The notes under the pieces were generated by a model. That model saw nothing but the letters and a program-made list of their open reading frames with translations, was not told the origin of the DNA and did no database searches. Positions 1 through 64,000 of a stretch of DNA of 64,000 nucleotides are shown piece after piece; position 1 is the stretch's first letter; every line of letters starts with the position of its first letter. The DNA is from Macrostomum lignano (taxonomy: Eukaryota): assembly GCA_002269645.1 (NCBI GenBank), contig NIVC01000695.1, forward strand, positions 310,001 to 374,000. The letters are read 5' to 3'. The position numbers and the translations under genes are program-made.

Positions 1-723
1 GCCAGAAGTTTGGCTTGCGTGTCAGGGTATAAAAAAGATCATAAAATGGGTAATAAAAATTAGACCTAAATTAAATTAATTTCGCACATCAGCTTGGAAA
101 AAAGTAAATTTTTAATCGAAATTCCGTTTCAATCTGGCAACTTACAAGGACCACTGAAGTCACTTAAGTAGTCCTTAAGTAGTCACTTAAGTAGTCCTTG
201 GCAACTTATTGGTAATTACTGGTGCCCACTTCCACAGCACCTGAAACAATTTTTGCTAATGAACTGCCCTAGAAATTGAGCAATCACAGAGTTATCACGC
301 AATGACCACTCATTAACTGGTCACGAACATGTTTAAATATACTTTTTATTTTTGAATTCCCAGCTGTCTCTTGGGTTAGTTTCCTTTCAGAGAGATACTT
401 AATGGATACTCAGACCCAGTGAATCTCAGTCTTGCCTTTTGTTCCTACACGCTGATAAACACCCCAGATCTTTGTTTTACTAGAAGCAAAGGGTTGTGTG
501 CACCCTGGCGCAATTTAAGCGACATTGTCACACAACCGGCGAGAGGCATTGCTGCCCATTACGCCGACTTCCCTGAGCAGGCAAACAAGCGCGCGGATAC
601 GTACTCAGGCACACACTCACACAGATATGTACACTTCACTATGCCTTGGAAGTTGGCCCTCAAGGGCGTTGTTAATTGCACGAGCAGAGCCAACCCGAGA
701 TTCCAATTTAGCCCCAAATTAAT

Positions 724-797
724 GTGACTGCACTTGGAATCGAGCCTGGGCCGCTGGCACATCAGAGCGCGCGCTGGACCACTGAGCTACGGCTCCC
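724..797 (-). mobile_element. tRNA-derived SINE-like head / degenerate tRNA pseudogene in netrin intron 2
   Basis: Minus strand reads GGAGCCGTAGCTCAGTGGTCCAGC...CCAGGCTCGATTCCAAG: Pol III A box (TAGCTCAGTGG) and B-box-like GGCTCGATTCC at tRNA spacing, but the acceptor stem does not pair. Confidence 0.6.
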
Positions 798-802
798 GCC
801 CT

Positions 803-1187
803 AGAGCTAGCTAAACTGATAAACACCACAGAGCTAGCTAAACTGATAAACAGCCCAGAGCTAGCTAAACTGATAAACACCCCATAGCTAGCTAAACTGA
901 TAAACACCCCAGAGCTAGCTTAACTGATAAACACCCCATAGCTAGCTAAACTGATAAACACCCCATAGCTAGCTAAACTGATAAACACCCCATAGCTAGC
1001 TAAACTGATAAACACCCCATAGCTAGCTAAACTGATAAACACCCCATAGCTAGCTAAACTGATAAACACCCCAGAGCTAGCTAAACTGATAAACACCCCA
1101 TAGCTAGCTAAACTGATAAACACCCCAGAGCTAGCTAAACTGATAAACACCCCATAGCTAGCTAAACTGATAAACACCCCGAGCTAA
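803..1187. repeat. 27-bp minisatellite (AGCTAGCTAAACTGATAAACACCCCAT), about 14 copies, in netrin intron 2
   Basis: Direct tandem repetition; gives the 9-aa periodic ORF VFISLASYG. Confidence 0.97.
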
Positions 1188-1208
1188 AGGCCAAGTCAGG
1201 CCACTCAC

Positions 1209-1802
1209 GTCGACACTGCGTCGGCTGCTCCTGTGTGCCGCGCCTCCACGGCAGGTCGACCCAGAACGGCTTGCACCGCTCGCAGTCCTCGCCCTCAGTG
1301 CCGTGCTGGCAGTCGCAGACGCTGGCTCCCGGCCCGCCCGCCTTCGAGCTCGGCAAGCACCGGGCCGCGTGCCCGTTGCAGAAGCACCGGCCGCCGACGT
1401 CGATATTCGAAAGGGCGAAAGCGTCGCCAACGGCAACAGCTGGAAAATCTCGACGACGGCTTCTCCAATCTGAGAGGGGCGACTGCTGTCGGCGCTGCTT
1501 GCGTCGGAGCAGCAGCCGGATGTCGGTCGCCAGCATCCAGTCGGCGATGATTGGGTCGCGATCGCGATCTTCCTGCGGCCGATAGCGCTTGAAGTTCGTG
1601 CTGAAGCTCAGGACGATTCGATCCATCGAGTTGCTTCTTCGATTTTTGTCGGAGTGTGGCGAAGAGTCGAACTTGTCGGTGTCGGAGTTGGCCGATCCGG
1701 GGACGGCAGGATCCACCTGGCTGGTATCGCTGCAGACCACTTCGCGAGGATCTTTGAGGAACGGCGAGAGTGAAGGGTCCAGAGAGAGAGTGCGTGATGT
1801 AC
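1209..1802 (-). CDS. Netrin-like gene, exon 2 (end of laminin N-terminal domain plus first laminin-EGF repeat); gene continues beyond the window start
   Basis: GGRCFCNGHAARC...CDCQHGTEGEDCERCKPFWVDLPWRRGT..TQC matches netrin LE1. Donor C|GTGAGT at 1208 (phase 1). Acceptor ATCAAG| at 1803 is phase-compatible with exon 1 but less certain. Confidence 0.88.
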
Positions 1803-1984
1803 CTTGATAAAGGTAACTTCAATATGCAACCCAGAATTCGTCAGGGATATCTCAAAGTACAGGTAGCTTACATTATAGATGATATGACATTAAGCACAGG
1901 TAGCTTACACAACGGATGTAACTAGGTACAGTTATTTAACGTTACGGATGCAATTAAATTAAGTACAGGTGTCTAAAATTACGT

Positions 1985-2237
1985 ATGTAATTAAGTACAG
2001 ACAACTTACACCTACATTACGGATGTAATTAAGTACAGGCAACTTACACCTACATTACGGATGTAATTAAGTACAGGCAACTTACACCTACATTACGGAT
2101 GTAATTAAGTACAGGCAACTTACACCTACATTACGGATGTAATTAAGTACAGATAACTTACACCTATTTTACGGATGTAATTAAGTACAGGCAACTTACA
2201 CCTACATTACGGATGTAATTAAGTACAGATAACTTAC
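1985..2237. repeat. 38-bp minisatellite (GGATGTAATTAAGTACAGGCAACTTACACCTACATTAC), about 6 copies plus degenerate units back to ~1860, in netrin intron 1
   Basis: Direct tandem repetition. Confidence 0.95.
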
Positions 2238-2294
2238 AAAAATTCAACACATACAATACACGTACTGCAGAAGAAACTAGCATTATCCCCTTAC

Positions 2295-2913
2295 TAATAT
2301 AAACTCCAAAGTCGTACGAATAGCCGGCCCTGTGCCCTGGATAGTCGGCACTGCAGTTGTTGGAGAACAGGTGCCACAGCTGCCAGGTGGCACCGAAGTC
2401 CGCTGACTTGTAGGCCTCAATAGCGTCGGGCAGCCCGAGTCCGCAGTCTGTCAGACTCACATAATAAACCGTGTGCTTCTTGCCCAAGCTGAGCGTCAGA
2501 TTCACACCTGAATCGTCAGGGGAAACTCGACCGGAAATCCAACAGGTGCTGTGCACGTGATAGTCGGTCAGGTGACTGGCTGAATAGCTCAACTTCCGCT
2601 GCTCAGAGTCGCACAGGTCGCAGAAACCTCTACGACTGCAGACTCGAATTGGGGGGCTGCCGCAGGTGCTGCTGGCAACTACCTGGCGATTGACAGCCAG
2701 ATTTTCGAATGGCGGCTCGCAATATTTGGCGTCGCGTTGTTCCTGGCCGCCATGGTTACCAAAGACAGCTTTGCCATCGTAGCGTGTAGCAGCCGATGTC
2801 GGTGAGTAGCAGTCGGACTCTGAGCCGAGTGCCGCTGAGCGAGTCAGGCACAGCGCAGGCAGAATCAGTGCTGCAAACCGACTGAGATGCATAGCCGCTG
2901 CTGACAAAAGCAT
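2295..2913 (-). CDS. Netrin-like gene, exon 1 (signal peptide plus laminin N-terminal domain)
   Basis: Hydrophobic leader then CEPPFENLAVNRQVVASSTCGSPP, VNLTLSLGKKHTVYYVSL and YKSADFGATW, typical netrin LN motifs. Phase-1 donor A|GTAAGG at 2294 chosen for frame match; a donor at 2265 is an alternative. Confidence 0.88.
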
Positions 2914-3088
2914 GGAATTGGAGAGGCTGACGCTGCCACCCCCCCCCCAAATATTCTATTTGAAAAGGCAGTCAGAGCCTCGCTTCGCTGCGCATCCCGA
3001 AGTCTTCGCTGATTGGCTGCGGAGAAGCTGAACCCCTTCATCACTTGCTGGAGCGAACCAATTGTCAATGCCTGTTGACTTTCTAATA

Positions 3089-3162
3089 TACTCGTAGTAG
3101 TCTAGTGGTTACACAACTTTAGACTCACGACTGAAAGGTCGCGGGTTCGATTCTCGACCCAA
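3089..3162 (+). mobile_element. Isolated tRNA-derived SINE head (same family as the SINE at 52545-52789)
   Basis: TAGTCTAGTGG A box and GGTTCGATTC B box; shares GACTCACGACTGAAAGGTC..GGGTTCGATTCTCGACCC with the 52.7-kb element but lacks its CORE body. Confidence 0.65.
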
Positions 3163-3947
3163 TTAAGAACATGGTAAGTCACGCCCAAAAAAGTAGACAA
3201 AAATAAAAATTAAAGTAATTTTCATTGAATTTCCCATTCAAACTTGGATGACAATTTGTGTGAGTTTGTGCTCAAGTTAATAGTTTACTTAGACAGAAGT
3301 TGTACTATATTGCTCAGAACATCAATTTATAGTCGAGAAATAGAGTAACAATATTTAGGCATTTTTACCATAGACTATAATAAATTTTCAGTCTAACAAC
3401 AAAATAAAAACACAAATTTATTGAATTTAAACAGCTAATTATTTTCCTAGGGCTCCAATGGTAAAGTGGCAAACACCAGATAGTAAATAATCAACCACCG
3501 AGTAAGTAATTACGGAAACAGCGAAAAATCATACTTTGCTCGTAGTTAAAACAAATAGAATAGCAAAAGCACAGAAGCAAACAGGCATCAATTGTTATCT
3601 GAGTAGATATAATGAGGAATTATTAGTTTCTATTAAAGTTATTTTTCCTGTTATTTTTCTTAACTGTCCCGCAACAAATTGACAGATAAATAATGACACA
3701 AGCAAATTGATTTGCTTAAAATGTCTTTCATGGAAACCACAAAATTCAAAAGAATGAACGCAAGAGCAGAGATGCAAGAATTTTATTATTATTATTAATA
3801 TTAGTTAATAGCTTAACTAAAACACATTCACTACTCAGACTCAGCAGAAATCTCCCGGAAAAAAACAACAAATTTAATAATTATTATATATTCGTCAAGT
3901 TCTGCTAAGTTTAGCCAACAACAACAAAATCTGCTGCTTCCAAGACA

Positions 3948-4713
3948 TCAATCGTCAAAGTTCAGATCCTCATCAAGATTGACATCGGACGGGTCAACTT
4001 GGTCCATGTTCAAGTTTTTCAAATCCTGCTCCAGCTCCTGCTCCAGATCGTCGTCATCAACGGCGGCCGCGGTGGCTGCAGCGGCAGCGGCGGAGGCCAG
4101 CACCGCTGCGGAGCTTTTGACACCATCGTCAACAGCGTCTGCGAAGGCCTCAGCACCGCTAGACGATGACTCCTCCCGATCGGCACCCCCGTCGAAGACA
4201 AACTGACCGCTGGCGATGGCCGCCAGAGCCTCCTCGATCGGCCGGCGCTCCCAGTTAGGCGTCAGGCCGGCCTGGTCGGTTGCCGGGCGACCGCGGAGCT
4301 GCCGCCTCTCCTGGCGCATGTAGGCCTCGGCTTTGACGGAGTCCTCCAGCTCGGGGAACAGGTTGGGATAGTCGGCAGGATCGGCCAGAGCCTGTGCGGC
4401 TTTCTCGTTAGCCTTGGCCAGGTTGGCCTTCCACAGCTGCACAGCTCGGGACACCTGGGACGGCAGGTAGGTGCGGGCGAACAGGGCGGCCTCAGGCAGC
4501 CGGTTGGCGGCGATCAGAACTTCTAAACAGGCCTCCAGGTCGCCTAGAAGAAACTGGGCCAAGAAAGCGACGTTGCTCTGGCCGCCGGTTGAAGACTCTC
4601 TGGCCAGACGGTCGACCATGCCGGCATTGCCAGTGCTGGTTGCCAGGAGCAGCAGGGAGCCGAAGTCCTTGGCTTGGGCCAGGCACTCCTGGGCTAGCTG
4701 GAGGTCATTGTGC
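3948..4713 (-). CDS. COPB2: Coatomer subunit beta-prime, exon 6 (last coding exon)
   Basis: LAQECLAQAKDFGSLLLLATSTGNAGMV...RLPEAALFARTYLPSQVSR...ALADPADYPNLFP with acidic C-tail. Acceptor CTGCAG| at 4714 (phase 2), stop at 3948. Confidence 0.96.
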
Positions 4714-4835
4714 CTGCAGTTGGAGTGGTTGATACAGCGCGCACAGGATTATCTATCAGCACAGGATTATCTATTGTGCACAAATCGATTAATCCAAAAA
4801 ATTCATTGCCGCTTAAAGTCCCAGCTTTGCCACTA

Positions 4836-5712
4836 CCCAAATAATCTCACCCCGAGATTTTCAGCTACCCTCATTATCTCCCCCTGAGATTTTTAGCTAC
4901 CCCCAAAATCTCACCCTGAGATTTTCAGCTACCACAGGATCTCACCCTCAGATTGGAAACATCCCAGAATTCCGATCCTTAAGAGATTGGAAACATTAAA
5001 AAATCTCACCTTAGATTTAAAAACATCCCAGAATCTCACCCTGAGATTGGAGACATCTCAATATCTCATCTTGTGATTAAAGACATCTCAGAACCTCACC
5101 TTGAGATTAAATACACCCCAGAATCTCATCCTCAGATTGGAAACATCCCAGAATCGAATCCCTAAGAGATTGGAAACATTCCAAAATCTCACCCTCAGAG
5201 ATTGGAAACATCCCAGAATCTCACCCTGAGATTGGAGACATCTAAAAATCTCATCTTGTGATTAAAGACATCTCAGAATCTCACCTTGAGATTAAATACA
5301 CCCCAGAATCTCATCCTCAGATTGGAAACATCCCAGAATCTGATCCCTAAGAGATTGGAAACATTCCAGAATCTCACCCTCAGAGATTGGAAACATCCCA
5401 GAATCTCACCCTTATACCCGTAGATAGATTCTGAAAATCCCTGAATCTCACTCACCCTTAGATATTGGTCCACACATTCCAAAATCTCACCCTTAGATAT
5501 TGGTCCAAACATTCCAAAATCTCACCCTTAGATGCTGAAACTTCCTAGAATCTCAACCTGAGGTTGGAGACATCCTAAAATCTCATCTTGAGATCAAAGA
5601 CATCCCAGAATCTCACCCTAAGATTGGAGACATCCCAGAATCTCAACCTTAGATTAGAAACTTCCCACCCTTAGAGAATGAAAAAACCCCAGAATCTCAC
5701 CCTGAGATTGGG
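4836..5712. repeat. Degenerate ~30-bp minisatellite with palindromic core AATCTCA-CCC-TGAGATT and a ~185-bp higher-order duplication, COPB2 intron 5
   Basis: Recurrent CCCAGAATCTCACCCTGAGATTGGAAACAT; block starting 5027 repeats at 5212. Confidence 0.9.
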
Positions 5713-5749
5713 AACACGAACCCCAAAGCAGAACTAACTCAGCACAAAC

Positions 5750-5961
5750 CTGGTGGCAGCGTCAGCCAGCAGTTTCCATTTCTGCTCCGACTCGGCCTCG
5801 CAGCAGATCTGTTTCGCCGTAGCCAAATCGCCGAGCTGCAGAGCCAGCTCGAACTTGTGCTCGGGATCTGTGGTCACAGCCAAGGCCTGGGCTTTGAAGC
5901 CTTGCTTTTCCAGAAAGTGGGCCACACGAGACCGTTGCGATCGTGGAATTGTGGGCAACAC
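5750..5961 (-). CDS. COPB2: Coatomer subunit beta-prime, exon 5
   Basis: VLPTIPRSQRSRVAHFLEKQGFKAQALAVTTDPEHKFELALQLGDL; TTTCAG| acceptor at 5962, AG|GTTTGT donor at 5749. Confidence 0.96.
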
Positions 5962-6121
5962 CTGAAAGTATAAAGTATAGTATAGAAGAATAAGAATATA
6001 GAAGAGATTAAAAACCTTGCCGTACTACTTAGTAGCGTAGTTAGAAGGCAAAATAAAAAACAATAATTTGTTTTTTTCTAAAAAAAGCTTTCAAGGTTCG
6101 CATACATACTTCAGTTATACC

Positions 6122-6745
6122 CAAACCTACTCAAAAATCACTCAACCTACTCAGGAGTCACCCAACCTACTTAGGAGACGCCAAAACCTACTTAGGAGAC
6201 GCCAAAATCTACTTAGGAGACGCCAAAATCTACTCAGGAGTCACCCAACCTACTCAGGAATCGCCCAACCTACTCAGGAGTCACCCAACCTACTCAGGAA
6301 TCCCCCAACCTACTCAGGAGTCACCCAACCTACTCAGGAATCCCCCAACCTACTCAGGAGTCACCAAACCTAACCTATTCACGAGTCACCAAACCTAACC
6401 TATTCACGAGTCACCAAACCTACTCACGAGTCACCAAACCTACTCACGAGTCACCAAACCTACTCACGAGTCACCAAACCTACTCAAGAGTCACCAAATC
6501 TACTCACGAGTCACTCCAACCTACTCAGGAATCGACCAACCTACTTAGGTTGTCACTCAACCTACTCAGAAGTCATTCAACCTACTCAGGAGTCACCCAA
6601 ACATACTCAGGAGTCACCCAATCATACTCAGGAGTCACCCAAACATACTCAGGAGTCACCCAAACATACTCAGGAGTCACCCAAACATACTCAGGAGTCA
6701 CCCAAACATACTCAGGTGTCACCAAAACCTACTCAGAAATCAGCC
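6122..6745. repeat. 21-bp minisatellite (ACCTACTCAGGAGTCACCCAA and variants), COPB2 intron 4
   Basis: Direct tandem repetition in several sub-blocks. Confidence 0.95.
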
Positions 6746-6794
6746 AACACACCCAGTGCTACTAAGTATAAAAATATTGCCACAATTAACTAAC

Positions 6795-7325
6795 CTGATC
6801 GGCTGTGTCAAAATCTTTCCGCATAACGGCAGTCTGGTACTCCAGCACAGACACAAGCAAACTGTAGCTGACAATATTCAGCTCCTTGTCGCCCAGATAC
6901 AACCGGTTCTCCTTGGGTATGTAGCCCAGAACGTACATGACCCGATCTAGATGAGCAACAGTACACAACTCGCCACCGACATAATAGTTCAACCGATTAA
7001 CGGCATTAGTATAGATGAAGCAGTCGCCAACCCACAAACCAGTTCGAACGGATTCCTCTGTCTCGCCAAGGACGTCGAAAGCGTCTTCTACGCCGTCCTC
7101 GGTCAGGCCAACTTTGGTCTGCTTGGCGGTGGCCACGGCTTCGGGTTTGTAGCGCAGTACAAAATAGCTCTCCTCGGTTGCTATGGCAACTAATTCGGAG
7201 GATTCATTCCAGAAAACTAGCTTTGGCGTTATCTCGATACGGCGGACCATGTCGCCGCTCTCCCAGTCGTAGAAGGCGAGGCCGCTGACGGAGCGAACGC
7301 CAAGCATGGCGCCACCGTAGATGCC
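6795..7325 (-). CDS. COPB2: Coatomer subunit beta-prime, exon 4
   Basis: GIYGGAMLGVRSVSGLAFYDWE...GLWVGDCFIYTNAVNRLNYYVGGE...VLEYQTAVMRKDFDTADQ; TTGCAG| at 7326, CAG|GTTAGT at 6794; 531 nt, phase 0 at both ends. Confidence 0.97.
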
Positions 7326-10300
7326 CTGCAAGAGTTGATTGAGTGTTTGGCTAGATTAGCAATCCACTCTATTCTCAATATGATTGGCTAGATTAGCAAT
7401 CCACTCTATTCTAAATATGATTGGCTAGATTAGCAATCCACTCTACTCTCAATATGATTGGCTAGATTAGCAATCCACTCTATTCTCAAGATGATTGGCT
7501 AGATTAGCAATCCACTCTATTCTTAATATGATTGGCTAGATTAGCAATCCACTCTATTCTCAATATGATTGGCTAGATTAGCAATCCACTCTATTCTTTG
7601 GCTAGATTAGCAATCCACTCTATTCTTTGGCTAGATTAGCAATCCACTCTATTCTAAATATGATTGGCTAGATTAGCAATCCACTCTATTCTGAAGATAA
7701 TTGACTAGATTAGCAATCCACTCTATTCTCAAGATGATTGGCTAGATTAGCAATCCACTCTATTCTAAATATGATTGGCTAGATTAGCAATCCACTCTAT
7801 TCTGAAGATGATTGACTAGATTAGCAATCCACTTTATTCTAAATATGATTGGCTAGATTAGCAATCCACTCTATTCTGAAGATGATTGAGTAGATTAGCA
7901 ATCCACTCTATTCTAAATATGATTGGCTAGATTAGCAATCCACTCTATTCTCAATATGATTGGCTAGATTAGCAATCCACTCTATTCTAAATATGATTGG
8001 CTAGATTAGCAATCCACTCTATTCTGAAGATGATTGACTAGATTAGCAATCCACTTTATTCTAAATATGATTGGCTAGATTAGCAATCCACTCTATTCTG
8101 AAGATGATTGACTAGATTAGCAATCCACTCTATTCTAAATATGATTGGCTAGATTAGCAATCCACTCTATTCTCAATATGATTGGCTAGATTAGCAATCC
8201 ACTCTATTCTAAAGATGATTGGCTAGATTAGCAATCCACTCTATTCTCAATATGATTGGCTAGATTAGCAATCCACTCTATTCTAAATATGATTGGCTAG
8301 ATTAGCAATCCACTCTATTCTAAATATGATTGGCTAGATTAGCAATCCACTCTATTCTAAATATGATTGGCTAGATTAGCAATCCACTCTATTCTGAAGA
8401 TGATTGACTAGATTAGCAATCCACTCTATTCTCAAGATGATTGGCTAGATTAGCAATCCACTCTATTCTCAATATGATTGGCTAGATTAGCAATCCACTC
8501 TATTATAAATATGATTGGCTAGATTAGCAATCCACTCTATTCTGAAGATGATTGACTAGATTAGCAATCCACTTTATTCTAAATATGATTGGCTAGATTA
8601 GCAATCCACTCTATTCTGAAGATGATTGACTAGATTAGCAATCCACTTTATTCTAAATATGATTGGCTAGATTAGCAATCCACTCTATTCTGAAGATGAT
8701 TGAGTAGATTAGCAATCCACTCTATTCTAAATATGATTGGCTAGATTAGCAATCCACTCTATTCTCAAGATGATTGACTAGATTAGCAATCCACTCTATT
8801 CTCAATATGATTGGCTAGATTAGCAATCCACTCTATTATAAATATGATTGGCTAGATTAGCAATCCACTCTATTCTGAAGATGATTGACTAGATTAGCAA
8901 TCCACTCTATTCTAAATATGATTGGCTAGATTAGCAATCCACTCTATTCTGAAGATGATTGACTAGATTAGCAATCCACTCTATTCTAAATATGATTGGC
9001 TAGATTAGCAATCCACTCTATTCTAAATATGATTGGCTAGATTAGCAATCCACTCTATTCTGAAGATGATTGACTAGATTAGCAATCCACTCTATTCTAA
9101 ATATGATTGGCTAGATTAGCAATCCACTCTATTCTGAAGATGATTGACTAGATTAGCAATCCACTCTATTCTAAATATGATTGGCTAGATTAGCAATCCA
9201 CTCTATTCTCAATATGATTGGCTAGATTAGCAATCCACTCTATTCTAAAGATGATTGGCTAGATTAGCAATCCACTCTATTCTCAATATGATTGGCTAGA
9301 TTAGCAATCCACTCTATTCAAAATATGATTGGCTAGATTAGCAATCCACTCTATTCTAAATATGATTGGCTAGATTAGCAATCCACTCTATTCTAAATAT
9401 GATTGGCTAGATTAGCAATCCACTCTATTCTGAAGATAATTGACTAGATTAGCAATCCACTCTATTCTCAAGATGATTGGCTAGATTAGCAATCCACTCT
9501 ATTCTCAATATGATTGGCTAGATTAGCAATCCACTATATTATAAATATGATTGGCTAGATTAGCAATCCACTCTATTCTGAAGATGATTGACTAGATTAG
9601 CAATCCACTCTATTCTAAATATGATTGGCTAGATTAGCAATCCACTCTATTCTGAAGATGATTGAGTAGATTAGCAATCCACTCTATTCTAAATATGATT
9701 GGCTAGATTAGCAATCCACTCTATTCTGAAGATGATTGGCTAGATTAGCAATCCACTCTATTCTCAATATGATTGGCTAGATTAGCAATCCACTCTATTC
9801 TAAATATGATTGGCTAGATTAGCAATCCACTCTATTCTGAAGATGATTGACTAGATTAGCAATCCACTCTATTCTGAAGATGATTGACTAGATTAGCAAT
9901 CCACTCTATTCTAAATATGATTGGCTAGATTAGAAATCTACTCTATTCTAAATATGATTGAGTAGATTAGCAATCCACTCTATTCTAAATATGATTGGCT
10001 AGATTAGCAATCCACTCTATTCTCAATATGATTGGCTAGATTAGCAATCCACTCTATTCTGAAGATGATTGGCTAGATTAGCAATCCACTCTATTCTCAA
10101 TATGATTGGCTAGATTAGCAATCCACTCTATTATAAATATGATTGGCTAGATTAGCAATCCACTCTATTCTGAAGATGATTGGCTAGATTAGCAATCCAC
10201 TCTATTCTGAAGATGATTGACTAGATTAGCAATCCACTTTATTCTAAATATGATTGGCTAGATTAGCAATCCACTCTATTCTGAAGATGATTGAGTAGAT

Positions 10301-13300
10301 TAGCAATCCACTCTATTCTAAATATGATTGGCTAGATTAGCAATCCACTCTATTCTCAATATGATTGGCTAGATTAGCAATCCACTCTATTCTAAAGATG
10401 ATTGGCTAGATTAGCAATCCACTCTATTCTCAATATGATTGGCTAGATTAGCAATCCACTCTATTCTAAATATGATTGGCTAGATTAGCAATCCACTCTA
10501 TTCTAAATATGATTGGCTAGATTAGCAATCCACTCTATTCTAAATATGATTGGCTAGATTAGCAATCCACTCTATTCTGAAGATGATTGACTAGATTAGC
10601 AATCCACTCTATTCTCAAGATGATTGGCTAGATTAGCAATCCACTCTATTCTCAATATGATTGGCTAGATTAGCAATCCACTCTATTCTAAATATGATTG
10701 GCTAGATTAGCAATCCACTCTATTCTGAAGATGATTGACTAGATTAGCAATCCACTCTATTCTAAATATGATTGGCTAGATTAGCAATCCACTCTATTCT
10801 GAAGATGATTGACTAGATTAGCAATCCACTTATTCTAAATATGATTGGCTAGATTAGCAATCCACTCTATTCTGAAGATGATTGAGTAGATTAGCAATCC
10901 ACTCTATTCTAAATATGATTGGCTAGATTAGCAATCCACTCTATTCTCAAGATGATTGGCTAGATTAGCAATCCACTCTATTCTCAATATGATTGGCTAG
11001 ATTAGCAATCCACTCTATTCTAAATATGATTGGCTAGATTAGCAATCCACTCTATTCTGAAGATGATTGACTAGATTAGCAATCCACTCTATTCTAAATA
11101 TGATTGGCTAGATTAGCAATCCACTCTATTCTGAAGATGATTGACTAGATTAGCAATCCACTCTATTCTAAATATGATTGGCTAGATTAGCAATCCACTC
11201 TATTCTAAATATTATTGGCTAGATTAGCAATCCACTCTATTCTGAAGATGATTGACTAGATTAGCAATCCACTCTATTCTAAATATGATTGGCTAGATTA
11301 GCAATCCACTCTATTCTGAAGATGATAAACTAGATTAGCAATCCACTCTATTCTAAATATGATTGGCTAGATTAGCAATCCACTCTATTCTCAATATGAT
11401 TGGCTAGATTAGCAATCCACTCTATTCTAAAGATGATTGGCTAGATTAGCAATCCACTCTATTCTCAAGATGATTGGCTAGATTAGCAATCCACTCTATT
11501 CTCAATATGATTGGCTAGATTAGCAATCCACTCTATTCTCAATATGATTGGCTAGATTAGCAATCCACTCTATTCTAAATATGATTGGCTAGATTAGCAA
11601 TCCACTCTATTCTGAAGATGATTGACTAGATTAGCAATCCACTCTATTCTAAATATGATTGGCTAGATTAGCAATCCACTCTATTCTGAAGATGATTGAC
11701 TAGATTAGCAATCCACTCTATTCTAAATATGATTGGCTAGATTAGCAATCCACTCTATTCTGAAGATGATTGAGCTAGATTAGCAATCCACTCTATTCTA
11801 AATATGATTGGCTAGATTAGCAATCCACTCTATTCTCAAGATGATTGGCTAGATTAGCAATCCACTCTATTCTAATATGATTGGCTAGATTAGCAATCCA
11901 CTCTATTCTAAATATGATTGGCTAGATTAGCAATCCACTCTATTCTGAAGATGATTGACTAGATTAGCAATCCACTCTATTCTAAATATGATTGGCTAGA
12001 TTAGCAATCCACTCTATTCTGAAGATGATTGACTAGATTAGCAATCCACTCTATTCTAAATATGATTGGCTAGATTAGCAATCCACTCTATTCTAAATAT
12101 GATTGGCTAGATTAGCAATCCACTCTATTCTGAAGATGATTGACTAGATTAGCAATCCACTCTATTCTAAATATGATTGGCTAGATTAGCAATCCACTCT
12201 ATTCTGAAGATGATTGACTAGATTAGCAATCCACTCTATTCTAAATATGATTGGCTAGATTAGCAATCCACTCTATTCTCAATATGATTGGCTAGATTAG
12301 CAATCCACTCTATTCTAAAGATGATTGGCTAGATTAGCAATCCACTCTATTCTCAAGATGATTGGCTAGATTAGCAATCCACTCTATTCTAATATGATTG
12401 GCTAGATTAGCAATCCACTCTATTCTCAATATGATTGGCTAGATTAGCAATCCACTCTATTCTAAATATGATTGGCTAGATTAGCAATCCACTCTATTCT
12501 AAGATGATTGGCTAGATTAGCAATCCACTCTATTCTAAGATGATTGGCTAGATTAGCAATCCACTCTATTCTAATATGATTGGCTAGATTAGCAATCCAC
12601 TCTATTCTAAATATGATTGGCTAGATTAGCAATCCACTCTATTCTGAAGATGATTGGCTAGATTAGCAATCCACTCTATTCTAAATATGATTGGCTAGAT
12701 TAGCAATCCACTCTATTCTGAAGATGATTGACTAGATTAGCAATCCACTCTATTCTAATATGATTGGCTAGATTAGCAATCCACTCTATTCTAAATGATT
12801 GGCTAGATTAGCAATCCACTCTATTCTAATATGATTGGCTAGATTAGCAATCCACTCTATTCTAAATATGATTGGCTAGATTAGCAATCCACTCTATTCT
12901 AAATATGATTGGCTAGATTAGCAATCCACTCTATTCTGAAGATGATTGGCTAGATTAGCAATCCACTCTATTCTAAATATGATTGGCTAGATTAGCAATC
13001 CACTCTATTCTGAAGATGATTGGCTAGATTAGCAATCCACTCTATTCTGAAGATGATTGGCTAGATTAGCAATCCACTCTATTCTAAATATGATTGGCTA
13101 GATTAGCAATCCACTCTATTCTGAAGATGATTGCTAGATTAGCAATCCACTCTATTCTAAATATGATTGGCTAGATTAGCAATCCACTCTATTCTAAATA
13201 TGATTGGCTAGATTAGCAATCCACTCTATTCTGAAGATGATTGACTAGATTAGCAATCCACTCTATTCTAAATATGATTGGCTAGATTAGCAATCCACTC

Positions 13301-16300
13301 TATTCTGAAGATGATTGACTAGATTAGCAATCCACTCTATTCTAAATATGATTGGCTAGATTAGCAATCCACTCTATTCTAATATGATTGGCTAGATTAG
13401 CAATCCACTCTATTCTAAAGATGATTGGCTAGATTAGCAATCCACTCTATTCTAATATGATTGGCTAGATTAGCAATCCACTCTATTCTAAATATGATTG
13501 GCTAGATTAGCAATCCACTCTATTCTAAATATGATTGGCTAGATTAGCAATCCACTCTATTCTAAATATGATTGGCTAGATTAGCAATCCACTCTATTCT
13601 AAATATGATTGGCTAGATTAGCAATCCACTCTATTCTAAATGATTGGCTAGATTAGCAATCCACTCTATTCTAAATATGATTGGCTAGATTAGCAATCCA
13701 CTCTATTCTAAATATGATTGGCTAGATTAGCAATCCACTCTATTCTAAGATGATTGGCTAGATTAGCAATCCACTCTATTCTAAATATGATTGGCTAGAT
13801 TAGCAATCCACTCTATTCTGAAGATGATTGGCTAGATTAGCAATCCACTCTATTCTAAATATGATTGGCTAGATTAGCAATCCACTCTATTCTAAGATGA
13901 TTGACTAGATTAGCAATCCACTCTATTCTAAATATGATTGGCTAGATTAGCAATCCACTCTATTCTAAATATGATTGGCTAGATTAGCAATCCACTCTAT
14001 TCTAAATATGATTGGCTAGATTAGCAATCCACTCTATTCTAAATATGATTGGCTAGATTAGCAATCCACTCTATTCTAAATATGATTGGCTAGATTAGCA
14101 ATCCACTCTATTCTAAATATGATTGGCTAGATTAGCAATCCACTCTATTCTAAGATGATTGGCTAGATTAGCAATCCACTCTATTCTAAATATGATTGGC
14201 TAGATTAGCAATCCACTCTATTCTAAGATGATTGGCTAGATTAGCAATCCACTCTATTCTAAATATGATTGGCTAGATTAGCAATCCACTCTATTCTAAA
14301 TATGATTGGCTAGATTAGCAATCCACTCTATTCTAAATATGATTGGCTAGATTAGCAATCCACTCTATTCTAAATATGATTGGCTAGATTAGCAATCCAC
14401 TCTATTCTAAATATGATTGGCTAGATTAGCAATCCACTCTATTCTAAATATGATTGGCTAGATTAGCAATCCACTCTATTCTAAATATGATTGGCTAGAT
14501 TAGCAATCCACTCTATTCTAAATATGATTGGCTAGATTAGCAATCCACTCTATTCTAAATATGATTGGCTAGATTAGCAATCCACTCTATTCTAAATGAT
14601 TGGCTAGATTAGCAATCCACTCTATTCTAAATATGATTGGCTAGATTAGCAATCCACTCTATTCTAAATGATTGGCTAGATTAGCAATCCACTCTATTCT
14701 AAATATGATTGGCTAGATTAGCAATCCACTCTATTCTGAAGATGATTGACTAGATTAGCAATCCACTCTATTCTAAATATGATTGGCTAGATTAGCAATC
14801 CACTCTATTCTGAAGATGATTGGCTAGATTAGCAATCCACTCTATTCTAAATATGATTGGCTAGATTAGCAATCCACTCTATTCTAAATGATTGGCTAGA
14901 TTAGCAATCCACTCTATTCTAAATATGATTGGCTAGATTAGCAATCCACTCTATTCTAAATATGATTGGCTAGATTAGCAATCCACTCTATTCTAAGATG
15001 ATTGGCTAGATTAGCAATCCACTCTATTCTAAATATGATTGGCTAGATTAGCAATCCACTCTATTCTAAATATGATTGGCTAGATTAGCAATCCACTCTA
15101 TTCTAAATGATTGGCTAGATTAGCAATCCACTCTATTCTAAATATGATTGGCTAGATTAGCAATCCACTCTATTCTGAAGATGATTGACTAGATTAGCAA
15201 TCCACTCTATTCTAAATATGATTGGCTAGATTAGCAATCCACTCTATTCTAAGATGATTGGCTAGATTAGCAATCCACTCTATTCTAAATATGATTGGCT
15301 AGATTAGCAATCCACTCTATTCTAAATGATTGGCTAGATTAGCAATCCACTCTATTCTAAATATGATTGGCTAGATTAGCAATCCACTCTATTCTAAATA
15401 TGATTGGCTAGATTAGCAATCCACTCTATTCTAAATATGATTGGCTAGATTAGCAATCCACTCTATTCTAAATATGATTGGCTAGATTAGCAATCCACTC
15501 TATTCTAAATATGATTGGCTAGATTAGCAATCCACTCTATTCTAAATATGATTGGCTAGATTAGCAATCCACTCTATTCTAAATATGATTGGCTAGATTA
15601 GCAATCCACTCTATTCTAAATATGATTGGCTAGATTAGCAATCCACTCTATTCTAAATATGATTGGCTAGATTAGCAATCCACTCTATTCTAAGATGATT
15701 GGCTAGATTAGCAATCCACTCTATTCTAAATATGATTGGCTAGATTAGCAATCCACTCTATTCTAAGATGATTGGCTAGATTAGCAATCCACTCTATTCT
15801 AAATATGATTGGCTAGATTAGCAATCCACTCTATTCTAAGATGATTGGCTAGATTAGCAATCCACTCTATTCTAAATATGATTGGCTAGATTAGCAATCC
15901 ACTCTATTCTAAATATGATTGGCTAGATTAGCAATCCACTCTATTCTAAGATGATTGGCTAGATTAGCAATCCACTCTATTCTAAATATGATTGGCTAGA
16001 TTAGCAATCCACTCTATTCTAAATGATTGGCTAGATTAGCAATCCACTCTATTCTAAATATGATTGGCTAGATTAGCAATCCACTCTATTCTGAAGATGA
16101 TTGACTAGATTAGCAATCCACTCTATTCTAAATATGATTGGCTAGATTAGCAATCCACTCTATTCTGAAGATGATTGGCTAGATTAGCAATCCACTCTAT
16201 TCTAAATATGATTGGCTAGATTAGCAATCCACTCTATTCTAAATATGATTGGCTAGATTAGCAATCCACTCTATTCTAAATGATTGGCTAGATTAGCAAT

Positions 16301-19300
16301 CCACTCTATTCTAAATATGATTGGCTAGATTAGCAATCCACTCTATTCTGAAGATGATTGGCTAGATTAGCAATCCACTCTATTCTAAATATGATTGGCT
16401 AGATTAGCAATCCACTCTATTCTAAGATGATTGGCTAGATTAGCAATCCACTCTATTCTAAATATGATTGGCTAGATTAGCAATCCACTCTATTCTAAGA
16501 TGATTGGCTAGATTAGCAATCCACTCTATTCTAAATATGATTGGCTAGATTAGCAATCCACTCTATTCTAAATATGATTGGCTAGATTAGCAATCCACTC
16601 TATTCTAAATGATTGGCTAGATTAGCAATCCACTCTATTCTAAATATGATTGGCTAGATTAGCAATCCACTCTATTCTAAGATGATTGGCTAGATTAGCA
16701 ATCCACTCTATTCTAAATATGATTGGCTAGATTAGCAATCCACTCTATTCTAAATATGATTGGCTAGATTAGCAATCCACTCTATTCTAAATGATTGGCT
16801 AGATTAGCAATCCACTCTATTCTAAATATGATTGGCTAGATTAGCAATCCACTCTATTCTAAATGATTGGCTAGATTAGCAATCCACTCTATTCTAAATA
16901 TGATTGGCTAGATTAGCAATCCACTCTATTCTAATATGATTGGCTAGATTAGCAATCCACTCTATTCTAAATATGATTGGCTAGATTAGCAATCCACTCT
17001 ATTCTAATATGATTGGCTAGATTAGCAATCCACTCTATTCTAAATATGATTGGCTAGATTAGCAATCCACTCTATTCTAAGATGATTGGCTAGATTAGCA
17101 ATCCACTCTATTCTAAATATGATTGGCTAGATTAGCAATCCACTCTATTCTAAATGATTGGCTAGATTAGCAATCCACTCTATTCTAAATATGATTGGCT
17201 AGATTAGCAATCCACTCTATTCTAATATGATTGGCTAGATTAGCAATCCACTCTATTCTAAATATGATTGGCTAGATTAGCAATCCACTCTATTCTAAAT
17301 GATTGGCTAGATTAGCAATCCACTCTATTCTAAATATGATTGGCTAGATTAGCAATCCACTCTATTCTAAATGATTGGCTAGATTAGCAATCCACTCTAT
17401 TCTAAATATGATTGGCTAGATTAGCAATCCACTCTATTCTAAATGATTGGCTAGATTAGCAATCCACTCTATTCTAAATATGATTGGCTAGATTAGCAAT
17501 CCACTCTATTCTAAATATGATTGGCTAGATTAGCAATCCACTCTATTCTAAATATGATTGGCTAGATTAGCAATCCACTCTATTCTAAATGATTGGCTAG
17601 ATTAGCAATCCACTCTATTCTAAATATGATTGGCTAGATTAGCAATCCACTCTATTCTAAATGATTGGCTAGATTAGCAATCCACTCTATTCTAAATGAT
17701 TGGCTAGATTAGCAATCCACTCTATTCTAAATGATTGGCTAGATTAGCAATCCACTCTATTCTAAATGATTGACTAGATTAGCAATCCACTCTATTCTAA
17801 ATATGATTGGCTAGATTAGCAATCCACTCTATTCTAAATATGATTGGCTAGATTAGCAATCCACTCTATTCTAAATATGATTGGCTAGATTAGCAATCCA
17901 CTCTATTCTAAATATGATTGGCTAGATTAGCAATCCACTCTATTCTAAATGATTGGCTAGATTAGCAATCCACTCTATTCTAAATATGATTGGCTAGATT
18001 AGCAATCCACTCTATTCTAAATGATTGGCTAGATTAGCAATCCACTCTATTCTAAATATGATTGGCTAGATTAGCAATCCACTCTATTCTAAATATGATT
18101 GGCTAGATTAGCAATCCACTCTATTCTAAATATGATTGGCTAGATTAGCAATCCACTCTATTCTAAATATGATTGGCTAGATTAGCAATCCACTCTATTC
18201 TAAATATGATTGGCTAGATTAGCAATCCACTCTATTCTAAATATGATTGGCTAGATTAGCAATCCACTCTATTCTAAATATGATTGGCTAGATTAGCAAT
18301 CCACTCTATTCTAAATATTGGCTAGATTAGCAATCCACTCTATTCTAAATGATTGGCTAGATTAGCAATCCACTCTATTCTAAATATGATTGGCTAGATT
18401 AGCAATCCACTCTATTCTAAATATGATTGGCTAGATTAGCAATCCACTCTATTCTGAAGATGATTGGCTAGATTAGCAATCCACTCTATTCTAAATATGA
18501 TTGGCTAGATTAGCAATCCACTCTATTCTAAATGATTGGCTAGATTAGCAATCCACTCTATTCTAAATATGATTGGCTAGATTAGCAATCCACTCTATTC
18601 TAAATGATTGGCTAGATTAGCAATCCACTCTATTCTAATATGATTGGCTAGATTAGCAATCCACTCTATTCTAAATATGATTGGCTAGATTAGCAATCCA
18701 CTCTATTCTAAATATGATTGGCTAGATTAGCAATCCACTCTATTCTAAATGATTGGCTAGATTAGCAATCCACTCTATTCTAAATATGATTGGCTAGATT
18801 AGCAATCCACTCTATTCTAAATATGATTGGCTAGATTAGCAATCCACTCTATTCTAAGATGATTGGCTAGATTAGCAATCCACTCTATTCTAAATATGAT
18901 TGGCTAGATTAGCAATCCACTCTATTCTAAATGATTGGCTAGATTAGCAATCCACTCTATTCTAAATATGATTGGCTAGATTAGCAATCCACTCTATTCT
19001 AAATATGATTGGCTAGATTAGCAATCCACTCTATTCTAAATATGATTGGCTAGATTAGCAATCCACTCTATTCTAAATATGATTGGCTAGATTAGCAATC
19101 CACTCTATTCTAAATATGATTGGCTAGATTAGCAATCCACTCTATTCTAAATATGATTGGCTAGATTAGCAATCCACTCTATTCTAAATATGATTGGCTA
19201 GATTAGCAATCCACTCTATTCTAAATGATTGGCTAGATTAGCAATCCACTCTATTCTAAATGATTGGCTAGATTAGCAATCCACTCTATTCTAAATATGA

Positions 19301-22300
19301 TTGGCTAGATTAGCAATCCACTCTATTCTAAATATGATTGGCTAGATTAGCAATCCACTCTATTCTAAGATGATTGGCTAGATTAGCAATCCACTCTATT
19401 CTAAATATGATTGGCTAGATTAGCAATCCACTCTATTCTGAAGATGATTGGCTAGATTAGCAATCCACTCTATTCTAAATATGATTGGCTAGATTAGCAA
19501 TCCACTCTATTCTGAAGATGATTGGCTAGATTAGCAATCCACTCTATTCTAAATATGATTGGCTAGATTAGCAATCCACTCTATTCTAAATGATTGGCTA
19601 GATTAGCAATCCACTCTATTCTAAATATGATTGGCTAGATTAGCAATCCACTCTATTCTAAATATGATTGGCTAGATTAGCAATCCACTCTATTCTAAAT
19701 GATTGGCTAGATTAGCAATCCACTCTATTCTAAATATGATTGGCTAGATTAGCAATCCACTCTATTCTAAATATGATTGGCTAGATTAGCAATCCACTCT
19801 ATTCTAAGATGATTGGCTAGATTAGCAATCCACTCTATTCTAAATATGATTGGCTAGATTAGCAATCCACTCTATTCTAAGATGATTGGCTAGATTAGCA
19901 ATCCACTCTATTCTAAATATGATTGGCTAGATTAGCAATCCACTCTATTCTAAATGATTGGCTAGATTAGCAATCCACTCTATTCTAAATATGATTGGCT
20001 AGATTAGCAATCCACTCTATTCTAATATGATTGGCTAGATTAGCAATCCACTCTATTCTAAATATGATTGGCTAGATTAGCAATCCACTCTATTCTAAAT
20101 ATGATTGGCTAGATTAGCAATCCACTCTATTCTAAATATGATTGGCTAGATTAGCAATCCACTCTATTCTAAATATGATTGGCTAGATTAGCAATCCACT
20201 CTATTCTAAATATGATTGGCTAGATTAGCAATCCACTCTATTCTAAATATTGGCTAGATTAGCAATCCACTCTATTCTAAATGATTGGCTAGATTAGCAA
20301 TCCACTCTATTCTAATATGATTGGCTAGATTAGCAATCCACTCTATTCTAAATATGATTGGCTAGATTAGCAATCCACTCTATTCTAAGATGATTGGCTA
20401 GATTAGCAATCCACTCTATTCTAAATATGATTGGCTAGATTAGCAATCCACTCTATTCTAAGATGATTGGCTAGATTAGCAATCCACTCTATTCTAAATA
20501 TGATTGGCTAGATTAGCAATCCACTCTATTCTAAGATGATTGGCTAGATTAGCAATCCACTCTATTCTAAATATGATTGGCTAGATTAGCAATCCACTCT
20601 ATTCTAAATATGATTGGCTAGATTAGCAATCCACTCTATTCTAAATGATTGGCTAGATTAGCAATCCACTCTATTCTAAATATGATTGGCTAGATTAGCA
20701 ATCCACTCTATTCTAAATGATTGGCTAGATTAGCAATCCACTCTATTCTAAATATGATTGGCTAGATTAGCAATCCACTCTATTCTAAGATGATTGGCTA
20801 GATTAGCAATCCACTCTATTCTAAATATGATTGGCTAGATTAGCAATCCACTCTATTCTAAGATGATTGGCTAGATTAGCAATCCACTCTATTCTAAATA
20901 TGATTGGCTAGATTAGCAATCCACTCTATTCTAAATATGATTGGCTAGATTAGCAATCCACTCTATTCTAAATGATTGGCTAGATTAGCAATCCACTCTA
21001 TTCTAAATATGATTGGCTAGATTAGCAATCCACTCTATTCTAAATGATTGGCTAGATTAGCAATCCACTCTATTCTAAATATGATTGGCTAGATTAGCAA
21101 TCCACTCTATTCTAAATATGATTGGCTAGATTAGCAATCCACTCTATTCTAAATATGATTGGCTAGATTAGCAATCCACTCTATTCTAAATATGATTGGC
21201 TAGATTAGCAATCCACTCTATTCTAAATGATTGGCTAGATTAGCAATCCACTCTATTCTAAATATGATTGGCTAGATTAGCAATCCACTCTATTCTAAAT
21301 ATGATTGGCTAGATTAGCAATCCACTCTATTCTAAATATGATTGGCTAGATTAGCAATCCACTCTATTCTGAAGATGATTGGCTAGATTAGCAATCCACT
21401 CTATTCTAAATATGATTGGCTAGATTAGCAATCCACTCTATTCTAAGATGATTGGCTAGATTAGCAATCCACTCTATTCTAAATATGATTGGCTAGATTA
21501 GCAATCCACTCTATTCTAAATGATTGGCTAGATTAGCAATCCACTCTATTCTAAATATGATTGGCTAGATTAGCAATCCACTCTATTCTAAATATGATTG
21601 GCTAGATTAGCAATCCACTCTATTCTGAAGATGATTGGCTAGATTAGCAATCCACTCTATTCTAAATATGATTGGCTAGATTAGCAATCCACTCTATTCT
21701 AAATGATTGGCTAGATTAGCAATCCACTCTATTCTAAATATGATTGGCTAGATTAGCAATCCACTCTATTCTAAATATGATTGGCTAGATTAGCAATCCA
21801 CTCTATTCTAAGATGATTGGCTAGATTAGCAATCCACTCTATTCTAAATATGATTGGCTAGATTAGCAATCCACTCTATTCTAAATGATTGGCTAGATTA
21901 GCAATCCACTCTATTCTAAATATGATTGGCTAGATTAGCAATCCACTCTATTCTAAATATGATTGGCTAGATTAGCAATCCACTCTATTCTAAATGATTG
22001 GCTAGATTAGCAATCCACTCTATTCTAAATATGATTGGCTAGATTAGCAATCCACTCTATTCTAAATGATTGGCTAGATTAGCAATCCACTCTATTCTAA
22101 ATATGATTGGCTAGATTAGCAATCCACTCTATTCTAATATGATTGGCTAGATTAGCAATCCACTCTATTCTAAATGATTGGCTAGATTAGCAATCCACTC
22201 TATTCTAAATGATTGGCTAGATTAGCAATCCACTCTATTCTAATATGATTGGCTAGATTAGCAATCCACTCTATTCTAAATATGATTGGCTAGATTAGCA

Positions 22301-25300
22301 ATCCACTCTATTCTGAAGATGATTGGCTAGATTAGCAATCCACTCTATTCTAAATATGATTGGCTAGATTAGCAATCCACTCTATTCTAAGATGATTGGC
22401 TAGATTAGCAATCCACTCTATTCTAAATATGATTGGCTAGATTAGCAATCCACTCTATTCTAAGATGATTGACTAGATTAGCAATCCACTCTATTCTAAA
22501 TATGATTGGCTAGATTAGCAATCCACTCTATTCTAATATGATTGGCTAGATTAGCAATCCACTCTATTCTAAATATGATTGGCTAGATTAGCAATCCACT
22601 CTATTCTAAATATGATTGGCTAGATTAGCAATCCACTCTATTCTAAATGATTGGCTAGATTAGCAATCCACTCTATTCTAAATATGATTGGCTAGATTAG
22701 CAATCCACTCTATTCTAAGATGATTGGCTAGATTAGCAATCCACTCTATTCTAAATATGATTGGCTAGATTAGCAATCCACTCTATTCTAATATGATTGG
22801 CTAGATTAGCAATCCACTCTATTCTAAATATGATTGGCTAGATTAGCAATCCACTCTATTCTAATATGATTGGCTAGATTAGCAATCCACTCTATTCTAA
22901 ATGATTGGCTAGATTAGCAATCCACTCTATTCTAAATGATTGGCTAGATTAGCAATCCACTCTATTCTAATATGATTGGCTAGATTAGCAATCCACTCTA
23001 TTCTAAATATGATTGGCTAGATTAGCAATCCACTCTATTCTGAAGATGATTGGCTAGATTAGCAATCCACTCTATTCTAAATATGATTGGCTAGATTAGC
23101 AATCCACTCTATTCTAAATGATTGGCTAGATTAGCAATCCACTCTATTCTAAATATGATTGGCTAGATTAGCAATCCACTCTATTCTAAATGATTGGCTA
23201 GATTAGCAATCCACTCTATTCTAATATGATTGGCTAGATTAGCAATCCACTCTAATATGATTGGCTAGATTAGCAATCCACTCTATTCTGAAGATGATTG
23301 ACTAGATTAGCAATCCACTCTATTCTAAATATGATTGGCTAGATTAGCAATCCACTCTATTCTGAAGATGATTGGCTAGATTAGCAATCCACTCTATTCT
23401 AAATATGATTGGCTAGATTAGCAATCCACTCTATTCTAAATATGATTGGCTAGATTAGCAATCCACTCTATTCTGAAGATGATTGACTAGATTAGCAATC
23501 CACTCTATTCTAAATATGATTGGCTAGATTAGCAATCCACTCTATTCTGAAGATGATTGGCTAGATTAGCAATCCACTCTATTCTAAATATGATTGGCTA
23601 GATTAGCAATCCACTCTATTCTAAATATGATTGGCTAGATTAGCAATCCACTCTATTCTGAAGATGATTGACTAGATTAGCAATCCACTCTATTCTAAAT
23701 ATGATTGGCTAGATTAGCAATCCACTCTATTCTGAAGATGATTGACTAGATTAGCAATCCACTCTATTCTAAATATGATTGGCTAGATTAGCAATCCACT
23801 CTATTCTAATATGATTGGCTAGATTAGCAATCCACTCTATTCTAAATGATTGGCTAGATTAGCAATCCACTCTATTCTAAGATGATTGGCTAGATTAGCA
23901 ATCCACTCTATTCTAAATATGATTGGCTAGATTAGCAATCCACTCTATTCTAAATATGATTGGCTAGATTAGCAATCCACTCTATTCTGAAGATGATTGA
24001 CTAGATTAGCAATCCACTCTATTCTAAATATGATTGGCTAGATTAGCAATCCACTCTATTCTGAAGATGATTGACTAGATTAGCAATCCACTCTATTCTA
24101 AATATGATTGGCTAGATTAGCAATCCACTCTATTCTGAAGATGATTGGCTAGATTAGCAATCCACTCTATTCTAAATATGATTGGCTAGATTAGCAATCC
24201 ACTCTATTCTAATATGATTGGCTAGATTAGCAATCCACTCTATTCTAATATGATTGGCTAGATTAGCAATCCACTCTATTCTAAATATGATTGGCTAGAT
24301 TAGCAATCCACTCTATTCTGAAGATGATTGACTAGATTAGCAATCCACTCTATTCTAAATATGATTGGCTAGATTAGCAATCCACTCTATTCTGAAGATG
24401 ATTGGCTAGATTAGCAATCCACTCTATTCTAAATATGATTGGCTAGATTAGCAATCCACTCTATTCTAATATGATTGGCTAGATTAGCAATCCACTCTAT
24501 TCTAAGATGATTGGCTAGATTAGCAATCCACTCTATTCTAAATGATTGGCTAGATTAGCAATCCACTCTATTCTAATATGATTGGCTAGATTAGCAATCC
24601 ACTCTATTCTAAATATGATTGGCTAGATTAGCAATCCACTCTATTCTGAAGATGATTGACTAGATTAGCAATCCACTCTATTCTAAATATGATTGGCTAG
24701 ATTAGCAATCCACTCTATTCTGAAGATGATTGACTAGATTAGCAATCCACTCTATTCTAAATATGATTGGCTAGATTAGCAATCCACTCTATTCTGAAGA
24801 TGATTGGCTAGATTAGCAATCCACTCTATTCTAAATATGATTGGCTAGATTAGCAATCCACTCTATTCTAATATGATTGGCTAGATTAGCAATCCACTCT
24901 ATTCTGAATATGATTGGCTAGATTAGCAATCCACTCTATTCTAAATATGATTGGCTAGATTAGCAATCCACTCTATTCTGAAGATGATTGACTAGATTAG
25001 CAATCCACTCTATTCTAAATATGATTGGCTAGATTAGCAATCCACTCTATTCTGATGATTGGCTAGATTAGCAATCCACTCTATTCTAAATATGATTGGC
25101 TAGATTAGCAATCCACTCTATTCTAAGATGATTGGCTAGATTAGCAATCCACTCTATTCTAATATGATTGGCTAGATTAGCAATCCACTCTATTCTAATA
25201 TGATTGGCTAGATTAGCAATCCACTCTATTCTAAATATGATTGGCTAGATTAGCAATCCACTCTATTCTAAATATGATTGGCTAGATTAGCAATCCACTC

Positions 25301-28300
25301 TATTCTGAAGATGATTGACTAGATTAGCAATCCACTCTATTCTAAATATGATTGGCTAGATTAGCAATCCACTCTATTCTAAATATGATTGGCTAGATTA
25401 GCAATCCACTCTATTCTGAAGATGATTGACTAGATTAGCAATCCACTCTATTCTAAATATGATTGGCTAGATTAGCAATCCACTCTATTCTGAAGATGAT
25501 TGGCTAGATTAGCAATCCACTCTATTCTAAATATGATTGGCTAGATTAGCAATCCACTCTATTCTAAATATGATTGGCTAGATTAGCAATCCACTCTATT
25601 CTGAAGATGATTGACTAGATTAGCAATCCACTCTATTCTAAATATGATTGGCTAGATTAGCAATCCACTCTATTCTGAAGATGATTGTAGATTAGCAATC
25701 CACTCTATTCTAAATATGATTGGCTAGATTAGCAATCCACTCTATTCTCAATATGATTGGCTAGATTAGCAATCCACTCTATTCTAAAATGATTGGCTAG
25801 ATTAGCAATCCACTCTATTCTGAAGATGATTGACTAGATTAGCAATCCACTCTATTCTAAATATGATTGGCTAGATTAGCAATCCACTCTATTCTGAAGA
25901 TGATTGACTAGATTAGCAATCCACTCTATTCTAAATATGATTGGCTAGATTAGCAATCCACTCTATTCTAAATATGATTGGCTAGATTAGCAATCCACTC
26001 TATTCTGAAGATGATTGACTAGATTAGCAATCCACTCTATTCTAAATATGATTGGCTAGATTAGCAATCCACTCTATTCTGAAGATGATTGACTAGATTA
26101 GCAATCCACTCTATTCTAAATATGATTGGCTAGATTAGCAATCCACTCTATTCTCAATATGATTGGCTAGATTAGCAATCCACTCTATTCTAAAGATGAT
26201 TGGCTAGATTAGCAATCCACTCTATTCTCAATATGATTGGCTAGATTAGCAATCCACTCTATTCTGAAGATGATTGAGTAGATTAGCAATCCACTCTATT
26301 CTAAATATGATTGGCTAGATTAGCAATCCACTCTATTCTAAATATGATTGGCTAGATTAGCAATCCACTCTATTCTGAAGATAATTGACTAGATTAGCAA
26401 TCCACTCTATTCTGAAGATGATTGACTAGATTAGCAATCCACTCTATTCTCAATATGATTGGCTAGATTAGCAATCCACTCTATTCTGAAGATGATTGAC
26501 TAGATTAGCAATCCACTCTATTCTAAATATGATTGACTAGATTAGCAATCCACTTTATTCTAAATATGATTGGCTAGATTAGCAATCCACTCTATTCTGA
26601 AGATGATTGGCTAGATTAGCAATCCACTCTATTCTAAATATGATTGGCTAGATTAGCAATCCACTCTATTCTAAATATGATTGGCTAGATTAGCAATCCA
26701 CTCTATTCTCAATATGATTGGCTAGATTAGCAATCCACTCTATTATAAATATGATTGGCTAGATTAGCAATCCACTCTATTCTCAATATGATTGGCTAGA
26801 TTAGCAATCCACTCTATTCTCAAGATGATTGGCTAGATTAGCAATCCACTCTATTCTGAAGATGATTGACTAGATTAGCAATCCACTCTATTCTAAATAT
26901 GATTGGCTAGATTAGCAATCCACTCTATTCTAAATATGATTGGCTAGATTAGCAATCCACTCTATTCTGAAGATGATTGACTAGATTAGCAATCCACTTA
27001 TTCTAAATATGATTGGCTAGATTAGCAATCCACTCTATTCTGAAGATGATTGAGTAGATTAGCAATCCACTCTATTCTAAATATGATTGGCTAGATTAGC
27101 AATCCACTCTATTCTAAATATGATTGGCTAGATTAGCAATCCACTCTATTCTGAAGATGATTGACTAGATTAGCAATCCACTTATTCTAAATATGATTGG
27201 CTAGATTAGCAATCCACTCTATTCTGAAGATGATTGACTAGATTAGCAATCCACTCTATTCTAAATATGATTGGCTAGATTAGCAATCCACTCTATTCTC
27301 AATATGATTGGCTAGATTAGCAATCCACTCTATTCTCAAGATGATTGGCTAGATTAGCAATCCACTCTATTCTCAAGATGATTGGCTAGATTAGCAATCC
27401 ACTCTATTCTCAATATGATTGGCTAGATTAGCAATCCACTCTATTCTAAATATGATTGGCTAGATTAGCAATCCACTCTATTCTCAAGATGATTGGCTAG
27501 ATTAGCAATCCACTCTATTCTCAATATGATTGGCTAGATTAGCAATCCACTCTATTCTAAATATGATTGGCTAGATTAGCAATCCACTCTATTCTAAATA
27601 TGATTGGCTAGATTAGCAATCCACTCTATTCTGAAGATAATTGACTAGATTAGCAATCCACTCTATTCTCAAGATGATTGGCTAGATTAGCAATCCACTC
27701 TATTCTCAATATGATTGGCTAGATTAGCAATCCACTCTATTATAAATATGATTGGCTAGATTAGCAATCCACTCTATTCTGAAGATGATTGACTAGATTA
27801 GCAATCCACTTATTCTAAATATGATTGGCTAGATTAGCAATCCACTCTATTCTGAAGATGATTGAGTAGATTAGCAATCCACTCTATTCTAAATATGATT
27901 GGCTAGATTAGCAATCCACTCTATTCTCAAGATGATTGGCTAGATTAGCAATCCACTCTATTCTCAATATGATTGGCTAGATTAGCAATCCACTCTATTA
28001 TAAATATGATTGGCTAGATTAGCAATCCACTCTATTCTGAAGATGATTGAGTAGATTAGCAATCCACTCTATTCTAAATATGATTGGCTAGATTAGCAAT
28101 CCACTCTATTCTCAATATGATTGGCTAGATTAGCAATCCACTCTATTCTCAATATGATTGGCTAGATTAGCAATCCACTCTATTCTAAATATGATTGGCT
28201 AGATTAGCAATCCACTCTATTCTGAAGATGATTGACTAGATTAGCAATCCACTTTATTCTAAATATGATTGGCTAGATTAGCAATCCACTCTATTCTGAA

Positions 28301-29051
28301 GATGATTGACTAGATTAGCAATCCACTCTATTCTAAATATGATTGGCTAGATTAGCAATCCACTCTATTCTCAAGATGATTGGCTAGATTAGCAATCCAC
28401 TCTATTCTCAATATGATTGGCTAGATTAGCAATCCACTCTATTCTAAATATGATTGGCTAGATTAGCAATCCACTCTATTCTAAATATGATTGGCTAGAT
28501 TAGCAATCCACTCTATTCTAAATATGATTGGCTAGATTAGCAATCCACTCTATTCTGAAGATGATTGACTAGATTAGCAATCCACTCTATTCTAAATATG
28601 ATTGGCTAGATTAGCAATCCACTCTATTCTAAATATGATTGGCTAGATTAGCAATCCACTCTATTCTGAAGATGATTGACTAGATTAGCAATCCACTTTA
28701 TTCTAAATATGATTGGCTAGATTAGCAATCCACTCTATTCTGAAGATGATTGAGTAGATTAGCAATCCACTCTATTCTAAATATGATTGGCTAGATTAGC
28801 AATCCACTCTATTCTAAATATGATTGGCTAGATTAGCAATCCACTCTATTCTGAAGATGATTGACTAGATTAGCAATCCACTTTATTCTAAATATGATTG
28901 GCTAGATTAGCAATCCACTCTATTCTGAAGATGATTAAGTAGATTAGCAATCCACTCTATTCTAAATATGATTGGCTAGATTAGCAATCCACTCTATTCT
29001 CAATATGATTGGCTAGATTAGCAATCCACTTTATTCTAAATATGATTGGCT

Positions 29052-29317
29052 CATACATGCGCAACTGCTGGCCGACCTGGCCGATCTGGCCACCGTAAAT
29101 TGTGGTGGACCAGGGGTAAGTCGCAAAAATGCCTAGCCTATAGAATACAGACATAGTACTAATTAGATGACGAGGCATTTAGCCCTTATAAGACAGTCAT
29201 AGTTACTCCTGCCGTTTACCCAAAATTGCATTAGGGTTTCTTTTACAGGTAAGTCGCATTTTTGGTCAAAAAGTAAGTTGCATGGCCAGTGTAAATCAGG
29301 GGGGTTGCGCATGTATG
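29052..29317. mobile_element. 266-bp MITE inserted in the satellite, copy 1
   Basis: Perfect 14-bp TIRs CATACATGCGCAAC / GTTGCGCATGTATG; 9-bp duplication TGATTGGCT on both sides (29043-29051, 29318-29326). Confidence 0.9.
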
Positions 29318-30436
29318 TGATTGGCTAGATTAGCAATCCACTATATTCTCAATATGATTGGCTAGATTAGCAATCCACTTTATTCTAAATATGATTGGCT
29401 AGATTAGCAATCCACTCTATTCTGAAGATGATTGACTAGATTAGCAATCCACTTTATTCTAAATATGATTGGCTAGATTAGCAATCCACTCTATTCTGAA
29501 GATGATTGACTAGATTAGCAATCCACTCTATTCTGAAGATGATTGACTAGATTAGCAATCCACTTTATTCTAAATATGATTGGCTAGATTAGCAATCCAC
29601 TCTATTCTGAAGATGATTGACTAGATTAGCAATCCACTCTATTCTCAATATGATTGGCTAGATTAGCAATCCACTCTATTCTCAATATGATTAGCTAGAT
29701 TAGCAATCCACTTTATTCCCAATATGATTGACTAGATTAGCAATCCACTCTATTCTCAAGATGATTGGCTAGATTAGCAATCCACTCTATTCTCAATATG
29801 ATTGGCTAGATTAGCAATCCACTCTATTCTAAATATGATTGGCTAGATTAGCAATCCACTCTATTCTAAATATGATTGGCTAGATTAGCAATCCACTCTA
29901 TTCTAAATATGATTGGCTAGATTAGCAATCCACTCTATTCTGAAGATGATTGACTAGATTAGCAATCCACTCTATTCTAAATATGATTGGCTAGATTAGC
30001 AATCCACTCTATTCTAAATATGATTGGCTAGATTAGCAATCCACTCTATTCTGAAGATGATTGACTAGATTAGCAATCCACTTTATTCTAAATATGATTG
30101 GCTAGATTAGCAATCCACTCTATTCTGAAGATGATTGAGTAGATTAGCAATCCACTCTATTCTAAATATGATTGGCTAGATTAGCAATCCACTCTATTCT
30201 AAATATGATTGGCTAGATTAGCAATCCACTCTATTCTGAAGATGATTGACTAGATTAGCAATCCACTTTATTCTAAATATGATTGGCTAGATTAGCAATC
30301 CACTCTATTCTGAAGATGATTAAGTAGATTAGCAATCCACTCTATTCTAAATATGATTGGCTAGATTAGCAATCCACTCTATTCTCAATATGATTGGCTA
30401 GATTAGCAATCCACTTTATTCTAAATATGATTGGCT

Positions 30437-30702
30437 CATACATGCGCAACTGCTGGCCGACCTGGCCGATCTGGCCACCGTAAATTGTGGTGGACCAGGG
30501 GTAAGTCGCAAAAATGCCTAGCCTATAGAATACAGACATAGTACTAATTAGATGACGAGGCATTTAGCCCTTATAAGACAGTCATAGTTACTCCTGCCGT
30601 TTACCCAAAATTGCATTAGGGTTTCTTTTACAGGTAAGTCGCATTTTTGGTCAAAAAGTAAGTTGCATGGCCAGTGTAAATCAGGGGGGTTGCGCATGTA
30701 TG
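30437..30702. mobile_element. 266-bp MITE, copy 2 (part of a 1385-bp tandem duplication)
   Basis: Apparently identical to copy 1, with the same TSD and same flanking satellite variants at offset 1385. Confidence 0.9.
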
Positions 30703-31670
30703 TGATTGGCTAGATTAGCAATCCACTATATTCTCAATATGATTGGCTAGATTAGCAATCCACTTTATTCTAAATATGATTGGCTAGATTAGCAATCCAC
30801 TCTATTCTGAAGATGATTGACTAGATTAGCAATCCACTTTATTCTAAATATGATTGGCTAGATTAGCAATCCACTCTATTCTGAAGATGATTGACTAGAT
30901 TAGCAATCCACTCTATTCTGAAGATGATTGACTAGATTAGCAATCCACTTTATTCTAAATATGATTGGCTAGATTAGCAATCCACTCTATTCTGAAGATG
31001 ATTGACTAGATTAGCAATCCACTCTATTCTCAATATGATTGGCTAGATTAGCAATCCACTCTATTCTCAATATGATTAGCTAGATTAGCAATCCACTTTA
31101 TTCCCAATATGATTGACTAGATTAGCAATCCACTCTATTCTCAATATGATTGGCTAGATTAGCAATCCACTCTATTCTCAATATGATTGGCTAGATTAGC
31201 AATCCACTTTATTCCCAATATGATTGGCTAGATTAGCAATCCACTCTATTCTCAATATGATTGGCTAGATTAGCAATCCACTCTATTCTCAATATGATTG
31301 GCTAGATTAGCAATCCACTCTATTCTCAAGATGATTGGCTAGATTAGCAATCCACTCTATTCTCAATATGATTGGCTAGATTAGCAATCCACTCTATTCT
31401 CAATATGATTGGCTAGATTAGCAATCCACTCTATTCTCAATATGATTGGCTAGATTAGCAATCCACTCTATTCTCAAGATGATTGGCTAGATTAGCAATC
31501 CACTCTATTCTCAATATGATTGGCTAGATTAGCAATCCACTCTATTCTCAAGATGATTGGCTAGATTAGCAATCCACTCTATTCTCAAGATGATTGGCTA
31601 GATTAGCAATCCACTCTATTCCCAATATGATTGGCTAGACTAGTAATTCCCTCTAGTTTCAATTATTTAC

Positions 31671-32081
31671 CTCGCATCCGAACTCCGGTTTGAAGGCGCG
31701 AACCTCTTTAAAATTCTTGAACACTTTCACCGTGGTGGTGCCCTCTCGAATAGCATAGGTTGACGCATCGGTGGTGCACCAGACAAACTCCTGTGCCTGA
31801 CCAAAGGCTTTGTTTCGCAGAGCCATGGCCGTGTAGATGATGAACTCGCCGTCTCCACTGACAGCTACAAAGCGACCGTTGGGGCTGTGGGCGATGGTCT
31901 GCGGGTAGATCTCACACGAGCCCATGTCCTTGATGGTCAGCGGCAGTCGGTCGCCGTCTTGAAATTCTTCGTCAGCAGACAAGGTGCGCAAATTGGCCTG
32001 CTGGACTTCGGCGTGACGAGCCCACAGGATTTTGCCCGAGGCGTCCATGGAGATGGCGGGCTCTTCGCGACCCAACTTCAC
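31671..32081 (-). CDS. COPB2: Coatomer subunit beta-prime, exon 3
   Basis: VKLGREEPAISMDASGKILWARHAEVQQANL...KDMGSCEIYPQTIAHSPNGRFVAVSGDGEFIIYTAMALRNKAFG; TTTAG| at 32082, GAG|GTAAAT at 31670; 411 nt. Confidence 0.97.
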
Positions 32082-32149
32082 CTAAACGGCGATTAGGGGG
32101 CATTGTTGGGGGGGGCGTATTGTAGAGCTGCGACATGGAAAAGGTCAGC

Positions 32150-32706
32150 GGCCCAGCAAATGACGATCTGGGAGGCTGGTGGCCCAGCAACCGAGGATCT
32201 GGGAGGCTGGTGGCCCAGCAACCGAGGATCTGGGAGGCTGGTGGCCCAGCAACTGAGGATCTGGGAGGCTGGTGGCCCAGCAACCGAGGATCTGGGAGGC
32301 TGGTGGCCCAGCAACTGAGGATCTGGGAGGCTGGCCCAGCAATTGAGGATCTGGGAGGCTGGTGGCCCAGCAACTGAGGATATGGGAGGCTGGTGGCCCA
32401 GCAACTGAGGATCTGGGAGGCTGGCCCAGCAACTGAGGATCTGGGAGGCTGGTGGCCCAGCAACTGAGGATATGGGAGGCTGGTGGCCCAGCAACTGAGG
32501 ATCTGGGAGGCTGGTGGCCCAGCAACTGAGGATCTGGGAGGCTGGCCCAGCAACTGAGGATCTGGGAGGCTGGCCCAGCAACTGAGGATCTGAGAGGCTG
32601 GCCCAGCAACTGAGGATCTGGGAGGCTGGTGGCCCAGCAACTGAGGATCTGGGAGACTGGCCCAGCAACTGAGGATCTGGGAGGCTGGTGGCCCAGCAAC
32701 TGAGGA
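32150..32706. repeat. GC-rich 31/28-bp minisatellite (GGCCCAGCAACTGAGGATCTGGGAGGCTGGT), COPB2 intron 2
   Basis: Direct tandem repetition; source of several spurious periodic ORFs. Confidence 0.96.
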
Positions 32707-32749
32707 ATGAGTAAAACAAAAGCTACATATAAATATGCCATTAACTCAC

Positions 32750-33460
32750 CAGAATGCTACCCTCATCATAACCCAGAGCGACATTGTTGCTGCCCCGCAG
32801 ACAGGCAATGGCCCAGACTCTCTCCAGCCCATAGTTCAGCGTGGACTCCAGCCTGTAGGTGCTGGAATGCCACACTCGCACGGTGCCATCCTCGGATCCA
32901 GTCAGCACAATGGGCAGATCGGGATGAAAGGCTACAGCTGACACATTCTGAGCGTGACCCTCTAGAGTTTGCACGCAGGTTTTGTTCTGCTGATCCCACA
33001 CCTTCACCAGCCGGTCGTCAGCGCCAGAGATGAGGTAGGGCTTGTCACCTCCAGCGTAATAATCCACACAGTTGACGCCCTTCTCGTGACCCTCCAAAGT
33101 GAAGTTGGGCGCCTGCGAGCCAAGCTGCCAAACTTTGACAGTTTTATCCAGGGAAGCGCTGGCAAACTGATTATTGTCCTTGGGATTAATGACTATCTGC
33201 ATCACGTAGTGAGTGTGACCTTCAAACGTTTGAGCACAGGCCCAGCGTTTGTCCCAGTCCCACAGTTTGATGAGCATATCGTCCGAACTGCTAAGCACAA
33301 ACGGTTGAGTAGGATGTACAGCGATAGACCGGATGTAGTCTGAGTGGGCTTCCCAGTTGTGCAACCGCTCCAATGTGTTGTAGTTAAACACGCGTAACTG
33401 CATATCATCGCTGCCTGTGATGACCCAGTTCTTGCGGGATACAAACTTGGCAGAACGGAC
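32750..33460 (-). CDS. COPB2: Coatomer subunit beta-prime, exon 2 (WD40 repeats)
   Basis: [29 protein letters not shown]...[33 protein letters not shown]...[13 protein letters not shown]; TTCTAG| at 33461, CTG|GTGAGT at 32749; 711 nt. Confidence 0.98.
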
Positions 33461-33619
33461 CTAGAAATTTATAAATCATTTAGATACTCTTGAAAGCTAC
33501 TGTTAGTAGGAGGATGGAGTGTCAATTAATAACTGGTGAATCTAAATAATAAATTGGATAAAATTCACTTTGGCCAACTTAAGTTATTCACTTAAAACTC
33601 CTCTTAAAACTTGCGAAAG

Positions 33620-34110
33620 AATCGCCCCTAATCCTCCTTAAGAATCACCCCTAATCCTCCTTAAGAATCGCCCCTAATCCTCCTGAAGAATCGCTCCTAA
33701 TCCTCCTAAACAATCGCCCCTAATCCTCTCTAAGAATCGCCCCCTAATCCTCTCTAAGAATCGCCTCTAATCCTCCTAAACAATCGCCCCTAATCCTTCT
33801 AAACAATCGCCCCTAATCCTCCTAAACAATCGCCCCTAATCCTCCTAAACAATCGCCCCTAATCCTCCTTAACAATCGTCCCTAATCCTAAACAATCGCC
33901 CCTAATCCTCCTAAACAATCGCCCCTAATCCTCCTAAACAATCGCCCCTAATCCTACTAAACAATCGCCCCTAATCCTCCTTAATAATCGCCCCTAATCC
34001 TCCTAAACAATCGCCCCTAATCCTCCTTAACAATTGCCTCTAATACTTGTTAAGAATCGCCTCTAATACTTGTTAAGAATCGCCTCTAATCCTCAAAAAG
34101 AATCGCCCGA
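33620..34110. repeat. 23-bp minisatellite (AATCGCCCCTAATCCTCCTAAAC), COPB2 intron 1
   Basis: Direct tandem repetition. Confidence 0.95.
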
Positions 34111-34178
34111 AATCCTTTCTAAGAATTGCCCCAACTCCTCTTTAAAAATCGCCCCAGAAAAATTGACAGCAAACTCAC

Positions 34179-34355
34179 AGGCAACTCGCAAACTTCAAAA
34201 GATTTAATTAGCTGCTGTAATTCAAAGTTCCACACGTGCACATTGCCATTGTACATACTGGCCAGCATCCAAGGCTCACTGGGATGCAGATCAACGCATT
34301 TGACCCTGTCTGATCGGGCAGACAGCTTTCGCTTGATGTCAAGTTTCAGAGGCAT
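34179..34355 (-). CDS. COPB2: Coatomer subunit beta-prime, exon 1
   Basis: [43 protein letters not shown] is the conserved N-terminus; CCT|GTGAGT donor at 34178. The six exons total 2808 nt (935 aa plus stop) in one continuous frame. Confidence 0.97.
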
Positions 34356-34389
34356 GTGTGCTCATGCATAAAAATTAATTTAAAAAATA

Positions 34390-37300
34390 TAAATACTTTA
34401 GAATGACAGTGATGAAGCTTTACATGGTAACTGCAGATTTCTATGTGGAAGACAGCCTTGCAGTGCCACCTCAGGTGCTTTTGCTACTATAGCATCTGTT
34501 TCAATTCTGTTAATATTAGTTTAATATTAGTTTATATTGCCTAATAAAAATTAGGCCTAGAAACTGTTAATATTAGTTTCTATTGCCTAATAGAAACATA
34601 AATTTATTGTATATGTCTTTGAGCACTATATATTATTAACACTTTGACTAACCTAGTTCCCTGCTTTTTTTCTATTAGCAAAGCTTAAGGATATACTTAA
34701 AGAAACTTGTTTTTCTAATGCAAAAACTAGCAAGATAGCTACAACAATGGAACTCTAAAATATTCCTAAAGAACTTTTTAGTACTATATAGAAACATTCA
34801 ATAGGAATAAATTTTCAGACAACAATTATCCAGGATATACAAATATTTCAGCAATATATATTTGTGATTATTTGCTTTACTTCTACATTTAAAAGCACTT
34901 GCAACTTTGTGCTTAGTTATAGGACCTATCTAAGTCTTTGTCATAGGCTACAAAGCTCTTTTTGAAGCTTTTTTAAGCTATAACCATGCCATGACACTAA
35001 AGGTCATCTAAAACTGTAACAATTAGCTAATTAAAAGACATGTTTTCCAATAGGGTGGAGGCATAGCACAAGGGATGAACAAGTGCATTTGACTCAAATC
35101 AAAGGAGATTAGGCTTAGGCTATTTGGTTTTGAATAGACAATACAAATTTTGACTTTTACTTAATACTACTTTTTATATAATTTGTATCTTATATTATCC
35201 AAAAGATGCTTTAATAATTTTTGGCTATTTTTATCAAGTGGAATGATTATTAGTTTAATGAATTTTTATTGCAGCATAAAGGCATTTTGTTAAATCTAAA
35301 TATACTAAATCTCTAATATTTGTATGCTTGCTTGTCCATAACGCTCTAGAGACTGCAATTCTTCACCGTTTATATACTAATTTTGTGCTATATTGTCTGT
35401 CTGTTTTTGATTTGTTGAGAACCATTTGGCTGATTTTTTACAATTAGCTTTACAAAATTTCTAATCTTTTGGCAATCATGCATAACTTTTTGATAAAAAA
35501 TGAATTGGAAGTGGGTCAAATATTCAAAAAATGATTTCTTTAATGCTTTCAATGAGTACTCTGTTTGAATTTTGAATTTGAATTGTAGAGAACTATAAAT
35601 CATATCCTTATGCACTACTTAAAGTAAAATCTAAGAAAACCAATTTAAAATTGCTATCTAGTTTTAGAATGAGTCATAATGATTCATATCTATTTTTAGA
35701 ATATAGAATATTTTGCTATATCTACAACTTTCTTTCTTAGAAAATACAATATTCAAACATTTACCAAACAGTAACAATTTTGTTTAAGTGTTTTACACCC
35801 AAATAATATTCTAAAAAATTAAAAAGTTTGTTATAAATACATTGTCTGCTTGGTATAAATAGGAGCCCAGAATAGGCCAGGAAAAGCCTATTCTTGCTCA
35901 TGTAAGATTGTGACAATTAGTCCACTCAATAAAAATCCTAAGCATTCTTACTTGGCTTATTTATTTCTATAGTATTAAGCCCCTTGTTGAGAGTATCAAA
36001 AACTGCTAAAAGCAAGAATCGCCTTAGGGCAGGAAGCACTATAGAGTAGTAGATCGCCTCAGGGCAGGAAAAGCGTCTCAGGGCAGAGAAAGCACATAAG
36101 GCTATGACCTTCTCATTGAGGGAACAGCCAGGACTGAGAGAAAACTTATAGGAGTAAATAGAGTAGACAGTGCCATTAGACCACTCAGGCCAAAGAGTAG
36201 AGTACATGTACAGACACTACCAATGAGATAAGTAGACACTACCAATATAGAAATAGATAGAGGAGTAGTCACACTACCAATAAGTATAAGTACATTAATT
36301 AAATTAAGTATAGGAATTAGCCCTGTAATAGCTAGTGGCATTGTGAGAATATTTATAAAGATAGAAGGTTAGCCCCTTTGACAACTTTAGTGTCAGCACC
36401 AGCAGTAGGATAATTTCAGTGAGAGCAATCATACCTGTTACAACTTTGGTAGCTAATTAGTAAGATATTAATAGAGGGAAGCTCACCCTATCACAACTTT
36501 GGGAACAGTGGTAGGATTTTGTATTGTATAGGAACACTGCTATCACATATTTTTAGAATAAGTCATGTGCAAACAGAAATGACTCTGCCCTATATAAAAC
36601 AAACATTTATTTGATCAAGGAACTGGTTCTTAGGGGTTATATTTGCTTAACTCCATATTTAGTAATGACAAACATTCATGACCCCTTAATCAAACACATA
36701 TGACCTAAGTAAATAACGAAACTTGTAACCAGTTTTTTTATCAAAATTTTACTATAAATACAAGCAAAAATCTAAATAAAAAATTTAGATTTGGAGTAGT
36801 CTCAAGGAAATTTTTTGAAGACATTAAAAGAGAAGACCTATCTTTAAGAGACAAAATCCTAACTAATTTGTAAATGTTTACCAGATTTAGGTCTTCTGCA
36901 ATTAGTACTAATAAGTTGATTAATTGAGTTTACAAGAGTCATTTATTGTTGACATTAGAGAAAGGCCTCTTTTTTTCTAGGATATATTCCTAGAGGATGT
37001 TGACTGATTTGAATTATCTATTACATTTTGGATATAACAAAGAAGATGTCTTTCAAGAGGACCTATTGCAGAAACTTAGAGAGTTCAATTGTTTATAATG
37101 ACATACATTGATTCCAAGCTAGAGGAATGTCAAGAATGCTGCTTCACTCTCATTTTTAGTCAATCTACAAATAAAGCTGAGGACTCACAAAGCAACCAAA
37201 TACTAGAGCTAGTTGTTATGACAACATTGAGAGGCCTGCTAATTCACTTTTGGTGTGCACCATTACTCTACTGAGACATCTACAAATTACAAGAGGATAC

Positions 37301-39170
37301 ACTACAGTAAAAGTTATTTTATTTTGCATATACCTAGGCACTTGTTCCTTGTGTCTAGAAGTGGGATTTTTTAAGTGATTGATCACCATTCAAACTCTTC
37401 AGAATGCCTACCATGGGCAATATCTATTATCTAATACAAATCAACATAATGTTGCATTATTTAGTATAATTATAATGAGGTTTGAAGAGATATAGGAAAG
37501 ATAAGGCTTTTTATATAAGATAATAATTAGAGTAGGTCTTTGGCAATCTAATATATTTATTATTTAAGCCATGCACTAGCACTATATGCTTATAATAAGC
37601 CCATAGTCAAGAATGTCCTTTGTCCAAGACAATGGAATGTTGGCCTGATCTAGTATATAGGCTAAGCTGATCTGGAGTAAGCTCTATGTAGTTTCTAAGC
37701 CGCATTTGATGAAGAAATGAACAATTGGACTAGGTTTTTTAACATGAATGGATTGATACCCTAAAAAATTTATTAGTCATTTGATTTCTATGTTTGTTAC
37801 CAATAAGGTTTCTGGCAGGTTGCTGCAGAATCATGGTAAAAAGCCAGATGACCCTATGATGATCTTGCCTTTCTATGGTGAGGAAAGAGGTCCCCCCTAT
37901 CCAACTTGTTGAAAAAGAAACTTTAGAGATCTTTTTGGAAACAGTATAATACTACAATTATGATTGTTTTTTTGCATAGTCAAGATAGTTAGGTGGGTCA
38001 ATTTGTTAGCAAGCTCAAGTCCATTTGATTTGATATATATTGGTATTCCTTTTGCTCTGGCTGCAAATGTCATGCATAAATTTTTTTGTTCTGATGAGTG
38101 TTGATTAGAATATCTATTGTGTGAAAAATGAAAAGACCTATATATTAGAGCTAGGGAACATTGCATTGGCTAAAGAAATCTACCATCCAGGACTACCTTT
38201 TGGAGTGCAAAAGCTATTGTAACAGAGAACAGATTGAGATTTTAAAGATTTTTGGTTATTCCAATTCTAAATTCAAGCTTTGCATTCTAAAACTACTACA
38301 CATTTATGCTAAAAAACCCTAGCCTCAATGTGCAACTGTTGCATAATGGTATGGCTCATCTTCTAAGGGTGTTTTGAGATTGACCAGTTCTTTGCACGTA
38401 CATTTCTTTCTTTTTATGTTCTGTCTCTGTCTTAATTATTGCTTAACTTCAACCCTCAATTTTTATGTTCTTTTATATGTTTGTTACCTTCTTAATTTTG
38501 ATTTGAAAATTTAGATGGTAAAATAATTTACTCATTTATATTGAGTGTTTAGTTCATTGGTAAAAAATATTTCAAAAATAGCCCTAGAGGGTTGAATTGT
38601 TTTTTGTACGTTTTTGTAGTCAATATTGATTTTAAGCTTTATTAATTTGCTATTAATTAAGCAAGCAACTCTACCATAGAAAAGGTTTTTTTTCAATTTT
38701 TTAACTAAATTCTTGCCTTGAAATGACCCAAGTTTTTAATATAATATTAATAACTTTTTGCAATATATAATTCTTTAATTAAAAAAAAACTAGAGTTTTC
38801 CTTAACTGTATAGCATATATATTTTAAAGATTTTTTATTATTCTTTGTTCTTATTAATTGGTAAAATTTTAACTAGGACTATACTAGTCCCCCCTATAAT
38901 ATATTCCCAATCAAAACTTGGCTATTTATTGTGTAGGCACCAATATTGGACCTAAAAAATTGACACATGTACACCAATATTCTCAGTGAGGAGCAGAAAT
39001 ATGCAAGAATTTTTGGCATAAAGGCCACCTTCTGGACTATGGCATATACAAAGGGTTCTTATCTTAGTGCACTTGGTACATAACATAATCACTATGCTGG
39101 TGCATACTAGGCCTAAGGTCCCTGCCCCTAGTGCCCAAGATAGAACTTTTTGTACAGAGTCCTGGACACA
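34390..39170. mobile_element. CpG-depleted AT-rich block, probable heavily mutated transposable-element relic
   Basis: Only about ten CG dinucleotides by eye in ~4.8 kb; reading frames riddled with TAG/TGA/TAA; a weak integrase-like motif at ~38.0 kb. Family not determined. Confidence 0.4.
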
Positions 39171-40482
39171 TTCAGTGCGCATAAAACATATATACTTGTG
39201 CATGCATTTTTTGCACACTTGCGTAAGTTTGAAAGGTTTATTTGCGCAGATTTTCGCACTGTTAAAATTTTGCAACTACAAGTACAACTATAATTATAAA
39301 AAGTTAAAAACTTGTACACATTTATACTTCTCAGTATGACTAATTATATAAGGATTGTATTAAGATTCAAAATATTTCTTTTATTTCTATGAACGTTTAT
39401 AATTTAAAATTAAGAGTTAAACGTAATAAGTACTTAGCGCCTGGTCGTGGTCTAGCCCAAACACGTAACAGTCAACTAAAGATGCTTAAAGAAAACGGAC
39501 GGTAAAATAATTGACGAGTAACTTTTTTAAAAAAACAGATTTAATGACGCTCTGTTTATACTAAAATCAGTCTAATACAGAATTGCTAAAACACACTCTG
39601 CTACAGAAACCTAACTTGTTTGCTAGAAAACAATGTTTTATTAAACTTTATTTTTTAAATTTGTTATAACACAAAATTCCGCGCCGTGAATCATCCTTAA
39701 CGAAGATACATGAAGCTAAGTTATACTTCGCAATATGGCTGGAATCAGAATCAACATTATGAAAAGTCTCTGTGCGGTAACAAGTATTTTATAAAGAATA
39801 TAATGCATTTAAGTGCATGATGTTATTGCAGAATCACGCAGTTACTAGCAGAAACTTACAATATAATAATGTACACGGTGCACTTTACTTCCTTAGAGCA
39901 ATCCAGCCGAGTGTTTCCGAACAGAAGAATTAAGCTTCTCGAGAGCACTTTGTCTTCGTCGGTAGAGTCTGGCTCATGGCTAGAGACTGGCTGTTATAGT
40001 TGACATAGGATTACGGTGTACGTCATAATTGATCTACTGACATATACAAGTGATGCGATTTGTTTCTGTTGCATTTATGAACCAGCTGGAGATGACAATT
40101 TTTTTGCCGATGTACGTATTTGCATGAGGCAGTTGATAAATCAGGTGTAGTTTGTATTTTTTGCAGTCAAGATTTAGCTCCTGTCTAACAGGACTAGCTC
40201 CTGTCTAACAGGTTTAGCTTCTGCCTAAACATATAAGCTTCTGTCTAAAAGCGACAACTGCATGCTTTCTGCTCTAATTGATTTTTTGTGCATTAGCACG
40301 GTAGCGCGATAATTGCTAAAACTATCTTTTGTTCCGCTGCTTCGTTTTACATGAGCATTACAAACTAAAAATCTCACTATACGTAAGTTTTTATTTGGTT
40401 CCTTGTTCCCACTGCTGCTGTGAATATTTTATGATGCATTCATGCATGCCGAGCAATCCTGCTCTCCTGATAGACAGAAAGG

Positions 40483-40672
40483 GGATAGATGGGGATAGAT
40501 AGGGATAGATAGATAGGGATAGATAGGGATAGATAGATAGGGATAGATAGGGATAGATAGAGATAGGGATAGATAGGCAAATAGGGACAGATAGGCAGAT
40601 AAGGGACAGATAGGCAGATAAGGGATAGATAGGGATAGATAGGGACAGATAGGCAGATAGGGACAGATAGGT
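40483..40672. repeat. GATA/GGGATAGATA compound microsatellite
   Basis: Runs of GATAG, GGGATAGATA and GGGACAGATAGGCAGATA. Confidence 0.93.
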
Positions 40673-41494
40673 AGATTTGGAAATGCAGTTTTGCCTTTAA
40701 TAAAGACCTGTTGCCTATTTAACCCAGTGCGGTTAAATGTAGGATCGACATACTACAATCACAACCAAGCAATCGATAATGTAAATTAAGATGTATCTTT
40801 TGTACCAATAGTAATACGCTCATAGTAGCTGGATAGTATAATGTTGATTGGCGTATGCATGCAGTTTGAGAATTCAGAACTAAAACTTAATTGGTCCCGA
40901 GCTTGCTTTCCAAAGAAGAGAAAAAATTTAGAATCGCCACATTTTATGGTTCGACGTACGTCGCATTCACGTCACATCTAAAACAATTGTACGCTCGTAT
41001 ATTGTTACCCAAGGAGTTCTACAATTAGAAATCTGGAGTGGAAAAGAGTTTTACCTCATGAGGCCACGCAAATGGTAAAAGTGAAAAACTCGTTTCCACT
41101 CCATGCAGGTTGCTAATTATAAAACTCCTTGGCCTAATTGACGCACTTGGACTCACCATTTTTGCTAATTGGAAAAGAAAATTTCTCTGTTTTAAATCGA
41201 TTGACAGCAACAATAGACTACATTATCCACTCATCGCATGCTCAATCAGTCAAAATTTAATGCATTTTTTAGCTAATTGCTTTTTCTCTGTGAATTGCAG
41301 TTATTTTTGTTGTATTTTCCAGAAAACACTGTCGATTGGTATTGGTAACTGATTATGAATTTTAAGTTTAGCAAACGACTAGCAATCTACATGTACGTCT
41401 ATACGGCCCCGTTGGGGAGCAAACAAAAGATGTGATAATATGAAATTTTTAAATGAACTGCATGTAGCTTCTAACCTCAGCCTTTACATTGTAT

Positions 41495-42990
41495 ATCTTA
41501 GCAATTCCCCCCTAAGCCTTGAAATCTCAGCAATTCCCCCCAAGACTTTACATCTCAGTAATTCCCCCCCCCAAGACTTTACATCTCAGCAATTCCACTC
41601 CAAGTCTTTACATTTCAGCTATTCCCCCAAGACTTTACATCTCAGCAATTCCCCCCAAGACTTTACATCTCAGCAATTCCCCCCAAGATTTTACATCTCA
41701 GCAATCCCCCCCCAAGACTTTACATCTCAGCAATTCCCCCCAAGACTTTACATCTCAGCAATTCCCCCAAGACTTGAAATCTCAGCAATTCCACTCCAAG
41801 TCTTTACACTTCAGCAATTCCACTCCAAGTCTTTACATTTCAGCTATTCCCCCAAGACTTTACATCTCAGCAATTCCCCCCAAGACTTTACATCTCAGCA
41901 ATTCCCCCCAAGACTTTACATCTCAGCAATTCCCCCCAAGACTTTACATCTCAGCAATTCCACTCCAAGTCTTTACATCTCAGCAATTCCACTCCAAGTC
42001 TTTACATTTCAGCAATTCCACTCCAAGTCTTTACATCTCAGCAATCCCCCCCCAAGACTTTACATCTCAGCAATTCCACTCCAAGTCTTTACATCTCAGC
42101 AATTCCCCCCAAGACTTTACATCTCAGCAATTCCACTCCAAGTCTTTACATCTCAGCAATTCCACTCCAAGTCTTTACATTTCAGCAATTCCACTCCAAG
42201 TCTTTACATCTCAGCAATTCCCCCCAAGACTTTACATTTCAGCAATTCCCCCCAAGACTTTACATCTCAGCAATTCCCCCCAAGACTTTACATCTCAGCA
42301 ATTCCACTCCAAGTCTTTACATCTCAGCAATTCCACTCCAAGTCTTTACATTTCAGCTATTCCCCCAAGACTTTACATCTCAGCAATTCCCCCCAAGACT
42401 TTACATCTCAGCAATTCCCCCCAAGTCTTTACATCTCAGCAATCCCCCCCCAAGACTTTACATCTCAGCAATTCCACTCCAAGTCTTTACATCTCAGCAA
42501 TTCCACTCCAAGTCTTTACATTTCAGCAATTCCACTCCAAGTCTTTACATCTCAGCAATCCCCCCCCAAGACTTTACATCTCAGCAATTCCACTCCAAGT
42601 CTTTACATCTCAGCAATTCCCCCCAAGACTTTACATCTCAGCAATTCCACTCCAAGTCTTTACATCTCAGCAATTCCACTCCAAGTCTTTACATTTCAGC
42701 AATTCCACTCCAAGTCTTTACATCTCAGCAATTCCACTCCAAGTCTTTACATTTCAGCAATTCCACTCCAAGTCTTTACATCTCAGCAATTCCCCCCAAG
42801 ACTTTACATTTCAGCAATTCCCCCCAAGACTTTACATCTCAGCAATTCCCCCCAAGACTTTACATCTCAGCAATTCCCCCCAAGACTTTACATCTCAGCA
42901 ACTCCACTTCAAGTCTTTACATTTCAGCAATTCCCTCGTAAGCCTTGGCATCTCAGCAATTCCCCGAGTAAATCTTGACATCTCAGCAAT
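41495..42990. repeat. 28/29-bp minisatellite (CTCAGCAATTCCCCCCAAGACTTTACAT / CTCAGCAATTCCACTCCAAGTCTTTACAT), about 50 units
   Basis: Direct tandem repetition of two interleaved variants; explains the two 512-aa periodic ORFs. Confidence 0.97.
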
Positions 42991-44037
42991 TTCCGCCGAG
43001 CAAGCAACCCTCATATATAGCAAGCAACCCCAGATAGCTACTAGCATCCCCCGATAGCAAGCATCCCCCTATTAGAAAGCACCCCCCCCCAGCAAGATAG
43101 TGCAACATCAACTTCCTCAGCCAGGAAGCGTCATGTAAAACATAAAAGAACTCAATAGTTTCTTTCTATGATATTAAGTGGTAGTGAACTCGGTTGAATT
43201 ACAGGGAGCTGTCGAAAGTACTGTCGAAAAACTGCGCACTATATTCAATATATATATTTAGCTATTGGTAAATTAGAGCCAGCACAAAGCCAAGAGCAAC
43301 AAGTGATAAACCAGACAACAGCTTGGAGAGAGAAATTCAAAATGTTTTTACAGTCGTAGAAACTTGAATATTAAGATTAAAACAAAAACGTGGAAAATTT
43401 AATCTGTTTAAAAGACCATCCAGTACGTGCAGATATATAAGAGTTAAGTAGAAGAATTATATACCAACAATTACTCTGCAGAGACTTTCGCAACTAACTA
43501 AACGATCTACAGGAACTCAAGCTGTCGCACAGGTTTTAGAAGTAGTAATATTTCATTATACAGTACCAACAGCGAACAAGCAGGCCGAAAGAATGTTAAG
43601 TAGATACTGACGCAACAGCATAAAACCATTAAAACATTTGGTATTATTGAGTACATGTCCGTAATATACCGACTCCGAATATCATCAATGTAACATAAGG
43701 GCACTTGATTAAACATAAAACAGGCACAAGAGTAAGTCTGGCTTTGCCAGACACTGTTTAAAAATTTTCAATAAATATCCGGTAGACACTTTGCTACATG
43801 TATGTACATTATGAATTGTGAATTTCACGTACTGCAGAAACAGGACTGCAGCTGGAAATCCAGATTAAACCAGAAAAAATTGGACAGAGTGGTTTTTAAT
43901 GAAACCTAAAAATTTAAAATTGGCGAGGCAAAAAGTCTTGTTAAAGCTGTAAGAAGTTTAAAAAGAAAAAAGTTGTCTTTTCGATGAATGCTAATTTTTT
44001 TGTTTAAATTTAGAACGAATATAACCAGTTACCAAAA

Positions 44038-44860
44038 TTATCTACTGTATTTCTCAGAACAAAGTCTTCTTCTCACACTCTCAGATCTCATACAAACCAG
44101 AAGGAAGGCGTTTTCCTCTCCGCTCCAAATTCCGATGAAGTCGCGTGGGAAGCTGGAGTACTGGAACATAGAGCAGTTGCCGCTTTTAGTAGAGAACAGA
44201 AAGTAACGACACAGCGGGTTGTCGCGGCACTGCTGACCGCGCTTATGTCGATCCAGGCCATCACAGCAGAGCTGTACGGTCGAGTGGCCAGTGGTGAAAC
44301 GAAGCTGGGCTGCATCTCCTGCATGTGGTAAGCGACGTTGGCGCCTTCGGGCACGACTGAAAGAAAATCGGTGGCATTGAATTCCGTGGCTTCTCGAACA
44401 GGCAAAAGTGCGCTCTGTGATGTTCGCGCTGTGTGTTTGAGTGCGTCGGGTACAAAATACTTTTATCGATAGGAGATTCCATTTAGACTCGCAGAACTTG
44501 TCAGTTATTCTTGAACTCACCAGCTAGAATGTCGATCTCGCACAGGTGAAACGATGTATCCGAGAGTCCAGAGACGTTCTTGTAGATGACGAAGTACCTG
44601 CCAGCGACCGCCTGCACGCAGGTGATGTTGATCGAGTTGCCATCGACAGTGGGAGTGCCGCCATAGTAGGCGGACAGGTCAAACAGGTCTTTGTTGAAGC
44701 TCGTCCACACAGCCGTATTGGATGAGACAGCTGCAGTGAGGAGTTGCGCAAGTAGGTTATTCGGTAGATTTTCTCTGAATACGGGGTAACGAATTCCGGC
44801 ACCTACCAACACTGAGCGGCGAAGCTCTGTCTTGGACAATTGGATTGTCCGAGCCTGTTC
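44038..44860 (-). pseudogene. 5'-truncated fucolectin/F5-8C (FTP)-like plus PAN/Apple gene fragment with a frameshift
   Basis: ITCVQAVAGRYFVIYK...FHLCEIDILA resembles the FTP C-terminus (C..GRYV..LCEVEV). G|GTGAGT donor at 44520, ACACAG| acceptor at 44429. The PAN-like CRDNPLCRYFLFSTKSGNC lies in another frame from the preceding sequence. Confidence 0.6.
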
Positions 44861-44994
44861 CACAGCACTGCTCCGGAGACTGCGACTCTTTCCAGCAGGC
44901 TTGGCGCCCCCTCTCTTTCCAGTTGGCGCCCCCCTTTCCAGCAGGCTTGGCGCCCCCTCTCTTTCCAGCAGGCTTGGCGTCCCCCCCCCTTTCC

Positions 44995-45175
44995 CTGCTC
45001 GGTAAGTGACTGCCACTTTGACTTGAAAATCCTTGCTCATGGTCATTCAATGTATGCTACGGAGTATTTTATTGAACGCGCACTGCCCCAACGCATCGAT
45101 TCGAGTCGTAGTCGTGGGTGGTTACCACGACTTTGGCCCAGACAGAAATTGCACTCACTCCAATTTTGTAACTAG
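44995..45175 (+). pseudogene. Diverged, internally deleted remnant of the PAN-glycine-rich gene at 49.4-49.9 kb
   Basis: CGGTAAGTGACTGCCACTTTGAC...CCCCAACGCA matches 49370-49468 and runs straight into GTGGGTGG.TACCA.GA.TT.GGC..AGAC.GAAATTGCACTCACTCCA, which matches 49830-49905. Confidence 0.7.
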
Positions 45176-45206
45176 CAGCTTAGAGTCAGCGTATACTCGT
45201 AGCTAG

Positions 45207-45447
45207 GCGTACAGGGTCGAACCAGTTGGATAGTGGATAGTCGAATTAATCCTAGGCGTACAGGGTCGAACCAGTTGGATAGTGGATAGTCGAATTAATC
45301 CTAGGCGTACAGGGTCGAACCAGTTGGATATTCGAATTGATCCTACGCGTACAGGGTCGAACCAGTTGGATAGTCGTGCAGCGTACAGCATGTGTAGAGT
45401 CCACTGGACTCTCAATTCTACTATCCAACTGATTCGACCCTGTACGC
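45207..45447. mobile_element. Small foldback/MITE-like element: four tandem copies (49, 49, 42 bp spacing) of a terminal motif and one inverted copy
   Basis: GCGTACAGGGTCGAACCAGTTGGATAG at 45207, 45256, 45305, 45347; inverted CTATCCAACTGATTCGACCCTGTACGC ends at 45447. No TSD seen. Confidence 0.55.
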
Positions 45448-45600
45448 TCAAGTGCCTAGGTGAGTCCTGGTCATGCGATTAATTATTAGCGCAAATGTGC
45501 ATCTTAAAAGTACAGGCGACCATCCATAATTCTCTATGTATCACAATTCTGAATATAATCGTCTGTCATGACGTGCAAGAGCGCTGCAAATGTATGAAAG

Positions 45601-45957
45601 GCAACATCTGGGTCTTTGCCAGCAACATCTGGGTCTTTGCCAGCAACATCTGGGTCTTTGCCAGCAACATCTGGGTCTTTGCCAGCAACATCTGGGTCTT
45701 TGCCAGCAACATCTGGGTCTTTGCCAGCAACATCTGGGTCTTTGCCAGCAACATCTGGGTCTTTGCCAGCAACATCTGGGTTTTTGCCAGCAACATCTGG
45801 GTCTTTGCCAGCAACATCTGGGTCTTTGCCAGCAACATCTGGGTCTTTGTCAGCAACATCTGGGTCTTTGCCAGCAACATCTGGGTCTTTGTCAGCAACA
45901 TCTGGGTTTTTGCCAGCAACATCTGGGTCTTTGCCAGCAACATCTGGGTCTTTGCCG
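45601..45957. repeat. 21-bp minisatellite (GCAACATCTGGGTCTTTGCCA), 17 near-perfect copies
   Basis: Direct tandem repetition. Confidence 0.98.
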
Positions 45958-47734
45958 GTAACCAGCGCTCAGACCAGTTCCTAGATTTCTTTAAAGAGGA
46001 AAGAGAGAGAAAAAAACAGGAAAATAAAGCCTACCTAAGCCAAAAGGCTTAGATTATACTGGTCTGGACCCCTTCTCTTGGCGGAATGTAATGTAAAACA
46101 TTGAAATAGAATATAATAAAACAGTGACCAATCTGTTTTATGGAGCGCAAACTTAAGTTTTTGGGGGCGCAATGCATGTATGTTTCGTGAAGCTAAAACA
46201 TAAAATATGAATAAAACATAAAGTTCAAAATAAAAAATAGGGTATTTTTGGGGCTTTTCAGTCGCGTTCAGTCCCTCAAGTCTTCCCTCCGTCGCTTTGC
46301 TGCTAGCGCCAAACTCGCTGGTTCCGTCTGTGCCCTCTTCCTTTGTTTGTTCGTTAAGTTCCGCCGACGTGCAGGCGGCGCAACAGGCGGTGGAGGCAGC
46401 ACATCATGCGGTTGGAGGTCCTCCTCCTGGCCATCATCCTCCGCGTTCGGCAGAGCTGGCAGGGGTGGTTCTGGGTTCTCCACAGCAGGCGGTGCAGACG
46501 GCACATATCTCTGCATCAGTAAATAATCGATTGCTTTTGTTCTGTCAACCCAATTAGGCTGAAACTTTAGCATTAAATTCATTACATATTGGCCCACGCG
46601 TGTGCAATTTAAAAAAAATCGATTGATCAGATGCAGAGATATTCGGGGTTACCATGAACTTTTTAGACACACTAAGGTAGTATATCGATTTCATTAATTA
46701 AAATGTTGTTTATGATAAAAATCAATTATCGGAAGCTTTACGAGTACAAATATACCTTAAAACTTGCGGGTCACGGCTGTTGAAGAAAAAACAGTGCTGG
46801 AGAAAGTGCTCAAATTGCTAGGGAAATGTGTTGTGCGTGCAATGCGTGAGTATCGCTAGGTCACAAGCTGTTGGAGGCTTGAAACTGCAATTTCGCGTCA
46901 TGCAATGATACAAATTTCGTAACCAAAGAAAGGAATCAGTGCTCTGCAAATAAAATTAAATTTGCCATTCGCAAAAAGCCCAACGTAATGGTAACGAGTG
47001 GCATATTTAGTGCAGCAACTAAAGAGCTTACCATGTTTGCTAACATCACATTCATTGTCGTCATCAGTCGTGATTTCTACATTCCTCGTCCGATTCATCC
47101 AATGTAATTTCTTCTAAGGATCTCCTTTGTAAGGATCTCCCTCCCTCCTAGAAGCGAGCTAGAGCTACCCGTCTAGGAGGGAGCGAGGGAGTCAGAGAGC
47201 TCGTTACCTTTAAAACCGGTGTGTCCTTTCGAACCAGCTTGTTAAGCTCCCCAGAAGTTAGACTGTTAGACTGTTCAGGAGTTGGTAGTGGTGTGACATG
47301 GCTGGGTCTCAGGCCCCGTGCGAATTTTTTCCACCAATAATTGCACCCTTTTCTGAGCAGCAGTACCCACAATAATCTACTGGTAGAGCCGCTTGAGACT
47401 GCGATTGTTCATTCGCTCTGCTGCTTTGGTACTCTTCTTGACTGCAGCTGCATCAATTTCCCACTCATTATTGGCAGCAGCTCACAAAAGCATGGCAACT
47501 CACACAACCAACGATGTTTACCGCATGCCTACGCAAAGTTGTTAGTTTTTTTGTTCAGCTGCTGTCGTAACGATGTGTGAGCAATCCAGTATTGGAAGAT
47601 GTTAACTCTTCTACTTCGTAGTATGCTAAATGCATCTTTCAAGTCGGAACCTCTCTTGCATGCACTTTTAGTCTGTAAAGCTGGGGCTAATTCCGGAAAT
47701 TACTGCCAAAACAATGGTATCCTGCATGCTTATC

Positions 47735-48482
47735 GGGAGTACGACGTTTGCTTGCGGGAAGTTTGCTTGCCGAACTTTGCTTGCCGAGCTTTGCTTGCGG
47801 AACTTTGCTTGCCGAACTTTGCTTGCCGAAGTCTGCTTGCCGAACTTTGCTTGCCGAATTTTGCTTGCCGAACTTTGCTTGCCGAAGTTTGCTTGCAGGA
47901 AATTTGCTTGCAGGAATTCTGCTTGCCGAAGTTTGCTTGCAGGATCTTTGCTTGCGGAATTTTGATGCCTGCTTCCTAGAAATTCGCAATCCCAATTGCA
48001 AGGTTTTAACTTGCTTAATCAGAATATTTTCTTGTCTGCTTGATTCTTATCAGCGTCGACGTAAACTGACTTGACACTGAGCTTTCAAACTAGGCTTATA
48101 GAGTTTCATTCTAAGAATTTAGGGGTCGCAATATAAAGCTGTCGTAGCGTAAGTTCGATCGTACGTCGGAACTTCTACACTACGGAGATGGGAGCTAAGA
48201 ACGATCTTATCTTACGATGTTCTGCATTAGGGCTTTTCAAATCCGCCATATCCTCATACAAAATAATAACACTATGGGCGACTTCCACGAATCTTAGAAA
48301 ACAAAATTAAAAATACAAGAGCTCAATAATAGGTTCTTTAAGGTTCCGCAAGAAAACTGTGGCTGGCAAATCTCGGCAAGCAAAGTTTCTGCAAGCAAAC
48401 TTCGACAGGCAAAATTCCGCAAGCAAAGTTCGGCAAGCAGACTTCGGCAAGCAAACTTCTCACAAGCAAATTTCATAGACCC
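47735..48482. mobile_element. 748-bp non-autonomous foldback DNA transposon with TIRs built of 15-bp tandem repeats
   Basis: GGG...CCC ends; direct array of TTTGCTTGCCGAACT at 47746-47965 and inverted array at 48370-48475; perfect 8-bp TSD TGCTTATC (47727-47734, 48483-48490). Confidence 0.88.
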
Positions 48483-48547
48483 TGCTTATCTATCTTTTGG
48501 GAGCTGATTACTGCATACGCTCGTAAAACGTGCATGAACGTTAGGTC

Positions 48548-48710
48548 AAAAGGCGTGTACGAGGAGACGCCAGTGCACCAGCCGTTCCATCAGCTTGAGG
48601 AAGAAAGACGTCAGACTGATGTGGCAGTAAGCTTTAGAAGAGTGATAGCCTCCCTTCCCTGGTTTGAGTATTGAGACCATGCACCGCGGCTTCTAGCCTG
48701 GTCTTATGTT
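48548..48710 (-). mobile_element. Non-LTR retrotransposon reverse-transcriptase fragment (degenerate)
   Basis: Across one frameshift reads *KPRCMVSILKPGK / GGYHSSKAYCHISLTSFFLKLMERLVHWRL, matching the LINE motif W..V.IPKPGK..Y...YRPISLTS..LK..ERLV. Confidence 0.6.
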
Positions 48711-49414
48711 AGCCTTAAAGACGTTGCAAAGGAAGCAAAAGAGTTATTACAGATATTGATTGTTACATGTACGTATGTTGTAACGTCCAATCCAATTTAG
48801 TCAAATCAGCGAGTTTAATACTGACCTCACAAGCTAAGCGTAAGAAATATTGGAAAAACAGAAGTGAGCAAGGAAGGATATTACTGTGCTCTCCGAAATG
48901 ACTGTCGGCTAATTGATGGATTTAAACGAGTTACTATCGGTTCAAAAACTTTGCAGATTTGCAGCGAGCCAATCTAGAGTGTGAAACATTTTTTTAACCT
49001 GTAGTAACCTGAAACTGCTGCAGAGCAGTGCTCAAGAATCATAGAAAAATAGAGCTCCTGAGCCATGGTGAAAGCTCATTTCTGGGATTGGCTGCGAACC
49101 CGCCTCTGCTTAGAATTTCTTCCAAATCTTGATTTAGTCTCCAGCAAGCGTCTTGTCAGCCGCAGCTCCCAGAAACAAGTAGCAGAAAAGGCACTCTGCT
49201 TCCCGCCTGCACGAATATTCACTGCTGATATAAGAGAAATTTATTGGGAATTTCAATAGTCGAAAAAGAGTTCAAATAAGCATCGCAAAGAAGCGCAAAG
49301 ACTGACAATCAACCAATCAACCGCAAGCATGACTGATAAAGTTTTGACTTTACAATTAGTTACCCTGTTCGGTAAGTGACTGCCACTTTGACAATTGAAA
49401 ACCTTTGCTAACAG

Positions 49415-50839
49415 TTATTCAATGGATGCTACGAGTATTTATTACGGACTGCGCATTGCCCCAACGCAGTTTGCTGCTCTCTCGTGCTGCGAGTACAAGG
49501 CGACAGTTCGCGGACCTATTCTGTGTGCTCAGAGCAGCAGCTTCACATGCTGGAAGCCGTTCTCAACGCCTACAACAACGTCACGACAACAACCAAGGCC
49601 ACTGATGTAATCGACTGTCTAGCAAAGTGCCAGAGGGTGAGCTGCAGCGCTGCCGTCTCGGTGGAGAGCAATGCCACGTGCGAGATGGTCACCATAGCAA
49701 CCGCCAAGCTGTCAATCTCAGCAGATCAGGTGCAGCAAGTCATCGGATCTCAGGTCGGTGCGAAGGTGTGGAAGGCGGAGGACAGCGACTGGCCTTCGCC
49801 TGCAGTGCAGCTTCGGAGTGAGTCATCAATGCCTAGTCTTAGTTGTGGGTGGCTACCATGATTTCGGCAGAGACCGAAATTGCACTCACTCCAGCTTTGT
49901 AACTCGCTGACGCTGTTCCATTGCAGACAGCAGCACAGGCAGAAACGGCTCAATCCAAAGCGTCTTCATCAACACGACCGGCTGCTACCTGATCAAAGCT
50001 GCCGGCGCCAGAGGTGGCGGAAACTTACTGACGAACAAAGCCGGAGGCCAGGGAGCCCAGGTGAGCGCCAGAGTCAACCTGACAGCCGGCACCCAGCTGA
50101 GCATCGTTGTGGGCCAGATGGGCGGCTCGACCTCTTTGGAGTTCGAAGGAGGCGGCGGAGGCGGCGGCAGCTTCGTGTACCGGACGGGCGACCAGCTGCT
50201 GCTGCTGGCTGCCGGCGGAGGCGGCGGAGCTTCCAACGGTAAAAATGGTGAGCTCAGTGGCTTCAGTTGCTAAAATGGTTAATTATATGATTCAAAAAAC
50301 CACTTGCATAAGCAGTTTGCTTTATTCTTTTATTTCACTGTAGGACAACCAGGGAAACTGGGAGAAACGGTTCGGACAGCCTGGGAAGCAACAGCGCCAA
50401 CTTAGGCTTCGGTGGAACTAACGGTCAGCCGGGCTCCAACAACCCCGCTAGCACCCCAAGCGAAAGCAACCACGGCGGCTGCGGCGCCGGCTGGCTCGGC
50501 ATGGCCGTCAGCCCCAGACGAAGCTCCTCGGACGGAGAGAGAGGCGGCAGTCTGGCCGACGGCTGGGTCGGCGGCAGCGCCGGAGACGGCAGCGTCAGCG
50601 ACGGAGGCTTCGGCGGAGGCGGCGGAGGCGGCAGCAGGACCAGCGCAGTAAGAGGCACCCCTGGAGCTGGCGGCGGCTTCAGCGGTGGCGGAGCCGGACT
50701 GGGCTACGGTCACATCGGCGGTGGCGGCGGCTCCTTCTGCAGGGGCGGCTGCGTGTTCGGCGGCACCTGGACCGGCGACCAGGGCTTCGTGTCCGTTCTG
50801 CTTGAGTCGGCCTCAGCCGCTTGCAACGCGGGCATCTGA
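49415..50839 (+). CDS. PAN/Apple-domain plus ALK/LTK-like glycine-rich-domain protein, paralog 1 (exons 49415-49817, 49927-50247, 50344-50839; one 1-nt frameshift near 50365; 5' end unresolved)
   Basis: DCLAKCQRVSCSAAVSVESNATCEMV is PAN-like. TGCYLIKAAGARGG...GGQGAQVSARVNLTAGTQLSIVVGQMG...GGGGGGSFV...LLAAGGGGG is the ALK/LTK/Gly-rich motif series. GT-AG junctions are phase-consistent. Confidence 0.78.
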
Positions 50840-51271
50840 AGCCACTGCAAACCGATTGTTAAGTGGGGCCTTGGTCATTCGGATTTTGACTTGGATGGTC
50901 ACTGTGTAATACTGCTTAATCTTGTGAACCTTGATTGGTGTCGTTTGGGAAAATAGCTTAGGGCTAGGGAGGCTGTAAATTGCGATTAGTAGACCATAAC
51001 GGCTTAGTCTTGTGAACTAAGTCTGGTAGTTCCGTGAAGCTTTAAACTTAACGCTTGTCTTCTGAAAAAAGCCTGGAAATATTTGCCATAGACAAAAGCC
51101 GCGTTTGAATTGAAAGAGTTCTGGCTTTCTATTGATTTTCCGCAAGCACGCTGTCTCCAGCTAAATAGTCTGAATTGAATTTTCAAAAGTTTTTTAGAAC
51201 TGGGAACTTTATCAAAATCGAGCGTGAAAATGTGCAGTAGAGTGTAAAAAGATGATTAGTTACCATCAATT

Positions 51272-51467
51272 AGGGCCGTATGCAGAAAGCTCTGTCTAGG
51301 GTAGTCCGGTCTTGAAAAGCTAGTCTAGACTTGGATTTGGTATGCAGAAACGCAAAGTTAGACCGGTCTTCTATAGACAGAACTAGGCTAGCTAGACCAT
51401 AGACCATAGACTGAACTACCCAAGCCCGGACTAGCTGGTCTGGACTAGGCTTTCTGCATACGGCCCT
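51272..51467. mobile_element. ~196-bp MITE, possibly PIF/Harbinger-like
   Basis: 19-bp perfect TIR AGGGCCGTATGCAGAAAGC / GCTTTCTGCATACGGCCCT; T/A-rich flanks but no clean TSD. Confidence 0.7.
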
Positions 51468-52544
51468 TTAAGTTGCGTAGGACTTCAGAGTTAAGTATAT
51501 TTAAATCTTACTACTCACTAGCCTCTTATCACTAGTAGTGTATGTGAACTTTAAAGTTCATGACTTTTAACCAAGGCGATTATTTACCAAGGTCAAAATT
51601 AGTTATTTTTTAACCATAGCACCTCTGCTTTCATACCCAGAAGCTAGATCTTCCCTTCCTGAATTGAACTGTTATTTAACTGATTATTGGAATCTTTCAC
51701 TGCTACTGACCTACTTGCACTCAGAAAACTCAAAACAGTTCTCAATTTCTGCTAATTGATAAACACTAAATACACTCATCTGTCCGAAGCCGCTCGTCTT
51801 TTTTTCCTGCCAGAGGAGAATTTCTGGAGGTTATTTTTAAGACGAGCGGAACAAATTTGTGAGCTCAGCTGTGTCTTTCAGTGTCTGCTTTCTGCTCATA
51901 CCAATGAGCCAAGGTGAGCGTAGAGACCGATGGCACCTACTCGTACAGGTGAATCGACTTTGAAGTTTTTAAGAGCAATAGGAGTTAGGCTCTGCTTGGG
52001 AGAGACGTGCTCAGCGTGCATCTGGAACTCATCGGCAATTTGGAAACTGTAGCAATAACTTCTACATCGATAAAATCACATCTGGAGGGATATGCAAAGC
52101 AGGAGTGTCTGAAGGCCGGACCTTTGCCGGTAATCAAGTGGGAAGCTGTGAGAAAAAGAGATCGATCGACATCGATCAATGTCTTCGATAGAAAATCAGC
52201 CTTATATGCTTCGGCACTGCAGTTAAATACATAGCAGTGATAGGCTGCTCAGTGTGCACAGGTTGTGTGCAGGCAGGCCTATGAGGCCTACACAATAGTC
52301 AGCACAGTACATAACCACACGGCGCTGAGCCTGTCGAACCATTTCGGCGGAATCTCGAATTGTCAGAAGCCAGCAGGCTTAGAGGCCAAAATGTCCGGGT
52401 TTAGTTGTACCTTGCTAAACTCCAGGACAAAGTTAAACGGCTCCAGTTGCCACCACCACCGTCGTCGCAAGTTCCCTCGTTTTCAAATGTCAAAATTCGA
52501 ACTTTCAGGATTTGGGGATTGTAAATTCTTTTAAATTATACCTG

Positions 52545-52789
52545 CCCTGTTAGGAATTATGTACAACCGACAGCTCATTTGCGCGGCGCATCTGATTCGA
52601 AGGCTGAGTACGGCTGTTCAGCCCAAGGCCTGCTAATGCTGGCACCCATTTTACAGCTGCAGGGCGAACTGAGGCAATGCAGAGTTAAGTGTCTTGCTCA
52701 AGGACACAGATTGTTCCGAGTGGGTCGAGAATCGAACCCTGACCTTTCAGTCGTGAGTCCAACGCACTAGGCTACAACATTAGGCTGCC
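52545..52789 (-). mobile_element. tRNA-headed SINE with a CORE (MIR-like) central domain
   Basis: Head with A box and GGTTCGATTC B box, then TGTGTCCTTGAGCAAGACACTTAACTCTGCATTGCCTCAGTTCGCCCTGCAGCTGTAAAATGGG, closely resembling the MIR core TGTGACCTTGGGCAAGTTACTTAACCTCTCTGTGCCTCAGTTTCCTCATCTGTAAAATGGG. Confidence 0.8.
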
Positions 52790-53308
52790 GTGGGTCAGCA
52801 ATTCCGCATTACTAGACTTGGTGTAAAAGTTTCGTGAAAAGTCGTCGATTATTTATCTTGTTTGTCAATTGACACTGGCTGGCACGGCACGTCAGGCATG
52901 ATGTGATGTGTCAGGAACGAGACCGATCAAGCGAAACCGACAGCCGACCCACTCCACAGAGTCGCGGAGAAAGTACCCACTGTAAGCCAGAAGAAGGACG
53001 TGCAAAACTTCAAATCGATTGCTACTTTAGATATCATTTTCAGTTGAAGTGTTTATCATTCCGTGACAAAGAAGTTGCTGTCGAGAACATTCTGTCAGTT
53101 GTCAAAAAATTTCCTCACTTTTAAAGAAGCTACTGCACTTGTTCAAGCGTTAGTGAATGATGAAATAAAATGCTTTAATATGTTAGGATAATGACACTTT
53201 AAATTTACCTAAACTTGTACGCGCTCGTAACTGGCAGATGCTTTCAAAAAACTACTCTCACCCGAAGCCAACAACTGTCTGAATGTCAAGCATGAGCTGA
53301 AGGACCAA

Positions 53309-54050
53309 TGTTTTTTCTATCTTGTTTTCCTACTGCTTGCTCGCATCATTGGTGAATTTGGCAATTTTAAAAACGTTTTCTCCTCTGTTTAATGAATTTT
53401 ATCGCGATTTTTTTAAATTTGATTTCAGCTACGGATGGCCGCGAGTTCGAGCTTGTGCCCAGTCGATCGATCGTCATTGACGACTCGGTGAGCAGCAGCG
53501 TATTCAACGAGTCCGACAACTTTCGCTCCGACGCTGAGTGTCTGTCGTGGTGCGAGCAACGACTGTGCGTTGTGGCAGTCGTGAATGACACCAGTCACGT
53601 CTGCCAGCTGGTCTTGATCAATGATGAGTCATCAGGTCAGCCTGGACCGAACGGCAGTCACGTGACAAGACAGCTCGGCTCGCCCGGCAACTTTGCAGTT
53701 CGTCTGTGGAAAGCTGATGATTTTCAGGCGCAGTTAAAGCCAAAATTACGACTGGCTAATTTGATTTTCAGAAGTAAGAGTATCTCAAAACAATAACAAT
53801 AACAATTAAATGAATCAACTTCCGGTAACCTGCAGACACAAGTATCAGTCGAATTGGAATCATCCAAAGGTTCACCGTGAACTCTACCAGCTGCTACCGC
53901 ATTCAGGCCTACGGAGCAGCAGGCGGCAGTACTATCGTTATTAATGCTGGAGTTCGGCCCGGCAGAGGAGCTTACGCAGCTGGAAAATTTCTTCTTACCG
54001 CTGGCACCAAGCTGAAAAATCGTGGTCGGTCAGGCTGGTGAAAATGTCAC
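53309..54050 (+). pseudogene. PAN plus glycine-rich gene, paralog 2, 5' part (exons ~53309-53351, 53429-53773, 53836-54050), disrupted
   Basis: AECLSWCEQRLCVVAVVNDTSHVCQLV (PAN) then SCYRIQAYGAAGG...GRGAYAAGKFLLTAGTKLK; same intron phases as paralog 1. Extra A in AAAAA at 54015-54019; exon cut by the insertion at 54051. Confidence 0.78.
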
Positions 54051-55539
54051 CACTACGTATCGCGCCAAATCTGCTGGGTTTTCAGAATTCTGACGCAAAA
54101 AACGCAAATTATACTACTATTCGAAAATGAAGTAAGTAGTATACAAAAACGCTATCCTAAGCGTGATATACGGTAATATGTAATTGTAATAATCCATGTG
54201 CTCACATTAATTCCATGTACATTAATCCCTATCTATCTCAAATTGTACATTAATTCCATGTACATTAATCCATATCTCAAATTGTCTATCCCCAATTCTA
54301 TATGTACACTCACATTAATCTACAGTGTCATCCCCAGCGCGCGCGCGCACCAAAATTACAACTCGAAACCCTACTATATGTACAGTGTACAATCTCATCT
54401 ACTACTACCAAATGAGTCAACTAATTGTGTAGCCTACAACGTAAATGTATATTTCCAATCTACATTCTCAGAGACAGATTTGAATAATACGGGTCGGAGT
54501 CTATATGTACATCGATAGCCTCTATACTCGTATCCGCTACATACCCCAAAAATTAGGTATGTACATTTTCACCCTCGGAGAATGTAGGTTTGAATATGCT
54601 GATAATTTATTCGAAATCACTTATAAAATACACATACTTTCATATAGAGGCGGGCCTGTACAAACTCTCGCCAAGCGATGGGGTGGAGGTTGCGTCATCC
54701 AAGCCTCTCCCAAGTCTGCCCCCCCCCCCCCAAATACAAGACTGTGTTGAAGCAGTGCTTTATATTTCTATTGACAGTGAGTATGATACAAGACGCTTCG
54801 TCGCGCTTTAATTACAGTAAACCATCCCCTCGAAGCTCCTATACTGAATGCTGAATCACCCTTTAACTCGGACCATAGTCAAATTCAACCCTTTTCGAAA
54901 ACAGCCACCCCTCCGATGTTCACCAGACACAGCGCAGACCCCATAACAAATCGAGCTAAATTTTAACACTCGCCCCTGTTCTCTCTGTCCCCCCTTCTAA
55001 ATGCCAAGGAATTTCGACCCTATCTCCATTTTCAGTGTACAGACAGATCTTTCCACAGCACAGACCCTATATTAAACTTCAAAACCCCTCTCTTCTCCGA
55101 TTACGTCATCCATGCCGCTCCAGTTAGCAAGAAACCAACTTTTAATGCACACATCAACCCCCGCGAGCAAATCCGAGTCCGCCAACCTCTACCTGCATTG
55201 ACAAACCCCAGCTGCATTTGTAAATGTACACAGCCTATGAATCAGTGTCTCCACCGCATGCAATTCTGATTTACTTGATTCTAAACTTTGTAAATTGTAT
55301 AAGTCACCCTTGCGTTATACTAGAAGTAGTGAAGTCCACATATTTAAATACGTGAGGCTATTCAATTCTGCCTCTCCGCCTCCCCTACCTTCTCACTTCA
55401 AGCTTTCAGACTTGGTCTTTGAGACGGTCGGTTTAATCTGTTAGAAGCAGGAATGAATCATGCATTGACCTCTCCATACAAAGTAAAGTTGGAATTTCAG
55501 ACAAGAAATTTGGTTATTTTAAAAGCTAAATGACTAGAA

Positions 55540-57146
55540 ATGCACATTTTTTTCATTAAAATGCAGCTTTTTACAGTTTTTTTACGATTTTAACCTTAAA
55601 ATGCAGACTTTGTTGATCAAAATCAGTAGTTTCATCACTAGAAACCATACTTTCAGCAGCTAATTTGTCCAAATGTCGCTTTCAACTTGACCTTAGACAG
55701 CTTTTAAGCAGGAATGAACCCCACACAAACATCCACAAGCCAGCCCAAAATCATCCAAAGACATGGCTATTGAAGCCTAAATTGCTAGAAATGAGCATTT
55801 TTTTCATAAGAAAATACAAATTTTCACAGTTTTTATGCATTTTTACGTTAAAATGCAGACTTTATTGATCAAAATCAGTAGTTTCATCACTAGAAACCAT
55901 ACTTTCAGCAACTAATTTGTCCAAATATCGCTTTCAACTTGACCTTAGACAGCTTTTAAGCAGGAATGAACCCCCACGAACATACACAAGCTAGCCCAAA
56001 ATCATCCAAAGACATGGCTATTGAAGCCTAAATTGCTAGAAATGCGCATTTTTTCTGTTACCCTTGCCACTGTGTTGGTGGTAAGGGCGTTTAAACTGCG
56101 GGGGGAGGGGCTCGCTTGGCTGGGGCGGGTGCGTGCGGGGTGGCGTGTGCTGCGGGGGGCGGGGGGTCGCGGGGGTGCTAGCTTGATTTCATATTTAGTC
56201 CGGTCCCCCGCTTGTTCGCCGTGCGTTCGTGTTTGCTCAGATTTTTTTTAGCTTTTTTTTCTCATTCGGCTATTAAATCTTTCGCAAGAAATAAATAATT
56301 CATCGGCTGCCTTTTTTTTCGACCTGCGGAGGTTCCGTTTCGCGCCATCCCTTGTCTTGCCTCGTTCCTTTCCCCGCGGTTTAAATAAGAAAATACAAAT
56401 TTTCACAGTTTTTATGCATTTTTACGTTAAAATGCAGACTTTATTGATCAAAATCAGTAGTTTCATCACTAGAAACCATACTTTCAGCAACTAATTTGTC
56501 CAAATATCGCTTTCAACTTGACCTTAGACAGCTTTTAAGCAGGAATGAACCCCCCACGAACATACACAAGCTAGCCCAAAATCATCCAAAGACATGGCTA
56601 TTGAAGCCTAAATTGCTAGAAATGCGCATTTTTTCATAAGAAAACACAAATTTTCACAGTTTTTACGCATTTTTTCGTTAAAATGCAGACTTTATTGATC
56701 AAAATCAGTAATTCATCACTAGAAACCATACTTTTAACACAAAATTATCAAAAATGCTACTTCTGGAACTCTGAGACAGCTTTGAGCAGGAATTATAATC
56801 GCACACGGATTACCCGAGCCAGTCCAATATTCCACTGAAGCCAGGGTTTTTTAAAGCTGAATTGTTAGAATTGCTCATTCTTTCGTTTAATAAATGACAA
56901 TTTTCACAGTTTTATTATTTTCTAACGTTAAAATGCGAAATGTATTGGTCAAACTTAGTAGTTTCATCCCAAAAACCATAATTTCAACCGCTAATTTGTC
57001 CAAATGCTGATTTCAAAGTTGGCAAGAGACAGCTTTCGAGCAGGAATGAGTCACACACTGATCTCCATATGCACACCCCGCCCCAAGTTGGAATTCCACC
57101 CAAGGCATTTTCATTGAAAGCTAAATTACTAGAAATTGCACATTTT
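55540..57146. repeat. ~250-bp tandem subrepeats in the left arm of the giant element (mirrored at ~58620-60450)
   Basis: AAATGCAGACTTT.TTGATCAAAATCAGTAGTTTCATCACTAGAAACCATAC recurs at ~55599, 55851, 56430, 56683 and degenerately at ~56930; interrupted by a GC-rich segment at ~56060-56390. Confidence 0.9.
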
Positions 57147-57350
57147 GCAGGTCAAGGAGCATTAATACATGAACTAACACTCCTATTTTACATTCATTGA
57201 GAGGCGGCGGCGCGGGCGGAGGGTGGCCGGACCGTGACTGTGCGCAGCACAGTCCCTGTCTCTACTGCCGCCTCCGCCCGCGCTGCCGCCTCTCAATGAA
57301 TGTAAAATAGGAGTGTTAGTTCATGTATTAATGCTCCTTGACCTGCAAAA
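57143..57350. mobile_element. 208-bp hairpin MITE at the inner edge of the left arm
   Basis: ~80-bp inverted repeats TTTTGCAGGTCAAGGAGCATTAATACATG...GGCGGAGG / CCTCCGCC...CATGTATTAATGCTCCTTGACCTGCAAAA. Confidence 0.8.
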
Positions 57351-60300
57351 ATTATACGGTTGCTAGGCAGTGTCGTAACACAGGACCTGCGTTTTTCTGT
57401 AAAGTAATAATAACCCCACCATTAATATAGACAGTTGGTCGTGTAAACGAATGATTTGAAAGTTTAGTCTATGTTTTACAAAATGTCTCTATGAAAACTC
57501 ATCTTCCTACTGACAGTAGAGCTTGCAAAAATCAGTTCTTGGAAGAATGCGACATTTTCGTGAAAATATTTAAACTGCTATATTGGTCCTATGACAGATT
57601 TTTATTGAGAAACTATCGTCATTTCCACAGAGAAAGATAAACATGTGAAGCTTTCGTGAAGATTACATCTTCATACTACGGGTATCAAATTTTCCTGTAT
57701 TTGACTGAACGTACGTGCATTTAGTCATAGTCGGGGGAGTGCTTCAACCATTTCTCAGGTTTAAATCGGCTGCTGCTTGCATATGTACATCACATGTAAA
57801 TGAACATGTGGTAAATCTGATGAGGAACTATGCACACATGCGCGAGTTGCCCCGGAAAGAGCTGAGATTGATGGATAATGAAAAATCAGTAGTAAAGAGA
57901 GAATGAGGCTGCGTGACCACCCACCCCATTATCCTGTCTTTCCGTTGCATGGCAGCACGTAATTAAATGTGTCAAGTGTACAATTGATTCAATCGATTAC
58001 TCGTTTATACGCAAAGCATCGAGAGGTTTTTAATTGCATCCAAACTTTCTGACTAATGCCTTCGTGTGTTCCAAAGAAGGAGACACTGATTCATAGGGTG
58101 TGTACATTGACAAATGCAATTACAGCACGCAGGGTAGGGTTGGCTTTGGTAGACGCGCGGATTTGCTTGGTTCGCATTGTTCATATATGTGCATCGAAAT
58201 TTTTTTCTTGCTAACTGCTTCTATGGGGAGGTGGATGACGTAATCAAGATAGGGTTTTGGTTGGAGGAGGCTCAATATATGGGTCCGTGCTGTGAAGATA
58301 TCTGTTTGTACACTGAAGTTGGAGAGGTAGGGGTCGGAATTCCTTGACAGTTAGAAATGGTAAGGTCAGAGAGACAGGGACGAGTGGTTCTGTTCTACAT
58401 GGGTCTGTGCTGTGAAGACGAGTCTAATATGACCATTGGGTGTTGGCTGTTTTGCCAATTCAGTAATATACTAAGCCTGTCCAGCTGTTTGCCGCATGAG
58501 TCACTTTTCTCGGTGGGTGCAGAAGGAGAGAGAGAGAGGTCTGGGAGGGACAGTTTAAATGTCAATCGAAATCAACGGGCCGCTTCGCCGACTGTATATG
58601 TTAAAATTATTATAGCTAGGTTTATAGCAAACTGTACGTTTTAACCCAATATTCAAGAATAATCCCTTCCCTGACTTCTTGAGGGGTATTACACGTACCA
58701 AATACACACATTTGATGATGAAACAGCATTTTTAAGTTGTAAAAATTATGGTTTCTGCTGATGAAGCGATTCATTTTGTTCAATAAAGTCAGCATTTTAA
58801 CGTTAAAAAGAGTTAAAACTGTAAAAATTGACCTTTTTAAAACGAAAATGTGCAATTTCTAGTAATTTAGCTTTCAATGAAAATGCCTTGGGTGGAATTC
58901 CAACTTGGGGCGGGGTGTGCATATGGAGATCAGTGTGTGACTCATTCCTGCTCGAAAGCTGTCTCTTGCCAACTTTGAAATCAGCATTTGGACAAATTAG
59001 CGGTTGAAATTATGGTTTTTGGGATGAAACTACTAAGTTTAACCAATACATTTCGCATTTTAACGTTAGAAAATAATAAAACTGTGAAAATTGTCATTTA
59101 TTAAACGAAAGAATGAGCAATTCTAACAATTCAGCTTTAAAAAACCCTGGCTTCAGTGGAATATTGGACTGGCTCGGGTAATCCGTGTGCGATTATAATT
59201 CCTGCTCAAAGCTGTCTCAGAGTTCCAGAAGTAGCATTTTTGATAATTTTGTGTTAAAAGTATGGTTTCTAGTGATGAATTACTGATTTTGATCAATAAA
59301 GTCTGCATTTTAACGAAAAAATGCGTAAAAACTGTGAAAATTTGTGTTTTCTTATGAAAAAATGCGCATTTCTAGCAATTTAGGCTTCAATAGCCATGTC
59401 TTTGGATGATTTTGGGCTAGCTTGTGTATGTTCGTGGGGGGTTCATTCCTGCTTAAAAGCTGTCTAAGGTCAAGTTGAAAGCGATATTTGGACAAATTAG
59501 TTGCTGAAAGTATGGTTTCTAGTGATGAAACTACTGATTTTGATCAATAAAGTCTGCATTTTAACGTAAAAATGCATAAAAACTGTGAAAATTTGTATTT
59601 TCTTATTTAAACCGCGGGGAAAGGAACGAGGCAAGACAAGGGATGGCGCGAAACGGAACCTCCGCAGGTCGAAAAAAAAGGCAGCCGATGAATTATTTAT
59701 TTCTTGCGAAAGATTTAATAGCCGAATGAGAAAAAAAGCTAAAAAAAATCTGAGCAAACACGAACGCACGGCGAACAAGCGGGGACCGGACTAAATATGA
59801 AATCAAGCTAGCACCCCCGCGACCCCCGCCCCCCGCAGCACACGCCACCCCGCACGCACCCGCCCCAGCCAAGCGAGCCCCTCCCCCCGCAGTTTAAACG
59901 CCCTTACCACCAACACAGTGGCAAGGGTAACAGAAAAAATGCGCATTTCTAGCAATTTAGGCTTCAATAGCCATGTCTTTGGATGATTTTGGGCTAGCTT
60001 GTGTATGTTCGTGGGGGGTTCATTCCTGCTTAAAAGCTGTCTAAGGTCAAGTTGAAAGCGATATTTGGACAAATTAGTTGCTGAAAGTATGGTTTCTAGT
60101 GATGAAACTACTGATTTTGATCAATAAAGTCTGCATTTTAACGTAAAAATGCATAAAAACTGTGAAAATTTGTATTTTCTTATGAAAAAAATGCTCATTT
60201 CTAGCAATTTAGGCTTCAATAGCCATGTCTTTGGATGATTTTGGGCTGGCTTGTGGATGTTTGTGTGGGGTTCATTCCTGCTTAAAAGCTGTCTAAGGTC

Positions 60301-61935
60301 AAGTTGAAAGCGACATTTGGACAAATTAGCTGCTGAAAGTATGGTTTCTAGTGATGAAACTACTGATTTTGATCAACAAAGTCTGCATTTTAAGGTTAAA
60401 ATCGTAAAAAAACTGTAAAAAGCTGCATTTTAATGAAAAAAATGTGCATTTCTAGTCATTTAGCTTTTAAAATAACCAAATTTCTTGTCTGAAATTCCAA
60501 CTTTACTTTGTATGGAGAGGTCAATGCATGATTCATTCCTGCTTCTAACAGATTAAACCGACCGTCTCAAAGACCAAGTCTGAAAGCTTGAAGTGAGAAG
60601 GTAGGGGAGGCGGAGAGGCAGAATTGAATAGCCTCACGTATTTAAATATGTGGACTTCACTACTTCTAGTATAACGCAAGGGTGACTTATACAATTTACA
60701 AAGTTTAGAATCAAGTAAATCAGAATTGCATGCGGTGGAGACACTGATTCATAGGCTGTGTACATTTACAAATGCAGCTGGGGTTTGTCAATGCAGGTAG
60801 AGGTTGGCGGACTCGGATTTGCTCGCGGGGGTTGATGTGTGCATTAAAAGTTGGTTTCTTGCTAACTGGAGCGGCATGGATGACGTAATCGGAGAAGAGA
60901 GGGGTTTTGAAGTTTAATATAGGGTCTGTGCTGTGGAAAGATCTGTCTGTACACTGAAAATGGAGATAGGGTCGAAATTCCTTGGCATTTAGAAGGGGGG
61001 ACAGAGAGAACAGGGGCGAGTGTTAAAATTTAGCTCGATTTGTTATGGGGTCTGCGCTGTGTCTGGTGAACATCGGAGGGGTGGCTGTTTTCGAAAAGGG
61101 TTGAATTTGACTATGGTCCGAGTTAAAGGGTGATTCAGCATTCAGTATAGGAGCTTCGAGGGGATGGTTTACTGTAATTAAAGCGCGACGAAGCGTCTTG
61201 TATCATACTCACTGTCAATAGAAATATAAAGCACTGCTTCAACACAGTCTTGTATTTGGGGGGGGGGCAGACTTGGGAGAGGCTTGGATGACGCAACCTC
61301 CACCCCATCGCTTGGCGAGAGTTTGTACAGGCCCGCCTCTATATGAAAGTATGTGTATTTTATAAGTGATTTCGAATAAATTATCAGCATATTCAAACCT
61401 ACATTCTCCGAGGGTGAAAATGTACATACCTAATTTTTGGGGTATGTAGCGGATACGAGTATAGAGGCTATCGATGTACATATAGACTCCGACCCGTATT
61501 ATTCAAATCTGTCTCTGAGAATGTAGATTGGAAATATACATTTACGTTGTAGGCTACACAATTAGTTGACTCATTTGGTAGTAGTAGATGAGATTGTACA
61601 CTGTACATATAGTAGGGTTTCGAGTTGTAATTTTGGTGCGCGCGCGCGCTGGGGATGACACTGTAGATTAATGTGAGTGTACATATAGAATTGGGGATAG
61701 ACAATTTGAGATATGGATTAATGTACATGGAATTAATGTACAATTTGAGATAGATAGGGATTAATGTACATGGAATTAATGTGAGCACATGGATTATTAC
61801 AATTACATATTACCGTATATCACGCTTAGGATAGCGTTTTTGTATACTACTTACTTCATTTTCGAATAGTAGTATAATTTGCGTTTTTTGCGTCAGAATT
61901 CTGAAAACCCAGCAGATTTGGCGCGATACGTAGTG

Positions 61936-63241
61936 TCACCTGCGCAGTGGGCGCCGGAGGCGGCGGTGGAAGCTTCGTGTACATTGAAAACAGCTCCAAT
62001 GCGCTTATAGTAGCCGGAGGAGGCGGGGCCATGTCAGGCTATTTATCTGGTACGAACTGATCAACAATTTTATTTTTTCTGATTTTGATCGCCTTCTATT
62101 TTGTTGTCTACCTGGCGAACTACACCCGTTTTCTGGGGTACACATTCGGGTGCAGTCGTGGAACATCGTTCAAATTAAAATAAAGCAGGGGTCGGCCCAA
62201 ACTTTTTTATCTCAAGGGCCATATAGAAGATAGAAGAAAGGAGAGATAGATAAGGGAAAGAAAAAAAGAGAATGCAGGAGGGGATGAGGGATGAAATAGG
62301 AGAGGAAAGAGGGGAGAAGAGGAAAGAAGTGGAGAGGAGATTAGAGAAGAGAGCTGAGAAAAGAAAAATTTAAAGCGGGAAGAATGCTATGGTGAAACTT
62401 CAAAGGACCGGAGGGCCGAATAAGGAGGCTTTGAGGGCCGGAGTTTGCTGACCCTTGACTTAAAATCTTTAAGCAAAGCATAACAAAGTAGCTGATTCGT
62501 TTCTTCACGCAATCAAATTGCTGATTAATTAAGAGTATTAATTTATTTACTAATTAGCGGGATGACTCTCTAGATAAAAATGACAAAACTAGCGTTTGAA
62601 TTGGTGCCAAAACCTAAATAGCATAAAAATCGTTTTTTCTGTAAATTTTTATGACTCAAATCCAATTAGAAACTAAAACTTACTCGCTGTCGCTATAATA
62701 TAAACATCCATTGATTCAATCGCATTAATACGCTCGTAACTTGCAGGCGCCGACGGCAATAACGACATCAGTGAAAGCTTCCAATTCAGCTGACGTGTAC
62801 GCCGGTGCCGGCGGCACAAACGGCTCGGCAGGTGCGTTTGGCGCCCAGTATTCTGTAAACTTGACAGTCTCCTGCCGCGGTCCCGGAGCCGGGTGGAGCG
62901 GCCCGGCTCCCAAGTGCGGCTACAATCACCCCAGCGGCGGCGGTCTGAGCATCTCAGGTGGCTGGCTCGGAGGCGAGCGCGATCTTATCGGCTACGCTAA
63001 CATCGCTGGAAACGGCAGGTTTGGCGGCAGCGGCGCCGGTAGAGGCTCCTGCGTGTTGAAGCACATCGGAGCCGGAGGCGGCGGAGGCGGCAGCGGTGCT
63101 GGCTCGAAGTCTAATATCGGCGGCGGCGGTGGCGGCTCCTACTGCAGCGGCTCCGGCACTAACTGTGTGATGGTCGCTGGCAGCAACACGGAGTTGCACG
63201 GGCGAGTGCTGCTGACGCGATTAGGAGATACTTGTGGTTGA
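61936..63241 (+). pseudogene. PAN plus glycine-rich gene, paralog 2, 3' part (exons 61936-62049 and 62747-63241)
   Basis: CAVGAGGGGGSFVYIENSSNALIVAGGGGA then GPGAGW...GGWLGG...GRFGGSGAG...GAGGGGGG...GGGGGSYC...HGRVLLT, parallel to paralog 1. The junction at 62747 is out of frame with the long ORF unless a downstream AG is used. Confidence 0.78.
62186..62457. mobile_element. hAT (Charlie-like) MITE in the last intron of paralog 2
   Basis: CAGGGGTCGGCCCAAAC ... GTTTGCTGACCCTTG imperfect TIRs with subterminal GGGCC motifs and a purine-rich interior; 8-bp flanks only partly match. Confidence 0.6.
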
Positions 63242-64000
63242 TTTGACCTGAGAATTTACCGAAAATCTCTTCAAATTTTAGAAGACAACCGTTCTAAAAA
63301 CAGTTTAGATCAATACATGTATGAGGACTGTTAAGCATCCTATCAATTAACGAGCTTTCACTTAATAACTTTCATTGTGTACGCTCCTCGATGGTTAGGT
63401 GGTTTGTCGAATGATTAGGCGACCTAACAACATCATGTCTAGCTAGTACTGTACATATAGTTCGTTCGTATTTATATTCGCTCGAGCAACTATATTATAT
63501 ACAGCGAGTGGAGGTGTTGCCTCAATTGATTTCACTCCAAAGTAGCGACTTGACTCGACGCTCGTATTACAAATGGGGACGAACGAGAATGGCGGAAGAG
63601 ACTGACACAAGCAATAGATGCATTTTGTGTAAGTTGATGATCCAGACCCTTTAAGTGGTCAATACTCCATCGTATATTAAGCATACAAACGTATTTTACA
63701 CGAATGTAATATAGCTCGTCGTACATTCAGAGCTTTATACTTGCAATACGCTGCTGAAGACGATTGAGAATTTTCAGTTGTACTATTGGTAAATGTTTTT
63801 TTCACTGCAAGCTATACTTGAGGGCATCCATCAGCAGTTTAAGGTGTTTGCCATTGTCGAGACAGCTTCAGGAACTTATTGACAGTTTTCAAGAACTGAC
63901 GTTTGTAAAAGTCAAAGTGCACTTCTAAAACAACTCGCGTGCAGTTAAGATATAGGCTCTTCAAGTTTAACAATAATCTACTCTAGTAACTGGCAGGTCA

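Follow-up and report, generated by a model that had tools for sequence, protein, structure and literature searches.

Intronic tandem repeats in conserved genes

The closest known case to the intron described here is, by analogy, the human CACNA1C TRACT repeat and not the Drosophila Y-loop introns. TRACT is a VNTR in intron 3 of CACNA1C with a 30-bp unit and a length of 3–30+ kb, including short (∼6 kb) and long (∼24 kb) versions (PMC13131567). Its expansion is inferred to have passed through runs of perfect repeats that mutations broke up later (PMC13131567). In Drosophila, the introns of kl-3 and kl-5 are composed mostly of tandem repeats and are transcribed through to make mRNA (PMC6508621). 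Such introns, which are Y-linked, extend over hundreds of kb to Mb, carry simple satellites that are shared with heterochromatin, and are transcribed only in spermatocytes, with dedicated factors. Intronic repeats of another kind, exemplified by FXN GAA and C9orf72 G4C2, have structure-forming units of 3–6 nt and known silencing or toxic effects.

The genome of Macrostomum lignano is rich in repeats of this general class: simple and tandem repeats account for 15% of the Mlig_3_7 assembly, and the mean intron is 1.1–1.4 kb long (PMC5730564). Its three subgenomes (S, L1, and L2) show 1.9–2.4% SNP divergence, or 32–36% when long insertions are counted, and subgenome-chimeric scaffolds make up 36% of the length of Mlig_3_7 (PMC10733133). 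The assembly was generated from PacBio CLR reads with Canu, and the ML2 assembly was built from the same PacBio data.

The window analyzed here is a 64-kb stretch (64,000 nt) of contig NIVC01000695.1 of Mlig_3_7 (M. lignano DV1), and it includes the COPB2 gene BOX15_Mlig008776g3 (hereafter g3). The window corresponds to the reverse complement of the contig, with a constant offset. Intron 3 of this gene is 24,345 nt long, and 99.9% of it is a single tandem array with a 37-bp unit. Like TRACT, this array has a unit of tens of bp and does not extend beyond an intron of a conserved gene; its length differs extremely between versions (∼6 vs. ∼24 kb in human, 1.4–1.9 vs. 24 kb in M. lignano), each length class has its own enriched unit variants, and runs of identical units occur in the expanded version. 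The two systems also differ: the M. lignano length classes occur on three subgenome copies, whereas those of TRACT occur on alleles of a diploid population, and the COPB2 array fills its intron to within 15–21 nt of the splice sites and supplies a branch-point-like motif, whereas TRACT takes up little of the very large intron that contains it. Furthermore, TRACT is known to affect expression, whereas any such effect of the COPB2 array would be hypothetical.

With the Drosophila Y-loop genes, the locus shares introns made mostly of tandem repeats that transcription must cross. In contrast to the Y introns, the COPB2 intron has an apparently locus-specific 37-bp unit, and its gene, which serves ubiquitous trafficking, has two sisters with short introns. 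Gigantic introns span hundreds of kb to Mb and exceed a typical intron by more than 1000 times (at least 1000 times in PMC11207136), while the COPB2 intron is ∼20 times the species' mean; the Y-loop analogy drawn in the initial annotation therefore fails on scale, 24 kb against megabases. The FXN and C9orf72 repeats are comparable in that an intronic repeat is expanded on one allele of a gene with broad expression, raising the same question of whether length impairs transcription or splicing, but the 37-nt unit has no predicted special structure and no such strand asymmetry. Tandem repeats are common genome-wide and in the window, where they occupy 20% of the sequence outside intron 3, although an array of 24.3 kb remains extreme against the mean intron length.

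Gene structure and protein product

The g3 gene is comprised of six exons, all with GT-AG boundaries, which together encode an uninterrupted beta'-COP of 935 aa. All coordinates refer to the window.

34179..34355, minus strand: COPB2 (beta'-COP) exon 1, with the ATG at 34355 (gene model; product PAA78313.1)
32750..33460, minus strand: exon 2 (gene model)
31671..32081, minus strand: exon 3, ending ...FKPEFGCE (gene model and protein alignment)
6795..7325, minus strand: exon 4, starting GIYGG... (gene model)
5750..5961, minus strand: exon 5 (gene model)
3948..4713, minus strand: exon 6, with the stop codon (gene model)

The product is 100% identical to M. lignano PAA78313.1 in protein comparison and 66–75% identical to animal COPB2 proteins. 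Residues 1–932 align with residues 1–903 of mouse beta'-COP (PDB 5a1u_D; E=0), and this end-to-end alignment bears out the COPB2 identity proposed in the initial annotation. Similarity over the full length of beta'-COP (two WD40 propellers plus alpha-solenoid) and the intact reading frame place g3 among the beta'-COP proteins. The coding sequence up to the end of exon 3 is 1,299 nt, or 433 whole codons, and intron 3 is thus in phase 0, as had been proposed along with a clean join of the frame. That join is confirmed by the ...FKPEFGCE|GIYGG... junction, which is gapless in the alignment to mouse beta'-COP, and a hidden exon within the array is therefore ruled out. Stop-free stretches in intron 3 reach at most 65 aa in sense orientation and 42 aa in antisense orientation.

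The GenBank annotation of this gene already includes the 24-kb intron. The mapping of the underlying transcripts and reads allowed up to 1000 multi-mappings, or an identity as low as 80%, so the model is not evidence specific to g3, and transcripts of the other two copies (g1 and g2) could have produced it. In the ML2 annotation, the gene is split exactly at intron 3 into models of 436 and 502 aa, the first of which runs on through the exon 3 donor. A protein search with residues ∼225–550 returned no M. lignano transcript fragment over the junction of exons 3 and 4, its sole return being the 436-aa ML2 model; record look-ups for the two ML2 proteins gave no contig on record. No mention of published expression data for the gene ID Mlig008776 was found in the literature and supplements searched.

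Composition of the intron 3 array

The intron and the features inside its array are as follows.

7326..31670, minus strand: intron 3, 24,345 nt, phase 0, GT-AG (splice sites and gapless junction against mouse COPB2)
7347..31655, minus strand: 37-bp tandem array of 661.7 units, sense consensus TCATATTTAGAATAGAGTGGATTGCTAATCTAGCCAA (Tandem Repeats Finder)
13387..23593, minus strand: homogeneous core (approximately monomers 200–480) of type A units and their 35/36-nt derivatives E, F, and G
28347..31144, minus strand: internal tandem duplication with a 1,385-bp period, perfect over 1,413 nt, with one 266-bp insert per copy
30437..30702, minus strand: 266-bp MITE-like insert, copy 1, with 14-bp perfect terminal inverted repeats and a 9-bp target-site duplication (AGCCAATCA)
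29052..29317, minus strand: 266-bp MITE-like insert, copy 2, identical to copy 1

Tandem Repeats Finder reports a single array with 93% matches and a score of 41235, in good agreement with the earlier count of ∼650 units filling the intron. Its description as almost pure holds for nearly all of the sequence, which consists of 37-bp units, but not for the two 266-bp inserts, which together make up 2.2% of the intron. The insert is short and non-coding and has the terminal inverted repeats and target-site duplication of a MITE. In a search of the window and the g1 and g2 loci, it was found in only two copies, both within the duplicated block of g3, and it is absent from g1 and g2.

The array is not uniform along its length. 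Units in the core diverge from the consensus by 0.1–0.65 substitutions per unit over approximately monomers 200–480; in the comparison of core with edges, the values are 0.1–0.3 and 1.3–1.6, respectively, and runs of identical units reach nine. The 35/36-nt variants constitute 30–45% of the core units, and their deletions are concentrated at one hotspot of the unit instead of being scattered. Apart from the single 1,385-bp duplication, runs that recur in the array are never longer than 12 units, and this aperiodic pattern would make it assemblable from multi-kb reads. The unit order was searched for higher-order repeat structure; apart from weak 2- and 5-unit patterns, it is not consistently periodic. 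Folding of the 37-bp repeat RNA was not unusual in comparison with shuffled sequences (z = −0.41), and an Rfam search of the array and window at gathering thresholds gave no match.

Within 136 kb of searched sequence (the 64-kb window and the other two loci), the 37-bp unit was seen only in intron 3 of the three COPB2 copies. The repeat has the properties of a VNTR or minisatellite, with head-to-tail units in the range of roughly 10–100 bp, an intronic location with intact splice sites and frame, a distinctive variant composition of the long version with homogeneous tracts, and differences in copy number, which here are differences between subgenome copies and not between population alleles. 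Across the 136 kb, it appears to behave as a locus-specific, length-hypervariable intronic minisatellite, and the earlier designation of the array as satellite DNA, a term that implies a heterochromatic repeat spread over the genome, is weakened by this confinement.

Array lengths in the three gene copies

Three near-identical copies of COPB2 are present in the assembly. Their coding sequences are ∼0.7% apart, the proteins differ by 1–2 residues, and 30 coding SNPs distinguish their transcripts. The same 37-bp array is found at intron 3 in all three collinear loci, with 661.7, 49.9, and 37.7 units in g3, g2, and g1, respectively; the intron is 24 kb long only in g3, and it is 1.9 kb in g2 and 1.5 kb in g1. 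It had been suggested that the large array is probably transcribed with every COPB2 mRNA, which does not follow when two of the copies carry such short introns. Nor is the intron a singular case, since all five introns of the gene are 75–99.9% private tandem array, each with its own unit. The other four contain the following arrays.

33616..34155, minus strand: intron 1, 23-bp unit (23.6 units in g3, 594 in g2, 120 in g1)
32150..32706, minus strand: intron 2, 31-bp unit (18.5 units in g3, 16.5 in g2, 34.5 in g1)
6119..6748, minus strand: intron 4, 20-bp unit (30.4 units in g3, 36.8 in g2, 64.3 in g1)
4833..5667, minus strand: intron 5, arrays with a ∼30-bp unit

In g2, it is intron 1 that is enlarged, to 13.7 kb, with an array of 13.5 kb. 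The spread of array length among the copies is ∼17-fold in one intron and ∼25-fold in another. We found no description of M. lignano introns filled by private minisatellites in the literature searched.

The map of unit variants relates the three intron 3 arrays to one another. Types A, E, F, and G, which form the core, occur essentially only in g3, while the first g3 units (THHC...) match g2, and the edge types D, B, and I of g3 are common to g1. The possibility that the short g2 array is a collapsed version of the g3 array was rejected, given that the two arrays order their units differently beyond the first four and at the 3' end. In the flanking exons, the exon 3 block shows no differences between g3 and g2 and 14 g1-private differences, and the exon 4 block shows three and five, respectively. 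Both flanks are nearer to g2 than to g1, and nothing indicates that the haplotype changes at the intron 3 array itself. The relationships of the copies are mosaic along the locus, with a visible switch at the intron 2 array.

Coding changes private to g3 lie on both sides of intron 3 (CDS positions 138, 183, 636, 675, and 705 upstream; 1587, 1884, 1890, 2657, and 2784 downstream), and nine are synonymous and one non-synonymous. The probability of so few non-synonymous changes under neutrality is ∼8e-5 (our own binomial estimate). A 3.5-kb insertion private to g3 is located ∼0.75 kb upstream of the ATG; it was considered as a transposon, but no terminal repeats were found.

Probable origin of the expanded array

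These observations are probably best explained if the interval is intron 3 of g3, in which a pre-existing 37-bp minisatellite has expanded in one subgenome copy of the neopolyploid M. lignano. The minisatellite would predate the divergence of the three copies, and that of g3 would have grown to ∼660 units (24 kb) while g1 stayed at 38 and g2 at 50. Repeated unequal exchange or replication slippage likely amplified type A, along with its 35/36-nt derivatives, in the central part of the array, and the older, varied edge units would have remained in place. The MITE-like element may have entered the g3 array and then been duplicated within a 1.4-kb block. The splice signals survive, namely the GTAAAT at the first degenerate unit, the CTAAT of the last unit, and the unique CTCTTGCAG acceptor. 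The expansion may have been tolerated because it is intronic and because two sister copies encode the same protein. Two details of this account carry a caveat: the 35/36-nt core variants could in part be consensus indel errors, and assembly could have created the perfect 1,385-bp duplication.

Splice signals and the predicted splicing of g3

The signals for removal of intron 3 are situated at the outermost edges of the array.

31665..31670, minus strand: 5' splice site GTAAAT, inside the first degenerate repeat unit
7355..7359, minus strand: branch-point-like CTAAT from the last repeat unit (ATTAG on the plus strand; putative function)
7326..7346, minus strand: non-repeat 3' tail of the intron (AACACTCAATCAACTCTTGCAG), which carries the 3' splice site

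On the minus strand, exon 3 ends at ...GGATGCGAG|GTAAAT (31671/31670), and exon 4 begins at CTCTTGCAG|GGCATC (7326/7325). The putative branch A of the last-unit CTAAT is 31 nt upstream of the 3' splice site. By Tandem Repeats Finder, the array stops 15 nt short of the donor and 21 nt short of the acceptor, so that an earlier estimate of ∼20 nt stands for the acceptor, while that of ∼30 nt for the donor was too large; by hand comparison, a degenerate unit with ∼70% identity to the consensus begins only 4 nt past the donor GT. At the same position, g1 has 38 additional nt and the donor GTGAGC.

Within the array, the sense strand contains no GTRAGT donors, 653 CTAAT motifs, 22 AATAAA motifs, and ∼400 decoy acceptors (307 CATATTTAG|A and 97 CATCTTCAG|A). 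Each decoy has a CTAAT 20 nt upstream, and its pyrimidine content (0.60–0.65) is above that of the true site (0.55). Splicing to a decoy would join ...GGATGCGAG to AATAGAGTGG and reach a stop after five codons (AAT AGA GTG GAT TGC TAA). Given the number of decoy acceptors and AATAAA motifs, efficient splicing of g3 is not guaranteed. On the other hand, the intact splice signals and the lack of a strong internal donor make it most likely that intron 3 of g3 is transcribed and removed as an ordinary, if unusually long, intron.

These motifs also speak for an unlikely alternative, in which the array is real but g3 is a crippled copy: decoy acceptors, AATAAA motifs, or repeat-induced chromatin would cut or abolish the productive mRNA, as an early stage of homeologue loss in which g1 and g2 carry the function. 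The presence of two redundant copies and the insertion upstream of the g3 ATG are compatible with this, and in human, the long (∼24 kb) CACNA1C TRACT alleles are associated with lower expression (PMC13131567). The intact reading frame and the synonymous excess instead indicate purifying selection for most of the history of g3, although the expansion is possibly too recent for decay to have set in. Moreover, the shorter g1 array has the same decoy motifs, including eight CTTCAG units, and no strong internal donor is present that would define a pseudo-exon.

Reliability of the assembled array

A further alternative, which we regard as improbable, is that Canu, working from noisy PacBio reads of three subgenomes, generated either the length of 24 kb or the join over the array, so that the true intron is much shorter or contains a haplotype switch inside the array. 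Several features speak for such an error: only 64% of its bases are error-free by REAPR, the duplicated block is perfectly identical, the core is rich in 1–2-nt deletion variants, the three contigs are related in a mosaic manner that changes at the intron 2 array, and the ML2 annotation splits the gene at intron 3. However, the concentration of the deletion variants at one hotspot speaks against random consensus error, and the ML2 split is uninformative either way because it derives from the same reads. The array is also embedded in a gene-bearing contig of 473 kb, its units are aperiodic, with no long recurring run outside the one duplication, and its edges are unlike the g1 and g2 arrays, which argues against a concatenation of these. 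Finally, both flanks group with g2 over g1 and carry SNPs private to g3.

That the array is instead a true satellite in a Y-loop-like system, with transcription that needs or provides a special function (for example, a dedicated RNA-binding programme, nuclear body, or chromatin boundary, or else centromere-like chromatin), is very improbable: its resemblance to the kl-3 and kl-5 introns is superficial and limited to being almost wholly tandem repeats, and it is countered by the difference in scale, by sister copies that manage with 38–50 units, by copy numbers that vary freely at every array in the locus and a different intron enlarged in g2 (which fits neutral length drift), and by a repeat RNA with neither structural signal nor Rfam match.

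Implications for introns and homeologues

As an expanded minisatellite in one of three gene copies, the intron is on its own an ordinary, if extreme, product of a genome rich in tandem repeats, and its gene model was already in GenBank. The locus is of wider use as a natural experiment, in which one animal has three copies of an essential gene that encode near-identical proteins and contain arrays of differing length. This allows the cost of a 1–24 kb intronic array to be gauged in terms of transcription, splice-site choice, and premature termination, and it bears on whether array expansions add to the silencing of homeologues after whole-genome duplication.

We tentatively suggest a more general pattern, which is possible at best, whereby M. 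lignano introns commonly consist of short splice-site flanks around a private minisatellite. Runaway lengths, such as those of g3 intron 3 (24 kb) and g2 intron 1 (13.5 kb), might then be a main source of the 32–36% "long-insertion" divergence among subgenomes. Arrays may also serve as switch points for recombination or gene conversion, in keeping with the copy relationships that flip across the intron 2 array, and their length may drive the early divergence or silencing of homeologue expression after genome duplication.

Array-filled introns also call for caution as weak spots in the assemblies and gene models of M. lignano. As the ML2 split at intron 3 illustrates, they are break points of both.

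Gene Model and Boundaries of Intron 3

The COPB2 (beta'-COP) gene lies on the minus strand. Assembled on GT-AG junctions, it comprises six exons, which yield a 2,808-nt CDS and a 935-aa protein:

34355-34179, minus strand, COPB2 exon 1
33460-32750, minus strand, COPB2 exon 2
32081-31671, minus strand, COPB2 exon 3
7325-6795, minus strand, COPB2 exon 4
5961-5750, minus strand, COPB2 exon 5
4713-3948, minus strand, COPB2 exon 6

Exon 3 ends in ...GGATGCGAG and is followed by a GTAAAT donor (31671/31670), while CTCTTGCAG directly precedes exon 4 as the acceptor (7326/7325), delimiting an intron 3 of 24,345 nt that is in phase 0 because codon 433 closes exon 3. Residues 1-932 of the protein align with mouse beta'-COP (PDB 5a1u_D, E = 0), and since the junction FKPEFGCE/GIYGG is gapless in this alignment, the 24,345-nt interval conceals no coding sequence. 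Tandem Repeats Finder (TRF) places a single array at 7347-31655 (37-bp unit, 661.7 copies, 93% matches, score 41235), across which GC falls to 0.33-0.35. The initial annotation had described a satellite-filled COPB2 intron with a clean frame join, and the TRF array, the GT-AG phase 0 boundaries and the gapless junction bear this out. Its placement of the array within the intron also holds, but the distance to the donor is 15 nt by TRF rather than the proposed ~30 nt; likewise, the intron is almost pure array, except for two identical 266-bp non-repeat inserts. The feature is real and correctly delimited, with its length subject to confirmation.

The best protein match is M. lignano BOX15_Mlig008776g2 (100% identical), whose 90% identity cluster also includes the near-identical copies g1 and g3 (g3 being the copy in the window) and three proteins from the older ML2 assembly. 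In reverse complement, contig NIVC01000695.1 of Mlig_3_7 (GCA_002269645.1) matches the window at a constant offset. The assembled g3 protein equals GenBank PAA78313.1, save for one additional leading residue in GenBank, so a gene model that includes intron 3 has already been deposited. This model is no proof of g3 splicing, because the Mlig_3_7 annotation accepted RNA-seq reads that mapped to as many as 1000 places, together with de novo transcripts of at least 80% identity (PMC5730564).

Three Gene Copies and Their Intron Arrays

The Mlig_3_7 assembly holds three collinear COPB2 loci (g1, g2, and g3), whose CDSs vary at 30 of 2,808 sites (10 changes being private to each copy) and whose proteins differ by one or two residues. 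The 37-bp array occupies intron 3 in all three (661.7 units in g3, 49.9 in g2, and 37.7 in g1). Introns 1, 2, 4, and 5 carry their own unrelated units at positions that match across the copies, and array copy numbers are up to 25-fold apart between copies. At the splice-site ends of the five g3 introns there are merely short unique flanks beside the arrays.

Table. Intron lengths (nt) of the three COPB2 copies, from exon coordinates.
g3: intron 1, 718; intron 2, 668; intron 3, 24,345; intron 4, 833; intron 5, 1,036
g2: intron 1, 13,728; intron 2, 612; intron 3, 1,874; intron 4, 966; intron 5, 822
g1: intron 1, 2,953; intron 2, 1,151; intron 3, 1,468; intron 4, 1,509; intron 5, 1,325

Table. 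Tandem arrays in the introns of g3.
33616-34155, intron 1, 23-bp unit, 75% of the intron
32150-32706, intron 2, 31-bp unit, 83% of the intron
7347-31655, intron 3, 37-bp unit, 99.9% of the intron
6119-6748, intron 4, 20-bp unit, 76% of the intron
4833-5667, intron 5, ~30-bp unit, 81% of the intron

In g2, the giant intron is intron 1, where the 23-bp array reaches 594 units and 13.5 kb (10207-23750 of the g2 locus, contig NIVC01001630.1); g1 has 120 of these units and g3 has 23.6. This array is the second large expansion in the COPB2 gene family and is independent of the first. The presence of the same arrays at variable lengths in three copies thus identifies the 24-kb intron as a hypervariable intronic minisatellite at its extreme of length, and it is no special feature of COPB2. 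Outside intron 3, tandem array makes up 20% of the window, a richness in line with published values for M. lignano, in which tandem and simple repeats account for 15% of the assembly and introns average 1.1-1.4 kb (PMC5730564). The three copies and their array-length differences also fit the divergence among the subgenomes S, L1, and L2, which is 1.9-2.4% for SNPs, but rises to 32-36% with long insertions included (PMC10733133). Private minisatellites may be a general property of introns in M. lignano and may drive divergence between its subgenomes, and the three COPB2 copies offer a natural experiment on intronic array length that is worth pursuing.

The donor of intron 3 is GTGAGC in g1 and GTAAAT in g2 and g3, where it falls within the first degenerate repeat unit (31665-31670 in g3). 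The 38 nt at the 5' end of the g1 intron (15410-15447 of the g1 locus) are deleted in g2 and g3, with boundaries running exactly from GT to the next GT.

Anatomy of the Intron 3 Array

Splitting the sense strand at a conserved anchor yielded 643 units, which fall into 43 types (given letter codes), a few of which dominate. The 5' edge opens with the same units (THHC...) as g2, and both flanks contain many units of the types that compose the g1 array (D, B, I, and C). The central 10-12 kb consists almost entirely of type A and three 35/36-nt derivatives (E, F, and G), core types that are absent from g2 and almost absent from g1. Relative to the consensus, units carry 1.3-1.6 substitutions each near the ends of the array and 0.1-0.3 in its core, and the longest runs of identical units number nine. 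Unequal exchange or replication slippage probably produced this young, uniform centre flanked by old, varied edges.

The 5' flank also harbors a MITE-like element of 266 bp, private to g3 among the three copies, whose terminal inverted repeats (CATACATGCGCAAC) are perfect over 14 bp and whose target-site duplication (AGCCAATCA) is 9 bp long. Its two identical copies (29052-29317 and 30437-30702) result from an internal duplication of the array (28347-31144; 1,385-bp block, without mismatch across 1,413 nt).

Predicted Splicing and Probable Tolerance of the Expanded Intron

The g3 ORF is intact and nine of its ten private coding changes are synonymous; the chance of so few non-synonymous changes is ~8e-5 (binomial estimate that takes ~72% of random changes to be non-synonymous), which argues that the g3 lineage has been under purifying selection. 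The array expansion could be younger than most of these changes.

The transcribed strand of intron 3 contains no GTRAGT donor, GTAAAT occurs in it just once, at the true donor, and nearly all GTs in the repeat units lie in weak contexts (AGA/GTGGAT or CTA/GTCAAT), so pseudo-exons would be hard to define. CTAAT is present in every unit (653 in total on the sense strand), and that of the last unit places a candidate branch A 31 nt 5' of the true CTCTTGCAG acceptor. The same CTAAT/acceptor geometry of the units creates ~400 candidate decoy acceptors (307 of them CATATTTAG/A, 97 CATCTTCAG/A), all with CTAAT 20 nt upstream and a pyrimidine content of 0.60-0.65, versus 0.55 at the true site; splicing to a decoy is predicted to meet a stop after five codons. 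On the same strand, AATAAA is present in 22 units. The repeat RNA shows no folding advantage over shuffled sequence, and the window has no Rfam matches. A protein search found no M. lignano RNA-derived contigs of COPB2, and the gene ID Mlig008776 is absent from searchable papers and supplements.

Our best reading of these sequence features is that intron 3 would be transcribed and then removed as an ordinary long intron, and that the expansion would be tolerated, owing to its intronic location and the supply of the same protein by g1 and g2. The proposal that some 650 units are carried through every transcript of an essential gene is not supported by the comparison of copies, as there are three and intron 3 is only 1,468 nt in g1 and 1,874 nt in g2.

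The nearest known case is the human CACNA1C intron 3 VNTR 'TRACT', which has a 30-bp unit, spans 3-30+ kb with short (~6 kb) and long (~24 kb) haplotypes enriched for different unit variants, and whose expansion was inferred via perfect tracts (PMC13131567). The g3 array shows all of the TRACT-type structural features, and within the 136 kb covered its unit lies solely in intron 3 of the three copies. Long TRACT alleles are associated with lower expression (PMC13131567), and a lowering of g3 output by the expansion is a real but rather unlikely alternative; we favor an ordinary, tolerated intron. The likeness to Drosophila Y-loop genes drawn in the initial annotation fails on size: introns of the Y-linked fertility genes span hundreds of kb to Mb, >1000x the typical intron (PMC6508621, PMC11207136), whereas intron 3 of g3 is only ~20x, and its context also differs. 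The array is best described as a minisatellite that has expanded within an intron of one of three redundant gene copies, in a genome whose richness in tandem repeats was known before.

Assembly Reliability and Mosaic Relationships

A serious assembly error behind intron 3 seems distinctly improbable. Mlig_3_7 is a Canu assembly from PacBio CLR reads in which scaffolds chimeric between subgenomes account for 36% of the length (PMC10733133), and the perfect 1,385-bp internal duplication is of a type that assemblers can generate; however, the array lies deep within a 473-kb contig (473,521 bp), unit strings longer than 12 never recur apart from that one duplication, and the aperiodic pattern of unit variants is able to anchor read overlaps. 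The abundant 1-2-nt deletion variants in the core may partly be consensus errors, although they are concentrated at a single hotspot of the unit rather than scattered. Nor is the array a joining of the g1 and g2 arrays end to end. The sequence flanking intron 3 is nearer g2 than g1 on either side (zero differences between g3 and g2 in the exon 3 block, with 14 g1-private sites, and three in the exon 4 block, with five), and g3-private SNPs are present on both sides. The exact array length is provisional.

In the ML2 annotation, COPB2 is broken precisely at intron 3 (proteins P0158, P0123, and P0125): a 436-aa model runs through the donor (...FGCEVNN*) and 502-aa models begin at GIYGG. As the same PacBio data underlie ML2, this is no independent confirmation of the intron; it shows that array-filled introns disrupt gene models in M. 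lignano.

Copy relationships flip across the intron 2 array (32150-32706), not intron 3. On the 5' side of the intron 2 array, g3 is the outlier and g1 almost matches g2 (one 2.7-kb block has 144 g3-private sites versus 2 and 14), while in exon 3 and all that follows, the outlier is g1 and hardly any differences separate g2 from g3. The mosaic reflects either inter-subgenome recombination or gene conversion at the array, or a chimeric contig.

Other Features of the Window

An AT-rich insertion of ~3.5 kb (~35109-38608, GC ~0.31-0.34), found only in g3, begins ~0.75 kb 5' of the COPB2 ATG; neither terminal repeats nor a long ORF were found in it. A large palindrome with inverted ~3.1-kb arms (54051-57146 and 58845-61935, 99-100% complementary, 1.7-kb spacer) has 251/252-bp tandem units within its arms, both of which also carry the same 106-aa ORF. 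Either a genuine inverted duplication or an assembly artefact from missed PacBio adapters could account for it. Downstream of COPB2, a gene at ~1162-2913 (minus strand) looks from its sequence like a candidate netrin or laminin-N-terminal protein, with a signal-peptide-like start and a laminin-EGF-like motif (CFCNGHAARC), and is interrupted or flanked by private arrays of 38-bp (1978-2285) and 27-bp (805-1180) units.
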